Source: an uncultured virus (IMG/VR IMGVR_UViG_2061766007_001501) (taxonomy: Duplodnaviria > Heunggongvirae > Uroviricota > Caudoviricetes). Taken from it: 64,000 nt of DNA. Positions 1 to 64,000 of this stretch are shown here, piece by piece. Numbering within the stretch: the first letter of the stretch is position 1; each line of letters begins with the position of its first letter. The translations under genes were made by a program, and so were the position numbers. The notes beneath the pieces were generated by a model. That model made no database searches. It saw only the letters and a program-made list of their open reading frames with translations, and was not told the DNA's origin. The stretch lies in the IMG/VR virus record IMGVR_UViG_2061766007_001501. The stretch is one strand, 5' to 3'.

Positions 1-1198
1 CGGCCGCCGCGCCGATGGAATTTTTCATTTGCAGAAGGGCTGCGGAAGCGCTGTCCATGGCCGGTGCAAAACTGCTGCCGATGGATTTGCTGTACTGATA
101 GTAGTTTTCAGTCCCTTCCCGAAACCCCTCGGCGATCTGCCTAATGACTGCCCGGAGCATACGGTATTTGACAAGATTCCTGAACCGGCTGAGAAGCCCC
201 GAAACTGAAGGGAACATGCGTTTAAACGCGCCGCTGAGGCCGTTCGACCCAATCATGATTTCAGAGAAGGATTTTTTCGTTTCTTCCGCGGTTCCGTTAA
301 GCGCGCGCAGTTCTCCTTCCAGTTTCTGTATCTGCTGAATGCTCCTGGCGACCTGGTCTCCGGACGCACCGTCGTCTATCTTTGCCGCGAGGGATTCCCT
401 TAAGGAATCAATCCGCATTTTCAGAAGCATTGCGGCGTCCCCGTTCTTGGCAAGATAATCGACGACATCCACGCCCTTCGCGCGCACAGCCGCATCTGCT
501 GTATCCTGGATGGACCTTGATACTCCTTCAATGGAATCCGCGCTGTATTTCGCGGCCATGTTCCAGTTTGTAATAATGGAGCCGACATCCATCCCCGACG
601 TGGCGGATTCCTGTATGGCCCGCTCGACCGTCTCTATGTTCACGCCATAGGCTTTAGCAAGTGCGGCGGCGTCATACATGGAAGCCGCAAAAGATTCACT
701 TCCTTCTGTTATTTCACGAAATGAACCGGCAATTTCGTATGATTCATCCACAATTCCGGTAAGCAATGGGATGGTTTCCCCTGCGCCTATACGGATGGAC
801 TCCATCGCGTCCGTGACAGTGCCTTCAACCTCAATTGCTCCATCCTTCCAGTATGTCCAGCCAGCACCGGAGCCGCCTGTTCCGTCTCCGAGTGCAAGCG
901 GACTTTCCGATCCGCCAATCGACATGCTCATCCGCATGGAGTTCCACACCTGGAACAGCTGTGCAAACTGTTCCGCCGTGGCCTGTGCCGTCCATCCGGT
1001 CTGCTGCACAATCTCATTGACTCGCCCCATCGCTCCGGCGAGTCCTTCCGCACCATGTATATCTTCCTGTATCTGCCGTCCAACGCTCTCAAGATTCGAT
1101 GTCGTTTGTGCTACAGCATCGCGTGCCGCCTGCATTTGCGCCGCCATGTCTTCCACACTCTGTCCGCGTCCTCCGAAAGAAATACGGATACCACCCAC
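1..1198 (-). CDS. Tape measure protein (partial, both ends missing)
   Basis: Manual translation gives an open minus frame over 1-1198 (...KYRMLRAVIRQIAEGFREGTENYYQYSKSIGSSFAPAMDSASAALLQMKNSIGAAA); Ala/Gly-rich helical; downstream of the major tail gene. Confidence 0.8.
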   Translation of the reverse strand, partial: MGGIRISFGGRGQSVEDMAAQMQAARDAVAQTTSNLESVGRQIQEDIHGAEGLAGAMGRVNEIVQQTGWTAQATAEQFAQLFQVWNSMRMSMSIGGSESPLALGDGTGGSGAGWTYWKDGAIEVEGTVTDAMESIRIGAGETIPLLTGIVDESYEIAGSFREITEGSESFAASMYDAAALAKAYGVNIETVERAIQESATSGMDVGSIITNWNMAAKYSADSIEGVSRSIQDTADAAVRAKGVDVVDYLAKNGDAAMLLKMRIDSLRESLAAKIDDGASGDQVARSIQQIQKLEGELRALNGTAEETKKSFSEIMIGSNGLSGAFKRMFPSVSGLLSRFRNLVKYRMLRAVIRQIAEGFREGTENYYQYSKSIGSSFAPAMDSASAALLQMKNSIGAAA

Positions 1199-2010
1199 NN
1201 NNNNNNNNNNNNNNNNNNNNNNNNNNNNNNNNNNNNNNNNNNNNNNNNNNNNNNNNNNNNNNNNNNNNNNNNNNNNNNNNNNNNNNNNNNNNNNNNNNNN
1301 NNNNNNNNNNNNNNNNNNNNNNNNNNNNNNNNNNNNNNNNNNNNNNNNNNNNNNNNNNNNNNNNNNNNNNNNNNNNNNNNNNNNNNNNNNNNNNNNNNNN
1401 NNNNNNNNNNNNNNNNNNNNNNNNNNNNNNNNNNNNNNNNNNNNNNNNNNNNNNNNNNNNNNNNNNNNNNNNNNNNNNNNNNNNNNNNNNNNNNNNNNNN
1501 NNNNNNNNNNNNNNNNNNNNNNNNNNNNNNNNNNNNNNNNNNNNNNNNNNNNNNNNNNNNNNNNNNNNNNNNNNNNNNNNNNNNNNNNNNNNNNNNNNNN
1601 NNNNNNNNNNNNNNNNNNNNNNNNNNNNNNNNNNNNNNNNNNNNNNNNNNNNNNNNNNNNNNNNNNNNNNNNNNNNNNNNNNNNNNNNNNNNNNNNNNNN
1701 NNNNNNNNNNNNNNNNNNNNNNNNNNNNNNNNNNNNNNNNNNNNNNNNNNNNNNNNNNNNNNNNNNNNNNNNNNNNNNNNNNNNNNNNNNNNNNNNNNNN
1801 NNNNNNNNNNNNNNNNNNNNNNNNNNNNNNNNNNNNNNNNNNNNNNNNNNNNNNNNNNNNNNNNNNNNNNNNNNNNNNNNNNNNNNNNNNNNNNNNNNNN
1901 NNNNNNNNNNNNNNNNNNNNNNNNNNNNNNNNNNNNNNNNNNNNNNNNNNNNNNNNNNNNNNNNNNNNNNNNNNNNNNNNNNNNNNNNNNNNNNNNNNNN
2001 NNNNNNNNAA

Positions 2011-2039
2011 CTGCCCCCGCCCGTTGCGAACGGGGGCAG
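2011..2039 (-). terminator. GC-rich hairpin after the major tail gene
   Basis: ctgcccccg/cgggggcag inverted repeat; any U-tract is hidden by the N gap. Confidence 0.4.
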
Positions 2040-2045
2040 AACTCA

Positions 2046-2475
2046 TCAGGACGCCGCGAAGGTAATCACCGTGCTGGGCGTGCAGTTCACGGTCATGCCG
2101 ACCGCTTCGTTCACGCCGCCGCCGCTGATACCCGCCGAGATGTCGCCGGTCCAGGAGAACTTGCCGTTGTGCCCGTCGGGCGTCTCACTGCCCTGTGCTC
2201 CCGTCGCGCCGAACCACACGGCGTACTCGTTCTGGCTTCCGTCCNNNNNNNNNNNNNTAGTTGGCCCCGAAGCTCATATCGCCGCCCGTGTCGCCGATGC
2301 CGTTGATGTAGACCCTCATATAGTCCGACAGTGTGGTAATGTCGATCTTCTCCTTCGGAGGAACCAGATCCGGGAAGGAAGTGATGTCGATGACCTTGGA
2401 CCACGAACCAGCGGTTCCCGTCCGATACATGAGGTAGGTCTGATAGGTGGAAATACCACGAACTTCATTCGGCAT
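2046..2475 (-). CDS. Major tail tube protein
   Basis: FPDL..IDITTLSD..YINGI motif; continues after the N gap (EYAVWFGATG...KFSWTGDISAGISGGGVNEAVGMTV) to TGA at 2046-2048. Confidence 0.8.
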
Positions 2476-2537
2476 ATCGTCTCATTCCTTTCTGTAGTTT
2501 ATTGCTTTCATTTCGTGTTACTGATTGGATGAAAAAA

Positions 2538-2933
2538 TCAGTTCACTCTCGACAAACATCCGTCGTTACTGACCCGCACCTGATACCGCGCCACGTACTC
2601 ATGTACCTGCGAGTTGGTCAGGTTCGGCGTATACGCGCCGCTGAACCGGTTAAAGTTGTACCGCGCCAGCGCCTCGTCCAGCGCCTTGAATACCTCTCTG
2701 CACTTGGCCTTGCTGGTCGCGTATACGTGGGCTTCATAGGTCAGCATGGAAAAATCCTCAAAGTCGCTTGTGCTGTTTCGTTCCCGGTCCGTCCGGTTGT
2801 CCAGTTCAAACAGGGTCGCCGTCGGGAATACGGTGGGGTTCGGCGTGTGTACGCTTTTGAATGCGTTCTTCGCGCACAGGGGAGCCACGTCGTCATAAAC
2901 GGCGTTGAACACATACAGTTCAACATCAATCAT
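2538..2933 (-). CDS. Tail terminator/completion protein
   Basis: 131 aa; FPTATLFE and YEAHVYA pattern; position before the major tail gene. Confidence 0.65.
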   Translation of the reverse strand: MIDVELYVFNAVYDDVAPLCAKNAFKSVHTPNPTVFPTATLFELDNRTDRERNSTSDFEDFSMLTYEAHVYATSKAKCREVFKALDEALARYNFNRFSGAYTPNLTNSQVHEYVARYQVRVSNDGCLSRVN

Positions 2934-2947
2934 GCCGCGCTGCCTCC

Positions 2948-3478
2948 TTATGACAGAATCGTTCTTCCAAGCGCCTTTGCNNNNNNNNNNNNNNNNNNNN
3001 NNNNNGTGTTGTACATGAACGGTCTGGAAGGTTGCCCCTGCGTCCAGTGTGCCTTCCCGTCATCCCCCGGATACCACCATCCGACACCCCATTCTGGGTG
3101 CTGAATGTTCTGGTGGATCGTCGGTCCAACGTTGTACGACCATCCGGCGCGCCCCGGGTCCGGATGCTGGTTTTCCTCGCCAACCGGTCCCGTTCCGTAT
3201 TCCACATAGAACGCGTGAGCCGCGCCTGCAATGACGTATCCGATCCGGCTTTCCTGGTCGTAGTACCCGTAAATGCTCCGTTCCAGTTNNNNNNNNNNNN
3301 NNNNNNNCGCGGCGACCTGCGCCTTCGCTTCCTTCACGCCCTCATCCGCCAGTTTCTGAATCAGGCTGTTCATGGCCTCCACAAGCTGATCCCGGATATG
3401 CCGTATTTCCCGAATCGCGTTGTCAATGCTTTTCGCGTCCAGCGTCATATCAATAGATGCAATCGTCTTGTGGCTCAT
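2948..3478 (-). CDS. HK97 gp10-like neck/tail completion protein
   Basis: LERSI...AFYVEYGTG...TQGQPSRPFMYN signature. Confidence 0.8.
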   Translation of the reverse strand: MSHKTIASIDMTLDAKSIDNAIREIRHIRDQLVEAMNSLIQKLADEGVKEAKAQVAAXXXXXXXLERSIYGYYDQESRIGYVIAGAAHAFYVEYGTGPVGEENQHPDPGRAGWSYNVGPTIHQNIQHPEWGVGWWYPGDDGKAHWTQGQPSRPFMYNXXXXXXXXXAKALGRTILS

Positions 3479-3837
3479 TCGCCCTCACCGTCCGCGTTGT
3501 TCTTGGTCTGCTTCCGCAGCGCCAGCGCCAGGAAGTTCAGGCTCGGCCGGACCGCACGGATCTCATAGGTGTCGCCCTTCCACAGAATCAGGCCGTATTC
3601 GTCGATTGCTGTTTCAGGCGGCTCCATGACCAGCGTATGCGTGTATTTGATATCCTCCCCGTAAAAGGTAGGATTCACGAGCTGCGACGGAATGGAGATG
3701 TTCCCTTCCAGCGGAACCGGTTCTCCGTACTGCGGAACGGGATCGCCCGTATGCATCCCTGTTTCGCTGTCCACGTCCGATTCGCCCGTGTAAGGAAGAT
3801 ACCCAAACTCCGTCAGATTCCGTTTCAGCAGTTTCAT
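3475..3837 (-). CDS. Head closure (stopper) protein
   Basis: 120 aa, beta-rich, YEIRAVRPSLN; position in the neck cluster. Confidence 0.6.
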   Translation of the reverse strand: MKLLKRNLTEFGYLPYTGESDVDSETGMHTGDPVPQYGEPVPLEGNISIPSQLVNPTFYGEDIKYTHTLVMEPPETAIDEYGLILWKGDTYEIRAVRPSLNFLALALRKQTKNNADGEGE

Positions 3838-3849
3838 TCCGTCACCGCC

Positions 3850-4178
3850 TTACTTCGGAATCCCCACAAACGGGGCTACGCTCGCCAGCATACTTTCCGG
3901 CACGTCGGCGTCTCCGTAGTTCCTGTGCACGCCGTTCTCGATGTGCTGCACCTGTCCTTCCGCCCCGCGCTTGTTCAGCATGTAGGCGGCGATTTTCAGT
4001 TGCAGCATGGCGTACTTATCCGGCACTTGCAGATTGTCCCAGTTTTCCCTGAACGGATACATGCGTTCCAGGATTTTCGCGCCCGCCATGTCAAGGTAGA
4101 CGGACANNNNNNNNNNNNNNNNNNGGACGAATCGTCGATCAGTATCCGGAGCTTTTCAGTCTTCTGTTCCTGCGTCAT
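3850..4178 (-). CDS. Head-tail connector (SPP1 gp15-like), split by an N gap
   Basis: MLNKRGAEGQVQHIENGVHRNY motif. Confidence 0.75.
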
Positions 4179-4201
4179 CCTGCCCGCCTCCTTTCATGAG
4201 C

Positions 4202-4444
4202 TTACGATTTCCGCGCCCGCGTTCTGGGTCTGGTCGCTTTCAGCTTCTCCGATTCCAGAGCGTCCGGGGTTGCCTCTTCCGTTGCGGCATCGCCGGAGAT
4301 GTCGGACTCTTCCTTCGGTTCCGCTTCCGGCGCTTTATCCANNNNNNNNNNNNNNNNNNNATCCTTCGGGTCGATTTCAAAGACTTCTCCCGTCTCGAAA
4401 TACCCTTTTTCACAGCTGATGCCATAGTTTGCCTTTACTTTCAT
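4202..4444 (-). CDS. Small head-associated hypothetical protein
   Basis: 80 aa, acidic middle and basic tail, directly after the capsid gene. Confidence 0.5.
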   Translation of the reverse strand: MKVKANYGISCEKGYFETGEVFEIDPKDXXXXXXXDKAPEAEPKEESDISGDAATEEATPDALESEKLKATRPRTRARKS

Positions 4445-4462
4445 GGCAAGCCCTCCGTCTGA

Positions 4463-5536
4463 TTAAAAGACCTTCAGCAGTGCTACGTGATCCATCTGCT
4501 CGTAGCTGGGCAGGACGATCTCGGAAACGTAGGTGTTCACGTTCACGGGATGGGGATTCAGCACCTGGGTTACGGCGACGCCGGTATCCACGATGGACAC
4601 GTCCGCGATGACCTTGCCCTGGAGATCCGCTTCTTCCGGCGTGGTGCCCAGGTAGGTGTTGCCCAGGGCGCCGTCCGGCAGCAGGGCCACATAGCCGTCC
4701 GGGCAGAACTTGAAGGTCTGCTTGCTCTCGTTCTGGTACTTCTTGTCGTACAGAACGATGCCGTCCAGCTCAGCGGTCTCCTTCAGCACCTTGATCAGGT
4801 CGCCGTCGCTGGCAACGCCAACGGCTACGCCTGTGTTGGTGATGAACTTGTTCAGGATCTTCTTGTTGCCGCGCAGGGTCCGGAAGGTGGCACTGTTCAT
4901 CGCCAGCATCCGCGGGATGCCGCCCTTGTCGCGCACCTTGTCCTTCGCGTTCTGGATGTCCGCGAAAGGATCGGAGTTGTCGGCATCGGTCCACTGCTTG
5001 TTGCCGAGCAGGGCGATATAGTTGCTGCGCTTCCAGCTTCCGTCCGCGTCGTAGTTGTAGGTGTAGTCCACGCCGTTCGCCTGGATGGTAATGCCAACAT
5101 TGCCGTTCGGGGCGAACAGCAGCTGCATCCGTTCGCGTTCAGCCACTACGCGGGCGCCCTCGATGAGCTGTCCGGCGTCGTCAAACACGGTGGCGATAAT
5201 CTCGCGCACGTAGGGGTCCTTCGTGTCCACGGCCCGCAGGACGTTCTGGCGGTCCTTTTCCTTGATCTTGAAGCCCTCACGGAAGAAGGGCATTTCGGTC
5301 TCCACGGCCTTGACGCCGATCCGGTCACGGTAGGTGGCCTGCGCGTCAAAAGCGGAGGGCATCAGGGCAACAGGGAGTCCCTTGTAGCCCCGGAACCACT
5401 TCAGGTCCAGACCGGCCTTCTGCTTCCTGGGAAACAGCGCCTCACCCAGATAGGGGTCCGCGTTCGTCTGGGCTTCATTCCAGTTCATGCTGATCGCCGC
5501 GGGGCTGACCAGTTTCAGGAAAGCGTTAAAATCCAT
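4463..5536 (-). CDS. Major capsid protein (lambda gpE-like family)
   Basis: 357 aa; YLGEALFP, PSAFDAQATYRDR, EMPFFRE, GTTPEEADL, SEIVLPSYE. Confidence 0.9.
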   Translation of the reverse strand: MDFNAFLKLVSPAAISMNWNEAQTNADPYLGEALFPRKQKAGLDLKWFRGYKGLPVALMPSAFDAQATYRDRIGVKAVETEMPFFREGFKIKEKDRQNVLRAVDTKDPYVREIIATVFDDAGQLIEGARVVAERERMQLLFAPNGNVGITIQANGVDYTYNYDADGSWKRSNYIALLGNKQWTDADNSDPFADIQNAKDKVRDKGGIPRMLAMNSATFRTLRGNKKILNKFITNTGVAVGVASDGDLIKVLKETAELDGIVLYDKKYQNESKQTFKFCPDGYVALLPDGALGNTYLGTTPEEADLQGKVIADVSIVDTGVAVTQVLNPHPVNVNTYVSEIVLPSYEQMDHVALLKVF

Positions 5537-5609
5537 AATGTTTATCTCCTTTCACTCGATTTGTGTTTTTATGCCTGCGTTTCGTGTGCTCCGTGGGCAA
5601 AAAAATGAT

Positions 5610-6249
5610 TTATTCCGGATATTGGATATACCGGAACATGTGCCCGCACCCGACCCGCACATCCGCGTAAATCTTCACACTGCTTGCCCTGCACAGTGAG
5701 CAGAAGTAAAGGTCCTCGCTGAGCATTCCCCGGTTGGCGTCTCCGTAATTCACCCAGTCATACCACGGGTAGCTGAGTTTCCTGAACACCTCCGTCTGAA
5801 TCAGCGCGCATCCCATACCGCCGCCGTGAATCTCAATCTTCTTCGCGCCGCCTTCCGCCATCTGCCGCAGTTCGTCCGCTNNNNNNNNNNNNNNNNNNNN
5901 GGTAATACTCCTTGCCGCTCGCGTCCTTCAGTCTGCACACGCACATCCGGCCCGTATAGTTGTTCTTCGGGTCGCGATGGGCATAGTATCCGAGACTGAC
6001 TTCCATCGCGTCTTCCAGCAAAAGCCGCAGGGCGTTCTCCGGAAGCACAACGTCGTTATCCACCGTCAGCACATAGTCCGTCTCAAGATCAATCGCTTTC
6101 TGGGCAATCCTGTTCCGCGCCGTGGCTACGTCGTAACCCCTTACGCTATCGAACAGCACTTCGTGCCCGCACTTGTCCAGATCCCATATCGACTTATATG
6201 TGTCCGGATAGATGGTTTCAAACGTCGGTACGGCAATGAGTATTTTCAC
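5610..6249 (-). CDS. GT-A fold (GT2-like) glycosyltransferase inside the capsid operon, spans an N gap
   Basis: KILIAVP, ARNRIA, DYVLTVDNDVV (DxD), GMGCALI, SEDLYFC, GH motifs. Confidence 0.85.
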
Positions 6250-6263
6250 AGGTTGCCTCCTGC

Positions 6264-6638
6264 TCAGGTCTCGCCTGTTTCGCCGGTCGCGCCGGTCGCG
6301 CCCTGGGCTCCGATGTTCGTCCGGAAGATGATTCCGGGCAGCGCGGCATACAGGGCATCCACATAGCTCACTTCGCTGTGGGCCTGCGCCTTGGCCGCGT
6401 CGATGATGCCCTGCACAACAATCGCGCCGTTGGGGTTGTCCCTGGTGTCCACGTCGTACAGCAGGATACCGACGGCGCCGCTGCCGGTAGTGCTTTCGCC
6501 CGTGGCGGTCAGGGGAGTACCTGCCTTCACCAGACCGGGAGTTCCGCTGGGGTCAGCCACCTTGATCGGAGTGGACTGATAGTCCTTGCTCGCCAGGATT
6601 TCAACGCCACCGCCAATTTCAGTCGTCGTAAATTTCAT
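6264..6638 (-). CDS. Head decoration protein with collagen-like C-terminus
   Basis: VKAGTPL...AVGILLYDVD...GAIVVQGII; ends GAQGATGATGETGET. Confidence 0.8.
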   Translation of the reverse strand: MKFTTTEIGGGVEILASKDYQSTPIKVADPSGTPGLVKAGTPLTATGESTTGSGAVGILLYDVDTRDNPNGAIVVQGIIDAAKAQAHSEVSYVDALYAALPGIIFRTNIGAQGATGATGETGET

Positions 6639-6680
6639 GAAACATTGCTCCTTTCGTTGAGTTTGATATAAGAGCTGTCC

Positions 6681-7391
6681 TTACCGGACAAGTCCCTTCA
6701 GTTGATCCCGAACAGACGCGGTGGACTGTGCCTTGCGCTGTCCCATTTCCTTCGCCAGCGCAAGCGCTTCCATCGTTTCCTTGTCCTCTCCGTTCGCGCC
6801 GCCCGCCCCGGGCGGGGGAACCTTGCCATATTCCAGCTTCAGGGCCTTTTCGCGCGCTGACCACGCCCGCTGAATCTCCATCAGAGCGTTGTCCACATCC
6901 TCCGCACCATAGAGGTATTCCGCGATCTTTCCGGAGGTTTCTTCGTCCGTGCCCAGCTTGCTCATGACGCTCTTGACAGCTTTGGTTCTGGCAACTTCCC
7001 TGCGCAGTTCGTCAATTTCCTTTGCGGTCTGTTCGTCCTGCGCTTTCTTTTCTTCCGCAGCAATCTCTTCGGCGGTCTGCCTGGACCGGAGCGCCTGCTC
7101 CTTTTCCTTAAGGGCGCGTTTGTTGTCGGCGGCTTCCNNNNNNNNNNNNNNNNTTCTCCAGTTCGCCCCTCAGCTTTTCAAGCTCTTCCGCCAGGTTGCC
7201 GCTGTTTTCCACGCCAGCGTTCTGCTGCTGGTTTCCGCCCCCCTCGCCTTCCGCGCCGTTTCCGGCGGCATCGCCAGCGGCGGNNNNNNNNNNNNNNNNN
7301 NNNNNNNNNNNNNNNNNNNNNNNNNNNNNNNNNNNNNNNNNNNNNNNNNCAGAGGAAGCAGTCCTGTTCTGTTCGTTCCAAACATGTTCAT
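6681..7391 (-). CDS. Capsid scaffolding protein (DUF4355-like), broken by N gaps
   Basis: Charged coiled-coil; C-terminal KVPPPGAGG; position upstream of the decoration and capsid genes. Confidence 0.7.
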
Positions 7392-7526
7392 TTTCTCCTT
7401 TGCGCTTTTACGTGATCTCCCACGTTTTTTAATGCGTTTGGTAAGGAAGTTCTCTCTCCCCTTGCGGCTTATTTAAGGTCGTCTCTCTCCGACCAATATT
7501 TCAAATCAGGCCGAAGCCTGCTGAAA

Positions 7527-8196
7527 TCATTCTTCCGGCTTCTCCGCCGGTTCCACCATGCACCGGCAGTTCCAGTGCTTCCTGGGAAGCTCGTTCAGTC
7601 TGAACACCCGTCCTTCCAATGCGTGACAGTCCGCGCAAACCCGCTGATCCTTCTGCGTCACCCATCGCACCCAATCGGTCCCCGCGTCGTCCAGCGCCTG
7701 TGCCACCGCCGCGTCCGTCACNNNNNNNNNNNNNNNNNNATTGCTTCAGCGACTGGTCGATCAGCATATTCCGGACTTCTTCAGGCGTTCCGGCCAGCGC
7801 GCGGACCGCGTTTTCATCCGCCGCCAGCGCAAGCGCCTCAATCAGTCTCTGCGCCTTACGTTCCGTTTCCGTGTTAAACCGGTACAGCGTCACAAAGTCC
7901 GTCTGGTTCAGCAGGTCGTCAATCCACTCCTCCGTAATCGCCTGTTTCGCCATGCTCCGGGCCGTTCTGTCCGAAACGCCGCCGTCCGTCATCATCAGCC
8001 CCAGCAGATACGCTTCCATCGCGATCTCAAGGTATTTCTTCTTCGCCTTCCTTCGCTGCGTTTCGTACAGGTTCTGGACCGTCCGGATAATTCCGATCCT
8101 GTCAAAATCAGCCAGCTTCAGCCGGGAAAACGCCCGGAGATTGTCCCGGTCCATCTGCCTGATCCCTTCATCCGCCGGACCGTAGTAATCCATCAC
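7527..8196 (-). CDS. Minor head morphogenesis protein (SPP1 gp7/MuF-like), spans an N gap
   Basis: VRWVTQKDQRVCADC...HWNCRC motif. Confidence 0.8.
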
Positions 8197-8210
8197 GTTG
8201 CGTCACCGCC

Positions 8211-9928
8211 TCATGTTCCGCGCGGAATGCCGCTTCGGCTCCGCCTCGCCCGGTTCGCGCAGGCGATGGAGTTGTACTGCTGCCCAGGATAGCTCTTCTT
8301 GAACCGCTTTCCGCAGATGGGACAGATTCCGTACATCTCGTCCGATCCGGATTCTTCCTCTCCGGCGGACGCGTCCGTCATCTCGTCCCGCGCATCGATT
8401 TCATCGTCCCGCAGGCTTTCCTCCGTCAGGATGCCGTTGTTCTCATCCAGCCGCTGCGCCAGCTCNNNNNNNNNNNNNNNNNNNNGATCGCGTCGCTCTC
8501 CGGGTCCCTGGACAGATGCGAGAAGGTAAACGCCTGGATCGCGGGCATTCCTGCGCTCCGCAGCGTGGAGAAGGATTGCGTCTTGACCAGCAGATCCTCG
8601 TAGCTCTGCCGCCAGAACTTCGGCTCGATGTCGGAAACCTTCAGCCCGGTCATCGTGTTTGTTTCCGCACAGATTTTCAGCACGATTTTCAGGAACTCCG
8701 CTTCCGACGCTTTCCACATATCCTGTGTTTCCAGCATCCTTGCCTCCGCGTGCCACCATCCGTTCTTCATGATGATGGCCCCGTTGTTAGAGGAATCGCT
8801 GTTGTTCCCGTCTCCCTGTGACGGCATCCCGACGATCTGGAGAATCGTCTTGTACATGTCGTTCACAAAGGTCTGCGTCTGGCTCTGGTCCAGCTGCTCG
8901 TTCAGGTAATACAGCCGTCTTCCGCTGCCGCCCATATTGCCTTGCGCCGGGGGAAGCTTGACCGCGCCGAGGGCTTTCATCTTCGTGATGTCGCCCTCTT
9001 CCACGTCGATCCCGTCGAACACCATCAGCGCCTGAATAAACTGGTCGATGGCGTCCGCCCGGTTGCTGGCCGCAAGGTTGTAGGCGTCCAGCAGGTCGAT
9101 GACCACCTCAAACGCGCCCATCCGCTCCGGGTTGCACGGATACTCCACCAGCGAAATCAGCCCGAAGTTGTGCTGCGCGCGGTTCGTGATCGTCAGCTTC
9201 CCGTCCTCTTCGCCGATGGTGTACGTCACGTTCGGCGTATACACTGTGTACTCCACGTCGCCGCCGGGCGGGTTCTTGAACGTATAGGTCACGCCCATCA
9301 CCACCCGTTTGCTTACGTCGTTGTACCGCACGACGAACGTGTTCCACGGGTCGGGCGTATAAATCTCAAACGGCGCCTCATCCAGATAGTCGCTGCTGCT
9401 GTTTTTCGCCACAAGATCCGCGCCGCTCCGCAACTGGTCGTGAATCGTCAGCCGGTATCCGACCCCGCCGCAGAACATCTTCTTCGCCATCTCGAAGTCT
9501 TTCGACTGCTTCCCTTCCGTCAGCATCATGCTGTTCAGTTGAGAAACCTTTCCGGGAATCGACTTCTTGGAACTGCGGGAAACATACTGGATCGGTTCCC
9601 CCGCGAACTCGCTGCTTTTGAAGTTCACAATCTGGTTCGCCAGATTGATCACGATCTTGTTGTTAATCTCCTGGTTATATACCTTTGTCCGCCACAGAAT
9701 CGGCTGAATCCCGCGCATGTAGTCGTACAGGTAGATTTCCTCCGCCCGGTTCCTGTTGTGGACCGGAAGGGCCTTTTCCAGCACGTCAACCACGTTCTCG
9801 TCCGTAATCACCGGCTCACCCGTAAAGATCTGCCGCCGCCCGTGCAGGTCGTGAGAGGACAACTGATAAGCGATATTCACACGCGTATGTTCGAGCGTCG
9901 TCACATCGCACGTTTCGTTCGCGTCCAT
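8211..9928 (-). CDS. Portal protein (SPP1 gp6-like), C-terminus beyond an N gap
   Basis: NNKIVINLANQIVNF..GEPIQY and YPCNPERMGAFEVVIDLLDAYN motifs. Confidence 0.9.
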
Positions 9929-10064
9929 CCTCTCACCTCACCTTGATGTATAAAGAAAAAGGCGCACAATCACCGGTCTCTCGACCGCGCAATCATGCGC
10001 CTTTACAACCAATTCACCCCGTTACGGTCCGTTTCCGTCCGTATATATAGGGGTATCCGCTTAC

Positions 10065-10092
10065 ATTATATCACAATTTGAAGGTTATGCAA
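10065..10092 (-). promoter_or_regulatory. SigmaA-type promoter upstream of portal
   Basis: TTGCAT-N16-TATAAT with extended TG on the minus strand. Confidence 0.55.
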
Positions 10093-10200
10093 TACTTTTT
10101 GTGTTCATTGTTCGGTTTTTTTAAGCGAAACCCGTTGTTTCGCTGCCAGCTAAATATCCGAACGTTCGGATTGTGTTTCGTGTTTATTGTTCGTGTTTTG

Positions 10201-11922
10201 TTAAAACGGTCTCGCAAACACTTCCACTTTTCCATACGCCAAGCCGCGCAGTTCGTTCTCTAAAAGGCTCAGACCATCAGGTGCATCGTCGTGAGCGACC
10301 TTCCCTGAGCGCGTATATCCTGTCAGTTCCCTGATCATTGCCCCGTACTCGCTTGTCGCTGTATAAAGCGACCTGTCCTTGAAGTAAAAATGCTTCAATA
10401 TCCCGTCCGATGCGTTCTCAATCCGGTTCTGTTTGTTGCTGATCGTTCTCTTCAGCCGGATATTGATTCTGTATCCCGCATCTTTCACTAATTTTTCCAC
10501 GTCCCTGCCAAAGTATTCTCCGGCCGAGTTGGATTCAAATGTACATGTTATAACTTTGTGTTTCATCAGCATGTGAGCGCATTCCGGCTTTGTGTACTGC
10601 GGCGTGCCGTTGTTAAACACGCAATCCTCAATATAGATATCTTCCCCATACACATACGCAATCGGCATCATTACGCTGTCTGTACCTTTTTCCGCTGTAT
10701 CGCACACGGCAACAACCGTATCCGGGTCTTTATTCGGAGGCAGTTCAAAATACCTGTTCAGAGCATTTTCAGGGAAAAGCCGTCCCTTTGCTTCAAACGG
10801 ATGCTGTTGGAACTGGCTTTCCCACTGCATTTCTGTGACCAGTTCCCGCTCGTGCTGATAATATGCCGACGTAAAGATCCTTTTTCCGTTCTGTGTAATC
10901 TCAAAGTTGCTTTCGTCGTTCTCGTTCAGTGCAGGAATTTCAAGTATTTTCGTTCTCCATCCCATATTCGGGGCGACTTCCTGCAATCTTCCGATAGGAT
11001 CATACAGAGAATACCTTGTCCCCTGCGCCACAATCGGNNNNNNNNNNNNNNNNNNNNNNTATCGCCGCGCACCTTATCCCAAAGGAAATCCAAACGGTCC
11101 CGGTTCACGGCCTCTTCTTCATTCTTTACAGTATCGTCCAGATAGATCAGTCCGTCCGGCGTCGCTTCCGTCGAACCGGTAATCTGACCGTCAATCGGTC
11201 GGCATGTGACCGTTGCGAACCGTTTCTTTTCTTTCAGGTTGAATGTCTTTTCATCTGCGTTCGTGCTGACTAATTTTGCTTCCGGAAAGATATCGTAATA
11301 GGCGTATTTTTCTTTCTGTTGCAGCACGTCCAGCATACCGACATAGAAACTCTTGACCAGCATATCGCCCGCGCCGGAACACACAGATGACCCGTTCGGG
11401 CTTCGACCGGCCCGAAACAGCACAAACCACGTTCCTACGGTCGTCTTTCCCGTTCGCTTCGGCTGGCTCACTGTCAGCAGATCCNNNNNNNNNNNNNNNN
11501 NNNNNNNNNNNNNNNNNNNNNNNNNNNNNNNNNNNNNNNTAAAAACGCTCCGCGGGATTCCGGTTCTTTTCCAGATACAGCATGAACGAATCGAAATCAA
11601 TCTTTGCATCAAGAAGCAGACTCTGATAGTACAGCTCGTTCATCCGGTCCAGTCCCGGCTTCCCTTCCGCCGCGATCTTCCGCATGGCACCGCTCAGTTT
11701 CGCCCGGATCGCCCTGTTCGCGTCGTGCCAGTCCTGATCCGCCCGGACCCGCCGTATCACCTCATCCCCGGCATACAGTTCCAGTACGCCGTCCCCGGCT
11801 CGTTCCATTCCGGCCTTGTACAGCGCCAAGGCGTCCTGATACGCTTGCGGTTCCTCCGGCCGCGCGGCCACATACCGCTCGATCTTCTCCCGTTCGGTCA
11901 TGGGTATCCCCCTCTGCATCAC
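10201..11922 (-). CDS. terL: Terminase large subunit (three ORF pieces separated by N gaps)
   Basis: Walker A VSQPKRTGKTT, Walker B LIYLDD, nuclease CDTA and HDDAPD. Confidence 0.9.
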
Positions 11923-11967
11923 TCCTTCCGCAATACTGCGTCTGTAATATGGATTCTGATTGTTCCG

Positions 11968-12408
11968 TTATTCTTCTGTCGCTCTGACCCGTTTCCGTTT
12001 ATACCGCACAAAAAACCGTCCCGGTTCATCCAGTCGCTTGTGCCAGTCAATACAGACCTGTACGCCGTCCTTGTCCCGCAGCACAAACCAGTCCCGCTGT
12101 TTCAGCACGCTCCGCATCGCCCGTTCCTTCATCCGGATCTCGTGTCTGCGGATGCGCCTGCCTTTATTATCAAGCCGTCTCATCACCTTCCAGAACCTTC
12201 TGGAATCGTGCTTGTTCATATAGCACGTCATCGTAATTTCTCCGTCATCCAACCGCGCAATGGGCGTATATTCCCATTCCTGCCCGTCCTCATCCAGTTC
12301 AGTGGCAATCGTGGCGGTACAATCCTGTATGCCAGTAAACGGTGCCATTTCCCCGTCATTGCCGATATACAGTTGTCCTCCCATAAAACCATTCTCAAAC
12401 GGTGGCAT
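11968..12408 (-). CDS. Hypothetical protein
   Basis: 146-aa ORF with SD, in operon orientation. Confidence 0.5.
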   Translation of the reverse strand: MPPFENGFMGGQLYIGNDGEMAPFTGIQDCTATIATELDEDGQEWEYTPIARLDDGEITMTCYMNKHDSRRFWKVMRRLDNKGRRIRRHEIRMKERAMRSVLKQRDWFVLRDKDGVQVCIDWHKRLDEPGRFFVRYKRKRVRATEE

Positions 12409-12409
12409 C

Positions 12410-12904
12410 TTATTCGTTCCCTTCTTTCCTGAACCGGCAGTCCGGCATCGGCTCGTCCGTCAACCGCATCGGCGGATGGCTGTCCACGCCTTTGCTGTCC
12501 GGATGCTCCGCCAGATGGATCTGATACCGGATCGCCTGGTACAGGTTGTAAAGCCTGTACCATTCATCGTCCTTTTTCACATCTTCCCACGTCTGGAAAA
12601 TCTGCAAAAACGCCGCCTTTAAGCATTGATCCGCAGCGTCCCGTCTGTGAATATGCTTGTTAAACCGTTCCTTATCGACCTTCCCGGTCTTTTCGTCAAA
12701 GTAATCGTCTGGCATAACAGCCCTTGTGATCTCTTCCGGCTGATTGATTTTCAGCCGCATCAGCAGTTCAACCGCTTTCATCGCCGTATGTGCCTGCTCG
12801 CTGTTCATCGTCAGGACGTACTCTACTCCCGCCATCCAGCTTTGCCTCCTTTCCTGTCCATAAGGATTAGGGTTTTCCTTGCGTTTGTTCATCGTTTTAC
12901 CCAT
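12410..12904 (-). CDS. Hypothetical phage protein
   Basis: 164-aa ORF coupled to its neighbours. Confidence 0.6.
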   Translation of the reverse strand: MGKTMNKRKENPNPYGQERRQSWMAGVEYVLTMNSEQAHTAMKAVELLMRLKINQPEEITRAVMPDDYFDEKTGKVDKERFNKHIHRRDAADQCLKAAFLQIFQTWEDVKKDDEWYRLYNLYQAIRYQIHLAEHPDSKGVDSHPPMRLTDEPMPDCRFRKEGNE

Positions 12905-13166
12905 CCAACCGTTTCTGCCATCGTTCCAGTTTCGCCGCTTTATAATCGGCTATAACCCGCCGGTTAATGCTCATCTGATCCAGATACAGTTCAACGTCAC
13001 CGATTTCTTCCAGAAAGCACTCATACTGAATATCAGGATCAGCCGGTGTCGGGTTTGTTCCGTCATAACATCGCCGGAGTTTCAATGCGGCCTGGGCAAG
13101 TTCTGCCGCTTCTTCTGCCAATCCTGCCAGCNNNNNNNNNNNNNNNNNNNNTTTAATAATGCTCAT
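12897..13166 (-). CDS. MazG-like nucleotide pyrophosphohydrolase
   Basis: EEAAELAQAALK...EEIGDV (ExxE...ExxD). Confidence 0.65.
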   Translation of the reverse strand: MSIIKXXXXXXXLAGLAEEAAELAQAALKLRRCYDGTNPTPADPDIQYECFLEEIGDVELYLDQMSINRRVIADYKAAKLERWQKRLDG

Positions 13167-13193
13167 GTTTTCTCCTTTATTGTTGCCTTTAAG

Positions 13194-16100
13194 TCAGCAC
13201 CCGTCTCCTTCGATGCCTTTCCATTCTTCTTTTTCCATCTGTTCTTTTGTAGGCCTGTCTGACCAAAACCTGAAGTATTCGTTATGATGCCCTTTCCCTT
13301 CTCTGTTTTGTACAATGGTTGCATACGGTATTTTATGCACCGTATCCGGAAACATCGTTCCATGGAAGGATAGAATCAGACTGCCTGTATTGATTGCCCA
13401 ACAAGCCATAGGAACTACTTTCCCGTTATGCTTGATAAACCGCTCTACAACAAGAGGTGTCCCGGCTTCCATCGTTTGCAATTCTTCCGGTGTAAGTAAT
13501 CTCGGTGTTGCTTCTTTTGCTTCCTCAACGTATTTCATAGCATCAAGCAAACCATCTATCGCACCGCACTCATAGCTGTCTTCCTCAACACATCCTGCAG
13601 TTCTTGAACAAATCTCACTTTTAAGTTTTCCGATACGTTCTGCAAGTGCGTCTGCATCAATCAGTCTCATTGGCTTCACCTACCTTCCCACTTTATCGGT
13701 TTACCGCACCACGGACACGTTATCCATCCGTCCATCTCAATGACTTTATTGCAATTACCGCAACGCTGTTCAACAGTCGATACTCTTGGTTTTACCGCTT
13801 CCTGCTCTTTCATCAGGGAAAGAATTTCTTTCAGCACATCCAGTGTTACAATCAGAGCGTTATGACTGTTGTTTTCTGCCATCGCTATTTTGGTTTCAAG
13901 CGCTCTGCTGACAATATATACCCTATCTGTCATTCACTTCACACCTCTTCATATTTTGTTAGATATGTGAGCAACAACTCTACCGCAATGCCGACAGTAG
14001 TTATCATGAATGTCTATTTGTCCACCACAATCTCCACAAATGTAGTGCCAACTTTGATAATCAAGAATTGCCTTTTCTACCTTTGGCGCAACCGCATCCA
14101 GTTCTTTCATAGGGCACCATTCCGGTCTGCCTTGTCCGAACTCATGAACATCGTTTTCGCCCCATCCTCTGCCATTGCAAGGAATTGCACATATCAAATA
14201 TTCATTGCAAGCAGGACAATTGAGACAGTCATTTGGCATCTTCATATCAATCTGTATCATTCCCACTTCACCGCCTGTCCGCAATAACCGCAATGGTTTC
14301 TGTGGNNNNNNNNNNNNNNNNNNNNNNNNNNNNNNNNNNNNNNNNNNNNNNNNNNNNNNNNNNNNNNNNNNNNNNNNNNNNNNNNNNNNNNNNNNNNNNN
14401 NNNNNNNNNNNNNNNNNNNNNNNNNNNNNNNNNNNNNNNNNNNNNNNNNNNNNNNNNNNNNNNNNNNNNNNNNNNNNNNNNNNNNNNNNNNNNNNNNNNN
14501 NNNNATGTCAATCATTCCCACTTCACCGCCTGTCCGCAATACGGGCAATACTTCATACCTCTCATTAAATCAGTGTTACATTTGCCACACTTGATAAAAT
14601 GATTCCGTTTTCCATCAATGTATTTCGGTGTTACCGCTTCCTGCTCTTTCAGCAGGGCAAGGGCATCGTCATGCAAAACAGCAATGCACTCAATCCCGCC
14701 CAGATCGATCTGTTCTTCTGTCTGTACATCCTTGTACGGGCATACACCACACGATGTTTTATCTGGCCCCAAGTCATGCACCATTACGTGGCAACACTCA
14801 AACCCTTTGATAATCTTCTCTCTGTCAGGCATCGTCACTCATCCTCCACGATCCGCCGGATTTGTTTCATATAGCACAGCATTTTCAGCAGTTGCATGAA
14901 CTCCACGCAGTCGATCTCCACCGTGCCAGTCCGATTTTCGTGCATCTCCTGCATTTTTGCCCTCATATAGGTATACAGATCATCCATGTTTGCCCTCCCG
15001 ATCTATTCTATTGTTGCCTTTAAGTCACAGGCTTGATTCCGAACACGCAGTATCCGTCCTCAATTCCCCATCCAGACAGAACATATGTGATTTCATAGCG
15101 TTTCTTTGATAACGGATGGTCTACATACTCACATCCATCAGCATACAGAACAATAAAATCAACATAATCACCCTTCTGATAACCCCTGTCATTCTTTCTA
15201 ACTTCAAATGTTTTGTCACCGGAATATACAGCATCAGCGAATGAATCCAGTATCTTAATCCTGTGTAATTGATTCAGCATTGTTCATCCTCCATCTGATT
15301 TATTGCGTCATTTCAACCGGATGGCCGATCACGGTCGGACCTTAACCCGGTGTTGCCTTTAAGTCATAATCACTTCATCTGCTTTTTCTACGCTGATAAA
15401 GAATAATTCAATCTCCCTTGCACATTTTTCACAAAGGTCATAATCTGCCTGTATGCTTGTGATGTACTCGCCATCATGTTGATTTATGCATTTTCTTTTT
15501 CTGTTAATTGTTATCAAAGCATCAACACCAACGATTGTTTTGCATTTATCGCATTGCTTTATAATCGCCATATCACTTCACCGACCTTCCTTCATTCTCT
15601 ATCTACAAGCACACAAAGAAATTCTTTTGTGTTATCAAACCCTACCGCTATGTAACCAGTTCCTTCCAACGCATCATTGATCTTGTTGAGAATTTCAGCT
15701 ATGTCTTCTTGTCTAACGTCGCTCATTACTCTCACCGACCTTCCATTCGTTCTTTTGCCCACTCGATTGCTTTTCTGCATGAATCGCAAAGTCCATGCGC
15801 TTCTCCCATAATTATCGCATCATACAAATCGTGGTTAAATTCTGGGTATTCCCATTTGCCACAAACAAGACATCGTGTTGCTGGCATGGAAATCTGGCGT
15901 TTTATTTTGATTGTTTCTGTTGCAGGTATATCAGCCCTGTCTGTCATTCCAATTTCACCTGCCTTCCTTGCGTCAAACATTACTCCGTCAATATATTTGC
16001 CCTGTACGGCTCCACCTTCTCCTGGCACCACGGGCAGTACGGATACAAACACCGCTTTGCCGATCCGCTGTTCATCCGGCTCTTGCTGCTGCTTCCGTGA

Positions 16101-18550
16101 TGGTACGTTACCTGTCCGTTGCAGTACGGGCAAATGAATGTAACACTGGACGGCCCGTTGCCCTTCGGTATCCATTCTTTCATTCCCATCCCACCTTTTG
16201 CCCACAGTTTGAACAGTACTTCGGTTTTCCGTGCAGCATCGACGTGCACGCTTTGCACCAGTGCTGTATCTGTCCGTTCTCCCCGCGCCGGACCTTGCTT
16301 TTCGGTTTCGTTGGAATCTGCTTCTTCACAATCCAAATCACGTCCGTATACATTTCATGCAATTCGCCATCGTCCTGAACCAGTTCACAGTCCTCACACT
16401 TCCGGTCGCAGTCCGCGTGACTGCCACGAAGCATACATTCATGCTCGATTTCCAACAGTTCAACCATGCGTTGTACCGTCATTTCGTGTTCTCTCGCTTT
16501 CTTTTTGTGTTTTCTTACCGCAAAAAAATTACGGTTGTTCCTTTTTCTTCCGGTTCGCAATGGCGACCGCCAGNNNNNNNNNNNNNNNNNNNNNNNNNNN
16601 NNNNNNATCGCCTATGTCGTCGCTTCTGTTCGGCCACTGTACTCCGTTCCGGGCCAGAATGTCCACAATCCACCTGATTTCTACCTTCTCAGCGGCCAAC
16701 GCTTCACGCTCAGCAGAAAAGACTCTATCCATTTCTTCCAATTCCTTCATTTTCGCCCTTCTTTCGTATCCGCATCCAACTCCCGCAGCACCATATCAGT
16801 TCTCATCTGCGTCACCGCAGCATTCCACCCGTCCAGCAACACCTTGCTGCACTCGAAACAATAGTGACTGTCTCCGCTGTATTCCATATGCATTGTTACA
16901 AACGGTTTCCATTTAATCTCTTTCCCACAATTGTCACATAGCACTTTCGTTACAATCATTCCAGCTCACCTCCGTCTCTGGTTGTTCCGCTTGGCCTGCT
17001 CGGCTCGCTGCCGTCTCTTCCAGTCAGGCTCCTTGCCATACGCCCAGTAGTCCCTGCGGTTATAGTACGCACGCATGTCCGCCGCGTCTTCCTGGAACAT
17101 AAACACAACCGCACCGACAATGACGCCCACAATCGCCGCCGGTCCCCAGCTTCCAAACAGTATCCCTATAAACAGAAACACGATCAACCCTACGATCATA
17201 TTTTACACCACCTTACTTCATCGGTACAATCGTTCCGGTCACTTCCACATGCATCGTCTGTGTCAGAATCCAGACAGCAATCAGCAACCCAATCACAACT
17301 GCAACAACAATCCCCGCTGTACTCGTCTGTTTTCCTCCGTTAGTCCCTCTTGCGTTTCTGATTGCTTCATGATCCTCCGCTGTCCTCATGAAAACCGGTT
17401 TGTTCTCCGGATTCTCAATAACATCACCAGCATCCAATGGTCTTCCGCAATGAGGGCAGGTTTTCGCCAGTTTGCTCACAATCTTTCCGCAATCCGGACA
17501 AAGTCCTGTTTTCGGTTCGTTCGGTGTCTGTCCTTCTCCGGACAAACTCGCCCCGATCTGTTTCATTGCGTTTCCTAATGCTGTACCCATTTTTCACAAT
17601 CTCCTTTCGCAATTCTGCGCCTGTAATAGCCTTTTTTGAATTTTGGCGCGTTTTTTTTAGCCACACCGTATCCGGGGGTATCCGTCCCACTCCGGACCGG
17701 GGTAGGTCACGCCACATGTGCATAGAAGCACCCGCGCCCACCACACTCGTATCCGCCATACGCCTTCAACCGATACAGTCCATCATAATAATACTCCGCC
17801 TCATGCTCGTCTACATTCCGTACCGTCCCCGGCCGGATCGTGTCCACCCAGAAATACTTCGTACCGTTGATCTTAAACCGCCGTCTCCGTCCAGGCACTC
17901 GCTGAAGTTCTCAATCAACTTCTCCAGTGTCCGCATTCGGTGACTTTCCCGCCAGCTCAAATGCAGCGATTCCGAATCGGACAGGATGATCTCATAGTTC
18001 TCGTACACGGCCTATTCCTCCCTCTGATACGGCTTCGGCATTGGCATCCATGCAACCGGGTCAGGAATCAGCTTGCCAAGTTCTCCTATCGTACATCCGT
18101 CGCTTCTGTACCACATCGTTCCGCTTGCGGGAGTCCGTATCGTATACGCACAAACCACACCGGCAACATATTCATTTCCATCTTCGTCCATGTGTGGCGG
18201 CATCGTGACAAGCACGATCTCCTGACGTTCCGGACCGTTCTGTTTTGAACACGGAATCCAATCACTCATTCCGCGCCATCCTGTTCCGCCACGTTCTGCT
18301 CCGCCCCGGCCGTCAGCACCACGCTCCCGCTCTCCGATTCCCACACGCCAGTCACCGGCGCCCGGTGATACCCGCTCCCGTCCGTCCATTCTGCTTCAAG
18401 ATGTGCTGTGTCCGGAAGGTTCAGTTTTTGCAGGTCAGAGAGCGTGCGGTGGGTTTCCTTCCTTCTCCGCGACAATCTGAGCATAAGCGGTCGTTCCCGC
18501 TGCGCTCTGATAAACTCGTCCACAATCGGCTGGTACTCAATCGGTTTCAC
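13194..18550 (-). other. Array of about 18 short tightly coupled hypothetical genes, many with CxxC Zn-ribbons
   Basis: ORFs including 13194-13679, 13676-13933, 13949-14260, 14512-14838, 15359-15571, 16529-16750, 16747-16959, 16966-17199, 17213-17590, 18266-18550; overlapping stop/start codons; visibly AT-richer at 13.2-15.9 kb. Confidence 0.7.
15020..15280 (-). CDS. DUF3850/ASCH-like domain protein
   Basis: HRIKILDSFADAVYSGDKTFEVRKNDRGYQKGD. Confidence 0.75.
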   Translation of the reverse strand: MLNQLHRIKILDSFADAVYSGDKTFEVRKNDRGYQKGDYVDFIVLYADGCEYVDHPLSKKRYEITYVLSGWGIEDGYCVFGIKPVT

Positions 18551-18564
18551 ATCAGTTCACTCCT

Positions 18565-19146
18565 TTACGCTATGTTCCGTACCCGGTTGTACCAGGTCGA
18601 TTTTGAAATCCCAAGCCTTTTACAACAGGAGTACACCGTTTCTTCACCGGACAAACTCTTCTCATACAATTCGGCAAACAATCGCTCATCCACCTTCTTC
18701 TGTTTCCTGCCCTCTCTGTACTTTGGATCATGCTCCCGCCTTACTCGCTTGCCTTCGTTCGTCCGCTCAATAATCATATCCCGCTCAAACTCCGCAAACG
18801 CAAACATCACGCTCGCAAGCAGCCGTCCTATCGGCGTATTGTCCAACATCCCCATGTTTAAAACATGAACGGCTATTCCATCGTCCATCAGCTTCCGCAC
18901 AAGATCCGCACCGCCGACAACCGTCCGGGCCAATCGATCCAGTTTCGTGACAACAAGCCTGTCGCCAGACTTCAACAGTCCTATCAGCTTCGTAAATTCC
19001 GGACGATCCATCTTTGTTCCGGTATACGCATCGTGAAAAATCTGTTCGCATCCGGCTTGCTTCAGTGCGGACATCTGCGATTCCACACTGTTGCCATCTC
19101 GCTCTTGCCCGCGAGTGCTGACCCGGATATATCCGTAAATCATCAT
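18565..19146 (-). CDS. Small serine recombinase (resolvase/invertase family)
   Basis: YGYIRVST catalytic Ser, VVTKLDRLAR, FAEFERDMIIER, C-terminal HTH. Confidence 0.95.
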   Translation of the reverse strand: MMIYGYIRVSTRGQERDGNSVESQMSALKQAGCEQIFHDAYTGTKMDRPEFTKLIGLLKSGDRLVVTKLDRLARTVVGGADLVRKLMDDGIAVHVLNMGMLDNTPIGRLLASVMFAFAEFERDMIIERTNEGKRVRREHDPKYREGRKQKKVDERLFAELYEKSLSGEETVYSCCKRLGISKSTWYNRVRNIA

Positions 19147-19448
19147 TCATCACCTTCCTCTGACACGTCATCCGCTGGATTCTGTTCACTATCGTCCAGC
19201 GTGATCGTAAACGTCGGGTAGTACTCCCTTCCGGTTTCCGGGTCGTCAATCCGGCGCGTACTCTTCATGACAATCTCACATCCCATGGCATTCGCAATCC
19301 GAATCAGATTGTCCACGCGCATATGGCTCTTTCCTCTCAACATTTCCGATATGTTGCTCTGCCTTTTAAACCCGGCCATATGTGCAACAGTTCCTTGATC
19401 CAATCGTCTCGCCTTCATCATGGCGCGAACCGCATCACGTACATTCAT
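19143..19448 (-). CDS. XRE-type HTH regulator
   Basis: QGTVAHMAGFKRQSNISEMLRG...MRVDNLIRIANAMG. Confidence 0.8.
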   Translation of the reverse strand: MNVRDAVRAMMKARRLDQGTVAHMAGFKRQSNISEMLRGKSHMRVDNLIRIANAMGCEIVMKSTRRIDDPETGREYYPTFTITLDDSEQNPADDVSEEGDE

Positions 19449-19477
19449 GTTATTGCGCCTCCTTGTTGTTTGTGATT

Positions 19478-19507
19478 ATTGTATATCAATATTTTCTGTT
19501 TTGTCAA
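19478..19507 (-). promoter_or_regulatory. SigmaA promoter for the HTH-recombinase operon
   Basis: TTGACA-N18-TACAAT, followed by an AAGGAGG SD. Confidence 0.65.
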
Positions 19508-19584
19508 GGGCTTTTTTCTGATTTTCGGCGGTGGGAGGGGCGAGAAGGGTGTCCGGGGTTANNNNNNNNNNNNNNNNNNCTGGT

Positions 19585-19664
19585 CTGTAAAAAATCAGCG
19601 GGGAAAATTACAGCTTCCCCTGTAAAAATCAGCAGGGGAAAATTACAGCTTCCCCTGTAAAAAT
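19585..19664 (+). repeat. Tandem repeat of about 35 bp (two full units plus a partial) containing TTACA-N8-TGTAA
   Basis: ctgtaaaaa(a)tcagc(a)ggggaaaattacagcttccc repeated; left side cut by an N gap. Confidence 0.85.
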
Positions 19665-19840
19665 ATCGTCTGAAAATTGAACAGTTGCCGCATGAAAACA
19701 GACGAACAGAATTTTCTGAAAATTTTTTTATTTTTTTTTGAAAAAAAGAAGGGAAAACAGAATTTTCTGTAGAATTGTTACTACGTAACAGAATTTTCTG
19801 TTACACAAAAACCTAACAAATAAAGAAAGAAGGGTAAAAA

Positions 19841-20773
19841 ATGAGACGGGAAGCAAGGCAGGAAAGAACAGTGGATATCGCAAACGTTGCCGGATATCAT
19901 CACGGCAATAGTCAGTACGATGAATTTTTAGTATTTGCATCTGACCGTCCGAACAAGGCGAATCGCAACTACACGTTGCAGAAAGACGGAACGCTTCCGG
20001 CCATGATCGGGATTGAGTTTGAGACGGAGTGCTGGGGAATCACGAACAGCACAATCTATGCAAACCTTCTCCGCGACGTCGTGTTTAAAGTCTTTCCGGC
20101 AAACCTTTGGAAGATTGAATCTGATTGTACGCTGGACGGCGGCGACGTCGGCGCGGAGTGCATCACTCAGCCGATGACAAAAGCTTTCATCAGAAACCAC
20201 TATCGCGACTTCAAAGCTATGTATCAGTATTTCGAATCATTCGGAATCAGTGCTTCCCGTTCCGGCAATTGCGGACAGCATGCGCATATATCCCTAACAT
20301 GCTTCGGACGGACAAAAGCTGCGCAGGATGAAGCGATCAGAAAGCTGTTCTACATCGTTAACCGCCATTACGATCTGATTTGCGCACTGCTTTACAGACG
20401 CGCGGACAGACAACATTGGTGCGGACGCATGGATTATACGGAAGCCTGGACAATGGACTTGAATAACATGAGCGGCAGTCACGGGAATGGATGCAATTAC
20501 AGCCATTACAGCAACGGCAATATTGAGCTTCGCATCCCGGGCGGTCAGTTAGATTATCCCTGTTTCAGAAACACAATGGAAAGTATCTTCCATCTGATTG
20601 AAGCATCGAAAAGCATCAGCCGGAAAGATTGCGATGATATCACGAAAATTTTTGCCGGATGCAATCAGCATGTATTTGATCGTCTCCGTTCTTACTGCTT
20701 TGAGCGCGGAACAATCAGCGCGGAACAGCTGGAATCAATCCGCGCAACCGTGAAAACGGTTGATTTCAGATGA
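19841..20773 (+). CDS. Putative amidoligase (COOH-NH2 ligase type 2)
   Basis: IGIEFE, ESDCTL, GAECITQPM, CGQHAHIS, NIELR motifs. Confidence 0.8.
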   Translation: MRREARQERTVDIANVAGYHHGNSQYDEFLVFASDRPNKANRNYTLQKDGTLPAMIGIEFETECWGITNSTIYANLLRDVVFKVFPANLWKIESDCTLDGGDVGAECITQPMTKAFIRNHYRDFKAMYQYFESFGISASRSGNCGQHAHISLTCFGRTKAAQDEAIRKLFYIVNRHYDLICALLYRRADRQHWCGRMDYTEAWTMDLNNMSGSHGNGCNYSHYSNGNIELRIPGGQLDYPCFRNTMESIFHLIEASKSISRKDCDDITKIFAGCNQHVFDRLRSYCFERGTISAEQLESIRATVKTVDFR

Positions 20774-20883
20774 AGCAAAACGGCCGCAATTGCGGCGGCC
20801 GTTTANNNNNNNNNNNNNNNNNNNNNNNNNNNCGCTGTAAACGGCTGAAAAAGCCGAATAAAAGATGAAAGAAGGATATTCCA

Positions 20884-21225
20884 ATGACGAACAGCACAAT
20901 CATTCTAAACGAATCATTCAGACTGATGAAAGAAGGCGTCTTGTCCGGGTCCGGTCGCTTTGTACAGATCGACGGCGAAAACGGCCCGGAAACAGTAGAA
21001 TTGCCGGAAGCTATTCACACGTTCGCGGCATGGAAGGCGCGCGGTTATATCGTCCGTAAAGGCGAACACGCTATAGCCACTTTCCATGTATGGAAGTATT
21101 CAGACCGTCGCCGCGCTGATGCTGAAGAAAGCGAAACGGACGGCGAGCAGGAAAACGGCGGGCGTTGTTTCCTAAAAAAGTCGTTTTTCTTCAAAGCTTC
21201 TCAGGTAGAAAAAATTACAGCGTGA
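20884..21225 (+). CDS. ArdC N-terminal-like ssDNA-binding protein
   Basis: HTFAAWKARGYIVRKGEHAI...FFFKASQV matches the TFxxWxxxGxxVxKGE pattern. Confidence 0.7.
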   Translation: MTNSTIILNESFRLMKEGVLSGSGRFVQIDGENGPETVELPEAIHTFAAWKARGYIVRKGEHAIATFHVWKYSDRRRADAEESETDGEQENGGRCFLKKSFFFKASQVEKITA

Positions 21226-21296
21226 ACCGTAAAAACTCCGGCCCGTTTTGCGCGGGCAGGCGGGCCGGATAAAAAATACATTGGAGGTTGTAAAAA

Positions 21297-21494
21297 ATGA
21301 GCATCGGAAAAAACGTGTACTTCATCCCGTCCCTGAGCGAAAAACCAATCAAGGGAAAAATCGTAAAAATTCACACTACTTGCTGTAATTTTCGGGAAAT
21401 AACGATCAGAACTAAATCGGGCAATGAATACACCGGAACAGCTAATCAATTCTCGATCGGATATCCCGCCATTTGCAATTATTGGAGGTGCTGA
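21297..21494 (+). CDS. Hypothetical protein
   Basis: GGAGG SD inside the palindrome, ATG at 21297. Confidence 0.55.
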   Translation: MSIGKNVYFIPSLSEKPIKGKIVKIHTTCCNFREITIRTKSGNEYTGTANQFSIGYPAICNYWRC

Positions 21495-21645
21495 AAATGC
21501 TGTGTGTTCGTTTCGGTAAAGTATGTTTTCAAGTGTTCAATCGTGAGCGCGGGCGCTGGGAGTATATCCGTTTTGAGAAGTGGCTAAACATGCCAGAAGG
21601 TGCCCGGAAAAAGTACGATTATTAATTACAAGGGAGGATGTAAAA

Positions 21646-21843
21646 ATGAAAACTTGCCGCAAGTGTGGATCTGAAATCGTAAACGGGCGAAACGGCTGTC
21701 AGTTGCTCGAAGATATTTGCTTCGATTGTAATGGCGGCCATCCACATTATCCGCCGCCCGTCCGGATTGATTATCCGGAATCCATGGATTATCTCGACTG
21801 GATTGAAGGCAAATGTTTATCAATGGGTTATATGCCTGAATAA
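21646..21843 (+). CDS. Small Cys-rich hypothetical protein
   Basis: MKTCRKCG...CFDC; SD inside the palindrome. Confidence 0.6.
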   Translation: MKTCRKCGSEIVNGRNGCQLLEDICFDCNGGHPHYPPPVRIDYPESMDYLDWIEGKCLSMGYMPE

Positions 21844-21865
21844 TTTACAAGGGGGATTGTAAAAA

Positions 21866-22051
21866 ATGATTATCAATGACGTTGCCCATCTCATGACATC
21901 ACCGTTTATCGTTCGCCGTTCCGACGGTGCTATCCTTTACGACACAACGCAGCTTCATTGCGATCTTCCGCCGGATGTCGCCATATTGGAAATAAAATCT
22001 ATCCGTTCCGTTTCGTTTCCGAATTATCCCGTGATTATCTTTGACGTCTGA
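21866..22051 (+). CDS. Hypothetical protein
   Basis: 61 aa; SD inside the palindrome. Confidence 0.55.
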   Translation: MIINDVAHLMTSPFIVRRSDGAILYDTTQLHCDLPPDVAILEIKSIRSVSFPNYPVIIFDV

Positions 22052-22063
22052 GAGGTGATAAGA

Positions 22064-22705
22064 ATGTGTGTGATTGCCGTTTCGCCTGCCGGATGCAGGC
22101 AACCGAAAGAGAAAGATTTTCGCCTGATGTGGGACCATAATCCGCACGGTGCCGGGTTTATGTGGTGCGAGCATGACAAAGTATATATTCAAAAAGGGAT
22201 TATGTCGTTTGATGATTTCATGGACTGGATAAAATGCCAGCGATTCACGGCTGATGATCCTGTTGTATACCATTTCAGAATCAGTACGCAAGCCGGAACA
22301 GGGCCGGAAATGACACATCCGTTTCCGTTGTCCTCTGATCCTGACGAACTGATGAAAACAACGCCGCGCCCGTGTGATATTGGCGTTGCTCATAATGGGA
22401 TTATCCGGTTAACGTCTGACCCGAATGAATCGGTGTTTTCTGATACAGCGCTATTCATCCAGAAGTACATGACAAAAATAATCCGCTCACCCAACGACCT
22501 GGAATCAGAAAAAACAATCAACACGATTGATGCACTCGCCATGTCCAAGTTCGCTTTACTCAGAAATGACGGGCAGATCTTCACCATCGGCAAATTTTAC
22601 AGGCAGCCCGGTAAATTCCTGGTATCAAATGAATTTTACAAACCGGTTAGTAATTATTCCGGATGGTCCTATAACTACTTCAAAAATTTACATGTGGAGG
22701 TGTAA
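22064..22705 (+). CDS. Class II (Ntn) glutamine amidotransferase
   Basis: Starts MC; NPHGAG, HFRIST, THPF, AHNGII, SDT motifs. Confidence 0.9.
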   Translation: MCVIAVSPAGCRQPKEKDFRLMWDHNPHGAGFMWCEHDKVYIQKGIMSFDDFMDWIKCQRFTADDPVVYHFRISTQAGTGPEMTHPFPLSSDPDELMKTTPRPCDIGVAHNGIIRLTSDPNESVFSDTALFIQKYMTKIIRSPNDLESEKTINTIDALAMSKFALLRNDGQIFTIGKFYRQPGKFLVSNEFYKPVSNYSGWSYNYFKNLHVEV

Positions 22706-22708
22706 AAA

Positions 22709-23490
22709 ATGAATAACTATCCGGTTTATAAAAAGTGTCCATTATCCCGTGTTTCCCGTCGCCGATTCCATTGGAGCGACGGGGAAACATCCCTGAATGA
22801 CAACGGAATCAGAATCATAAAATCCCACAATCTCCCGTACTGCTACATTTTACAGAAATTGCACGTTCTTATTAATAATCGCTGGTGTCCGGTTGAATAC
22901 AGCCATATAAAAGGCGACACATGGGAAATGATTATATGGCATTTATGAAAGAGGTGTAGAAAATGAAATATCTGCAAGTTCCTGCCAGCCTGGATCAGAA
23001 ACAATTATATCATCCGAAAAGAACAAGCAATCACGGTTATTCAAAAAAGATTCCTAACGGTTATTACCTGATAGCGCACGAGCTTTTGACCGCTTCAGAA
23101 TGTAAACGCATCAACGCTCCAGTCGAGCTCTTAACACCTGTTGAAATAAAAAAGACTAAGACATATTGGTGCTTCGGCGCCCGTTTCCAGTGTGAATAAT
23201 TTACAAAGGAGGATGTAAAAATGTTCTTCAGCTTCATGGTCTATATTGACGGCGGGACAGATCACGACGGGAACGACATCATGATGAAAATTGCCGTTCC
23301 CGCAAAGGATGAACAGGACGCGCGGGATTATGTGGCCGGAAACGGCGAGATTATCGCCGTGCGTGATGTATCGGATGAATACCGTATCAGCGCATCTCGG
23401 GTATATGACGCGCTGGAAAAAGCCAATTTCACGCAGCACGAAATAGACTTCATTGTCCGGACACTTCAAAGAACAGAGATAGCACGATAA
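22709..23490 (+). other. Three small hypothetical genes (22709-22948, 22963-23199, 23221-23490)
   Basis: Each has an SD and a TGTA(A/G)AAAA(A)TG-type start context. Confidence 0.65.
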
Positions 23491-23514
23491 AAAAACACAT
23501 GGAGGTATGTAAAA

Positions 23515-23883
23515 ATGAAAACTTCAGAAACAGCACGCGAGATTTCCGCGATCATTCTTCAACAGCTCGGTGGCAGGCATTTCCTGGTAATGACCGGCAG
23601 CAAAAACCTCGTCTATGGAACCGATGACAATTACCGCGATTTTCTACGAATGAGCCTACACAAAAACGCAAGCAAGGCGAACCGTCTGACAATCTACTAT
23701 AACGCTGGCATGGATGAATATAACATGGTTTTCGAAAAAATCACACTGCCGCGCTGGTGCCCGAAACAATTTAAATATTCAGACTACAAACAAGAGACCA
23801 TAAAAGAATACAACGGCATTTACTTCGATCAGCTCCAGGAGCTTTTCACAGAAACAACCGGTCTGCTGACCAGCCTGTTTTAA
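23515..23883 (+). CDS. Conserved-looking phage early protein
   Basis: ILQQLGGRHFLVMTGSK...KANRLTI...DEYNMVF pattern. Confidence 0.6.
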   Translation: MKTSETAREISAIILQQLGGRHFLVMTGSKNLVYGTDDNYRDFLRMSLHKNASKANRLTIYYNAGMDEYNMVFEKITLPRWCPKQFKYSDYKQETIKEYNGIYFDQLQELFTETTGLLTSLF

Positions 23884-23913
23884 CCAAAATATTTACAGAA
23901 GGACGTGTAAAAA

Positions 23914-24645
23914 ATGAAATACCTTACACCCGGCGGTTCCCGTTTCACGCTCTACTCTTCCATGCTGGATCAGTCGCACTTGCTTGTCGCAGGTGCGACC
24001 GGCTCCGGTAAATCCGTTTTGATGAACAGCCTGATCAGCACGGCACTGCTGGACAGTCCCGCCGCCGCTCGACTTGTCCTGCTCGATCCGAAAATGACGG
24101 AGCTGTTCCAGTGGGAAAAACTCCCACATACAATCCGCTACAGTTTCGAACAGGATGAAATGATAAAGGCCCTCCGCGAAACGATAGAGATCATGGAGTC
24201 CCGTTTACGGCACCTCCGGACCATGGGCGAAAGACTCTGGACGGGCGCACAGATCTATGTGGTGATTGACGAACTGGCGGACCTGCTGACCACAAACAAA
24301 GTCGAAGTCACGCCGCTCTTGCAACGTATTATGCAGCTGGGCCGGGCGGCCGGAATCCACGTCATAGCAGGCACACAATGCCTGCTGGCGTCGATCCTGC
24401 CCACGCCCATCAAAGTCAATTTTCCCGCCGTCGTTTGTCTCAGAGTCGCAACAAAACAGCAATCCCGCTTTATCTGCGATAAAACCGGCGCGGAACAGTT
24501 TCCGGACCCGAAAACAGCCGGAAAGGCGCTGGCGTTCTTCCGGACCGGCGCGGACATTAAACAGTTTGAGGTTTACGCTGTTCCGGAATCGGAACAGAAA
24601 CGGCTCGTTTCCTGGTGGACGGGAACAGAATCGGTTATTGGATGA
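23914..24645 (+). CDS. Stand-alone FtsK/SpoIIIE-type ATPase domain
   Basis: HLLVAGATGSGKS, LLDPK, VVIDELADL, LGRAAGIHVIAGTQ; no membrane domain. Confidence 0.9.
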   Translation: MKYLTPGGSRFTLYSSMLDQSHLLVAGATGSGKSVLMNSLISTALLDSPAAARLVLLDPKMTELFQWEKLPHTIRYSFEQDEMIKALRETIEIMESRLRHLRTMGERLWTGAQIYVVIDELADLLTTNKVEVTPLLQRIMQLGRAAGIHVIAGTQCLLASILPTPIKVNFPAVVCLRVATKQQSRFICDKTGAEQFPDPKTAGKALAFFRTGADIKQFEVYAVPESEQKRLVSWWTGTESVIG

Positions 24646-24659
24646 AAGGAGAATTTACA

Positions 24660-26077
24660 ATGTATTACGTAATTTATGATACTGTTTCCGGACGTTTCCG
24701 GCGCGACTTCCCCGGTTTCCTCGCCGCGTTTCGTTTCGCTCATCAACTGGAACAGACAACCGGGATCAACGCTTGTCTGTCATACGTTTTCCGGCACGGA
24801 AAAAGCGTATCCGTTTACCAGCGCCAAGCCGCCACGGTGCCGGTCCCACAAACACAACTTGCATGGAATTAAGGAGGATTTGAAAATGTTCTACGGTTCT
24901 TATGTTCTCAATGGCGAAAAGCACGCTGCAATCTATGACTCTTGGGATTTATGGCACCGCGACACATTCTGTCCGCTTTGCGAAAAAATCACCGTTATTC
25001 CATTTGAAACGCACGGAAAATCCTATGCTGACCGGCGCGAATCCGTCCGGGAAACGGCGGTTGAATGGTCCAATTGTGGCGAAGCGTGGCCGCTGTCATG
25101 GGGCGAAGTGCAGACCATTGTGGACTGGTTCTATCGCATGGGGAAACGCTACGGCCTGCTGTCGGAGTTCCGCGAAAACGGGCTTTGCTGAACACGATTC
25201 AGTCAAAAAACAGATTCAGAAATTACAACGGAGGATGTAAAAATGGACAATCAGGAAGTATTTGACAAGCTCAGTGATATCGAATGTTATCTGTTTTATG
25301 AAATCGACAATCCGACCCAGAACACAGCCAACATCGACCCGGAAAAGCTTAAAGCGTTCCACAATGCCATCGACGAAGCCCTGCAAGCATGGCACGATCT
25401 GACCGGCTGCACGCTGATGCACTGATCCGTTGCAATCCAATAAAATCCGTTATAAAATAAGCAAAAACAGGAGGAAAAAACAATGAAACGGACCTATGGA
25501 AACGAAAAAACCAATCTCACCCTTTCTGGAAAGGCCTTGGACTTCTACAACATGGCCGACCCGATCACGATCATCGAAGAAGAACAGGAAAACGGCGAAT
25601 ATCTCTATCAGGTCCTGTCCGGTCGCGATCTGCTCCATGACGGACTGATGACTGAATCTCAGCTCATCAAGTGGCTTGAAGATGGATATAATGAAGCAAT
25701 GACAGAGTGCTAAATATGACCGGAGAACACGCCAGTATGCAAAACATGTTTGAAGTATAAATCAAACATGAATATAATAAAAAAATATGGAGGAAATCAC
25801 AATGAAAAAAGCTGATGGGATCATTACAACCACATTTGAAACAGACAATGAAGACTTCTATATCGACATTGTAGAGCATAAAACCGGAGATACCCAATGG
25901 GACGTGTGGTTGTACCACAAGGATATCTGCGTCAAAGAATTCGTCATCGGCAGCGCCAGAAGCAATGGCGAAACGTTGGAATCTATTCTGGAAGAAATGG
26001 AAACTTATCTGTACGAATCAGGGAATGACGGACTGGACTTCTTCGATCTATATGAAGAAAGATACATGACAGAATAA
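24660..26077 (+). other. Five small hypothetical genes (24660-24872, 24886-25191, 25243-25425, 25483-25713, 25787-26077), several acidic
   Basis: GGAG(G) SD sequences and co-orientation with the island. Confidence 0.65.
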
Positions 26078-26085
26078 TCTACTCC

Positions 26086-26108
26086 GACCGGCTCCGGCCG
26101 GTCTTTTT
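26086..26108 (+). terminator. Intrinsic terminator closing the island
   Basis: gaccggc-tccg-gccggtc followed by ttttt. Confidence 0.75.
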
Positions 26109-26407
26109 ATACCCTTTTTTCCGTCCGTTCCTGCCCGTTCTGTGCCGTTTTAATCCGGAGCGGTAGTTTCAGTCCAACCCATGCCAATCGGCCCGTTCCT
26201 GCCCGTTCTGCGCTGTTCCGGGCGGTGTACGTTTGAACGGTCCAGAGCCGTTCCAACAGAAAAAGCAACCTGCTCGCGTATTAAGGTATTATTATTATTT
26301 ATAACGTACATTTAATATATATATAGTGTACGATTATAACGAATAATATATCCTACATCGCGGGCAGGTTGCTTTCTTGTATTTTGCGCCATTCCGGCGT
26401 ACTCGTG

Positions 26408-26977
26408 TCAATCCGTTTCGTCCGGCTCCGGCAGTGCGTCTATAATGCGTTTCCGGGCTGCTTCTTCATCCAGGTTTTGCAGCGGATTGTTCGGCGTGAC
26501 AACAACCTCAGTGGTATCTGTATATCCGTAATGGTTCTTACCAAGGAAGATCAGATTTGGCGGGGCGGCCTTCCCGTTCAGCATGTAATCCTCCCACATT
26601 TCCTCGATAAAATTGTATGCTTTTTTTATCAAGTCTAAGCTTGCACTGTTTATCGTTTTCCCTATCGTCCCTGCCTTCCATGTCCAGAGCGTTTTTCTTG
26701 ACACGCCCAGAGCGTTAGCGAGACCAACAATACCTGGTTTCATATCGTTTTCCGCGCATCGCCCCAGATACCAGTTAATTCTGTCCTGCACTTCTTCCGG
26801 CTTGTCCATATCGACAGGCGGAGCATTAAACGATGCCATTGCGAACGATATATATTTAGCGTTATCGCCCGGTTCAACATACTCCTGACCGAAGTTGGCA
26901 AGATCCGGACGGTTTCGTTTCTTTTTCTTAACGATATCAACCGCCTGTTCATCGGATAATCCGGTTTTGTTCGTCAC
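26408..26977 (-). CDS. terS: Terminase small subunit
   Basis: KPGIVGLANALGVSRKTLWTW HTH, LIKKAY, IFLGKNHYGYTD. Confidence 0.8.
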   Translation of the reverse strand: MTNKTGLSDEQAVDIVKKKKRNRPDLANFGQEYVEPGDNAKYISFAMASFNAPPVDMDKPEEVQDRINWYLGRCAENDMKPGIVGLANALGVSRKTLWTWKAGTIGKTINSASLDLIKKAYNFIEEMWEDYMLNGKAAPPNLIFLGKNHYGYTDTTEVVVTPNNPLQNLDEEAARKRIIDALPEPDETD

Positions 26978-27153
26978 GTTTCAATCGACTCCTTTCGTAT
27001 TGTTCCCGTTTCGCACTAATCCTATCACATTTCGCACAAAAACGCCACTTTTACGGTGCCTGCCATCTGAACGTCCGTTTTCTCACGTTTCAATCCAAAC
27101 GGGCCAATTTACCCCGTTTTGTGCCATTCTGCGCGTTTTAATCCAACTTGCCA

Positions 27154-27876
27154 TCACCTGTTCTGTTTCTTTGCCATATACTTCTGATATTCTGCTTCGG
27201 TGTAAAGGTGATCCGGCGGGTAATGGGTGTCAATCCAGAGTTCAAATCCGTGGCAAGCGGCGCGGATAGAGAACCAACGATCTTCCCCGCGAAAAGCGTT
27301 CAGGATGTTTGGGACGCGTGTATAGTTTACTCCCGCTTCGAGGACCTTACGCTTGACAAGCGTACATGCGCCGGTCATACCGCACTGATAGACGCCGGGC
27401 GTTTCCCATTCGGGCGGGTTTTTGGAATACTGATCGAACATCCATGCATTGCACCAGCGGTAACGATCCTGCGAGACAGAAAAGAACAGTTCCGAGATGA
27501 TGTCCTTATCCGCTTCGAGCAAGGCGGTCAGGGTCATGGGATGCAGCACGAGGTCGGTGTCAATCGAGAACCAGTAATCGTAACCAATATCAAGGGCGTA
27601 CTCTATGGTTTTGTTCCGGAGCATTTCCATGGCGGTCATATTGGATGCTGTCCAGAGATGGTCGTTATGTGTTTTCGAGTACGCCTCGCCCGTATCGCAA
27701 ACGACGTAATGGTCAGATGGATCAAGGTATGGAATCAGTTCCGGGCAGTTGTTGATCACGAAGTAGGTATCGACCTGGTATCCGCCCGGAACGATCAGGT
27801 TTGCGATGCTTTCCCGATACTCGCGGAAGATTTTCGGTTCCTGTCTGGCGGGAGCTGTAATAAGGACTTTCTGCAT
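27154..27876 (-). CDS. GT-A fold glycosyltransferase
   Basis: DYWFSIDTDLVL, GMTGACTLV, GEDRWFSIRA. Confidence 0.85.
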   Translation of the reverse strand: MQKVLITAPARQEPKIFREYRESIANLIVPGGYQVDTYFVINNCPELIPYLDPSDHYVVCDTGEAYSKTHNDHLWTASNMTAMEMLRNKTIEYALDIGYDYWFSIDTDLVLHPMTLTALLEADKDIISELFFSVSQDRYRWCNAWMFDQYSKNPPEWETPGVYQCGMTGACTLVKRKVLEAGVNYTRVPNILNAFRGEDRWFSIRAACHGFELWIDTHYPPDHLYTEAEYQKYMAKKQNR

Positions 27877-27879
27877 GGG

Positions 27880-28483
27880 TTATATTTCCCCTTTCTTATG
27901 CTGATCGGACAGGCTGCCCGGTCGCAAGTAGTTGTAGTAATACATCGGCATTGCGGACCACAATCCAACGGGGTGTTTTGCGATAAGGGAATCCAGGAAG
28001 TGCAGATCTGAGCTGTACGGAGCGTTATCGAAACGCATGTCCCCGATAAACCCGCGGCGCCAGCAGTGTCCGGCGGCCATTCCGAGATACTTTCCGGGCG
28101 GTGCTGCGCGGTATCCGACGTGCCGCCAGATGATTCCGAAATNNNNNNNNNNNNNNNNNNNNCCGAACGATATCATATAACTGCTGGAACACGAACTCAT
28201 GCAGCCACCAGTCGTCATCGTCCAGGAAGAGAATCCATTCGCCCCGTGCGATATCGAGACCGGCGTTGCGCGCCAGTCCGTCCCGCCGTTCACGGACGGA
28301 AACGACACGGGCTCCGCGGCCCTGAGCGATACGGGCGGTATCNNNNNNNNNNNNNNNNNNNNNNNNNNNNNNNNNNNNNNNNNNNNNCTGAAGCGATTGG
28401 GACGCGCAGCTGTCGAGCGCTTTTCCGATACGTTCCGCGCCGTTATGGGACGGGATAATAATACTGAAAAAAGGATTATCCAT
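27880..28483 (-). CDS. GT2 family glycosyltransferase, spans N gaps
   Basis: FSIIIPSHN...ARNAGLDIARGEWILFLDDDDW. Confidence 0.85.
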
Positions 28484-28487
28484 GCGA

Positions 28488-28826
28488 TCACATCCGATCT
28501 ATCAGTCCGCGTTCTTCCGTGGCGGCCCTGTTTGATGTTTTGATAGTGTTCCATATATGGCTTACGGATATACCGGTCCGGGCGGAATAGTCCTCTACGG
28601 TGTGCAAGTCGCGTCCCCATTCCGTTGTGTAATACATCCGCATGATTTCCTGTTCCGCCTTGCTGAAACGTTCGAGCGCCCGGCGGCACGCTTCCCATTG
28701 TTCACGGTTAGACAGGCTCATTCCGGACGGGTCCGCATCCGGACGGGAGTAATAGAACCGCCACATATGGTTACCTACTGCGTCAATCCACGGTTTTGTC
28801 AACTCCGTCACCTCCGGTTTGTGCAT
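28488..28826 (-). CDS. Possible RinA/ArpU-like late transcriptional activator
   Basis: ALERFSKAEQEIMRMYY...GISVSHIW sigma4-like pattern; upstream of terS. Confidence 0.4.
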   Translation of the reverse strand: MHKPEVTELTKPWIDAVGNHMWRFYYSRPDADPSGMSLSNREQWEACRRALERFSKAEQEIMRMYYTTEWGRDLHTVEDYSARTGISVSHIWNTIKTSNRAATEERGLIDRM

Positions 28827-29036
28827 GCTGAACTTCCTCGCATATCATCCTGTGCAGCCGCTCGCAGACTTCACGGTTTTTGCAGGACACAATGATATTG
28901 CGTATTGCGGTTCCTGCTGTGTCGTCTGCGTAGTTCCATCCGTAGTGACCTGCGGACGACAACGAAGCCATAACGTCAATCTCCGCGCATCTGTCGCATA
29001 TCGAAAACGGCAACTGTAATTTCACTTCCGTATGCT

Positions 29037-29681
29037 TCATCCGCCCGCCCTCTTTCTCAGCGCTTCATACGTCTTCTCGTTGTACTCCGCCTGTCCCAGA
29101 TGCCCGACCTTCACGCGGCTGTCGCACAGCATCCTCACGCCCATCTGTCCGACGCGGTAACAGAAGCTCAGATCCTCTCCGCACCAGGGATACTGGCTGA
29201 ACGGTGGTCCGAACTCATTCCATACGCGCCTGATTAAGTCCACGCTGGTCATCACGAACCCGAACCCGCTCCCGGCGATGTCAAACAGGCTGTCCTTCGG
29301 ATACGGATCGAACCGCGTCAACCGGTTTACAGGCACGTCATTTATCATCGCAGGCGGCTTGATATCTTTGTAAATCACCGGTTCGCATTTCTCATTCCGT
29401 CCGAAGAAGATCCCGCAGACATATTCCGCGCCAGTTTCGTCCATGTCCGCGCTGAGTCGTTCCATGGCGTCCGGATCGAACCGCATATCGCTGTCGATCC
29501 ACAGAATCCTGTCCGCGCCCGCTTCGATAGCGTCGGCGCAGATCAGGTTGCGTGAGTCATAAATCATGCTGGACACCTTGAAATTGATATGTGTTTCCCC
29601 GACTCGTTTCATTCCCATCAGGCTCGATACAAATCGGGTATGAATCATGTCCATGCACGGGATACCGATCATTGTTTTCAT
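29037..29681 (-). CDS. GT-A fold glycosyltransferase, paralog-like to 5610-6249
   Basis: SRNLI, DRILWIDSDM, GSGFGFVM, GEDLSFC, VGH. Confidence 0.85.
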   Translation of the reverse strand: MKTMIGIPCMDMIHTRFVSSLMGMKRVGETHINFKVSSMIYDSRNLICADAIEAGADRILWIDSDMRFDPDAMERLSADMDETGAEYVCGIFFGRNEKCEPVIYKDIKPPAMINDVPVNRLTRFDPYPKDSLFDIAGSGFGFVMTSVDLIRRVWNEFGPPFSQYPWCGEDLSFCYRVGQMGVRMLCDSRVKVGHLGQAEYNEKTYEALRKRAGG

Positions 29682-29918
29682 GCCTTGTGTCCTCCGTATA
29701 TCGGGAAATCAATCTGGCCGACGTTTCCCGCGTTCTCCTGCTCGGTCATGATGGCCACACGCTCATCCAGTTCTTCCAATCTGTCTGCCGCGCTTATCAC
29801 CAGGTTCTTGCGGTCTCGCGTCAGCACGCCTCCAGCGTCCGCCATCAGCCTCAGTCTGTGAACCATTGTTCCCGTTGTCATCGGATTGCCTGATACCTTG
29901 CCCATACGCATTTCTCCT

Positions 29919-31030
29919 TTACGCGAACGTCCGCACCGGCAGGAGCAGCTGCACACTGTTTGTGTTATCCTTCGGCACCGCAACACACGGGGACGTCGGC
30001 GCGTTGAACTTGAAGATCACCTGTTCCCCATCCATGTTCTTCAGCATATCCCGGATATAGTTGCTGTTAAACGCAATGTCCAGTCCGTCTCCGTGCGTGG
30101 ACACTTCCATCTCTTCCTCCACGTCGCCAATCTCCGCGTTACTGCTGATTTTTACACAATCCTCTGTAAAACTCAGTTTAATCAGGTTGTTCTTTCCCTC
30201 CCTCGCCATCAGGCTGGCCCGTTCGATGGCGTCCGTCAGCGCCGTAACGTCCGCGTTCACTTCGGTCTTAAACGTTTCGGGCAGGATGCGTCGGTAGTCG
30301 ATATACTCTCCCGCCAGCAGCGAACCGACCATTTCAATCGCACCGAACCGGCACATCATCCGTCCATTGCCGAGCGTCAGCAGGCAGTCCTCGTCCGTGC
30401 TGTTCATGGCCTTGCTCATCTCGTTCAGCACCCGTCCGGGAATGACCGCGCTGACATTCTTCTGTCCGTCCGGAATCGCGTACGCACCCGCCGTCTTTTG
30501 CATCGCCAGTCGGAACCCGTCGAGCGTCACCATCCGCATTTCATCCGGGGTAATTTCTACAAGCCCNNNNNNNNNNNNNNNNNNNNNNNNNCGTCCGTGG
30601 CGATGGCGAACGATACGTGATTGATCATGTCCTTCAGTTTCGCCTGGGGTACGCTCACCTCGTATCCTTCAACCTCAGCCACATCGGGATATTCCTTCCC
30701 GGCGATCACGCTCAGTTTGCTCCTGCTTTTCTGGCAGCGGATGGATACGCTGTTTCCGTCCGTCTCCATCCGCACGGTTCCGTTCGGCAACTTCCGCACC
30801 AGCTCCGCGAATAACTTTCCGGGCAGGATGGCGGTCCCGTCCTCTTCCGCAGAACACTCACCGTGCCAGCGGATCGTGAACGACCCGTCCGAGCAGGTCA
30901 GCGTGACACGATTGTTTTCGGTTACAAGATACACGCCGTCCAGAATCGGTTGCGTCGGTTTCGACGCCAGCGCGCGGGTTACGATGTTCAGTCCTTCGAG
31001 TAAACTTTTGTGTTCGATTGTCAGTTTCAT
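29919..31030 (-). CDS. dnaN: DNA polymerase III beta sliding clamp, spans an N gap
   Basis: PILDGVYL, LPGKLFAELVRKLP, TLDGFRLA, LLAGEYIDYRRILP, IAFNSNY, LLLPVR. Confidence 0.9.
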
Positions 31031-31073
31031 GAGAATTGATCTCCCTTCACATATTTTTTGTCGTTTTTTATGC

Positions 31074-31551
31074 CGGTGTACGTCGGTGTACGGTCGTTTT
31101 TGGACACCGTACACCAAAATGCGCCCTGCAAGCCTTGATTTTCCTACACGGTGTACGAAATGTACGTCGTGTACGGTGTTTTTTTACGCTTACGCGCGTG
31201 AGTGTGCGTAAACCCTATGTTTTCTTCTCTCTAATATAGGGTATATATTTTCCACACCGTACACCGTACATTTCGTACACCGGAACCCTGTTTTTGGTCA
31301 TTTTTTACCCCTCTTTCTGTAAAATCCTGTTTTTGCCACCGTACATTTCGTACATTTCGTACACTGATACTCTTTGTTCAGTACTCTGTGTATACGCACC
31401 GTACATTTCGTACATTTCGTACACCGTACATTCTGTCAAAGGTCAAACACGCAACTCTGCGTTTTTGTGACCGTGCATTTCGTACATTTCGTACACTGGC
31501 TTTTTCGGCGTTTCCGTACCGTTTCCGCCCTTACCGTACACGACGTACACC
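31074..31551. repeat. Iteron-like direct and inverted repeat cluster (candidate replication origin)
   Basis: gtacatttcgtaca at about 31266, 31341, 31401, 31473 (variant) and inverted gtgtacgaaatgtacg at about 31151, around an AT-rich core. Confidence 0.65.
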
Positions 31552-32396
31552 GGAACGGAGCGCAACAGTTACATTTCGGATACGCTGTTTTGTCCTGCTA
31601 CTGTTCTGGGCGTAACTTTTCGTCATGTAAAAGCATACCCGAACCAGCCGCATTCGCACTCATACAGATACTGCTCTGGATAGGAAGTCAGCACAATATC
31701 GGTCCGTTTCCAGATCTTTTTGCCGCATTTCGGACACTCGATGTCCGTCAGAATCCTGTTCGGAAATTCCTGCTCCATTGGCGTTTTTCGTTCGTGTTCT
31801 TCCCATTTCATTCCGCGCTCTCTCTTTCTGCTTTCTTTTTCGCTGTATATCCCATCGGTGTCCCATTGGCATTGTCAAGTTCCTGTAACTGATACATTAA
31901 TTGTGTCATGCCGAGCGTTGCGGCTTGTTCCCCGCAAACATCAAGCGCTATGTGTGCTACGTTCTCGATTGCCTTGTTCACATAATCCACTCGCGTTTTT
32001 CTGTCATCCTCGAATATCAGATGCGTCGCACTGTGCCGGATCGCCGCAAGTTCTTTCAGAACTTTCAGACGTTGCTTTTCGGTCAATATCTTCATTCTTC
32101 TTTCCTTTCTCCGTCATAGCAGTAAAAATCAGCAGGCATCCAGAGTTCGTTCTTCTTTGTCCCGTGCTTTTTACAAACTACGCGGTAGACGCTTCCGTCC
32201 AATTTATGCGTTCTGCATCCTCCGTGCTTGCACTCCTCACAATGAACCACCTTCACATATCCGGCCCGCTTCATGGCGTCCTGGCACTCCACGCAGATCT
32301 GTTCCCTGTTCGGCACCATCATCCTGTGACAAATCCTGCAAAACGTTCCGTCACTCATGCTTGTCCCTTTCCTGTTTATGGTGATTATTGTTGCCC

Positions 32397-32666
32397 TTAA
32401 GTCATACCAAGTCTTTTCCGCAATCTGTCAAACTTAAAATTAATCCTCTGCTGTATCAAATCCTGCGGCACAGCGCAAAGTCTTTTTAACTGTTCAAGCA
32501 TGATATAAACATCTGCCATCTCGTCCGCAATCTCAAGAAAATTATCTTTTCCACGCTTGAATTTGCAGATTTCCTTTGACAGTTCGCTCATCTCTTCGAT
32601 GACCATCCATAATTGTGCATCCTTCCCATAAGTATCTATTGCTTTTTGAATTACATCTTCTTCCAT
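32397..32666 (-). CDS. Second MazG-like pyrophosphohydrolase
   Basis: IEEMSELSKEICK...DEMADVYIMLEQL. Confidence 0.7.
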   Translation of the reverse strand: MEEDVIQKAIDTYGKDAQLWMVIEEMSELSKEICKFKRGKDNFLEIADEMADVYIMLEQLKRLCAVPQDLIQQRINFKFDRLRKRLGMT

Positions 32667-32715
32667 ACTTCCTCCAATTCACTTAAATCGTCATTATTAT
32701 CACTTAAAACTTCAA

Positions 32716-34619
32716 TCAGAACGGCAGATCATCTCCGGCATCCACCACCGTATACCCGTCGTTCCTATCCGTCTCTTCCGGCGCCGTTTCCGTCCGTTCC
32801 GTCTCCTTCTGCTCCGCGTCCTCTTCGTCATACACCAGCGCCACGCACGGGACCTTCGCGTCCCCAACCTTCTTCCGCTTTGTCAGCCGGTTGTTTGCGC
32901 TGCCCGTTCCGTATTCGTCCGTCAAAATCTTCCGGTTCCGCTTCGCCCAGGTCAGGAACGATCCCGGGCTGAACCCGCCCTTCTGCAACTCCCGGTCAAA
33001 GATCGTGCGGATGATGTACACCACATTCTCTTCCCGAACGCCCCATTGCTCGCCGTTGTTGTTGTCGTCGGTAAAGCGGATCTGGTTCGCGCCGATCACG
33101 CCCAGCAGCCACTGATAGCACCGGAAGTTCNNNNNNNNNNAGGTACGGTTTCACTTCCTCCACCGTCAGCGCCTTCCCGTCCTTAAACAGCAGCACTTCC
33201 GCCAGCTTGTCCGCCGCCAGCAGGATGGAAGCGGACAGCACCTGCTTGTCCTGAATGTCCCCGCTCAGTTCGTGGTAATACCGCTGCTGGATGACCTTCA
33301 GCGCTTCCACGTTCTTCTCGTTCTTCAGCGCTTCTACAAACCGCCGCCCCGCGAATCCGTAGTGGTCCTTCAGCGCTTCGGCCACCTTCCGNNNNNNNNN
33401 NNNNNNNNNNNNNNNNNNNNNNNNTGAATTGCTCTGCACAATCGGCATTTCCCCGCTCGTCAGCACGCACGTACACCACCGCCGCTGAAGCTGAAGTCCG
33501 CCTTCCCTGCTTCCGCGGCCCTTGCTCATGCCCTCGCACAGCATGTAGATGATGTCGTCAAAACTCTTCCGGTCGCTGATCACCTGCAGCTCGTCCAGAA
33601 AGATCGGCACGTTGCAGCAGAACGCAGCGTACAGCTCGTGGCTCACCTTCGTCCCGCCGAAGTGCTTGAGATACCCGGCGCCTGTGTCCGGATTGCCCCA
33701 GACGCTTGCCGCCANNNNNNNNNNATCCCTGCGTCCCCCACAGATGCACAAAGAAGCTCAGCGCGTGACAGATGGACACAATCGGAGCCGCAAAACTCGC
33801 CGCCAGCGCGATCCGGGCCGGTACGCTCGTTCCACTCCGAACCTCCTTCGCGATCTCCATCCATGTATCGAAGTCCCCGTGCTCCTTAAAGTTGTCGAAC
33901 ATCCGGATAAACTCGCCGTTATCCCCGTCGTACACAACCTCTTTGCAGTATGGCGAAAACTGTCCGTTCGGCAGCCAGCCCATATGCCCCGTGCTCTGCT
34001 GGTTCGGCAGGTCCTCATAGTTGATGCTTTCCAGCTCCGTCAAATACTTTACGACTTCCTTCGCGTTCTCGCTGTTCACGGCGATGCCGTTCCGGGCCAG
34101 GGCGATCACCTTCTGTGCGGAAGCGAGCTGTTCCCTTCCGGCGATCAGGCTCCGCCACTTCCCGCCCCGGCTGTAGGCGATCTCCAGTTTTTCCTCGTTG
34201 CTGTCGATGTTCACGATGCGCTTCACCGGCATGATCGGATGGGAGCAGACTTCCACTTCCTCCCCCATCCGTCCCGTGTAGGCGATGCCGAACTGGTCGC
34301 AGATATACTTTCCGCTGTGCAGCTGCACCGGCTGGTCCGGGAACATCGTCACAAAGTCGCCGAGAATCTGCTGTTTCGGTTCCTTCGCTTCCAGGTATTT
34401 CTTCCAGATGCCGAGAAACCCGGAGAACTTCAGCCGCTTCGCGATCAGGTTCATTTTCCCCAATAACTGCTGTTGAAGAAACGGGTTGTCCTTCTGCGCG
34501 TACAGCCACGCATACGGCTTGTNNNNNNNNNNNNNNNNNNNNNNNNNNNNNNNNNNNNNNGTCGCGTCCTGCGGTTCCGTCTCCGGCTGGTTGTTTACGA
34601 TTGTCGCCGCCTCGCTCAT
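32716..34619 (-). CDS. DUF927-domain replicative helicase, broken by N gaps
   Basis: HMGW, FFVHLWGTQG.. Walker A, PIFLDELQ, GKGRG-like and HYGFAG motifs. Confidence 0.8.
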
Positions 34620-35059
34620 TGCTGTCCCGTTCCTTCCTGTAGATATGCTTTTACGATCCTGCCGAGTACGTCATAAGCGCACGGAAGTGCGATGCCATTC
34701 CCCCATAGCTTGTACTGCGCTGAATCGCTTCCTTCCGCCCCGTCGCACCACCAGTCTGGGAATCCCTGTAATCGCGCACACTCCGTCGGTGTCAGGCGGC
34801 GCAATACATACTTTCTTGCGTCCTGTTCCATGTTGTCCTCCTGTACTAAATCTCTTGCGTCCTTGTAGTCTCTGTGAGCTAAGGTGCTCGATACCCCCCC
34901 CCTCACAAATTCCNNNNNNNNNNNNNNNNNNNNNNNNNNNNNNNNNNNNNNNNNNNTTTCTATCACCGGGAGCATGTTGTTGAACGCGTCCTGCCCGGTA
35001 TAACTCCCCGGATGACTGTTCGCGCACAGCGCGCCGGTAATTGTCGGATATACTTTCAT
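34616..35059 (-). CDS. C5 DNA methyltransferase C-terminal polypeptide (TRD modules plus terminal conserved motifs)
   Basis: RRLTPTECARLQGFPD...YKLWGNGIA. Confidence 0.85.
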   Translation of the reverse strand: MKVYPTITGALCANSHPGSYTGQDAFNNMLPVIEXXXXXXXXXXXXXXXEFVRGGVSSTLAHRDYKDARDLVQEDNMEQDARKYVLRRLTPTECARLQGFPDWWCDGAEGSDSAQYKLWGNGIALPCAYDVLGRIVKAYLQEGTGQQ

Positions 35060-35065
35060 AAACGA

Positions 35066-37553
35066 TCAATCCCTCGCTGCCGCCCCAATGTCACCACCGG
35101 ACACCAGGAGAGTGGGCAGCCCTTCCTCGTGTTGCGCGTAACGGTTTGCGACAAACATTACCAATGGAACGTTGCCCCCCCTGTACCGCATCTGGCGGAT
35201 AGCGTCTGGCACGTTCCGCTTTCGTCAATCCGTACTCTGCTGTCCGCAGGGTGATTCTCGATCATGTAATAATCGTTCATGGCATATAACCTGTGCTCCC
35301 TTGTAGTCTGTCGAGGTCAGGGTGTTCGCTTTGTTTTCCGTCACCATCATGCTGATCTCCCGTTCCATCATAGCGAGTACCCTCCCTCGGGATTTCCGTA
35401 ACACACGCATTGCGGGAACTTGTAATCTATCCTCGCAACCGTGGATGCCACGCCATCCGCATGAAATCCGAGCCTTGTTCTATATGGGATCATGTTGATT
35501 ACCTTCATCGTTCTTTCTCATTTCAGCACTGTACGCAACGATGCCGGGGTCTTTGAAATCATTGGCTGTCAAGGTATCGCAGCNNNNNNNNNNNNNNNNN
35601 NNNNNNNNNNNNNNNNNNNNNNNNNNNNNNNTGTTCATTCATGTTCTCCATCAGCACCGGATTCAGATAGTTATAACTGAATCCTCCGCTTTCCTTTGCC
35701 TGCAAAGTTCCGCTCCTGTTCTCGTTCAGTTCCAGATTTCTACAGTCCACGCTGTAACAAATCATCATGCCGCCCTGATTGCAGCTCGGCTCAAGGCATC
35801 TCGTATCCAGGCATTTCGCAACCTGCGTTTCATGGATTCCGCTGTGCGGATTGCTGCTCTTGAAACTGTTGCTGCTGATTGCGTCCAGCGAATAACAAAC
35901 GCTATGCCGCTCTATCGTATTCAGCGTGAACGATTTGCCGGATTCGCTGTACCCCCCCCCTAAATGAGAAGGCCGTGCGCCGTTGCCCTCAATGGCAATT
36001 ACCACGGCGTGCCGGTCCTGCGTGTTCAGCGTCGGACTCACGTTCTCACACCAACCTCTACCGTTCTTACTGCTTGCTCTGTCCACGGTGTTTCCCTCAA
36101 TGGCGTACACGATCCCGTGCACCTGTCCTCCGGCCGCGTTCCCCGCGTCCAACGTTCTATACACTCCGTTCACGTCGTAAATCTTCTTGTTCTGGCAGTC
36201 CCACGGGTTCAGGCAGTTCACGCTGTTTTCTGTCATAGAGTACATATCCCTTTCCGCCGCCCTGTCCCGCATATAACGTATACCAAACGCCATCTGCCGC
36301 GAACACCTGTCTGCTTTGAACGTCCCAAGGCGTTATGCATCCTGTAACTTCTGATTCTTCCATCTGAACCTTACCTTGCAGCCTTTTTGTGACCTGTACC
36401 GGGTGTTCGTGTGCTTGCATTCGCATGATCCGGTCCGGTGATTGTGAAATGTTCCGTGGTTCAGCCCTATCTCGCATTTCCCCCATTTCAGGTATATATC
36501 GTCCGGCACCCAATGCGCGCAGTTTGCACAGATTCTCGCTGTGTCGCTTCTCGCCGCGGGCCGGATATATGAATGATAATCACCTGTCATCTTCTCTCTC
36601 TCCTACCAGATAATATCTGCTATCATTTACAAGTGTCGGACATGGATCGCCCGGTTGCGGATTGCTTCCGCTGTTCGCGCTCGTGATGATGATGCCTGGA
36701 TAGACAACATAATTTGTGTTATGCATGCCGGACTCGGCTGTAATCGCACCGGCGCACATCCCCATATCGCGCACTTCCTCACGCTGGTTCTGCTGAAAGC
36801 AGACAACATGAACGTCATGTCCGTGCATTGCGTTCAATGAAAAGCACTTCCCGTTATCATTCGTTCCGCACATTCCCTTGTTCCCCTGAAAATTCAGACA
36901 GATGATTTCCTGAAACATACAGCATGAACTCCGCTTGCCTTTTCTGTCGGACAAATATTTTCGTAATAGCACGGTCCCTGCGCTGTGCAGTTTCCTCCGG
37001 TTGTCACAACATGGTCGATCGCATAGCATACAGCAGGTTGATTGTCACCCATCTCTGCCCGCAACGTTCCGCACATATCCTCGACAAAACGGCTTCCGTT
37101 CCCTTCACGCTTCGCGATTCCGGGTTCAAAACAGATGATTGGAAGCGCCGCATGGCTTTCTGCGCGAAGCGTTTCCGCAACATCGCCCGATTCATACCAG
37201 CGATTGGTGAGTCCGCATACAACCGGCGGATGCCCGTGATCCTGTGCCCTAAGTGTCGCCGCGATGTCGGACGTTTCCATTACAGATCCGCCCTGATCGT
37301 TCAGCACAATCACGCTCGGCCCGGCATGCGTTGAGGATGAACACGCGTTCGCTGTGAGCGTTACGGCTTTGTCGCCGGAAAGGCATCCGTTGTAGATGTC
37401 GCATCCGATGACGGAAGGTTCAGATCGCTGTGTACCCCCCCCCTATGCGATCAAGCACGACNNNNNNNNNNNNNNNNNGTTCTCGCCTTCCGCTCTCAGC
37501 GTTCCGCACCCTTCCATCCAGTATCCCTTCCCGGATTCGTTAAAAATCCTCAT
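35066..37553 (-). other. Array of about 20 TRD-like modules of a C5 methyltransferase in several short ORFs
   Basis: Repeated TL-type units (TLRAE, TLRAQ, TLDAG, TLNTQ, TLQAK, TLTST, TLSAR); ORFs 36894-37553 (frameshifted), 36580-36918, 36157-36363, 35480-36236, 35368-35508, 35225-35371, 35158-35280. Confidence 0.75.
36333..36590 (-). CDS. Cys-rich hypothetical gene inserted in the TRD array
   Basis: CANCAHW...C; no TL module. Confidence 0.5.
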   Translation of the reverse strand: MTGDYHSYIRPAARSDTARICANCAHWVPDDIYLKWGKCEIGLNHGTFHNHRTGSCECKHTNTRYRSQKGCKVRFRWKNQKLQDA

Positions 37554-38055
37554 CGTTGAAGTCGTTCCTGTCTTCGTCCATCATGAAAACGCCGTCATCA
37601 AACTCTGCGCCGTCGTCCGGAAGTTCTTCGTCATTCACATCCAAACCAGCGAAACGGCAGGTCTCCGTCAGGGCTTCCAGCAACATAGTCGGAAGCTCTT
37701 TTCCACGCTTCCTCGCCCTCCGCATGATCCCAAGCGCCGCTTTCCCGCTCAAAGAATATCTCTCCGGCGCGTTCAGTTGCAAAATCTGCGATAAGGTAGA
37801 TTCTGCGCCGCCGCTGCGGAACTCCCCACCCCTGGGCGTCGTACACCCGCCAGGCAACGCTCCAACCGTGTCCCAGTATGCACCCAAAAGGTTTCCACCC
37901 CCCCCTCGGAGGTCCAGGAACAGCATCGTCGGCGTTTCCGACAACGTCGGCAAACGCCTGGAGGACTGCCTGGAAGTCTTTTCCGTCGTTGGAACTGAAT
38001 GCGCCGGGGACGTTTTCCCACACAGCGAATCGAGGAAACTTATCTGCTGTTGCAT
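37540..38055 (-). CDS. Overlapping alternative-frame methyltransferase subunit (M.EcoHK31I beta-like)
   Basis: GGAG SD; LSQILQLNAPERYSLSGKAALGIMRRA; mostly nested in the catalytic gene. Confidence 0.7.
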   Translation of the reverse strand: MQQQISFLDSLCGKTSPAHSVPTTEKTSRQSSRRLPTLSETPTMLFLDLRGGGGNLLGAYWDTVGALPGGCTTPRGGEFRSGGAESTLSQILQLNAPERYSLSGKAALGIMRRARKRGKELPTMLLEALTETCRFAGLDVNDEELPDDGAEFDDGVFMMDEDRNDFNDEDF

Positions 38056-38377
38056 ACCGCATCTCCTTTATAATCCGTATTGCTTCAAAAAACAGGTTCG
38101 ACCGTTCTCCGTCGTGTATGCCAAGCTGCTTTCCGGCAACCGACAGATCCTGGCATGGGGAACCGAATGTGATAATATCCACCGGTTCAACCTCGTCGCC
38201 TTTTACGTCCGTCACGCTTCCAAGGTGCTTCATCCCCGGAAATCGGTTCGTTGTCACCCGAATCGGAAAAGGTTCGATCTCCGACGCCCACACCGGCTCA
38301 ATCCCGTGCAGTGCTCCGGCCAGCGGAAATCCTCCGCTCCCATCAAACAAACTGCCGAGCTTAATCTTACCTTCCAT
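37631..38377 (-). CDS. C5 DNA methyltransferase N-terminal catalytic polypeptide (motifs I-VIII)
   Basis: SLFDGSGG, GSPCQDLS, WENVPG, GVPQRRRRIY. Confidence 0.92.
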   Translation of the reverse strand: MEGKIKLGSLFDGSGGFPLAGALHGIEPVWASEIEPFPIRVTTNRFPGMKHLGSVTDVKGDEVEPVDIITFGSPCQDLSVAGKQLGIHDGERSNLFFEAIRIIKEMRYATADKFPRFAVWENVPGAFSSNDGKDFQAVLQAFADVVGNADDAVPGPPRGGWKPFGCILGHGWSVAWRVYDAQGWGVPQRRRRIYLIADFATERAGEIFFERESGAWDHAEGEEAWKRASDYVAGSPDGDLPFRWFGCE

Positions 38378-38850
38378 TCTTCCTCTCCTTCCACACTTCC
38401 CCCAGGTAATCCATCATCGTCACCATCATCGGAATAATCAGCGGGTTCCCGTCGTGTTCCGCCGCTGCTCTTTCGCACTCATTTGCCGCTTTCACCCAAT
38501 ATTCCTCATCATCCCGTGGCGGATAAAACTGTTCCAGGAAGTCAAACGCCGCCCGGAACGCCGCCTGATGCAGTTTCTTTGTTTTTGCCGCTTCCTCCAT
38601 CGCTCTGTCAAATTCCAGCAGCTCCCGCGCAACCGTATCCGCTGCCATCGTTTCGTCACCTTCCTTCCCATATCACATGGTCTTTATCATCCACAGCACA
38701 AACAGCACAATCAAAACCCACCAGTACCATGCCAATGGCGATCTCTCCGTTTCGCAGCCTTCCGATCCCGCACGATGCCGACAATTCCGAACACGACGCA
38801 TACCGCCAACAGGACGCACACCGTAATCACCCACGGATTGCCCCAGTCAA

Positions 38851-39516
38851 TCACGATCCCGTTCTGCATAGCTTCCACACCTCATACTCGATACTGTCCC
38901 GGTATTCCCTCAACCAATCGATGTTGTTCGCCGCGATTACATACCGCCACGAAAAGCCCTCATCCGGCGTTTTAGGCCCTTCCCGCTTTAGTACCTGCTC
39001 CGCGTACCATACGGCGTCGGAAGCGTCCAGAAGGGNNNNNNNNNNNNNNNNNNNNNNNNNNNNGCTCCGCTTGCTCCCGTTCTGCCCGTTCCTGCCGCTT
39101 CTGCTCATACTCCCGGCGCCGTGTTTCGCTCTCGCTGTGGTACACCGCCTGCTTCATGCGATCTGCGAGATTTCCCCGCATCCCGTCCGCCTCCGTTCCG
39201 TTTCGCGTACCTCGCCGCGTTCCTTTCCCGCGACCGCCAGTTCTTTTCGTCCNNNNNNNNNNNNNNNNNNNNNNNNNNNNNNNATGAATCCGCATCCGTT
39301 CACCTGCTTCACCAGGTCGATGGTCCCCCCTGAGGCATGGCATGTGAAACAGTAAAAGCCGCGGTCGCCCGGATACAACTTGCAGTTGTTCCTTTCTCCG
39401 TGATGCACAGGGCACTTGCACCGTCCGGCATGGTCGATCTGCAATCCCAATGCCCGCGCTGCCTCGATCACCGGCACATCGGAGCGTATCCTGTCCGCAA
39501 TATACTGAACGTCCAT
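38851..39516 (-). CDS. CHC2 zinc-finger primase-like protein, spans N gaps
   Basis: CPVHHGE...FYCFTCHASGGTIDLV. Confidence 0.75.
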
Positions 39517-40397
39517 TTTTTACGGCATCTCCTGTAATTTCCCGTGTTTGTCCTCTTTCCATACCTTTCGCTTTTCTTCGTACCGCAGATTCCGGTCCAT
39601 CTCGTTCAGCTGCAGGATTTCAAGCGCCCACAGCTTGATCTTGTCGTGCTTGCCGCCCGCCGTCGAATACCGCTTAATCGCTTCGCACAGATCACAGATT
39701 CGTGCGGAAATTCCTACATAGTATGGAGCGCATCCGAGCGGTGGTTTGTCAGAAATCTCAACTTTCTCACGATCTACTGTTGTTTCTGTTTCATTTCTTC
39801 CGTAATTGAGGATGGCATCGTAACGTGATTTTCTTATCCCAAAAGAGCACTTCGGACATTCCAGACGCACTGCTGTTCCGGTAGTTACTACCACTGTTTT
39901 CTTTTGCATTTCCGTTCCGCACTCCGGACAAATGTACCGTTCCATCTCATTTCCCTCCGCACATGGCAATGACCATCCCATACGCTTCCTGCTTCGTGAA
40001 CCCGGCCCGTTGCAGTTCTGTGTACACCGCAAACATCTGCTGCGCCACATCCTGCGCTCTCTGATACTTTTCCGCCAGCTCCGGGTCAAACAGCTCTGCT
40101 TTCAGACTGTTCAGGATATCCGATGCCAGTACCGCTTCTTTCGGGTTCTTCTGTTCCGGTTTCGTTTCGTGTTTTTTGTTATTGCTCTGTTCCACTTTTT
40201 ACACCTCCGCATGTAATTATTCAGCCGGTTCCGTATGTCCCGACGCTGCCTGAATCTGTCCCATATAACACTTCATGATCTGCTTGCGACACTCATCGCA
40301 CGCCCAACCGATCCAGTCAGGCAAAACCAGTACGTGCAATTTGGCGTTGTGCCTGCCGCACAGTTCGCATGTCCCGTACTTTTCAAACGGTTTCAGT

Positions 40398-41414
40398 TCA
40401 GACAAATCCGTCTTCGTGGTTTTCATTCGTGATTCTCCCGTCCATTCTTGACTTGTTCATGATGTAATCCTCAAACTTCGGAACGCTTTTGAATACCTGT
40501 TTCGCATTGCACCATGATTGCAAGTGCCTTATTTCCTTCGGCGCGTTCGGCTTGTTGTAAATCATCAGGTACGGGTCAAATCCGTGTTCCCGAAGCCAGT
40601 AAATCCGGTAAAGCGCCCGTTCAATGTGTTCCTCAACCGTAACATTCTCAAAGTTCGTCAGACAGTACACCATGCCGATATTGCTTTTCCTTCGGAACCG
40701 ATTCGCAAAGTTCTCAAACTTCTCTTCGAGCCTGTCTTCCGGATTATCCCAGGCAAAATGCAGCGTTCTCAGCCGCATCCGGTTAATATTGTCTATGTCC
40801 TCGTCGTTCAGGCATCGAATATCCAATCCTTGTGTGAAGTCCAGCATTGCCCCGGTTTCCCTGTATTGCCGCATCAGGTCGCGCTTCTCTTTGCAGGCCG
40901 TAATGTTTGGGTCGAGAATCTTGATCTCTTTCTTTCCAGTTTCCGGCATCCAAAAGTCGCTCACATCCGCAACCTTCGTACTGCACCGCCCTTCTTTAGC
41001 CGCCACATGGCAGAACTGACAACCTCTCGGACATCCACGGCTCGTCATGCTCACAGCGTAGTCAAACTGCGGATAAATGCTGTAGTCCGGAAACATCCGT
41101 TCAATCTCGTCCTGGAGCGTTGCGTGTTTGTTCTTGTCAAACACTTCCTTTCCATCTACAAGCGATATGGCGTACCCCGTGCCGCCCTTCACCACCCGGT
41201 CCGCGTTCATCGGCTCCGGCACGTCCGGCGAGTAAGCGTTGCTGAACACCTTGCTCATGTACACGATGTCGTAGTGAACGAAGTCCGTCCACCACCACTC
41301 CACTTCGTCGCCCTGTTTCTTATGCCATGCGGAAATCCTCATCAGCGCCAGGTTTGGGAACTTTGCTTTCCTATGGTGAGCCATCGCGTCCACATCGATC
41401 AGACCGATCTTCAT
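40398..41414 (-). CDS. Radical SAM protein (phage type)
   Basis: MKIGLIDVD...FPNLALM; SRGCPRGCQFC (CxxxCxxC). Confidence 0.85.
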   Translation of the reverse strand: MKIGLIDVDAMAHHRKAKFPNLALMRISAWHKKQGDEVEWWWTDFVHYDIVYMSKVFSNAYSPDVPEPMNADRVVKGGTGYAISLVDGKEVFDKNKHATLQDEIERMFPDYSIYPQFDYAVSMTSRGCPRGCQFCHVAAKEGRCSTKVADVSDFWMPETGKKEIKILDPNITACKEKRDLMRQYRETGAMLDFTQGLDIRCLNDEDIDNINRMRLRTLHFAWDNPEDRLEEKFENFANRFRRKSNIGMVYCLTNFENVTVEEHIERALYRIYWLREHGFDPYLMIYNKPNAPKEIRHLQSWCNAKQVFKSVPKFEDYIMNKSRMDGRITNENHEDGFV

Positions 41415-42112
41415 GCTCCATGTCCTTTTACAAAGCGTTCGGGTATTGGCTCTGATATTATTCTTTCTTCCGGCCAACCACGAAATCGTCTATCATAAAT
41501 AACGTGTTGCGGTATATCCAGTATCTTTGCCCACTCTTTCGGAGAATGTGTTTCGCCGTTGTATGTAAGAAAGATATTTCTTCTGGTGTTTCCGCATTGA
41601 ATCTCCCTTGTGGCCCATCTGCAATTTTCAGGACAATAGTTACCGTCATTGTTGATCCTGTCTATTGATAGTCCCTTGCCATATCCATGGGATAAAGACC
41701 AATCGCGGAAAGCAAGATAATCGTTCCATTCATCGCAAATGGTTATGCCTCTGCCACCATAATTCTTGTATTCTTTGTTATGCGAATTAAAGCACCTTTC
41801 TCTCATTCCTTTCCAAATAAAATAAAGGCGCTCTTTTTTTGAATACCCATGCGTGACGTTTCGTTTCATGCAAATTTCATATGCTTTCTTTCGCTGAACG
41901 CATCCGCAACTGATTGCAGCATATGATGTAAGATTGCTTGTCATGGTGTATGTAATGTTCCCGCAATCGCACATACAACGCCAGTATGCTTTTCCTTTTC
42001 TAAGCCCAACATACTCCTGCACGACAAGGTTTCCAAATCGTTGTCCGGTAATATCTCTTACGTGTTTCCCCATGGGCTTATATACAATCTCGCCAAGCTG
42101 TTCAAACGTCAT
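41411..42112 (-). CDS. HNH-type homing endonuclease
   Basis: DITGQRFGNLVV, CMCDCG, YGGRGI, SIDRINNDGNYCPENCRWAT; AT-rich. Confidence 0.85.
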   Translation of the reverse strand: MTFEQLGEIVYKPMGKHVRDITGQRFGNLVVQEYVGLRKGKAYWRCMCDCGNITYTMTSNLTSYAAISCGCVQRKKAYEICMKRNVTHGYSKKERLYFIWKGMRERCFNSHNKEYKNYGGRGITICDEWNDYLAFRDWSLSHGYGKGLSIDRINNDGNYCPENCRWATREIQCGNTRRNIFLTYNGETHSPKEWAKILDIPQHVIYDRRFRGWPEERIISEPIPERFVKGHGA

Positions 42113-42312
42113 TCTGCGTCACCACCAAGAATCACGTTTCCTGCGTTTTCTTCCAGCCACTTATCAAGGGCGTTCCGTGAAATAACTGGCCTACGTGGAG
42201 AAATCCATACGACCGGAAACCCAGGCGTATGGATTAGTTTGTATGCAGCAACAACTCCAACTTTGAGATACTGTTGCATTTCCTTTACCGTGAACGTTTC
42301 GTTCGTGCTCAT
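42109..42312 (-). CDS. Excisionase-like HTH protein
   Basis: TVKEMQQYLKVG...AYKLI...FPVV...LDKWLE. Confidence 0.65.
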   Translation of the reverse strand: MSTNETFTVKEMQQYLKVGVVAAYKLIHTPGFPVVWISPRRPVISRNALDKWLEENAGNVILGGDAE

Positions 42313-42377
42313 ATGATTGTTCCTTTCCGTACACAGTCGGCTTTTCATTCGTGTTCTTTTGCTCACGTAACGTGTTT

Positions 42378-42406
42378 ATTGTAACAAAATGATGCTCAAA
42401 TGTCAA
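42378..42406 (-). promoter_or_regulatory. Near-consensus sigmaA promoter
   Basis: TTGACA-N17-TACAAT. Confidence 0.8.
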
Positions 42407-42446
42407 TGAATATCACAAGTTACAATGATACAAAAAAGCAAACCAT

Positions 42447-43851
42447 TTAGCACAACGTCCCCAGAAAACCCTTTTCAAACTCTGCTTCAATGCTCCGGTA
42501 CACCCTGCATCGTTCCTTGTACCATCGGACGCATTTCCCTATATTCTCGTCTTTAAAGTCGTACACAACGGGCACGTCCTTCTTGCTTTCGTGCGTCCTG
42601 CGGATTCTGCCTACGCTCTGCTCCACAATCGCTTCATNNNNNNNNNNNNNNNNNNNNNNNNNNNNNNNNNNNNNNNNNNNNNNNNNNNNNNNNNCGAGCG
42701 ATCCGGAAAGATGCGAAAAAGTATTTCTTTTCCCCGATCCGCATCTGCTCCATGGCCTGCTCACGTTCTTCCTTCGCGGTCTTGCTCGTCATTTTCCCGT
42801 CGATGTATACGGATTGTTCCTGCATTTCATACGGCAGAAGGTTCCGAATGGCTTTGAGCTGGTCCAGCCGGTCAGACAGGATCATGCAGCTGTGGTCTTT
42901 CGCGTCTATGATGCACTTTGCGATCAGTTTGTTCCGCTCATAATCGTTCGTCAGGAAGGTAATCAGTTTAATCACGTCGAGCGTCCCATCGTCGTTCATA
43001 CATTCGTCGGACAGTTCTATTCCCGTTTCAACCGTCCGGATTTTGACCGGCGTTGTCTTGCTTGCCGTCGCCTCCTTCGGTATCTCATACGCCACTTCAC
43101 CGATCAAAGAGTATGTTGCCTTAATCAGCCCGTCCCCTCGATGTGGGGTAGCAGTCAAGCCAAATACGTGACGCGCCGCCAGGTTGTTCAGCACCCGTTG
43201 ATACATCGTTACCGTGGACGCCGAAGCACTTACGGCATGGCATTCGTCAACGATAATCACATCCCAGCAATGCCGGAATCTCGTCAGGTCAGACTTGGCA
43301 AGCGTCTGTACGGTTGCGAACGTAATGCCGGTTCCCATATTGATCTTTCCGGCTGTGATAACGCCGAACAGCGACGGGTCGATATACATCTTTGCCCTGT
43401 CGATACTCTGTTTCAGCAGGTCGTGTTTGTTGCACAGCCAAAGCGTTTTCTTCCGTAACGCTTTGATAATGGCTATCGCGCATTGAGTCTTTCCGCTGCC
43501 GCAACCGGCTTTCAGAATCCCGTACTTTGCTTCGATCATCTTCTCTACGGCGACCTGCTGATAATCGTATAGGCCCATATCGGCGTCCCCGTAATCCACC
43601 GTCTCATCCTGCCGGAAGTCCAGCGCCCACGCTCCTTCCCGCACCATCGGCCACAGATCCTTCAGCAGCCCGAACGGAAACACCAGTGCGTTCCCGTCCT
43701 GCTCGTACAGGCGGATTTCCTTCGGTGTCCGTCCTGTCCAGAATCCCATCCGCTGTTTCTTCTCATATTCCGGGTTTGGCAGNNNNNNNNNNNNNNNNNN
43801 NNNNNNNNNNNNNNNNNNNNCCCGGATCATGTTACTGATCGTTGTTTTCAT
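42447..43851 (-). CDS. SF2 (DExH) helicase, spans N gaps
   Basis: LYDYQ, GSGKT, IVDECH, GLTAT, QSVGRIRR. Confidence 0.9.
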
Positions 43852-44253
43852 CCGCTTACCACCTTCGCGTAGTTCAGCCACGCACTCAGCGGAACGGTAT
43901 TTTTCACCAGTTCCTCCCCGCCCAGTGACTTCTTTCCTTTCTTTTCCAGCCGGAGAATGTGGAAATAACTTAGCATCCGGATTTCATTGTTCGGCGGTTT
44001 CAGCGCAAACCANNNNNNNNNNNNNNNNNNNNNNNNNNNCAAGCCGCTGATTCTCTTCCGCGCGGTAAAACTCAAACCGGTCATCGCTCATTTCCTTGCA
44101 GTCAATCAGCACATGGTATCTGCCCTTCACGGCGATAATGTCCGCGGGCTGTCCGGATTTGTTCTGCTGCATTACATGGCACCAGAATCCGTTCTCCGCC
44201 AGGATTTTGCTCATCTCCCGTTCAAACCGGTTCCCGGTTGCCTTGTTGCTCAT
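43848..44253 (-). CDS. Hjc-like PD-(D/E)xK Holliday junction resolvase
   Basis: GNRFEREM...GQPADIIA...LIDCK. Confidence 0.7.
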
Positions 44254-44306
44254 TCCGTCATTTCTCCGTCTCTACCTATTCGCTTGTTCTGTTGTGTGCG
44301 TACTGT

Positions 44307-44335
44307 ATTATACCGCTCACGTAACGTGTGCGCAA
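44307..44335 (-). promoter_or_regulatory. SigmaA promoter with an operator-like palindrome in the spacer
   Basis: TTGCGC-N17-TATAAT; spacer contains ACACGTTACGTGAGC. Confidence 0.65.
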
Positions 44336-44347
44336 GTCGTAAAAAAA

Positions 44348-47300
44348 TTACGTTTCTGTTTCTTTTCTGTACGCCACGGACCGTTCCGCTTCGTCCCGGT
44401 ACTTTCCTTCTGCAAAGTCCGTCATAAACTGTATCCGTTCCTCTTCCGTCCGGATCTCAACGTGATTGACGGTCTGCTTGCAGGTCGTACAGTACAGCGC
44501 CTTTCGGTGCCCTGGCTCTCGCAACCGTGCTCGTTTTCTCCATACGGGAATACCTTTGTTTCCGCAGTTGATGCAGTAGAATTCGCTGATCGTCTTTTGC
44601 TCTCTTGTTCCTGCCATCTTTTCGACGCTCCCTGTTATTTTAAAACGGTCAGGATCGCCGGGTTCACAACCCCGTCTCCTTCATAACCATATTCCTTGTT
44701 GTGCCACTTTCGGAGGATTTCGCCGTATTCCCAGCAATAAGACAAAATGCTGACCGCGCATCCGTACATGAAGCCGGTGATGCCTTCGGTGTCTGCCTCC
44801 CTTCCGCGCTTCTCAAAGTTTGCAATCGCTGCAGCCGTCGGTCCGCCGCGCTTCTCGATGTCTTTCTCCATCAGCTCGGCCCAGCGCTCAGCAAAGGTGA
44901 ATACGCCGTGACCGTATGGGTCAAGGTTATTGTTGTATCCCTGCCGGTACTTTTCTTCCATTCCGGGTCTGATTTTCATGGCTGTTTCCTGCTTATGTCA
45001 TGCTTCCGCCCAGGCTTGTTTCGCCAATAACATATCCGTTCGCCAGTTTGTGCATACAGTCAAACGGCGTTTTAGCGGCAGTGTCGCCGCTGCTGTACCA
45101 TACGAATGCTCCGTCATTCACGATCCGCTTGATCTTGCCGATTTCGTACCGGTCGCAGTTAACGTAGATGATGTACTCGCCTTCCTGAAAATCGTGTTCC
45201 ATTTTCGATATGCTCCTTCTATTTCTCTGGAAGTTCCGGGTTCGGCATCCAATGGGTAACAGTTCTCTTTAGACCTTTCATTTCGTTTGCCCATTTTCCG
45301 TCTATTGTGTGTGAATGATGTACGCGCCTGGTTCCATCTTCAAACACCTCAACGATCCGGACATCTTCAGATGAACGTTCAAACATTGCAGGACGCCACT
45401 TGTCTGTTCCTTTGAATTTCGCAAAGATGGATTCCCGTTCTACCGGCATCCTGTCTTTTACGCTGATCCACCCGCTCATGTTTTGCCTCCCATCAATCCC
45501 AATCTTCTGTGTAATATTCACAATCCGGGTCGCAATCATATTCCGATTCGCATCTGCAAAGCGGACATCTATCCATGCTGTTTATGTCTTCGCCTTCATA
45601 CATACACTTTGCGCAATCCGGAACAACGTAACCTCGTACTCCTTCATGAATCGTTGTCATCATTCGCAATCACCCTTTAATACTTCACGTCAAGCCTGTC
45701 TTTCAGCATCTTATAAACATACTTGAGCATTTCGTGCAGATCGTCTTTCCTGACGCCGTTCAGCGTTACAAAGTGACAAATCTGCCCGATGAGTTTCAAT
45801 TTTCTGTCTGCCGGACACTCCGGGTCTGTGATCATGTCAGCAATCGTAGCGTATCCCTGTTTATCAGGTTTCGGCAATCCGTCCATCATCGTCTGTACGT
45901 GCAGCATCACAGCAATTCCTCCTTACCCACGAAACGTGATAACCTTTCCATCTTCCATCTTTACGCTGATCGTGTGCGGATACGGGCTTGACTGCATATG
46001 GTTCCGCGATGTAAATCGCATGTCCAGAATTTCAACCGCCCGTTGATGGTACTTCTCGCAGGCTTTCGCATCTGTGGAAAACTTAAATTGTGTTCCGCAG
46101 ATTTCGCATTGATATAACTTGATCTCTTTCATGAATTCCCCTCCATCTTTGCGCCGCAATGTGGACAGAACGCAAAATTCCCCTCTGATACGTCCACTTC
46201 TTTTTCGCACTGCGAGCATTTTAGTGTTTGTACCGTCTGCTCATCAATTCCAAATGCGGATACACCAGTTGGTTCAAACACTGGAATCCAACGCCCGGAT
46301 TGCCTCTTGCACGATGCCTTTGCTTTTTCTACACCTCTTTTGAATCCTTTGCTGTATGCTTCCCGAACAGTCGTATCAATATCGCAGTCTTCCTGGAAGT
46401 AATTGCTGATAACAATATTTAATTTCTCTTCAAGTGTCATGGCGTTTCACCTTTTTGTCATATACTGTGCATCTCTTCGCACTCTTCTTTCATTCCGCAA
46501 AACACACACATCGCTCCATGAGCAGACCCAACCGCCCTGCACCGGTTGAACAGCACCCGACACATATTCTTCAGTTTGGCAGTTTCACTCTCATTCTTTT
46601 TCTTTTCTTCAACGGGCTTCAGCGGACAGTTTGGAAACCGCTTTGTCCGCCTGTCGAAACTGTATCCTCTGTTCTGATGCAACACCCAGCAATACGGATA
46701 ATCTCCGCTGTCGTCGGAAAACGGACAATCATAGCAGCTTCCAGGCATCGGTATATCAATCTGAATCATTTTCGTCCTCCTGCCGCTTTTTCCATTTCTC
46801 TTCCAGAATCTTCATTTCTTTTCATTTCCGGCCTGATTTGTCATGCCCGGACCATCCTTCTCCACAATTCTCGCCTTATACCCGTCATTTACGAGAGTTT
46901 CCAAAGTGTAAAGCGCTTTCATGTCCTGATACATCATGTTCCAAGTATCATGCACCTGTCCGAGTCCTACCATGTCCGGATACTGCTCAGCCGTGAATGC
47001 TTTCGCCCACTTCGCCCATACGCACGCGGCAAGGTGCTGCAATGCGATCCCGCATTCCATTTCTTTTTCCCGGCTCCACGCCATGCCCCAGTTATCATCC
47101 GCGCGTTTACTCATCGTCAATCTCCCCGCTTTCCATGGCGGCCTGCTGCATCCTGTCGGACAGTTCCCGCGCCATCTCGTTAATCGCGGTTACCGGGTGA
47201 ATCCCCTCGTGGTCTTTGTATATGGCAATCACCTCGTTATCACGTACGGCCCAATAGGTATGTTTGACTTCCGCTTCTTCCCAATCTTCGCAGGCATCAT

Positions 47301-49396
47301 CGTTCCTGTAACATAGCCGCCTTTTTTGTATCATGCAGCATAGATCCCAGTCTCCTGCATATGTAAAATGTTTGCACGTTCCGCATTTGTTCATGTTACA
47401 TCACATCCAGTATTTCGTTGATCAGTTCTCTTTTCTGCTCATGCGTCCACCACGCGCCGTATGTTCTGACCGAAATTCTTGCGCTTGCGAACGCAATATC
47501 CGGATGAACCAGACCCTCCGTTCCCATCAGGTATTCAGGCGTCGTGTTCAGCACTCTTGCCATTTCCACCAGGATCGGTCCCCTTGGCGTTCGCGTCCCG
47601 TTGCAATACCGGCTCATGGATACTTCCGAAACACTTACCTTGTCTGCCAGATCGCGCTGTTTCATGCCGTTTCTGAACAGTTCTTCCTTCAGCCTTTGTG
47701 TGTTTAACATGGGCCGTCATCCTCAGAATAGAATTTTTCCGCTATCGCTTTTAACTCCGCTTTTTGTTCTTCGCTCATATCTTCCGGATTTTCGCAGAAT
47801 CCAAGATCGTTCCATTGGTTTTCAACGCTGTGCGACAACTTGTACATATATTTGTAATTTGCCAGTTCTGTCTGCTGTTCAAGCAGCGTTTTCAGAATGT
47901 CGTCAATATTGCTCGCAAGCACGAACATTCCGCAGCCTGTTGCTGTGCGCAATACAAATTCAGCCTGATCGCCTAATTCTGCTTCCAGCGCTTTTTCTTT
48001 TAAGCGCAGCAACATTTGTATTCCATACTTGATGTTCCTCATGTTCGCTCTTCCTCTCAAACCGCCACGTTCGCCTTGTACTCCGCCACGGCCGCCTCGC
48101 ACTCATACTTACTGATCCATGCTTCAATGCTCATCAGGAAAAAGTGATCGTCGCGCTTTATCCCTTCGATTTGCACTGATGGTCTTATTCCGTAAACTTT
48201 CCGATCCTTGAACGCATTCCATTTTGCCGCCTGCCGCTTATCCTTGCTGTACTTCATGGCGGTTGCCCCGTTAATGACCATTTTACCGTTGTCGGCTCTC
48301 TTAATATTGATATGAACGCCGTAACCGCAAAGGCTTAATAGTTCATCAATCGTGATCCCGCTTTCCATCGTCAATCCTCCTCGTCATAGATCTTCATATC
48401 CAGTTTCATTTNNNNNNNNNNNNNNNNNNNNNNNNNNNNNNNNNNNNNNNNNNNNNNNNNACTCGCCTTGGCGGCTTTTAACGCATTCGGCATGGCCAGC
48501 CTTTTCTATCCGTTCCCACATCCAGTATCCATCGCAACCAGGCGCCGTGTTGAAATAATTACGATACGGTCTGTAAAAAATCTTTCCGTGCCGTTTGTAG
48601 GCGTGTCTGAGACCTTCCGGCCACAGCCCGATGGTGTGCATCATGACCTTGATGATCTGCTGAATCTTCCGATTATCCTCTTCGGTCATGTCAGTGCTGT
48701 TTACAAGCATAAAATCGTCATATCCGAGATATGCACGGTATTCCGCCTCGTCCCGTTCCCGCGCCAGTTTCTTCAGCGTCCGCAGGTTATACGTGCATCC
48801 CAATCCTTTGTCATCATCCATAACCTTCGGATCATCTTCATCAACAAGTATACAGTAGAGTTCCGGATATTCTCCGCCCGTTGATGAAAGATACTGGCAT
48901 TCTTCACAGTGGCGCATTACAGCAGTTCCTCCATTCCGATCTGATCCCCGTCCTTCTGTTTCGGTTTTCGTGGCTGGTANNNNNNNNNNNNNNNNNNNNN
49001 NNNNNTCCTTGCACCGGTTCGTGCTTTTTGCGTAACTATCGGACGGTTCAAAGCCCTTCTTCTCGCAATAGTTCCCATTCCCAGTAACAAACCATGAACA
49101 GTATCGACAGTATTGCGCCATCGTTAATCCTCCAGTGCTGCCCGAATCTTCTCCTTCAGCGCCCGGTTCTCAATGGACTTTGCAGCGGCCGACACTGCTT
49201 CCCCGGCCAGCACATCATAGTTCTCTTTCAGCACTTCCCGGATAATCTTCCGAACCTCAACATGATAACGGTATGTTAACGAGTCACCACGGGAACCTCG
49301 CAATTCTTTATAAAGTTCATTCGCAAGCTGATTGCTCACAAGATCAGTAACGTTCTGCTCAATCGCTTCCTGATCAATTTCAATCGTGATCTTCAT
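44348..49396 (-). other. Array of short hypothetical genes (includes a DUF551-like gene near 45219-45480 and Zn-ribbon genes)
   Basis: Coupled minus-strand ORFs with SD sequences. Confidence 0.65.
47396..47710 (-). CDS. XRE family regulator
   Basis: MKQRDLADKVSVSEVSMSRYCNGTRTP. Confidence 0.85.
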   Translation of the reverse strand: MLNTQRLKEELFRNGMKQRDLADKVSVSEVSMSRYCNGTRTPRGPILVEMARVLNTTPEYLMGTEGLVHPDIAFASARISVRTYGAWWTHEQKRELINEILDVM

Positions 49397-49408
49397 GCTG
49401 CCCTCCGA

Positions 49409-49825
49409 TCAAAACGGCAATTCGTCCGTATCCGCCGGAACCGCCGCTGCGGCCGGAGCTGCCTGTGCCGGTTCGGAACCGCCCGTTTCGGCACCGTCCT
49501 GCTTTTTCCCGCAGAAATGTACACGATCCGCAACAAGTACGATCTTGCTCCGTTTCTGCCCGTCCTGCGTTGTCCATTCTTCCGTGGTCAGTTTGCCTTC
49601 AACAGTGAGTTCCTGCCCTTTGCGGAAGTAATAGCAAACGAACTCAGCCGTACCGCTGAACGCCTTGCACTCCAGGAAGCACTTTGTTTCCCGTTCCTTG
49701 TACTTCTCGCTCCATGCGACCCGGAAGTTTACGACCTTCGTGCCATTGTTCGTATCCTTCAGTTCCGGGTCGGCCACCATGNNNNNNNNNNNNNNNNNNN
49801 NNNATTTCCGTTCACTCCTTCTCAC
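49409..49825 (-). CDS. ssb: Single-stranded DNA-binding protein
   Basis: ADPEL, FRKGQELTVEGKL, C-terminal DELPF. Confidence 0.9.
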   Translation of the reverse strand: MRRSERKXXXXXXXXMVADPELKDTNNGTKVVNFRVAWSEKYKERETKCFLECKAFSGTAEFVCYYFRKGQELTVEGKLTTEEWTTQDGQKRSKIVLVADRVHFCGKKQDGAETGGSEPAQAAPAAAAVPADTDELPF

Positions 49826-50484
49826 TTCATCCCGGCCAGCAGTTCCGCTGACACGTCGTTCCCTTCGCCTTCATCCGGTTCTGCTGCCGCCGCGCTATGC
49901 GCTGCCTGTTCCGCCGCCTTTGCCGCTTCCATCTCTTCCTTCCGCTTCTTTCCGCACTCAACGCACAGGCACTTCCCGTAACGCTGCTTATTGGTCGCTG
50001 CAATCTGCTCCGCCGTGTACCCGGCGATCCCGGTGATTTCCTTCTTGCAGTTCTCGCACTTCGGCGCGGCGGGAGCCTTTGCCCCGTCTTTCGGGATAAA
50101 GTCCCGGATGCGGATACCGTCCACCAGTTCCCCGTTGCTGGGATTCCTTACGCCGTGTTCCAGATAAAGCTGGATCTTCTTTCCCGCCACGGCGTTATGC
50201 GATACCTGCTTGTACAGCTTCTTGAGCATCTGCCGGTTCCCGGCATTCAGGATCATCGGGCGAACTTCCCCAATGATACCGGGCGCCTTTTCCTCCACAA
50301 AGGTCAGCACGCCCTTCGTCTCTTTCCCGCGGCTCAGCGTCACCTTGCCGAAGTACAGGTTCTTGATTGTCAGCACCGGCTCGATCTTGGAGTCAAGGTC
50401 GGTAGCGCCGAGGTACTCCGAATCTCTTGGCATTTGTTCGTCGCCGGTCATGGGTCTCATGTGTTCAAGATCTTTGGTAATCAT
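49822..50484 (-). CDS. Putative recombination/annealing-associated protein
   Basis: Between the RecE-like exonuclease and SSB; YLGATDL, RPMILN, DGIRIR and a Zn-finger. Confidence 0.4.
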   Translation of the reverse strand: MITKDLEHMRPMTGDEQMPRDSEYLGATDLDSKIEPVLTIKNLYFGKVTLSRGKETKGVLTFVEEKAPGIIGEVRPMILNAGNRQMLKKLYKQVSHNAVAGKKIQLYLEHGVRNPSNGELVDGIRIRDFIPKDGAKAPAAPKCENCKKEITGIAGYTAEQIAATNKQRYGKCLCVECGKKRKEEMEAAKAAEQAAHSAAAAEPDEGEGNDVSAELLAGMK

Positions 50485-50497
50485 GGTTTAGTCCTCC

Positions 50498-50830
50498 TTA
50501 TTCATCTATTCCCTGCCATGACACATCTCCGTAGCTCAGCGCGCCCTGTTCTGGGTCAGCGATCATCACCACATTAGAATAATGTGTCAGGTAGAATTTC
50601 CCGTTCACAAGTACCTGCACAACATCGCTGTTTTCGTAATCGCGCCATTGCGTGATGGACCCTTTGACGATCTCCTTCCCGCCCAATACCACATAGCAGT
50701 AAGTGAACGTCTGCACGTCCTTTCCGCCGGTGATCCGGTTTCCGGTCTTATGCATCTCGCATCCCGCAAACGTGAATACGCAAACAATCAGCAACACCGT
50801 TACAAGCAGAACCTTCCAATACTTATTCAT
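50498..50830 (-). CDS. Putative lipoprotein
   Basis: Hydrophobic signal ending FAGC (lipobox). Confidence 0.65.
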   Translation of the reverse strand: MNKYWKVLLVTVLLIVCVFTFAGCEMHKTGNRITGGKDVQTFTYCYVVLGGKEIVKGSITQWRDYENSDVVQVLVNGKFYLTHYSNVVMIADPEQGALSYGDVSWQGIDE

Positions 50831-51642
50831 TCAAACTCATCCTCCATTTCGGTCATCATCCACGTCGGCACAAACGCATCGTTCGGAATATCATTGACGT
50901 ACCCGGCCCAAAGATCTGCTTCCTTGCACTCGTGCATCTTTCGCAGCAGTTCGTGGAATTTTGCCACGCCAGCAGCCATTACATCCTCCGGCACTTCGAT
51001 CACGTTCACGCTGTACGGCGGCTTTTTCTCCTGGGCCACAAACAGGAATCCCGGCAGTTTCCTCTTTCGGCTTGCCGCCTTGTACCCTTCCGCATACATA
51101 CCAGCCTGGAAATAGTAGCCCATTTTCCAGATGTCGCTGTTAAACCGGAAAGTCTCGGCGCTCTGCGTGGTCTTGTAGTCGATGATGTACTTCCTCCGGT
51201 TGTACGTCACGATCCGGTCACACTTGATCTTGCACATCTCGCCGGTCTCTTTGTCCGTCCAGAAAAAGGCTTCCTCGGTGTCTCCCTTACCGAACAGCAG
51301 TTTCTTCGCCAGCGGACAATTCATCAGCGCATCCCGCATTTTCGCCATCACCTGTACATCGTCAGGACTTACGACGGTCTTTCCGGCATTTTCTTCGCAG
51401 AAACGCTCCCATTCTTCCTTCCCGGCGTTCGTCCGTCGGTTGATGTTCGGAGCCAGCACATACTCGCTGTCAAAGTCGTTCATTTCCAGCACGTATTTGT
51501 GGCATGCGCTCCCGAACGCCATTGCCGGGGTCTGCTCCACCGGATGCTCCAGGAAGTATTTGAACTTCTCCGGGCTGTCCTCCATCTTCCACAGATCACT
51601 TCGCCGGATACCATCCGCGCTGTTGTAGTCTTTCTCATTCAT
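50827..51642 (-). CDS. RecE/exonuclease VIII-like PD-(D/E)xK nuclease
   Basis: FGSACH, CKIKCD, IIDYKTT, YYFQAGMY. Confidence 0.85.
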   Translation of the reverse strand: MNEKDYNSADGIRRSDLWKMEDSPEKFKYFLEHPVEQTPAMAFGSACHKYVLEMNDFDSEYVLAPNINRRTNAGKEEWERFCEENAGKTVVSPDDVQVMAKMRDALMNCPLAKKLLFGKGDTEEAFFWTDKETGEMCKIKCDRIVTYNRRKYIIDYKTTQSAETFRFNSDIWKMGYYFQAGMYAEGYKAASRKRKLPGFLFVAQEKKPPYSVNVIEVPEDVMAAGVAKFHELLRKMHECKEADLWAGYVNDIPNDAFVPTWMMTEMEDEFE

Positions 51643-52667
51643 CGCATTTCAACTCCTTTATATCAATTCTTTTTGTCTCAGTGCATATACGATCTGGCAG
51701 ATACCATGAGGCCCAAGTCCTTTGTATCTGCCGAGCCGTCCTGCCTNNNNNNNNNNNNNNNNNNNNNNNNNNNNNNGCGGATTGGATCTGATTTTCTCTC
51801 ATGCATATGGTTGTACCAGAACCCGCTGCGCAGGATGTTTTCAATCCGGTTCGGAAGGTTCAGTACGGAGATCGGTTCTGCCGTTACCGTTTCCACTGCC
51901 GCACATTCTGCTTCAACCTCAACGTTCGTTGCGATCAGTTCCAGTTTCACCACCGGAAGCGCATCTATCTGATAGTCNNNNNNNNNNNNNNNACTTCCTG
52001 ATCTTCCAGGAACACATGCGTTTCCGTTCCGTGTGTAACGAATCGGACCTTATGAAGATAACTCATATCCTGATCATCCCATCTTTATTCTCTTTATAAA
52101 CTTCCTTGATCGCTTCTTTTGCGTCCAGAAAGTTTTCCGGACCGTCCGGAACACATTCCGGATACTTTTCCCCGCCGAGCAGATAACAGTCAAATGCTTT
52201 GGATGCCATATTGATGTTGCGTGTCCTTTCGTAGATGAACTCATAGCATTTCACCGCACCGTAATACGCCGGGTCTGTTTCCGCTACCTTGATTCGCTTT
52301 CCGTCGCAGGCAATAATGGACTTTTCAATTTCATCTCTTGTAACGCGCAAACTTTGATTCAGATCTCTCAGCTTCCTGTTTTCGTTTTCCAGCCGGATGT
52401 TTTCACTTAAAAGCCTGGAGTGCCGTTTTTTCTCGTTATCAATCAGCACCTGATGATACGCGATCACACCATCCAGAAAGGCCGTATCGATAATCTTCGC
52501 TACAATCCGCGCTACATTGTTTTGAATCTTTTCCGGTTCATCGTTGCAATACTCACGGACGGCTTTACTCAAAAACGTGTAGCTGTCATAGTTTCCTTTT
52601 GTATACAGGATAACGTCTATCGCCTGTTCTGTCCGTTCCTGTTTGTCCAGTTTCGCGTCGATGTCGT

Positions 52668-53037
52668 TCATTTCTCACCACCCCATATCACGGCCTTGCA
52701 GATATCGTCCGCCAGTTTCACAATCTTCGGCATCTGGTAGGCGAACCAGTCCACAACGGTTTCTTCCTGTCCGAAGAGCTTATGCTCAAAGCAGTCACCG
52801 AATCCGCTCTCGTCCATGAACGCATGAATCAGTTCGTGCCGGATCACCTTGTTCATGTACGTTTCCATGCTGCTGATATCGCCCTGCGGTTCCCGCTCCA
52901 AACAGATCAGTCGTGCCGTCCAGTCGGTAAATCCGTTAACACCTTGCAGCCGCGGTTCCNNNNNNNNNNNNNNNNNNNNNNNNNNNNNNNTGTCCACTCG
53001 GAACCGAGAATGATTACTTTAATATCAATGTTCAGGG
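52668..53037 (-). CDS. Small HExxH metallopeptidase-like protein (start approximate)
   Basis: VIRHELIHAFMDESG...EETVVDW. Confidence 0.65.
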
Positions 53038-53040
53038 TTT

Positions 53041-53382
53041 TCACGCCTTGCCTTCTTTCTCCGCGCTCTCGATCATCCACCCAAGGTAAACCTGCGCTTT
53101 TTTCAGGTCCTGCACGCCGTCCTTTTTCCGCCACCGGCTCACGTATTTCAGCACGTTTCCGCAGCAGTATTCCGTGAATCCTTCCGGCGTCAGTTTATCC
53201 CGGATGTAGTCGATGACTTCGATCTCGCCCTGATAATGTGCGGGCTTGTTTACCATATCTTTTCTTTCTTCTTCTTGCGGCGGTAATGCTCTACATCCGC
53301 CTGTTTCTGAGGTGCAATATCCGTTTACGGATTTATCGCAATCCGCAGTACATTTATTCCTTGTATCGGCAGTTTCTTTCAT
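53041..53382 (-). CDS. DUF3310 (T7 gp1.7 nucleotide kinase-like) protein
   Basis: DMVNKPAHY...GNVLKYVSRWRKKDGVQDLKKA. Confidence 0.8.
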   Translation of the reverse strand: MKETADTRNKCTADCDKSVNGYCTSETGGCRALPPQEEERKDMVNKPAHYQGEIEVIDYIRDKLTPEGFTEYCCGNVLKYVSRWRKKDGVQDLKKAQVYLGWMIESAEKEGKA

Positions 53383-53537
53383 TCCGTCCTGTCCTTCCTC
53401 ATTTCATCAATATCCTTCATCATCTGTTTCGGTGTGACCTTGATCGCATGCGTCCGAATCCACCAGACCAGAATCATCACTACCCCGACCGCGCCGGAGA
53501 CAAACCCGGCCAGAAAATACCAGATCATGTCGTCACC

Positions 53538-54257
53538 TCACTCCGTAATCATCCAGGACTCAGGCAAGCTTTCCACCCACATCCGGAAATTGTTCCATTC
53601 GTCCAGTTTGTGACCTGCCCGCTGGCGGTATATGTTCCGTAGCGCCGCGTAAGACATCATCACGGTCCGTTTCTGAATGTAGGACTGCGGAAGCAACTGG
53701 ATCATCTGCCACCAGAACATCTTCGCCCGTCCATCGTCACCGATTTCCTTACATTTCAGAAACTTTTCTCGGCAACTGTTCAGCATAGCAATGACTTCTT
53801 GCAGCCTGTCTGACGGTGTGATGCCGTCAAAATTATCCGCCTCGCTCCAACTATGGCTGATGATATGCTCATGGGCGAAATCGCCCGGTTCAAATTTCTT
53901 TGCGTGGATCTTGTGCATCGTGCTGCACGACACCTTTTCCACCCCGGCCCGGTACGTGTCAAACTCTGTCCACCAGTACCGTGGCGCCGTAATATCCGCC
54001 CACACTTGGATCATCCGCAGATGCTTGCCGTGCTCCGGACCAGCTTTTTGCAGTTTCTCAGACAGTTTCCTGTCTTCCGGACCGATCAGAGCATCCGTAG
54101 TAAGGTCGCTATAGCCATTCAGTTTCATGTTCTTGTCCCATGTTCTGAACACGCTGACCGTAAAAGCCGTATCGCTTTTCTTCCAACTGTCCATAGGGTT
54201 CCTCATGGCTCTCAGCGCCGGTCTGAATCCGGCGATCTCAAGCGTCTCAATCTTCAT
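53538..54257 (-). CDS. ThyX-related phage protein
   Basis: HGKHLRMIQV, APRYWWTEFDTY, SCSTMH, LLPQSY, QRAGHKLDEW. Confidence 0.55.
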   Translation of the reverse strand: MKIETLEIAGFRPALRAMRNPMDSWKKSDTAFTVSVFRTWDKNMKLNGYSDLTTDALIGPEDRKLSEKLQKAGPEHGKHLRMIQVWADITAPRYWWTEFDTYRAGVEKVSCSTMHKIHAKKFEPGDFAHEHIISHSWSEADNFDGITPSDRLQEVIAMLNSCREKFLKCKEIGDDGRAKMFWWQMIQLLPQSYIQKRTVMMSYAALRNIYRQRAGHKLDEWNNFRMWVESLPESWMITE

Positions 54258-54613
54258 CCTTCTTTTCCTCCAAACTCCTGCCTCATCCGAACCACGCTGT
54301 ACTTTCCGTGATACATCGCCTTGTCCGCTTCAATCTGCTTCCTCGGCTTGTCGCACTGAAAGTTCTGGCAGATTGCGGGCCGCACTTCATAAATGTCGCA
54401 CTTCTTTTCCAGTTCGTTCCGAAATGGACACGTAAAGTCCTCAACTGGCTCCATCGTAGGCGGAATGTTCCGGTGCAACTTGATCCAAGGACGACGCTTA
54501 ATGTAGGTATGAATCTTGGCGATCTCCTTCTGGCTCATCGGCAGGNNNNNNNNNNNNNNNNNNNNNNNNNNNNNNNNNNNNNNNNNNNNNNACGGTATGG
54601 TCGTATACGCCAT
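54254..54613 (-). CDS. YkgJ-like Cys-cluster protein
   Basis: CPFR...CDIYEVRPAICQNFQC. Confidence 0.75.
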   Translation of the reverse strand: MAYTTIPXXXXXXXXXXXXXXXXLPMSQKEIAKIHTYIKRRPWIKLHRNIPPTMEPVEDFTCPFRNELEKKCDIYEVRPAICQNFQCDKPRKQIEADKAMYHGKYSVVRMRQEFGGKEG

Positions 54614-54834
54614 TCTTCATGTCCTGAATACACTGTTCAAGCGTCCCGATCATGCTCAGTTATCCTCCGGCTTATCGTTCCTATGCAGCCATTTCTTGAA
54701 ATCCTGGCTGCATTTCAGACAGAGATTGATCGGAATGCTGGACATAACAGATCCCCGTTCTTTGATATCGAACTTCGGATATCCGAATCCGGGCGTCCAG
54801 TTATCGTCACAGACTTTCTTGCACTTGTCGCATC

Positions 54835-55530
54835 TCATTCTTTCGGTTCCGTCCTTTCCCGCTCGAAATGCATCCTTACTCGCTCGTCGTACTCGCCGCG
54901 AGTAATCTGCTTCCACTCGCCGTCGATTTCCCCGTAATACTCATTGATCGGAACGCATTCACCGTCCGGCATTTTCAGTGTAAAATACGCTTTGGTGTCA
55001 AAATCACCGTTTGCCCGGTCTGTCAGGTATTCCGCCGTGGTCAGCACGTACTTTTGAACTGGCGGATTGTATGGGAACGTAATCGGCTTTGCGTATCTGT
55101 AGATAATTTCTCTCGCCCCACCGCCGCTGTACGTCACGCCGGTGTTTGCATCCTTGCAGTAATAGTCATCTGTTCTTCTGTACGTAACTGTCTCGTTCGG
55201 ATGCGCATGTTTGAACAGGCTCGACATCCGCCGACATTGGTATACTTTTGTTCCGTCCTCTTCCTCATAAACCAGGTTCCACTCTTCCGGTTTGTCCTCA
55301 ATCGGTGTAAGTGGCAGACCGTTCATCAATCGGATCAGGATATTCCTTGTGAATCCGAAACTCATGCCGCTGTGCCCGTCTTCCATCAGGCTCAGATAGG
55401 CTTTCAGGGCGCTTTCATAGCAGGAGCATCCGTAGTCCCATTCTCCGTCCTTCCGGTCCGGATTCTCCCGCTTACAGGCAATCTCCACTTCCCGTTTCGC
55501 CCATTCACTCATGCTCATCTTAATCTTCAT
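54835..55530 (-). CDS. Conserved-looking phage hypothetical protein
   Basis: DGHSGMS...PLTPI...YQCRRMSSLFK. Confidence 0.6.
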   Translation of the reverse strand: MKIKMSMSEWAKREVEIACKRENPDRKDGEWDYGCSCYESALKAYLSLMEDGHSGMSFGFTRNILIRLMNGLPLTPIEDKPEEWNLVYEEEDGTKVYQCRRMSSLFKHAHPNETVTYRRTDDYYCKDANTGVTYSGGGAREIIYRYAKPITFPYNPPVQKYVLTTAEYLTDRANGDFDTKAYFTLKMPDGECVPINEYYGEIDGEWKQITRGEYDERVRMHFERERTEPKE

Positions 55531-55602
55531 CGTCTCGCTCCTGCATGTTGTCTCCGGATAGGGCATCACCGTACCGCTTTAATCCGGAGGAAACGTCAAC
55601 GT

Positions 55603-55911
55603 TCAGTTCTGTTCTATCGGTACGCTCTCGATCCCGTAAAACACTTTCTTGCCCTGTTTCAGCGCCACTCGCAGTTCGCGTTTCGCGCCCTGGCTGCTTC
55701 GCCATCCGCACAGCATCACGATCCCGTCCGCCGCTTTGATCATCTCCGCGTCGATCTGCATATAATCTTCATATTTCAGCCCCTGCGGATGGCTTGCAGG
55801 GTTCAGCACTGTATGCCCCTTCCATGTGCTGAGGTACGATTCCGCCGCGTCGAACTCCGCCTTATACGTATCCATCCGGGATGAGATCGGCCCGGAAATG
55901 TAGAGGATCAT
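55603..55911 (-). CDS. DUF4406 / nucleoside deoxyribosyltransferase-like protein
   Basis: YISGPIS...VLNPA...GWRSSQGAKRE. Confidence 0.8.
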   Translation of the reverse strand: MILYISGPISSRMDTYKAEFDAAESYLSTWKGHTVLNPASHPQGLKYEDYMQIDAEMIKAADGIVMLCGWRSSQGAKRELRVALKQGKKVFYGIESVPIEQN

Positions 55912-56849
55912 TCGTCGCCACCGTCCTTCTGTTGCAGGAAGTCGAACAGGTCCGGCTGCCGTTCTTTCGTCGCTTCCTTCACGTTCGCCACCGCCTGCCG
56001 GTAATACGAATCCTTCAGTTCGATGCCGACCGCCCGCCGGTTCATCTTTACGGCCATGTACGCTTCCGATCCGATTCCCATGAACGGGGTCAGAACGATG
56101 TCGTTCTTGTTCGTCCACAATTCGATCCCGCGCCGGATGACCGTGAGATTAAGCGGGCAAATGTGCCGTTCATCTTTTTCTTCCCGTGCGCTCTTATATT
56201 GCAGCGTGTCAGAAAGTTCAATATCCGTCCAGATCGGACTGGCGTACTTCTGCCAGACCCGCACAGGGAATGTCTCATCCGTGTGCGTTATCGGTTCGTC
56301 ATTGTTCCCCGGCTTCCGCATCGTTACCAGATAATCAGCAAGTCCCTGCCTGCACATTGCGCTGTCTTTCTTAATCTGCTTATGCAAAAGACCAAGGGCT
56401 TTTGTTCTTTGCATTTGAACGACCGGATCTTTAAAAATGCAGACTTCGCTGTGATAGATGAACCCGGCGTCTTGGAATGCTTTAATCAATTCCCCACGGA
56501 AATCCTTTATGCCGATATACCCGTCCCGCTCCTTGCTCGTCGGCAGGTTCATGCAATGGAATGAAACCAACCGACCAGGCATAATCACCCGGTATAGCTG
56601 CTCAATAATGAACCGGAAATGCTCATCAAACTCCCCATCGCTCCGGCAGTTGCCAAGATCCCTGTCGCTGTTTGAATAACAATATAACTGGGCGAATGGC
56701 GGACTGAAGATCGAATAGTGAATGGAGTTGTCCGGAATCCCCTTCAACGCCTCGCAACTGTCTCCGCAGTACAGGGCATAATCTTTCCCGATCTCCTGAC
56801 TTTTTACATTGATATCTGTAATATTTACGCTGATTCCGTTACGATCCAT
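55908..56849 (-). CDS. N4/N6 DNA methyltransferase (beta class)
   Basis: IFSPPF, HICP, VLTPFMGIGSE. Confidence 0.9.
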   Translation of the reverse strand: MDRNGISVNITDINVKSQEIGKDYALYCGDSCEALKGIPDNSIHYSIFSPPFAQLYCYSNSDRDLGNCRSDGEFDEHFRFIIEQLYRVIMPGRLVSFHCMNLPTSKERDGYIGIKDFRGELIKAFQDAGFIYHSEVCIFKDPVVQMQRTKALGLLHKQIKKDSAMCRQGLADYLVTMRKPGNNDEPITHTDETFPVRVWQKYASPIWTDIELSDTLQYKSAREEKDERHICPLNLTVIRRGIELWTNKNDIVLTPFMGIGSEAYMAVKMNRRAVGIELKDSYYRQAVANVKEATKERQPDLFDFLQQKDGGDE

Positions 56850-58225
56850 GTCGGAACCTCCATTCTGTCAAACGCATAGTATTCGTCCACATCCCTCGTG
56901 GTCTGTCTCAGATCGCTTTTCAGAAACTCTTTCGTGAACGCGATCAGTTCATCTGTCATCCGTTCCGCGTCCCGCTGCTTCCTGGCGATGTTTTCCTTCA
57001 CGGCGCCTTCCGCGTCACTGATGATAATATACACATCCACCGGCTTATCCTGCCCGTACCGCCAGCACCGGCGCACGGCCTGGTAATATTGCTCAAAACT
57101 GTCCGACAAACCCACAAAGATTTCGATATGCGCGTTCTGCGCATTGATGCCAAAGCCCGCGATAGAAGGTTTGCTTACCATAACACGATATTTGCCGTTC
57201 AGAAAGCCTACAATGCCGTTCTCTTTCTCCTCAAGGCTCATACTGCCCTCGACCTCAACTGCCCCCCCTATGGCCTTTGTAAGCGCCTTGCTTTCGTTGT
57301 TCAGGTCGCACCAGACCAGCACCTGTTCCTCCGTGCCATTGGCGATCTCCGCCGCCCGCGCCACCCGGTCGTCCAGGCTGTTCCGTCTCGCACTCCGCCG
57401 TTCCAGCAGGGTTTTTCCGACTGGCGCAAACATCATCATCTGCCCGTCGATCAGTTCCGTCCCCTTGCTTTCCACGCTTTCCTCGTGCACCCGCAGTTCA
57501 GGCAGGTCGTATCCGTCCTGTTCGTATCCGATGTCCTGCGGCCGGTTGAAGCAACACGCCCATCCCGCGACCCACTCGAAAAACTTCTTTTCCGCGTGCC
57601 GTTTCAGCCGCCAGTTCTGCGTCTCTCCGCCGTCATGTACAAAGAACGTCGCCAGCATTTCCGTCTGCTTCATTACGCCGAGGAACTGCGCGTGTGTGCC
57701 GAGTTCCATGAAGTCGTTCGGAGCGGGCGTCGCGGTACAACACAGCTTGTACGGCGTTTCCTCAAACAGCTCCTGAATCATCTGCCTGAACTTGCCTTCC
57801 TTGTGCTTGATGATGCTGCTCTCGTCTAGTACGATCCCTACGAATTGCTTTGCGTCAAAGTGCTGAAGCATTTCGTAGTTTGTAATGTTCAGCCCATTCA
57901 CGCACTGTTCCTGATTTCTTACAACGTTGACTGTAATTCCGCAGGCTTCCCCTTCCCGTTTCGTCTGCTGCGTCACCGCCAGTGGCGCCAGGATCAGGAT
58001 CGGCTTTCCGGTATGCTCGTGGACCTTTTGTGCCCACTGAAGTTGCATTCTCGTCTTCCCACTGCCGCAGCTGGTAAAGATCGCGCATTTCCCTTTCCGC
58101 AACGCCCACCGCACCACGTCATTCTGCCAGTCGAACAGCGCAGGGTTCCGTTCCTCGCAGTCGAATCCGCACGCCTGGACGCTGACCTTCTTCTGCTTCA
58201 AAAACTCCTGATAGTCCATATCCAC
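56825..58225 (-). CDS. SNF2-like SF2 helicase coupled to the methyltransferase
   Basis: GSGKT, VLDESS, TATPAPN, QAVRRCWRYGQ. Confidence 0.9.
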   Translation of the reverse strand: MDMDYQEFLKQKKVSVQACGFDCEERNPALFDWQNDVVRWALRKGKCAIFTSCGSGKTRMQLQWAQKVHEHTGKPILILAPLAVTQQTKREGEACGITVNVVRNQEQCVNGLNITNYEMLQHFDAKQFVGIVLDESSIIKHKEGKFRQMIQELFEETPYKLCCTATPAPNDFMELGTHAQFLGVMKQTEMLATFFVHDGGETQNWRLKRHAEKKFFEWVAGWACCFNRPQDIGYEQDGYDLPELRVHEESVESKGTELIDGQMMMFAPVGKTLLERRSARRNSLDDRVARAAEIANGTEEQVLVWCDLNNESKALTKAIGGAVEVEGSMSLEEKENGIVGFLNGKYRVMVSKPSIAGFGINAQNAHIEIFVGLSDSFEQYYQAVRRCWRYGQDKPVDVYIIISDAEGAVKENIARKQRDAERMTDELIAFTKEFLKSDLRQTTRDVDEYYAFDRMEVPTWIVTESA

Positions 58226-58534
58226 ATATCCTTCATTAGTTGCTCACGTATTGTGTTTATCTGTCTCAAAAAAATTAATCGCAGCTGTTCCCGATTTCCA
58301 TGTACACCGCGTCCCCGTGCATCCACGTCCGGTACACGCCATATCCGCATTGCCAGCACGTTCCGGTGTTTCCGTTCCGCTGATCCAGCATGTCCAGCAC
58401 AGTTTCTTTCAGTTCGCCCTGCTCCATGCTGCCAAGCTCGTTCAGTTCATGATTAGTAAACCCGGAAATTTTCATGACCTTTACGCCGATTCCAATCCGG
58501 TCCGTTTCAATCTTCAGCCGTTCCATCTGTTTAT

Positions 58535-58987
58535 TCAGCTCCTATATATTCCGCTTTCACAAACCCTTTGTTTGTGACCGCCCATTCCGCCATNNNNNNN
58601 NNNNNNNNNNNNNNNNNNNNNNNNNNNNNNNNTCACCCTGCCGCGGCTTTTGATGTGCCTCGTCTCAAACACCGGCTCAGGCTTTTCCCATACAATATAG
58701 CCAAGGCTGATCCAGCCTTCCCCGGCTTCAACCGCAGCGTATACGTGCAGAAACCCATTCGTTTTTTTCCCTTCCGTTTCAAACACGTCCCCGCATTCCG
58801 CACGACCCGCTTCCTGGCTTCTTCCGCTTGGACGCTCCCGGATGTACACAAAACTGTCCGGCTGACATAGGACCCATACATTCTCCGTGATTGGGCCATA
58901 TTCTTCCGCAAATACCGCAAAGACAAGGACTGTGATCAGAAGAACCGCTATGAGTCCGGCCAGTACATGCCTGCCCGTCCGTTGCAT
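58535..58987 (-). CDS. Secreted or membrane-anchored SH3-like protein
   Basis: N-terminal TM; VYIRERPS...GWISLGYI. Confidence 0.55.
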   Translation of the reverse strand: MQRTGRHVLAGLIAVLLITVLVFAVFAEEYGPITENVWVLCQPDSFVYIRERPSGRSQEAGRAECGDVFETEGKKTNGFLHVYAAVEAGEGWISLGYIVWEKPEPVFETRHIKSRGRVXXXXXXXXXXXXXXGGMGGHKQRVCESGIYRS

Positions 58988-59643
58988 CTCTTGTCCTTCC
59001 TCCTTCTTTTTTCTTTCCGTTTCTGCGCCTGTTCGATCAGGATGTACTTTGCTGCGTTTTCCATGCGTTTCCGCTCGTTTCGTTCGTCCAGCTCTTTCCG
59101 GAACGCCTTGTATCGCTCACATTCGCTGTGACATCCCTCGTGCCGTTCCGCGCATCCTTTGCATCCTGGCTGTGGCATCATCCGTCCCCTTCTTCCATTT
59201 CATCGGCGAACGCTTTTTCAATCGTCCACTTCTGCGATTTCCCGCGAGATACAATGGACAGGAACGAAGCGTATGTCATTCCCATTGCTTCCGCGCAGTC
59301 CGGGCCGCTCGCGTCCAAGGCGATCAGCTGGTCCGTATCGTTATTCCATACCGTATACCGCACCATCTTCCTGTCGCTGTCCCGCCTGTGCCCCTTCCCG
59401 TGCCGACCCGTCTGCTCAGCCATGCGCGATCTCTCCGGTAATTGGATTGAACACCCTGATCTTTGACTGGTATTGCTTTGCCTTGTCCAACGCTTCCCGC
59501 CTGTCCTTGTATTGTTCCGCGTCGTATGCGCTGTTCACGGTCTTCATCGGGTCCCGCGTCAGGTACATACCGTTCCGAAACAGCACGTACCGCTTGCATT
59601 TATCCAGATTGATCATGTCGATCCTCCATTTTTATAAACAATC

Positions 59644-59834
59644 GGAACGATCAGGCGGTCAGGCTTATTGCGTCCGCGAAGACAGTCCTCCCCGGCTCAG
59701 GATGTACCAATCACCCTGTCCGGCCCTTCGTTTCCGAGCCTGGCGGTTGCTTTCAGACGGTGAAGAAAACAGATGGAAAGAAACCGTCCGGAAGGAGGAA
59801 CAACCCGGGTTTGCGGCACCCGCGCCATCGTTCC
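59644..59834 (-). ncRNA. Candidate multi-stem structured RNA
   Basis: Nested inverted repeats in an intergenic gap (see findings). Confidence 0.45.
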
Positions 59835-60753
59835 TGTCAGCCTCCGCAGTCTTTCCGGTGTTTCCGGTAGCCCATTTCTGATCCGTTCCATGCACGCTCT
59901 CCGTGCAGAAACCGTCCCGTTTCAGTCACGAACGTTTCCGGACCGCCTCCCGGACGAAACCGGATAATCTCCGGATCGCACGGGATAGTCTTGCCGTTGT
60001 CCGCACGGGTCATGAGGATCTGCCGCCCGCATCTGCGGCATGTCGTGAAATACTGGTTGTAGATGCTCATGTGGCATCACCGTCCTCTCTGTCTACATCC
60101 GGCGTCATCGTCTCGCCCCGCACCCACCGGATGAACCCGATCCGCATAATCCGCTGCCGGTTGCCGATCTTAACGTGCGGGAACAGGATCTTCCGCATAT
60201 TCACCGGCAGTTCGTCGTCCAGGTCGAGCTGGTCCCGCAGCTTCTGCGGGTCGCATCCGAGGATGTCCGACGCTTCGGACAGGCTAATGTGTTCCCGGTC
60301 GAGCTGTTCCATACATGCCAGCGTCATTCTTCTTCCTCCCTGACCGCACGCCACTGGCACGTCTCACAGGTCCCGTTCTCCGGATGCTGATCGTCCCCGC
60401 ACATCCGGCACAGTTCCCTTACGCATTCCCGCAGCTGCGCTTTTGTGTTCGCCAGTTCTTCTTCCCGCGCTTCCAACACAATTTTCAGCTGTTCTTTGGT
60501 TTGCCGGATTTCATCAATTGTTTGCCTGATATTTTCGATCAGCTCGTCCGATTCTGTTCTGTCGGGAGCCCGGTACTTGTATCCGACCGCCATCTCGCTT
60601 TCCTCTTTGGGCGTAAAAAACACGGGCGTAGGCTGCTGAATCTCTTTCGCTCCCTTCCGTCCGTTGAATAAAGCACTCATCTTCTTTGTTCCTTTCCGCG
60701 ATACCGCGTCTGTATTGTATGCTCTCGTTCTGTGTTTGCCGGTCGTAAAAAAA

Positions 60754-60969
60754 TTATCCCTGTCCCACCGTGCCCGGATAGAACACTTCCGGAACCGGCA
60801 CGCCGTAATACGCGCACAGCCGTTCTTTTACTTCATCTCTGGGAACCCGCTCGCCGCTTTCGTACATGGAAAGCGCGGAAGGCGTAATCCCGACTGCTCT
60901 CGCCACGCCCGTCTGCGTCCTGCATCCGCGCAGTTCCTTCAGCTTCTCTCCAGCCTGCTTCATGTCCAC
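60754..60969 (-). CDS. Cro-like XRE regulator
   Basis: TQTGVARAVGITPSALSMYESGERVP; divergent from the cI-like gene. Confidence 0.85.
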   Translation of the reverse strand: MDMKQAGEKLKELRGCRTQTGVARAVGITPSALSMYESGERVPRDEVKERLCAYYGVPVPEVFYPGTVGQG

Positions 60970-60999
60970 TTTTTCTCACCCCCTCTTGGCTTCGTGTGT

Positions 61000-61102
61000 A
61001 GACTATCACTTTCTGTGAGCAATTGCAAGCACTATGTGTTACGAAATCATTACAAAAAAGTTGCTTTTTCACAAATTGTGTGATATTATTCACAAGGGGT
61101 GA
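61000..61102. promoter_or_regulatory. Lysis/lysogeny switch: divergent promoters and three TCAC-N5-GTGA operators
   Basis: Operators at 61006-61018, 61069-61081 (1 mismatch), 61090-61102; TTGCTT-17-TATTAT (+) and TTGCAA-17-TAGTCT (-). Confidence 0.7.
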
Positions 61103-61464
61103 TGAAAATGACATTTGCAGAGAGGTTAAAACAACTACGAACAAGCCGTGGATATTCCCAAAGGAAGCTTTCTGAAGCGCTCCATATGGCGCAGAGCCGG
61201 ATCGGCAATTACGAAGCCGGACTTCGCGAGCCGGACTTTGAAACATTGGAAAAGATTGCGGACTTCTTCAACGTGCCGCTGTCAACACTCATCTCTTCCG
61301 AATACGGCGCGGACCGGGAACTCGTCAAGCGCGTCGCGGATTCCCTGCATAAGAATCCGAAGCTTGGCTTGCTCTTCGACCGTACCTGTTATATGGATGA
61401 AAAAGATCTGGACGCGGTGATCGCCGTGGTCAACGCTATCACAAGGGAGCGTGATCCGGAATGA
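61099..61464 (+). CDS. CI/ImmR-like repressor
   Basis: SQRKLSEALHMAQSRIGNYEAGLREPDFETLEKIADFFNV. Confidence 0.9.
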   Translation: MMKMTFAERLKQLRTSRGYSQRKLSEALHMAQSRIGNYEAGLREPDFETLEKIADFFNVPLSTLISSEYGADRELVKRVADSLHKNPKLGLLFDRTCYMDEKDLDAVIAVVNAITRERDPE

Positions 61465-61682
61465 CGGATCTGTTTGCCATTGAGCAGATTCCTGTCATTC
61501 TGCTGAATCTGCCAACGCACATTCGCGGGTTCTGCTGTCTCGGTTCGGATTTCGAGCCATGCATTATTCTGAACGCCCGTCTGCCACAGGAGCAGCGCGT
61601 CCGCGCCTATCTGCATGAACTGGAACATATCCGTAAAGGAGAACTCTATGACGCAGGATACATTGAGTACGCGGAAGCGTAA
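61461..61682 (+). CDS. Short ImmA/IrrE-like metallopeptidase
   Basis: IILNARL...YLHELEHI. Confidence 0.75.
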   Translation: MTDLFAIEQIPVILLNLPTHIRGFCCLGSDFEPCIILNARLPQEQRVRAYLHELEHIRKGELYDAGYIEYAEA

Positions 61683-62736
61683 AACCCGTTCGCGCCCGAA
61701 CGGAACCGGCACGGCCATCAAACGCGGAAAGACCTGGACCGCCATTGTCGTCGTGGACTGGAAAGCGTCCAAAGACCTCACCCATAAAATTCCTGTCTAC
61801 CGCACCAAGGGCGGCTTTCCCACGAAAAAGGACGCACTCAATTACTGCCCGATTCTCCTGCACGGCCCGGAGAAGAAAAAGCAAATCCGCCTGCACGAAC
61901 TCTACGATCTCTGGGAAGCGGCCTACGCCCCGCGTATCGTCCCGTCCACCATGGACTGCTATAAGTATGCTTATAAGCATTTTGCAAACCTGCATCACCG
62001 TTTTATCAGCAACATATCTGCCACTGATCTGCAAGCCTGTATGGACGCATGTCCGTCCGGGAAGCGAACGCATCAGAATATGAAGTGCGTAGCAGGTCTG
62101 CTCTGGGCGTATGCGATAGATTCAAATTATATCACTCAGGACGTGACGGAACATTTATATATAGGAAAGGGTCAGACCGTCCAACGCGATCCGCTCACCG
62201 AAAAGGAAGTGGAAGCAATTCGCCGCGCCATCGGGAAAATCCGTTACGCGGAATATGTTTACTGTCTCTGCTATCTCGGATTCCGTCCGACAGAGTTTCT
62301 TTCCTTAAAAAAAGAGCATTATAAAATCATCGACGGGATTGAGTGCCTGATCAACGGCAGCAAGACGGAAGCCGGAANNNNNNNNNNNNNNNNNNNNNNN
62401 NNNNNNNNNNNNNNNNNNNNTCCAGGAACGGATCTAATCTTCCCACAGTATGTTTTCAGCCGGAAAAAGGGCGAGCCGTTCAAATGCTTCAAGGAAATGC
62501 ACCACAGTTATTTCCGGGAAGATGTTTTCAAACCGATGATGCAGCAGCTGGGCATTGCGGAAGGGAAAGTCCCATACGCCACCCGTCACACATATTCAGA
62601 TAAACTCAAGCGCGCGGACGGCGACGATAAAACCAAAGCCGGCCTTATGGGTCATACAGACTACGCTTTCACAAAATCCCATTACCAGTCCACCGACATG
62701 GACGACCTCCTGGATGTGGCGACAAGCATAGAGTAA
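61648..62736 (+). CDS. int: Tyrosine integrase
   Basis: RPNGTG N-terminus, GFRPTE, SKT, YATRHT, MGH, terminal Tyr. Confidence 0.92.
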   Translation: MTQDTLSTRKRKTRSRPNGTGTAIKRGKTWTAIVVVDWKASKDLTHKIPVYRTKGGFPTKKDALNYCPILLHGPEKKKQIRLHELYDLWEAAYAPRIVPSTMDCYKYAYKHFANLHHRFISNISATDLQACMDACPSGKRTHQNMKCVAGLLWAYAIDSNYITQDVTEHLYIGKGQTVQRDPLTEKEVEAIRRAIGKIRYAEYVYCLCYLGFRPTEFLSLKKEHYKIIDGIECLINGSKTEAGXXXXXXXXXXXXXXXPGTDLIFPQYVFSRKKGEPFKCFKEMHHSYFREDVFKPMMQQLGIAEGKVPYATRHTYSDKLKRADGDDKTKAGLMGHTDYAFTKSHYQSTDMDDLLDVATSIE

Positions 62737-62764
62737 ATAAATACTATATCAACATAAAAGTTCA

Positions 62765-62793
62765 TTGTCTTTTTAGCGTTTTCGTGATATAAT
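62765..62793 (+). promoter_or_regulatory. SigmaA promoter upstream of tnpB
   Basis: TTGTCT-N17-TATAAT with extended TG. Confidence 0.65.
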
Positions 62794-62850
62794 AAATGTG
62801 CAGAAAGCAAGTAATTTCAATGACTTGCAGACTTTTATGCCGAGGTAAAT

Positions 62851-63971
62851 ATGTTGCGCCACAAAGGTTACAAATACAGGATTTATCCATCCAAGGAACA
62901 AGAACAAAAAATTAAATCATTCTTTGGATGCTGTAGATTTGTATATAATAATTCCCTGTTATTTAACAAAGAAACATATTCATCAGATCATCGTTATGTT
63001 TCTTCGTTTGAAAACATGAGACGAATCACAAAGCTCAAAACAGATCCGCAATNNNNNNNNNNNNNNNNNNNNNNNNNNNAGCAATAAAAGACCTCGACAG
63101 GGCATATCAGGCATTTTTAAAAAACGGAGTGGGGCTGCCACAATATCGAAGCAAGAGAAAACATGCGCAGTCATATAGAACAGTAAACAACTATAACGTT
63201 GTGCGTTTTGAATCGGGAAAAATTCGAATCCCGAAACTCGGATTGATAAAAATAAAAAAATCACGTGAAATACAAGGAAGAATTATAAATGCAACAATAT
63301 CATGTACTGCATCAGGGAAATATTTTGTTTCTCTTTGCGTAGAAGAAGAAACGGTTATAAAGCCGAACGGCGGTGGCGTCGTTGGCATAGATGTTGGAAT
63401 TAAAAATTTTTATACAGATAGCNNNNNNNNNNNNNNNCCAAAGGTATTTGAAAAAAATAAGAAACGACTTGCAAAAGAAAACAAACGACTTTCACGAAAG
63501 GAAAAAGATTCAAATAATTGGAACAAACAGCGCATAAAACTTGCAAAAGCATACGATAAGGTAGCAAATCAAAGGGCTGATTTTCTGCATAAAGAATCTT
63601 CCAAATTAGTTATCGAAAACCAAGTAATTGCTTTGGAAGATTTAAACGTTTGTGGAATGGCAAAGAACAGAAAACTTGCAAAAGCGATTTTTGATGCTTC
63701 ATGGGGTTCTTTTGTGAAATTACTTGAATATAAATCATTTGAGCACGGCACGAAAATTGTCCGAGTCCCAAGATTCTTTGCTTCCAGCCAGATTTGTTCA
63801 TCCTGTGGTGAAAAAAATTCATTGGTTAAAGATCTTTCTGTCAGGAAGTGGACCTGCCCGAATTGCGGGGCTGCCCATGACCGGGATCACANNNNNNNNN
63901 NNNNNNNNNNATTATGCGTTGATGACAACTTAGTTATAATAACAAGTACCGTAGGGCATACGGGAACTTAA
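62851..63971 (+). CDS. tnpB: TnpB RNA-guided endonuclease (IS200/IS605 family), spans N gaps
   Basis: GYKYRIYP, FGCCRFVYN, GIDVGIK, IALEDL, SSQICSSCG, CPNCG, HDRD. Confidence 0.92.
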
Positions 63972-64000
63972 CGCTTGTGGAGATCGTGTAAGTCGAATCT

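Follow-up and report, generated by a model that had tools for sequence, protein, structure and literature searches.

A fixed-spacing TTACA-N8-TGTAA palindrome in a mobile accessory-gene island of temperate phages

Organization of the locus

The window analysed here is the whole 64,000-nt stretch of an uncultured Caudoviricetes virus. Its plus-strand island (Table 1) opens with a ligase gene, the product of which matches YbdK and glutamine synthetases in Foldseek (E 5e-5, TM about 0.4). The amidotransferase-fold protein encoded further downstream matches the glutaminase domain of GlmS (TM 0.60); its gene contains one-mismatch copies of the TTACA-N8-TGTAA motif at 22597 and 22636, and its stop codon is the TAA of the perfect copy 22688-22705. 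An exonuclease VIII-like protein and an SSB are also encoded in the window.

The tandem repeats between the island and the divergent XRE gene carry two perfect copies, and the masked N run 19562-19579 probably hides a third one. In a minus-strand scan, each 35-bp unit resembles a terminator, with a hairpin and then a T run. The second palindrome, CAGAATTTTCTG, is found three times against 0.24 expected, and these copies are probably the own operators of the island promoter; a related ACAG-N6-CTGT palindrome occupies the equivalent place in L160. The XRE and resolvase pair is common to the window, G001, L160 and L162 and is absent from the complete phage G005.

Table 1. Positions of motif copies and neighbouring features in the window
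Position	Strand	Feature	Remarks
18568-19146	-	Serine recombinase (resolvase/invertase)	Divergent from island
19146-19448	-	XRE-type HTH	Divergent from island
19580..19660	.	Tandem 35-bp repeats	Perfect copies 19608-19625 and 19643-19660; between divergent HTH gene and island
19587		Extra right arm in tandem repeats	Left arm masked by N
19707..19800	.	Second palindrome CAGAATTTTCTG, three copies	Just 5' of first island gene
19841..20773	+	First island gene, 310 aa, phrog_16683, ligase with glutamine-synthetase/YbdK-like fold	In every motif-bearing relative
20884..21225	+	Small protein, ArdC-N-like region	PF08401, E 1.5e-5
21215..21293	+	Composite junction	One-mismatch copy 21215, GC-rich hairpin 21241-21257, one-mismatch copy 21276 enclosing SD of gene starting at 21297; joint 21223>21277
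21626..21643	+	Perfect copy, SD enclosed, ATG 21646	Joints at 21634, 21646, 21653, 21623
21845..21862	+	Perfect copy, SD enclosed, ATG 21866	Nucleotide similarity to L026 stops here
22064..22705	+	Class-II (Ntn) glutamine amidotransferase-fold protein	In every motif-bearing relative
23201..23218	+	Perfect copy, SD enclosed, ATG 23221	Joints at 23193, 23217, 23223, 23232
23495..23512	+	Two-mismatch copy, SD enclosed, ATG 23515	Joint end 23511
23893..23910	+	Perfect copy, SD of FtsK/SpoIIIE-like ATPase gene enclosed	
23914-24645	+	FtsK/SpoIIIE-like ATPase gene	SD inside perfect copy 23893..23910
24655..24672	+	One-mismatch copy, ATG (24660) within spacer	Joint end 24659
25223..25240	+	Perfect copy, SD enclosed, ATG 25243	
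26411..26977	-	GP3_package-type small-terminase-like gene	Converges on island's end
30152..30169	-	Perfect copy inside sliding-clamp gene	Outside island
39520..39537	-	One-mismatch copy, SD of CHC2 zinc-finger protein enclosed	Start 39516
40199..40216	-	Perfect copy, SD enclosed	GTG start at 40195
56804..56821	-	Perfect copy in overlap of methyltransferase gene (55911-56849) and helicase gene (56828-58225)	
57919..57936	-	Perfect copy inside helicase gene	

Copies of the motif in the window

All 12 perfect copies reported by the first-pass annotation are present, against 0.02 expected (100 shuffles, largest 1), in agreement with its estimate of well under one by chance. Sites with at most one mismatch number 24, with 0.97 expected. 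The 12 one-mismatch copies include the eight that had been listed, all of them real, and four that had been missed (22636, 25824, 35740 and 41914), and the copy at 23495 indeed carries two mismatches (ACACA...TGTAA). The spacer is as strict as claimed: when spacings of 0-20 nt are tested in the window, the 12 perfect copies fall at N8 and none at each of the other 20. Below 19608, the window scan, with 45 N runs masked, finds no copy with up to one mismatch, consistent with the claimed absence from the structural region (1-12 kb).

The SD lies in the spacer, and the start codon 2-3 nt past TGTAA, in seven of the 12 perfect copies. The same arrangement is seen at 21276, 39520 and 23495, giving about 10 window copies altogether, as had been reported, including those enclosing the SDs of the minus-strand genes starting at 39516 and 40195 outside the island. 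The flanks had been described as asymmetric and following transcription. They are A-rich on the coding strand inside and outside the island; however, they are AT-rich and A-biased on both sides of the copies. Of 40 copies, 35 have A at position +1; at position -1, 23 have A and 15 have T. Because the flanks are A-biased without being mirror-symmetric, they hint at a strand-specific role of the motif, which speaks against sites for a dimeric factor on DNA.

Distribution among relatives and hosts

TTACR-N8-YGTAA with its AT-rich flanks is a phage-module-specific repeat. There are 10 copies in G001, 19 in G002 and 31 of TTACR-N8-YGTAA in G005, with none of the control in any of the three. Metagenome loci whose ligase homologue reaches at least 33% identity number 58; of these, 50 have at least one perfect copy and 38 at least three, whereas all seven loci with distant ligase homologues only lack the motif. 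In two host genomes, perfect copies lie in prophage contigs (5/6 and 1/1), and sites with up to one mismatch are not enriched (37 against 51 for the control pattern, and 42 against 50). The motif is thus conserved in relatives and enriched over shuffled sequence, and the two host genomes show no such enrichment outside their prophages.

The motif belongs to a mobile accessory-gene island of a GS-fold ligase, a class-II amidotransferase and variable small genes. It runs on the plus strand, with the ligase first, antiparallel to its neighbours and next to the packaging genes. The temperate phages of ruminant-gut Oscillospiraceae that carry it are otherwise unrelated, also in their structural and packaging genes, and the motif moves along with the island. 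Arrays of 5-10 copies lie directly 5' of the ligase gene in L160, L162, L164, L178 and L215. Island and upstream array always stand beside terS or terL, which are of at least three unrelated types. The divergent neighbours of the island in L007, L005 and G005 are packaging or other genes, with terS directly adjacent in L007 and L005.

Among 64 perfect island copies from seven phages, the SD is enclosed by 16 and closely preceded by 11 more; a further 22 sit within genes, 4 at ORF ends and 11 elsewhere between genes. These classes rest on crude ORF calls (the two tandem copies of the window fell to a spurious ORF). The motif is therefore more than an RBS element, SD enclosure being the minority arrangement in relatives. 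The earlier claim that it encloses ribosome-binding sites of early genes holds for about 10 copies in the window but not for most copies in relatives, and "early" is unproven, as the motif is part of an antiparallel accessory island. The amidotransferase gene of G002 contains four perfect and two one-mismatch copies, one perfect copy providing the stop codon; they are mostly located where orthologues have none and have been gained at the cost of amino-acid changes. Furthermore, one gene family shows two motif registers with respect to the SD, one at 23221 in the window and the other in L026.

Rearrangement joints at the copies

Comparisons with contigs of four other samples give 14 rearrangement joints. 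No more than 10 nt separates a copy from 16 of their 28 ends, where chance would give 2.8 (p <= 5e-5); a copy marks one end or both in 11 joints, and both in five. The deletion 22704>22960 spans GAGGTGTA[A/G]AAAATG, a 232-nt insertion in one sample falls precisely at 23913/23914, and the gene order differs between the window and G002. This excess suggests that the motif marks single-gene cassette junctions. However, joints occur at 7/9 motif-bearing gene starts and also at 4/7 motif-less ones, so the share of the motif itself is inseparable from the tendency of breakpoints to lie at gene boundaries. The idea of recombination sites bounding cassettes, put forward with the suggestion that gain and loss breakpoints might fall in the motif, is borne out as to the joints; it does not separate from gene starts, and no site-specific recombinase is shared.

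Candidate readers

The proteins common to all motif-bearing genomes are two enzymes only, with no XRE or other DNA-binding protein, and no shared RNA-binding protein is found among the motif-bearing phages. XRE proteins are not supported as readers, because none is common to these phages and the XRE and resolvase pair marks one sub-lineage. Nor is the resolvase, found in 2/5 records and lacking in the complete phage G005, or ParB, of which none is found in the five records searched. A host regulon gains no support from two host genomes, whose genes lack the motif, and CsrA none from arms kept as sequence rather than as pairing and spacers mostly without GGA.

Action on DNA or on RNA, and other explanations

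The degeneracy of the half-sites is symmetric, in favour of action on DNA: among 70 single changes, the innermost pair is altered in 35 and the C:G pair in one. Against it, the 13 bp between half-site centres is a long distance for a helix-turn-helix dimer. A periodicity of 10.5 bp at zero phase best describes the distances between neighbouring copies (R 0.40, n=62; family-wise p about 0.001 by simulation) and likewise favours DNA, but the repeated units between genes do not count as independent data, and some neighbours in L175, L177, L178 and the window depart from helical phasing, at 18, 28-29 or 35 bp. A dispersed DNA-level array, one of the options in the first-pass annotation, would account for the copies within genes, for the arrays and for degeneracy that goes uncompensated, but its XRE binders do not fit. 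Alternatively, and in our view doubtfully, the motif may act on RNA: transcribed copies would be small hairpins with a 5-bp AU-rich stem and an 8-nt purine-rich loop, often with the SD, which would be read by an RNA-binding protein or endoribonuclease, or act by themselves, and set translation, processing or stability per cistron; the upstream array would work as a sponge or leader, much as in CRISPR-repeat or ToxI processing. Consistent with this are the 27/64 copies that coincide with an SD and start codon or closely precede them, the flanks and T-poor spacers, which track the coding strand both within the island and beyond it, and the two registers within one gene family. Promoter prediction in the window places no sigma-70-type promoter from the array to the first island gene, so the array could be transcribed, which also supports action on RNA. 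However, the hairpin is marginal (mean about -1.8 kcal/mol, range -1.4 to -2.7; pair probability about 0.46 in context) and reaches no Rfam family threshold. Sense-strand pairing is lost in 51/70 single variants, the commonest of which, right-arm T>C (19/70), gives an A.C mismatch. In favour of RNA, TTACG...CGTAA makes up four of the seven compensated double variants. The 22/64 intragenic copies speak against it, the 10.5-bp periodicity has no RNA rationale, and a common RNA-binding protein is missing among these phages. The related proposal of CsrA/RsmA-type translational control through GGA-loop hairpins is scarcely credible: window copies such as TTACA-AAGGAGGA-TGTAA resemble the SELEX consensus RUACARGGAUGU, but GGA occurs in only 18 of 40 spacers (hand count), the loop is 8 nt instead of 4-6, host genes lack the motif, and the weak, easily unpaired hairpins speak against it.

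It is unlikely that the repeat is a pure cassette adaptor, a common linker with a ready-made RBS kept for gene swaps in the absence of a regulatory reader. Exchange would then rely either on recombination at short homologies, catalysed by host RecA or phage RecE/RecT-like enzymes, or on a host recombinase, in the manner of pdif modules and integron attC sites. The joints, the sharing of island and motif by unrelated phages, the lack of a conserved dedicated binding protein and the exonuclease VIII-like protein and SSB of the window agree with such a linker, but homology exchange would keep an unbroken stretch rather than a pair of 5-bp arms whose distance is fixed and whose spacer is free. Moreover, variable spacers would block tyrosine-recombinase exchange between copies, no recombinase is held in common (integrases are just 22-28% identical between G005 and the others), and neither the arrays 5' of the first gene nor the copies gained within a conserved enzyme gene are explained. 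Operators or stoperators bound by the XRE protein next to the island, or crossover sites used by the serine recombinase there, would suit the motif copies between this divergent pair and the island, and the pair recurs in G001, L160 and L162. This is quite improbable given that G005 has 31 copies with neither the resolvase nor a homologue of the HTH beside the island, that other genes take the divergent position in L007, L005 and G005, and that CAGAATTTTCTG in the control region suits the HTH better. The motif, at 18 bp, is also much shorter than resolvase and invertase sites (26-34 bp). A cosB- or pac-like packaging array wrapped by the small terminase is very improbable as well. The constant proximity to terS or terL favours it, and repeated sites 40-55 bp apart near terS recall lambda cosB, but the same motif accompanies unrelated terS/terL types and its copies are scattered over 5-7 kb, including RBSs and coding DNA.

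Comparison with known repeats

Cluster A stoperators (L5 gp71), phiC31 conserved inverted repeats and RK2 KorB operators are dispersed sites, at promoters and within transcription units, of a single element-encoded repressor that silences or coordinates many genes; L5 stoperators are asymmetric. Like them, the motif has many copies dispersed through a mobile genome; unlike them, it is accompanied by no conserved DNA-binding protein in the motif-bearing phages searched.

The motif resembles three further kinds of phage repeat. Promoter-early stem-loops (PeSLs) of T4-like phages combine a sigma-70-like -35/N17/-10 promoter with a terminator stem-loop, and homologous or site-specific recombination at the element has been proposed (PMC4122927). 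Like the motif, they are short composite elements between small variable genes, ending in SD and start, often by a stem-loop, and lie near insertions, deletions, replacements and displaced ORFs among related phages (PMC4122927). In contrast, the conserved part of the motif is a palindrome of 18 bp whose 8-bp spacer is free; it lacks promoter geometry and also occurs within genes and in tandem arrays, and its phages are temperate, siphovirus-like and have a Firmicute host. In the 13-bp SAS repeat of Cluster K mycobacteriophages, an SD core is flanked by symmetric outer parts (GGG-N7-CCC); the repeat is placed 3-7 bp 5' of non-structural gene starts of different families and oriented with transcription; it is essentially absent from the host genome, and about half of the sites have an extra inverted repeat (ESAS) (PMC3203893). 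SAS and the motif share symmetric parts around an SD, start association, independence of gene family, near restriction to phages and the lack of a known reader; however, SAS sites are almost all at starts and have a conserved centre, whereas the motif is at or just before the SD in 27/64 copies and intragenic in 22/64, with a free spacer (PMC3203893). An upstream tandem array and a link to rearrangements, both seen for the motif, are not described for SAS in the excerpted text of PMC3203893. The Cluster O 17-bp palindromes, with 7-bp arms and a 3-bp variable centre, exceed 30 copies per genome, are denser in one small-gene region and lie within coding regions in about a third of cases; a dimeric DNA-binding protein was predicted, and few if any copies are in rearrangements (PMC4351075). 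They share with the motif an invariant inverted repeat, a short variable centre, a small-gene region and a partly intragenic location, but motif copies coincide with joints, and no RBS association is reported for Cluster O in the excerpted text (PMC4351075).

Proposed role of the repeat

We tentatively favour the possibility that the copies are double-stranded DNA sites for a dimeric factor, which double as short homology for cassette exchange. A sequence-specific dimeric factor would bind a tandem array 5' of the first gene and dispersed copies at gene boundaries and within genes. The free 8-bp spacer would house the SD in the tightly packed island, and the bound factor would thereby cover both DNA and translation start. 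Because a junction of roughly 25 nt (W-TTACA-SD-TGTAA-AAA-ATG) recurs before many genes, it may provide short homology, and single-gene cassettes would be deleted, inserted, replaced and reordered at this shared junction. At the repeats, single genes are gained, lost or exchanged between related phages.

Distribution and geometry of the repeat

The TTACA-N8-TGTAA palindrome is firmly established as a real repeat of the window. All 12 perfect copies located by the first-pass annotation were recovered, against 0.02 expected from 100 dinucleotide-preserving shuffles, and sites with at most one mismatch number 24 against 0.97 expected. The eight one-mismatch copies named earlier were found again, but four had been missed (22636, 25824, 35740 and 41914), which brings this class to 12. 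The claim of a fixed spacing held: the arms form 12 copies at a spacer of 8 nt and none at any other spacing from 0 to 20, even though single arms number 53 (TTACA) and 65 (TGTAA) in the window. Among 45 masked N runs within the window, that at 19562-19579 probably masks part of a third tandem copy, its left arm, as the TGTAA at 19587, in the same 35-bp register, would be the right arm. The stretch of 19.6-25.9 kb holds 8 of the 12 perfect and 7 of the 12 one-mismatch copies. No earlier description of TTACA-N8-TGTAA was found in a limited full-text literature search.

PHROG and Pfam scans of the ORFs identify the window as a prophage. Besides the tabulated genes, the accessory-gene island contains a small ArdC-N-like protein and about a dozen small ORFs. 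Island genes common to the leading regions of conjugative elements are those for the ArdC-N-like, DUF3846 and FtsK-like proteins, the GS-fold ligase and the amidotransferase. The second palindrome, CAGAATTTTCTG, has a related counterpart, AACAGGAAAACCTGTT, at the same place in L160, a related locus; it probably serves the island promoter as operator and is a more natural operator for the local HTH protein than the TTACA-N8-TGTAA motif. A role as origin, pac region or terminator is possible for the repeats and AT-rich DNA beyond the island end.

Features of the window and rearrangement joints of related contigs (a>b, window coordinates)
Feature	Position	Strand	Remark
Packaging and head genes	below ~12 kb	minus	
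Near-consensus promoter TTGACA-18-TACAAT	19507 to 19478		for the HTH gene; 35-bp tandem units just upstream
35-bp tandem repeats	19580-19660		local form of the ligase-upstream array
Intrinsic-terminator-like hairpins with T run	19600-19657	minus	each motif-bearing 35-bp tandem unit also scans as one
Second palindrome CAGAATTTTCTG (ACAG-N6-CTGT)	19707-19800		three copies, 0.24 expected; directly upstream of the first island gene
Island	19.8-26.1 kb	plus	between both minus-strand blocks, antiparallel to both
First island protein (GS-fold ligase)	19841-20773	plus	310 aa
GC-rich hairpin	21241-21257		adjoins copies
MC... protein (amidotransferase fold)	22064-22705	plus	213 aa
FtsK/SpoIIIE-like ATPase	23914-24645	plus	
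Two 30-nt direct repeats	26120, 26188		87% alike; between island end and terS-like gene (26100-26400)
Very AT-rich stretch	26100-26400		after the direct repeats; inverted GCAACCTGC... arms on both sides
Replication and DNA-modification gene block	down to ~26.4 kb	minus	long
Gene set suggestive of DNA modification	27157-29681, 34619-38377, 40401-41477, 53044-53382, 55606-56849	minus	two glycosyltransferase-like and at least three DNA methyltransferase-like ORFs, radical SAM, nucleotide kinase, nucleoside 2-deoxyribosyltransferase-like
Sliding-clamp (processivity factor) gene	29922-31117	minus	two ORFs split at masked N run 30567-30591, probably one gene; perfect copy inside at 30152, one-mismatch copy upstream at 31305
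Tad4 (type I Thoeris inhibitor) match	44638-44979	minus	Pfam, E 3.8e-32; anti-defence gene, early region
Integrase	61615-62733		cI-like and cro-like genes adjoin
Transposase ORF (phrog_506)	63129-63971	plus	E 5e-87; directly after the integrase, close to the presumed prophage end
Joint	21223>21277		two copies bracketing a hairpin
Joints	21300>23511, 21634>23193, 21653>24659, 22711>23232		each from one motif or start to another
Joint	22704>22960		gene 22709-22948 removed across shared GAGGTGTA[A/G]AAAATG
Joint	22899>23217		291 other letters between
Insertion, 232 letters	ATG at 23914		exactly where the motif's A run meets the ATG
Joint	24620 joined back to 21623		one contig
Joint	25469>25789		8-nt RBS microhomology, no motif

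Conservation in related phages

It is firmly established that the motif is specific to one portable phage module, in which an upstream array is combined with dispersed copies. A pattern scan of viral contigs and scans of whole records found it conserved in related phages. G001, a relative of 53 kb with terminal repeats, has 10 copies, of which a 3-kb stretch contains 8, and the relative G002 has 19, with 15 within 4.7 kb; the reversed-pattern control gave 0 in both. The complete phage G005 (57.9 kb) carries 31 copies of the form with a relaxed innermost pair, TTACR-N8-YGTAA, against 0 in the control, and 27 of the 31 fall within 6961-14055. Each of these dense regions is homologous to the window's island, runs antiparallel to the genes around it and adjoins terS/terL. 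Proteome comparisons found only two proteins common to the window, G001, G002 and G005, namely the 310-aa protein and the amidotransferase-fold protein. The structural and packaging genes of G005 are unrelated to those of the window.

A ligase-alignment scan of metagenome contigs yielded 65 loci, many of them only 1-3 kb long and a few duplicating viral contigs (L167, L200, L204 and L213; L195/L196 resemble G005). Among the 58 loci with at least 33% ligase identity, one or more perfect copies are present in 50 and three or more in 38, and perfect copies are absent from all 7 loci with distant ligase homologues only. Tandem arrays stand directly upstream of the ligase gene in many metagenome loci: L164 has 7 copies repeating every 41 bp exactly, L160 has 8, L162 has 5 at 51-53 bp and L215 has 10. 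In L175 (824-920) and L177 (1117-1152), copies abut with an 18-bp start-to-start distance and form a TGTAATTACA junction. Upstream of their islands, the Faecousia and Pseudoflavonifractor prophages (L016, 9200-9450; L017, 3050-3300) carry dense iteron-like GTAGTACCGTAG repeats and variants, together with an AT-rich run. The motif is degenerate in L017, whose Pseudoflavonifractor host is a cultured strain. The lineage of L005 (= G008) has a degenerate or relaxed motif and is a natural contrast: its island (7400-12901) encodes both predicted enzymes and contains 14 one-mismatch copies and no perfect copy. When viral contigs were scanned for TTACA-N8-TGTAAAAATG, most of the matches listed were single chance matches, and only those in L046, L072 and L026 were real. 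The island had no nucleotide match among 50,697 phage records, and the ligase protein search yielded just 2 distant hits (25-28% identity). The window's DNA occurs in sequencing runs of ruminant and other animal gut metagenomes.

Position of the copies relative to genes

The motif had been described as enclosing ribosome-binding sites. About 10 window copies do so, with the SD in the spacer and the start codon 2-3 nt after TGTAA (7 perfect copies, those at 21276 and 39520, and the two-mismatch copy at 23495), but enclosure is one arrangement among several. Under a crude ORF rule, which wrongly put the window's two tandem copies in a spurious ORF, only 16 of 64 perfect island copies from seven genomes enclose the SD with the start following, 11 lie immediately upstream of the SD (TGTAAAAAGGAG...), 22 are inside an ORF, 4 are at an ORF 3' end and 11 are in other intergenic positions. 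The motif upstream of the SD is the usual arrangement in G001, and G005 and L007 have 2-4 copies per intergenic region, interleaved with GC-rich hairpins; such hairpins also adjoin copies in L046. Even within one gene family the arrangement varies, as the SD of the 23221 family is inside the spacer in the window and downstream of the motif in L026. At several copies the upstream gene uses as its stop codon the right-arm TAA or a TAA that immediately precedes the left arm.

Copies are concentrated in the amidotransferase gene, a hot spot: within 564 nt its G002 version contains 4 perfect copies, one of which supplies the stop codon, and 2 with one mismatch. These copies stand mostly where orthologues have different residues, which argues for selection on the nucleic-acid motif itself.

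Cassette junctions

That the motif marks where single-gene cassettes differ between related phages is firmly established. Contigs from four runs of four studies, holding 20-27% of the island words, were compared over 20840-26100. They differ from the window by deletions, insertions, replacements and one reordering. After two joints marked 'same length, diverged' were set aside, 14 (28 ends) were counted among the joints listed. Of these ends, 16 lie within 10 nt of a copy with at most one mismatch or of that at 23495, whereas random placement of 28 ends averaged 2.8 such ends and never exceeded 12 in 20,000 trials; 11 of the 14 listed joints touch a copy, five of them at both ends. The suggestion that gain and loss breakpoints fall in the motif is thus supported by the ends, but start codons without a motif are also hit: among the joints listed, an end lies within 15 nt of 7 of 9 motif-bearing starts (14 ends) and of 4 of 7 motif-less starts (4 ends). 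Breakpoints between phages tend toward gene boundaries anyway. Two further differences are in line with cassette junctions at copies: the 23515-family gene precedes the FtsK gene in the window and follows it in G002, and the window has an extra gene relative to L026 directly after the copy at 21845.

Candidate readers and the host

No DNA-binding protein common to the window, G001, G002 and G005 was found in the proteome comparisons. According to AlphaFold models, the two universal island proteins are predicted to be enzymes rather than DNA-binding proteins. The 310-aa protein (pLDDT 82) matches the carboxylate-amine ligase YbdK and glutamine synthetases (E 5e-5, TM ~0.4), and the amidotransferase-fold protein (pLDDT 81.5) matches GlmS and EgtC in their glutaminase domain (Ntn, class II; TM up to 0.60). 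Profile searches against PDB sequences and NCBIfam gave nothing for either.

The earlier proposal of an XRE protein as the binder did not fit the distribution, as the XRE-type HTH gene and its serine recombinase partner, divergent from the island, are shared by the window, G001, L160 and L162 and are absent beside the islands of G005, L007 and L005. A resolvase was rejected as reader because only 2 of 5 records encode one and the complete phage G005 lacks any; the array also differs from integron attC sites in that no one dedicated recombinase is encoded beside it in all members, and the integrases of G005 and of the others are only 22-28% identical. Likewise, a ParB-family protein (PF02195), which would go with ParB/SopB/KorB arrays, is encoded in 0 of 5 records and annotated in none of the window ORFs. 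The FtsK-like ATPase, present in the window, G001, G002 and L026, was rejected as reader because it is absent from the records with most copies, G005 and the 20-kb L046/L072 loci. A small terminase is an unlikely reader, since terS genes of unrelated types accompany the motif. Reading TTTACA or TGTAAAAAT as part of a sigma-70 promoter was rejected on geometry, the arms being 8 nt apart, and on a promoter scan of 19300-26500, in which 16 sites were found against 12.1 expected and none was defined by the motif.

Two host genomes with related prophages, a Faecousia MAG and Pseudoflavonifractor phocaeensis (G003, G004), have 5 of 6 and 1 of 1 perfect copies within the prophage contig. With at most one mismatch, the whole genomes hold 37 matches against 51 for the reversed control and 42 against 50, and 16 and 7 of these matches are on the prophage contigs. 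A host transcription-factor regulon using the motif is unlikely and was rejected, because host counts are below the reversed control and perfect copies are mostly in prophage contigs.

Action at the DNA or RNA level

We infer, tentatively, that the copies are duplex-DNA sites for a putative dimeric factor. The SD would simply be housed in the free 8-bp spacer of the binding site, and cassette exchange would be a consequence of the repeated junction. The variants of the motif bear on this. A survey of nine islands gave 65 perfect copies, 70 with a single mismatch and 27 with one mismatch per arm. Single changes fall at the innermost pair in 35 of 70 cases, at the outermost in 17, at position 2 in 9, at position 3 in 8 and at the C:G pair in 1, a pattern that is symmetric between the arms and gives the consensus TTACR-N8-YGTAA. 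On the sense strand, pairing is lost in 51 of the 70 and kept by wobble in 19, and the commonest change, right-arm T>C (19 cases), yields an A.C mismatch. Compensated double variants (7 of 27 against ~1.8 expected, four of them TTACG...CGTAA) fit either a DNA or an RNA reading. For neighbours up to 130 bp apart (n=62), the strongest periodicity in spacing is 10.5 bp at zero phase (R 0.40; period-3 R 0.22), with p ~0.001 in a simulation over all periods of 8-14 bp, in which repeated intergenic units make the spacings not independent. This periodicity favours sites on one face of duplex DNA, but spacings of 18, 28-29 and 35 bp also occur in later arrays and in the window.

An RNA-level role of the copies is somewhat unlikely. 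The main point favouring a strand-specific role remains the flank bias. The flanks are AT-rich (95% W at -1 and at +1), and in 40 copies read on the coding strand +1 is A in 35, and -1 is A in 23 and T in 15. The flank asymmetry reported earlier stands insofar as the choice of A or T follows the coding strand and is not mirror-symmetric. Outside islands the two flanks are alike (A in 13 of 19 and 12 of 19), so that part of the bias reflects coding-strand composition and the A-rich spacer between SD and ATG. The isolated RNA hairpin is predicted at -1.4 to -2.7 kcal/mol (mean -1.8), and the mean C-G pair probability of 63 sites in a 98-nt context is 0.46 on the sense and 0.52 on the antisense strand. 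Rfam gave no match at gathering score, its three weak matches in 19000-27000 being far below it and none on a motif copy. The CsrA/RsmA hairpin once suggested does not suit the motif either, as GGA occurs in 18 of 40 spacers and the loop is 8 nt. A recombination adaptor without a reader is quite unlikely.

Relation to known elements and significance

L5-type stoperators are asymmetric sites in one orientation relative to transcription. The likeness to them drawn earlier fails at the palindromic core, and only the A/T choice in the flanks is strand-related. The closest described elements are T4-type PeSLs (PMC4122927), Cluster K SAS/ESAS (PMC3203893) and the 17-bp palindromes of Cluster O phages (PMC4351075), whose function is described there as unknown or only proposed. 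PeSLs comprise a sigma-70-like promoter (-35, about 17 nt, -10) and lie between small variable genes, ending at the SD and start with a stem-loop beside them (PMC4122927). As with PeSLs, indels, replacements and displacements between relatives lie at copies of the present motif, with the share of motif-less starts already noted. Unlike PeSLs, the motif has no such promoter. Of its 64 island copies, 27 coincide with or closely precede the SD and start, and 22 are intragenic. The SAS of Cluster K encloses the SD 3-7 bp upstream of the start, is oriented with transcription and is absent from the host (PMC3203893). The motif is similarly absent from the two host genomes, bar one perfect copy outside the prophage contigs, and it differs in its free centre and its intragenic copies. 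Enclosure of the SD is seen in about 10 window copies and in 16 of 64 island copies. Set apart from PeSLs and SAS by these features, it is of the same kind and not a member of any one of them.

A wider reading, which we consider unlikely, sees the island as a platform for gene cassettes carried by phages, like an integron in kind and differently built. The upstream palindrome array and one palindrome per gene boundary would then form a universal adaptor that provides the RBS, couples each cassette to a single putative reader and marks where unrelated phages exchange cassettes by crossover, without a dedicated recombinase.

Gene-boundary repeats in phage accessory regions have already been described, and the present motif is unusually tractable. 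It is simple, with two 5-bp arms 8 bp apart, abundant (50 of 58 loci) and restricted to a single portable module that gut phages share although they are otherwise unrelated. Lineages with a degenerate motif and arrays of 3 to 10 copies offer natural contrasts, and gain, loss and replacement of cassettes at copies are directly observed. Since island genes are common to conjugative leading regions and may be entry or anti-defence genes, the motif could reveal how phages wire and reshuffle such putative genes.

Follow-up and report, generated by a model that had tools for sequence, protein, structure and literature searches.

The cytosine-C5 DNA methyltransferase (MTase) of a Heliusvirales-like phage from the cattle gut is divided among separate ORFs at positions 38377-34616 (minus strand) of the 64,000-nucleotide stretch analyzed here (the window). 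One ORF carries motifs I-VIII, ~22 TL-type units follow, and a last ORF carries motifs IX-X. This operon layout is conserved, including its stops, SD sites, and ATGs, and its TRD-only ORFs are under protein-level constraint. From its sequence, we regard the locus as a putative multi-polypeptide, M.AquI-like multispecific MTase with slippage-prone switches, a reading to which we assign a probability of roughly 0.6.

A C5-MTase Divided Among Separate ORFs

Three-frame translation of the locus placed the TL-type units, 22 when tallied by eye, in 11-12 frame segments that occupy all three frames. The pieces and two of the N-runs, in the order in which they are read, are as follows.

37631..38377, minus: N-fragment ORF, C5-MTase motifs I-VIII, 248 aa, ends in TGA; phrog_116 match (E 2.2e-59)
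37540..38055, minus: nested +1-frame ORF, 171 aa; has an acidic tail and shares 425 nt with the N fragment
37479..37553, minus: start of ORF L, the first TRD-only ORF; ATG at 37553, reads MRIFNESGKGYWMEGCGTLRAEGEN, runs into an N-run
37462..37478, no strand: N-run of 17, true length 21 nt
36894..37442, minus: middle piece of ORF L, 182 open codons, five TL units, ends in CFRKSSV before the stop
36580..36918, minus: last piece of ORF L, three units, in the -1 frame, starting at an internal ATG; ends in YYLVGEREDDR before the stop
36333..36590, minus: Cys-rich ORF, 85 aa, with its own SD (AGGAG)
36157..36363, minus: one-unit mini-ORF, MEESEVTGCITPWDVQS through GYVLY, with an out-of-frame tail
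35632..36245, minus: ORF M, the second TRD-only ORF, five units; reaches an N-run at NPVLMENMNE
35584..35631, no strand: N-run, unbridged by the contig pieces listed
35480..35583, minus: piece S10, unit CDTLTANDFKDPGIVAY
35368..35508, minus: piece S11, one unit, begins at an ATG
35225..35410, minus: piece S12, one unit, with GAGGGAGGG ahead of it
35158..35280, minus: piece S13, MNDYYMIENHPADSRV through QTLSARCGTGG
35066..35212, minus: piece S14, the remainder of the broken unit of S13 plus one more unit; ends at an in-frame TGA
34616..35059, minus: last ORF, two units plus motifs IX and X; SD GAGGGA ahead of its ATG, putatively continuous across the N-run 34914-34956 that it contains

The ORF at 38377-37631 matched PF00145 with an E value of 7.3e-34 (profile positions 2-132 plus a second stretch), and motifs I, IV (PCQ), VI (ENV), and VIII (QRRRR) are all present in it. 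This bears out the initial annotation, made from the same DNA, in which motifs I-VIII were closed by a stop at 37631 and the terminal motifs lay in an ORF of their own. Motifs IX (RRLTPxEC.RLQGFPD) and X (GNG) are indeed on a separate polypeptide (35059-34616), unlike in a single-chain PF00145 enzyme: the 98 aa downstream of the N-run in the last ORF matched PF00145 profile positions 258-323 (E 1.2e-11), and a profile search against PDB sequences aligned motifs IX-X to M.HaeIII, M.HhaI, and others. The 10 pieces that separate the N-fragment ORF from the last ORF gave no PF00145 match. The split falls between motif VIII and motif IX, in adjacent cistrons, which is the M.AquI-type arrangement.

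In 15 aligned sequences, the TL of the last unit lies 17-28 residues ahead of the RRL of motif IX. PDB profile matches begin at motif IX, and 3g7u alone extends back to the unit. With the C-terminal 181 aa of a single-chain relative as query, phmmer returned 0 matches among PDB sequences, and AlphaFold2 of ORF M alone (45 sequences) returned a mean pLDDT of 32.6 and no fold. The initial annotation had counted about 20 free-standing TRD modules. The number holds (22 TL-type units in 11-12 segments), but "free-standing" overstates the design, as the conserved plan comprises four to five ORFs.

No match emerged when 25 kb of the window was compared with GenBank phages by megablast, and a scan of genome contigs returned only two loci, 31% identical. 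Exact database look-up was positive for the N fragment and the Cys-rich ORF only; it found 0 of 8 short window ORFs, for which start codons were guessed and may differ from those of the gene caller.

The Frame Breaks Are Present in the DNA

The breaks are real features of the sequence, specific to the MTase locus, and not assembly errors. We counted at least 11 frame breaks against only three N-runs (37462-37478, 35584-35631, and 34914-34956). The pieces end at TGA (8), TAA (3), or TAG (2). Stop-codon reassignment was ruled out, with all three stops in use, and no reassignment can join the pieces because they occupy different frames. Logan contigs from the two runs of the source sample (X1 and X2) covered 35632-37116 and 37180-39252 with 0 substitutions and with indels at N-runs only. 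Two runs of another study matched 36910-37240, 37049-37275, and 37540-38207 with no indels. Runs X5-X20 showed small shares (0.11-0.15), and runs X3 and X4, which bear organism names, may come from cultures with a related prophage. The initial annotation had judged most breaks to be real stops rather than N gaps, and these independent contigs agree; the single continuous ORF that it had set against its own reading did not appear in the re-assembled contigs, which reproduced the breaks with no indels outside the N-runs. Behind 37478, the X1 and X2 contigs add CCCG, and the frame ahead of that gap therefore resumes beyond it as VVLDRIGGG.

Elsewhere in the window, we found three split genes (sliding clamp, primase/helicase, and TerL), all broken at N-runs, and the portal, major head protein, radical SAM, and helicase genes are whole (88 and 64 ORFs scanned). 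The window copy of the MTase has more breaks than any relative examined, and several of these cut inside a unit or fall in a poly-G tract.

A Conserved Split Operon with Single-Chain Relatives

Human-gut relatives encode the same enzyme as a single chain with 8-14 units. Among 18 single-chain-type IMG/VR loci, 16 keep motifs I through X in a single frame (one other is cut by a contig end and one is broken), as do PV036426 and PV036421. The split relatives (L026-L031, L033, and L037-L041) have in common the N-fragment stop, the nested ORF, an end reading NPVLxEN before the stop, and a start reading MKCYAIE[DN]HP. In the window's clade, the N fragment, with the +1-frame ORF nested in it, is followed by one or two TRD-only ORFs and then by the C fragment; AAGGAG sits 6-8 nt upstream of the C-ORF ATG, and this ATG abuts or overlaps the preceding stop. 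In a tree of the N domain, the split forms make up one group (6 of 16 rows, support 99/97). Unit order and content are mosaic between relatives.

Counterparts of the TRD-only pieces were found in these relatives and in databases, where TRD-only proteins make up hundreds of clusters. The N terminus of ORF L is identical in P0258 and P0282, and its ATG (37553) lies 14 nt ahead of the stop of the nested ORF. The middle piece of ORF L has 259 homologues, with motif I or IX in none of the 118 examined; its CFRKSSV end recurs in P0259 (92% identical), and P0258 has GVHAVCF joined in frame to QQNQREEVRD. The C terminus of the last ORF L piece is common to P0372 and P0369. The out-of-frame tandem of the mini-ORF recurs in L028, L030, and L040, and P0125 is an in-frame version. 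ORF M has 508 homologues, including P0122 and P0123 (95% identical, ending in NMNERQV); among the best 120 of the 508, motif I occurs in 0 and motif IX in 2, a conserved tail in 67, and an M..C[LM]NPW start in 51. Farther downstream, S10 is in frame with the next unit in L030, the unit type of S12 is internal in P0143, and S13 is homologous to the stretch that opens the C-fragment ORF in relatives; in L027, L028, and L029, this ORF begins with MKCYAIEDHPNDSRV downstream of AAGGAG.

A dN/dS comparison of the short ORFs, as the initial annotation had suggested, gave a pN far below pS: 0.2-0.4 versus a saturated 0.7-0.9 in TRD-only pieces (ORF M, 0.22-0.38 versus 0.68-0.85), with similar values in the catalytic pieces. 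Because the pairs were picked by protein similarity and pS is saturated, a recent relaxation in the window copy would be invisible to this measure. The multi-subunit enzyme that the annotation had favored gains from the conserved breaks, the SD sites, the overlapping stops and starts, the TRD-only clusters, and the low pN; the part that does not carry over is the window copy's full set of breaks, several of which lie outside the conserved plan.

The Nested and Cys-Rich ORFs

The nested ORF has 338 homologues in the database, and 102 phage records contain it; in all four records checked, its frame is offset by +1 from that of the annotated CDS. Its SD (AAGGAG) and ATG fall within the invariant IIKEMRYA of the overlapping frame, and all 22 loci that contain the region have a nested ORF beginning with ATG. 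It has no Pfam or PHROG match. Its structural model (mean pLDDT 63.4) is confident only for a helical hairpin (helices 104-117 and 123-135), and Foldseek found no PDB match at E ≤ 0.001.

The Cys-rich gene lies amid the TRD pieces (36590..36333), as first noted in the initial annotation. Its 90%-identity cluster has 15 members, all 84-85 aa long. The gene product matches no Pfam or PHROG family, and its atlas neighbors are viral hypothetical proteins only.

Poly-G Tracts in the Locus

The window has six G/C tracts of at least 7 nt. Five fall inside the MTase locus, which occupies 3.8 of 64 kb (5.9%), and in all five the G residues are on the coding strand. The locus is, thus, enriched in homopolymer tracts within coding sequence, as phase-variable loci are.

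37898..37905, minus: T1, G8, within the N fragment and the nested ORF, in frame
37435..37443, minus: T2, G9, frame break inside ORF L
35952..35960, minus: T3, G9, within ORF M, in frame (SHLGGGYSE)
35175..35181, minus: T4, G7, break inside a unit (GTGG, then NVPLVM)
34894..34902, minus: T5, G9, within the last ORF, in frame

Tract states differ among relatives in ways that change the frame. At T1, relatives P0009, P0013, and P0024 leave the N frame and continue in the nested one. T2 as a G8 would read RIGGGTQRSEPSVIG, and P0282 reads CIGGGGQSNPSVIGCDIYN in frame. The counterpart of T3 in L031 is a G8 with a broken frame. This length variation was seen between samples, in contigs, which drop minor variants. 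At T4, L031 has the identical G7 and the identical break, and this shared out-of-frame length is as compatible with a lesion fixed long ago as with a switch. L031 contains eight poly-G tracts of at least 7 nt in 1.5 kb; none of nine single-chain relatives examined has such a tract, except for one G9 in L013. An earlier reading of the locus had missed the poly-G tracts.

A Proposed Multi-Polypeptide Enzyme

We propose that the ancestral form, kept in the human-gut relatives, was one chain with motifs I-VIII, 8-14 tandem TL-type TRDs, and motifs IX-X. In the window's clade, this gene would have become a translationally coupled operon, with the small Cys-rich ORF present in the window's sub-lineage. 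By analogy with M.AquI and with fragment-complementation experiments, the N and C fragments probably reassemble into an active enzyme, and the TRD-only chains would be made and would add recognition modules or otherwise serve the enzyme. The poly-G tracts would be slipped-strand switches that toggle single pieces or the whole enzyme, and the remaining extra breaks in the window copy may be cassette-insertion scars or early decay.

Such a split layout may let the phage vary the restriction sites that it protects. In its strongest form, TRD polypeptides would act in trans on the split core while the five poly-G tracts switch chains or the enzyme, producing a switchable repertoire; we put this forward tentatively and consider it possible but doubtful. 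If true, one phage population could hold many methylation patterns and hedge between classical and methyl-dependent restriction.

Alternative Explanations

The window copy might instead be a decaying pseudogene, with the split enzyme of the clade functional and the short ORFs debris. The breaks at T2 and T4 lie inside units, an in-frame TGA precedes the last ORF, and the window copy has at least 11 breaks, compared with three to five ORFs in L027-L029 and L037. Two relatives have plain lesions, a frameshift in motif IV (L038) and an in-frame stop inside a unit (L041), and decay therefore does happen in this MTase family. In the window, however, both catalytic ORFs (N fragment and IX-X) remain open, have SD sites, and keep their poly-G tracts in frame; all 22 units are recognizable, several at ~90% identity to relatives; three breaks are common to other samples (P0259; L028, L030, and L040; L031); parts of the sequence occur without indels in two runs of another study; and no other window gene is broken outside N-runs. 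We consider decay unlikely, although partial decay of the window copy is a serious rival. Far less probable still is an assembly or sequencing artefact that hides a gene continuous in the phage. A scaffold depth of 7-10, 45 N-runs of estimated length, and the error-prone nature of long poly-G runs would favor one, but the two source-run re-assemblies are identical base for base, the runs of the other study match three stretches without indels, the same breaks recur in other data sets, the other broken window genes are broken at N-runs only, and the locus has no repeats able to mislead an assembler.

The pieces could also be joined at expression, by transcriptional slippage on G tracts or by ribosomal frameshifting, into what is effectively a single chain. 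Two breaks do lie at G runs (G7 and G9) in which gain or loss of a single base would bring back the frame, and both conserved junctions (N to L and M to C) would require a -1 shift. Yet these junctions resemble ordinary gene boundaries, with an AAGGAG and then an ATG touching or overlapping the stop of the preceding ORF; no slippery heptamer was seen at the N-fragment stop; at least nine breaks lack a homopolymer of 5 or longer; and a fused product would take ~10 successive events, which makes joining very unlikely. Only slightly less improbable are silent cassettes, in which TRD-only stretches recombine into the expressed gene and alter its specificity, as in the TRD reservoir that the initial annotation had offered as its second option. 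The mosaic order and content of units and a DNA invertase gene 16 kb away would suit such a scheme. In the locus, however, inverted repeats did not exceed 25 nt (72-87% matched) and direct repeats did not exceed 21 nt. Silent cassettes would also have no need of the starts, SD sites, and ends that are conserved in the TRD-only ORFs, and the reservoir was set aside on these grounds. A shufflon or inversion mechanism and misassembly of repeated units were likewise rejected because the locus has no adequate repeats.

Comparison with Known Systems

Multispecific phage MTases are a classic anti-restriction device, known from a few enzymes, each a single chain with a few modules. Those of Bacillus phages (M.SPRI, M.Phi3TI, M.H2I, and M.phiBssHII) are single chains with a few TRDs and presumably confer protection from many host restriction enzymes. 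The window's enzyme resembles them in being phage-borne and in having one core with tandem TL-type modules between motifs VIII and IX, but it has ~22 units in separate ORFs; tandem TRDs in one chain are found in its single-chain relatives and not in the window. The window's enzyme also resembles the single-chain human-gut MTases of Ca. Heliusvirales (e.g., XTK82899 of PV036426), which have an N domain ~60% identical, the same unit types, and the nested ORF, in one open frame of 450-780 aa as opposed to a split locus.

Phase-variable bacterial genes, such as Type III mod and the poly-G contingency genes of Campylobacter and Helicobacter, carry a homopolymer within the coding sequence, usually one tract each. 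As in phase-variable MTases, the poly-G tracts here lie within coding sequence, are enriched in the locus, vary in length between close relatives, and would have on/off consequences. Unlike the bacterial genes, the locus is a phage operon with five tracts in different cistrons, and its variation is known here between samples.

In M.AquI, according to the available part of its description, the large subunit carries motifs I-VIII and the small subunit carries the distal variable region and motifs IX-X (PMC3404938). The first and last ORFs of the window partition the motifs identically; M.AquI has two chains and one specificity, whereas the window adds TRD-only ORFs, the nested ORF, and the Cys-rich ORF. 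The accessible text on M.EcoHK31I describes a second ORF that lies wholly or mostly within the MTase gene but in a different reading frame (PMC2836561). The window likewise has a conserved ORF nested in another frame of its MTase gene, but the beta chain of M.EcoHK31I carries motif IX and is required, whereas motif IX of the window is in the last ORF. Our literature search for the nested ORF or for many-module split MTases in phages found no description; the available part of the Heliusvirales paper says only that a DNA methyltransferase is common, and that of PMC11954522 contains nothing on multi-module enzymes.

Gut phages, then, carry up to ~22 modules, and a whole clade uses separate, conserved, coupled cistrons without catalytic motifs. 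If the TRD chains work in trans, target recognition by C5-MTases would be more modular than one would expect from the monomeric enzymes solved so far, and recognition modules would be easier to mix, both in nature and in engineering. Poly-G tracts over these cistrons would make a rare phage-borne contingency locus. Annotation pipelines overlook most of the locus, the pieces being called hypothetical or not called at all, and even the single-chain relative XTK82899 of PV036426 is annotated as hypothetical.

Layout of the Methyltransferase Locus

The window is a phage region encoding a portal, a major head protein, terminase, a sliding clamp, a primase/helicase, helicases, and a radical SAM enzyme, with most genes on the minus strand. 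It contains 45 N-runs of 10–810 nt, scaffold gaps whose length was estimated; frames shift across them, and re-assembled contigs add letters inside them. The C5 cytosine methyltransferase (MTase) locus occupies 38377–34616 on the minus strand, with the following features:

38377–37631, minus: N fragment, the first ORF, 248 aa, N-terminal two thirds of a C5 cytosine MTase (motifs I–VIII)
38055–37540, minus: nested ORF, 171 aa, +1 frame, 425-nt overlap with the N fragment
36590–36333, minus: Cys-rich ORF, 85 aa, inside the target-recognition (TRD) operon
35059–34616, minus: C fragment, the last ORF, motifs IX and X; as drawn, it spans the N-run 34914–34956

The N fragment matches PF00145 (E = 7.3e-34; profile positions 2–132 plus a second stretch) and phrog_116 (E = 2.2e-59), and the last ORF matches PF00145 positions 258–323 (E = 1.2e-11) and was aligned by profile search to M.HaeIII, M.HhaI, and others. 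Three-frame translation placed TL-type units of 20–45 residues in all three frames between these ORFs, 22 when counted by eye. The PF00145 matches and the translation bear out the initial annotation, which had described split catalytic pieces, units between them, and a Cys-rich ORF. The latter keeps a length of 84–85 aa across a 15-member cluster; no family was assigned to it, and its atlas neighbors are viral hypothetical proteins. Comparison with relatives gives the conserved plan in the window copy as N fragment, nested ORF, ORF L, Cys-rich ORF, ORF M, and C fragment, L and M being TRD-only ORFs.

Single-Chain and Split Relatives

In human-gut Ca. Heliusvirales phages and in IMG/VR contigs, the N domain is ∼60% identical to that of the window. 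In most of these relatives, the MTase is one chain of 450–780 aa with 8–14 units; the chain is single in 16 of 18 IMG/VR loci (one of the other two is cut by a contig end, and one is broken) and likewise in PV036426 and PV036421. Because the order of units is not colinear with the window, the unit arrays are mosaic.

Closer relatives from metagenomes and IMG/VR (loci L026–L031, L033, and L037–L041) share the split layout of the window. Their N fragment terminates at the corresponding position (‘...AYVAGRPDGSGWLRWCGD’ vs. ‘...DYVAGSPDGDLPFRWFGCE’, each followed by the stop) and precedes a TRD-only ORF opening with a Lys-rich leader and ‘VIVLNDQGG’. They also carry a TRD-only ORF terminating in ‘NPVLxEN’ and a C-fragment ORF that starts with ‘MKCYAIE[DN]HPxDSRV’ and ends with motifs IX–X. 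The ATG of this last ORF adjoins or overlaps the preceding stop and lies 6–8 nt 3′ of AAGGAG (ATGGAG in L028); on these signals, the junctions are predicted to be ordinary coupled gene boundaries. The six split forms in a 16-row tree of N domains make up one group (support 99/97); the tree was built without L003, L006, L007, L009, L010, L014, L016, and L017 (near-copies or truncated), L026 and L033 (partial), L038 (N fragment frameshifted), L039 (a duplicate, being the same 81.6-kb phage as L027), and L040 (no N domain).

A Nested ORF in the +1 Frame

The nested ORF has 338 database homologs. By tblastn it matches 102 phage records, among them P1/P7 Dmt, Vibrio phages, and Mycobacterium phages, and it lies at the +1 offset to the MTase coding sequence in all four annotated records checked. 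The main-frame invariant ‘IIKEMRYA’ encodes both its SD (AAGGAG) and its ATG, and an ATG-started nested ORF is present in 22/22 loci holding the region. The +1-frame ORF also occurs in L002–L019, L021–L023, L025–L029, and L033. N-fragment pS is 0.43–0.62 (window 38377–37634 vs. L026–L029 and L033) compared with 0.70–1.0 for other MTase pieces, low values that fit dual coding and constraint from the nested ORF. In the split clade, its acidic tail extends past the start of ORF L; ORF L itself lacks a good SD, and its translation may be coupled to that of the nested ORF. A structural model of the nested ORF was confident solely for a helical hairpin (residues 104–135) and had no match among PDB folds.

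Frame Breaks and Poly-G Tracts

ORF L of the window starts at ATG 37553, as in the database homologs P0258 and P0282, and ends in ‘YYLVGEREDDR’ plus stop, as in P0372 and P0369. It contains two breaks: one in the G9 tract at 37435–37443, where G8 would restore the frame and P0282 reads through the homologous place, and a one-base shift at ∼36915, common to P0259 (92% identical) and absent from P0258. A one-unit mini-ORF 5′ of ORF M is out of frame with M; this tandem recurs out of frame in L028, L030, and L040 and is in frame in P0125. The C region is divided into six pieces. One break, located within a unit at a G7 tract (between ‘GTGG’ and ‘NVPLVM’), is exactly the same in L031, and a C-region break also takes the form of an in-frame TGA, with SD and ATG two codons later.

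Five of the six G/C homopolymers of ≥7 nt in the window lie in the 3.8-kb locus, all with G on the coding strand (G8, 37898–37905; G9, 37435–37443; G9, 35952–35960; G7, 35175–35181; G9, 34894–34902). By a simple calculation, random placement would put at least five tracts in this 5.9% of the window with P ∼ 4e-6. Tracts of this length number eight in 1.5 kb of L031 and two in L041, with none in other split relatives; in the single-chain relatives examined, the sole such tract is a G9 in L013. At the first tract, P0009 and P0013 start in the N frame and continue in the nested one, and P0024 switches likewise at the homologous point. The second is in frame in P0282, and the third is in frame in the window and out of frame in L031. 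Such tract-state differences between relatives appear to be the signature of slipped-strand contingency loci.

The locus has at least 11 frame breaks vs. only 3 N-runs. Logan contigs from two runs (X1, X2; depth 7–10) of the probable source sample, a cattle gut metagenome, span 35632–37116 and 37180–39252 with zero substitutions and with indels solely at N-runs; contigs from two runs (X3, X4) of a different study span 36910–37240, 37049–37275, and 37540–38207 with zero indels. Repeat-driven misassembly is ruled out as the cause of the breaks, since direct repeats in the locus reach at most 21 nt and inverted repeats at most 25 nt and so did not mislead the assembler. A genetic-code change is also excluded: pieces use all three stops (TGA, 8; TAA, 3; TAG, 2) and are spread over different frames, so that no changed code could join them. 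In the three split genes found elsewhere in the window (sliding clamp, primase/helicase, and TerL), every break is at an N-run.

TRD-Only Chains and Interpretation

ORF M has 508 homologs of 120–384 aa (E ≤ 1e-5). Among the best 120, motif I occurs in none and motif IX in 2; 67 carry the conserved tail at their end, and 51 open with M..C[LM]NPW. ORF L has 259 homologs, of which 118 were inspected, and none of these carries motif I or IX. As full-length enzymes fall outside the length limits of both searches, the counts establish that TRD-only proteins are numerous, without implying that they predominate. In comparisons of the window with seven split relatives, pN is 0.2–0.4 and pS 0.7–0.9 (saturated) for TRD-only pieces, and catalytic pieces are similar (pN ∼0.19–0.23), which indicates long-term protein constraint on the TRD-only ORFs and, because codon pairs were taken from protein-similarity alignments, has no bearing on recent relaxation in the window copy.

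The best-supported reading, drawn from sequence comparison, is a conserved multicistron, M.AquI-like split of a multispecific-type MTase with slippage-prone tracts. According to two reports, natural (M.AquI) and artificial C5-MTase fragments complement when the enzyme is divided after motif VIII, ahead of the recognition region (PMC3404938, PMC2836561); the window clade resembles M.AquI in being split at that place. Conservation, coupling signals, and constraint suggest that the TRD-only chains may act in trans; structure prediction for ORF M alone gave no confident fold. A serious rival is that the window copy is partly decayed, and lesions in two split relatives show that decay happens in this MTase family:

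L038, 3915–4683: frameshift inside motif IV
L041, 4509–5201 and 5481–5918, reverse: in-frame stop inside a unit; unit out of frame past a G7 tract

Motifs IX–X of L041 remain in frame even though the unit after the G7 tract does not. Relative to decay, the conserved multicistron split remains the better-supported account. In the article passages covered, neither split phage C5-MTases with many modules nor TRD-only cistrons of phage C5-MTases are described, and there is no account of poly-G tracts in such enzymes.

Other Features of the Window

Other DNA-modification candidates lie at 55606–58243 and 40401–41489 (minus strand) and include a second DNA methyltransferase (phrog_67) with a helicase fused or adjacent, a nucleoside 2-deoxyribosyltransferase-like ORF, and a radical SAM protein. 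A TerS-like ORF (26411–26980) is ∼15 kb from the TerL pieces (10204–11639); between them are lower GC (0.38 at 14–16 kb), a DNA invertase (18568–19146), and a plus-strand block including an FtsK/SpoIIIE-like gene (23911–24642). The interval 10204–26980 may represent an inserted element, or it may be invertible. At ∼53096–53160, 65 nt are 84.6% identical to Bordetella phages BPP-1, BMP-1, and BIP-1 near bbp48.
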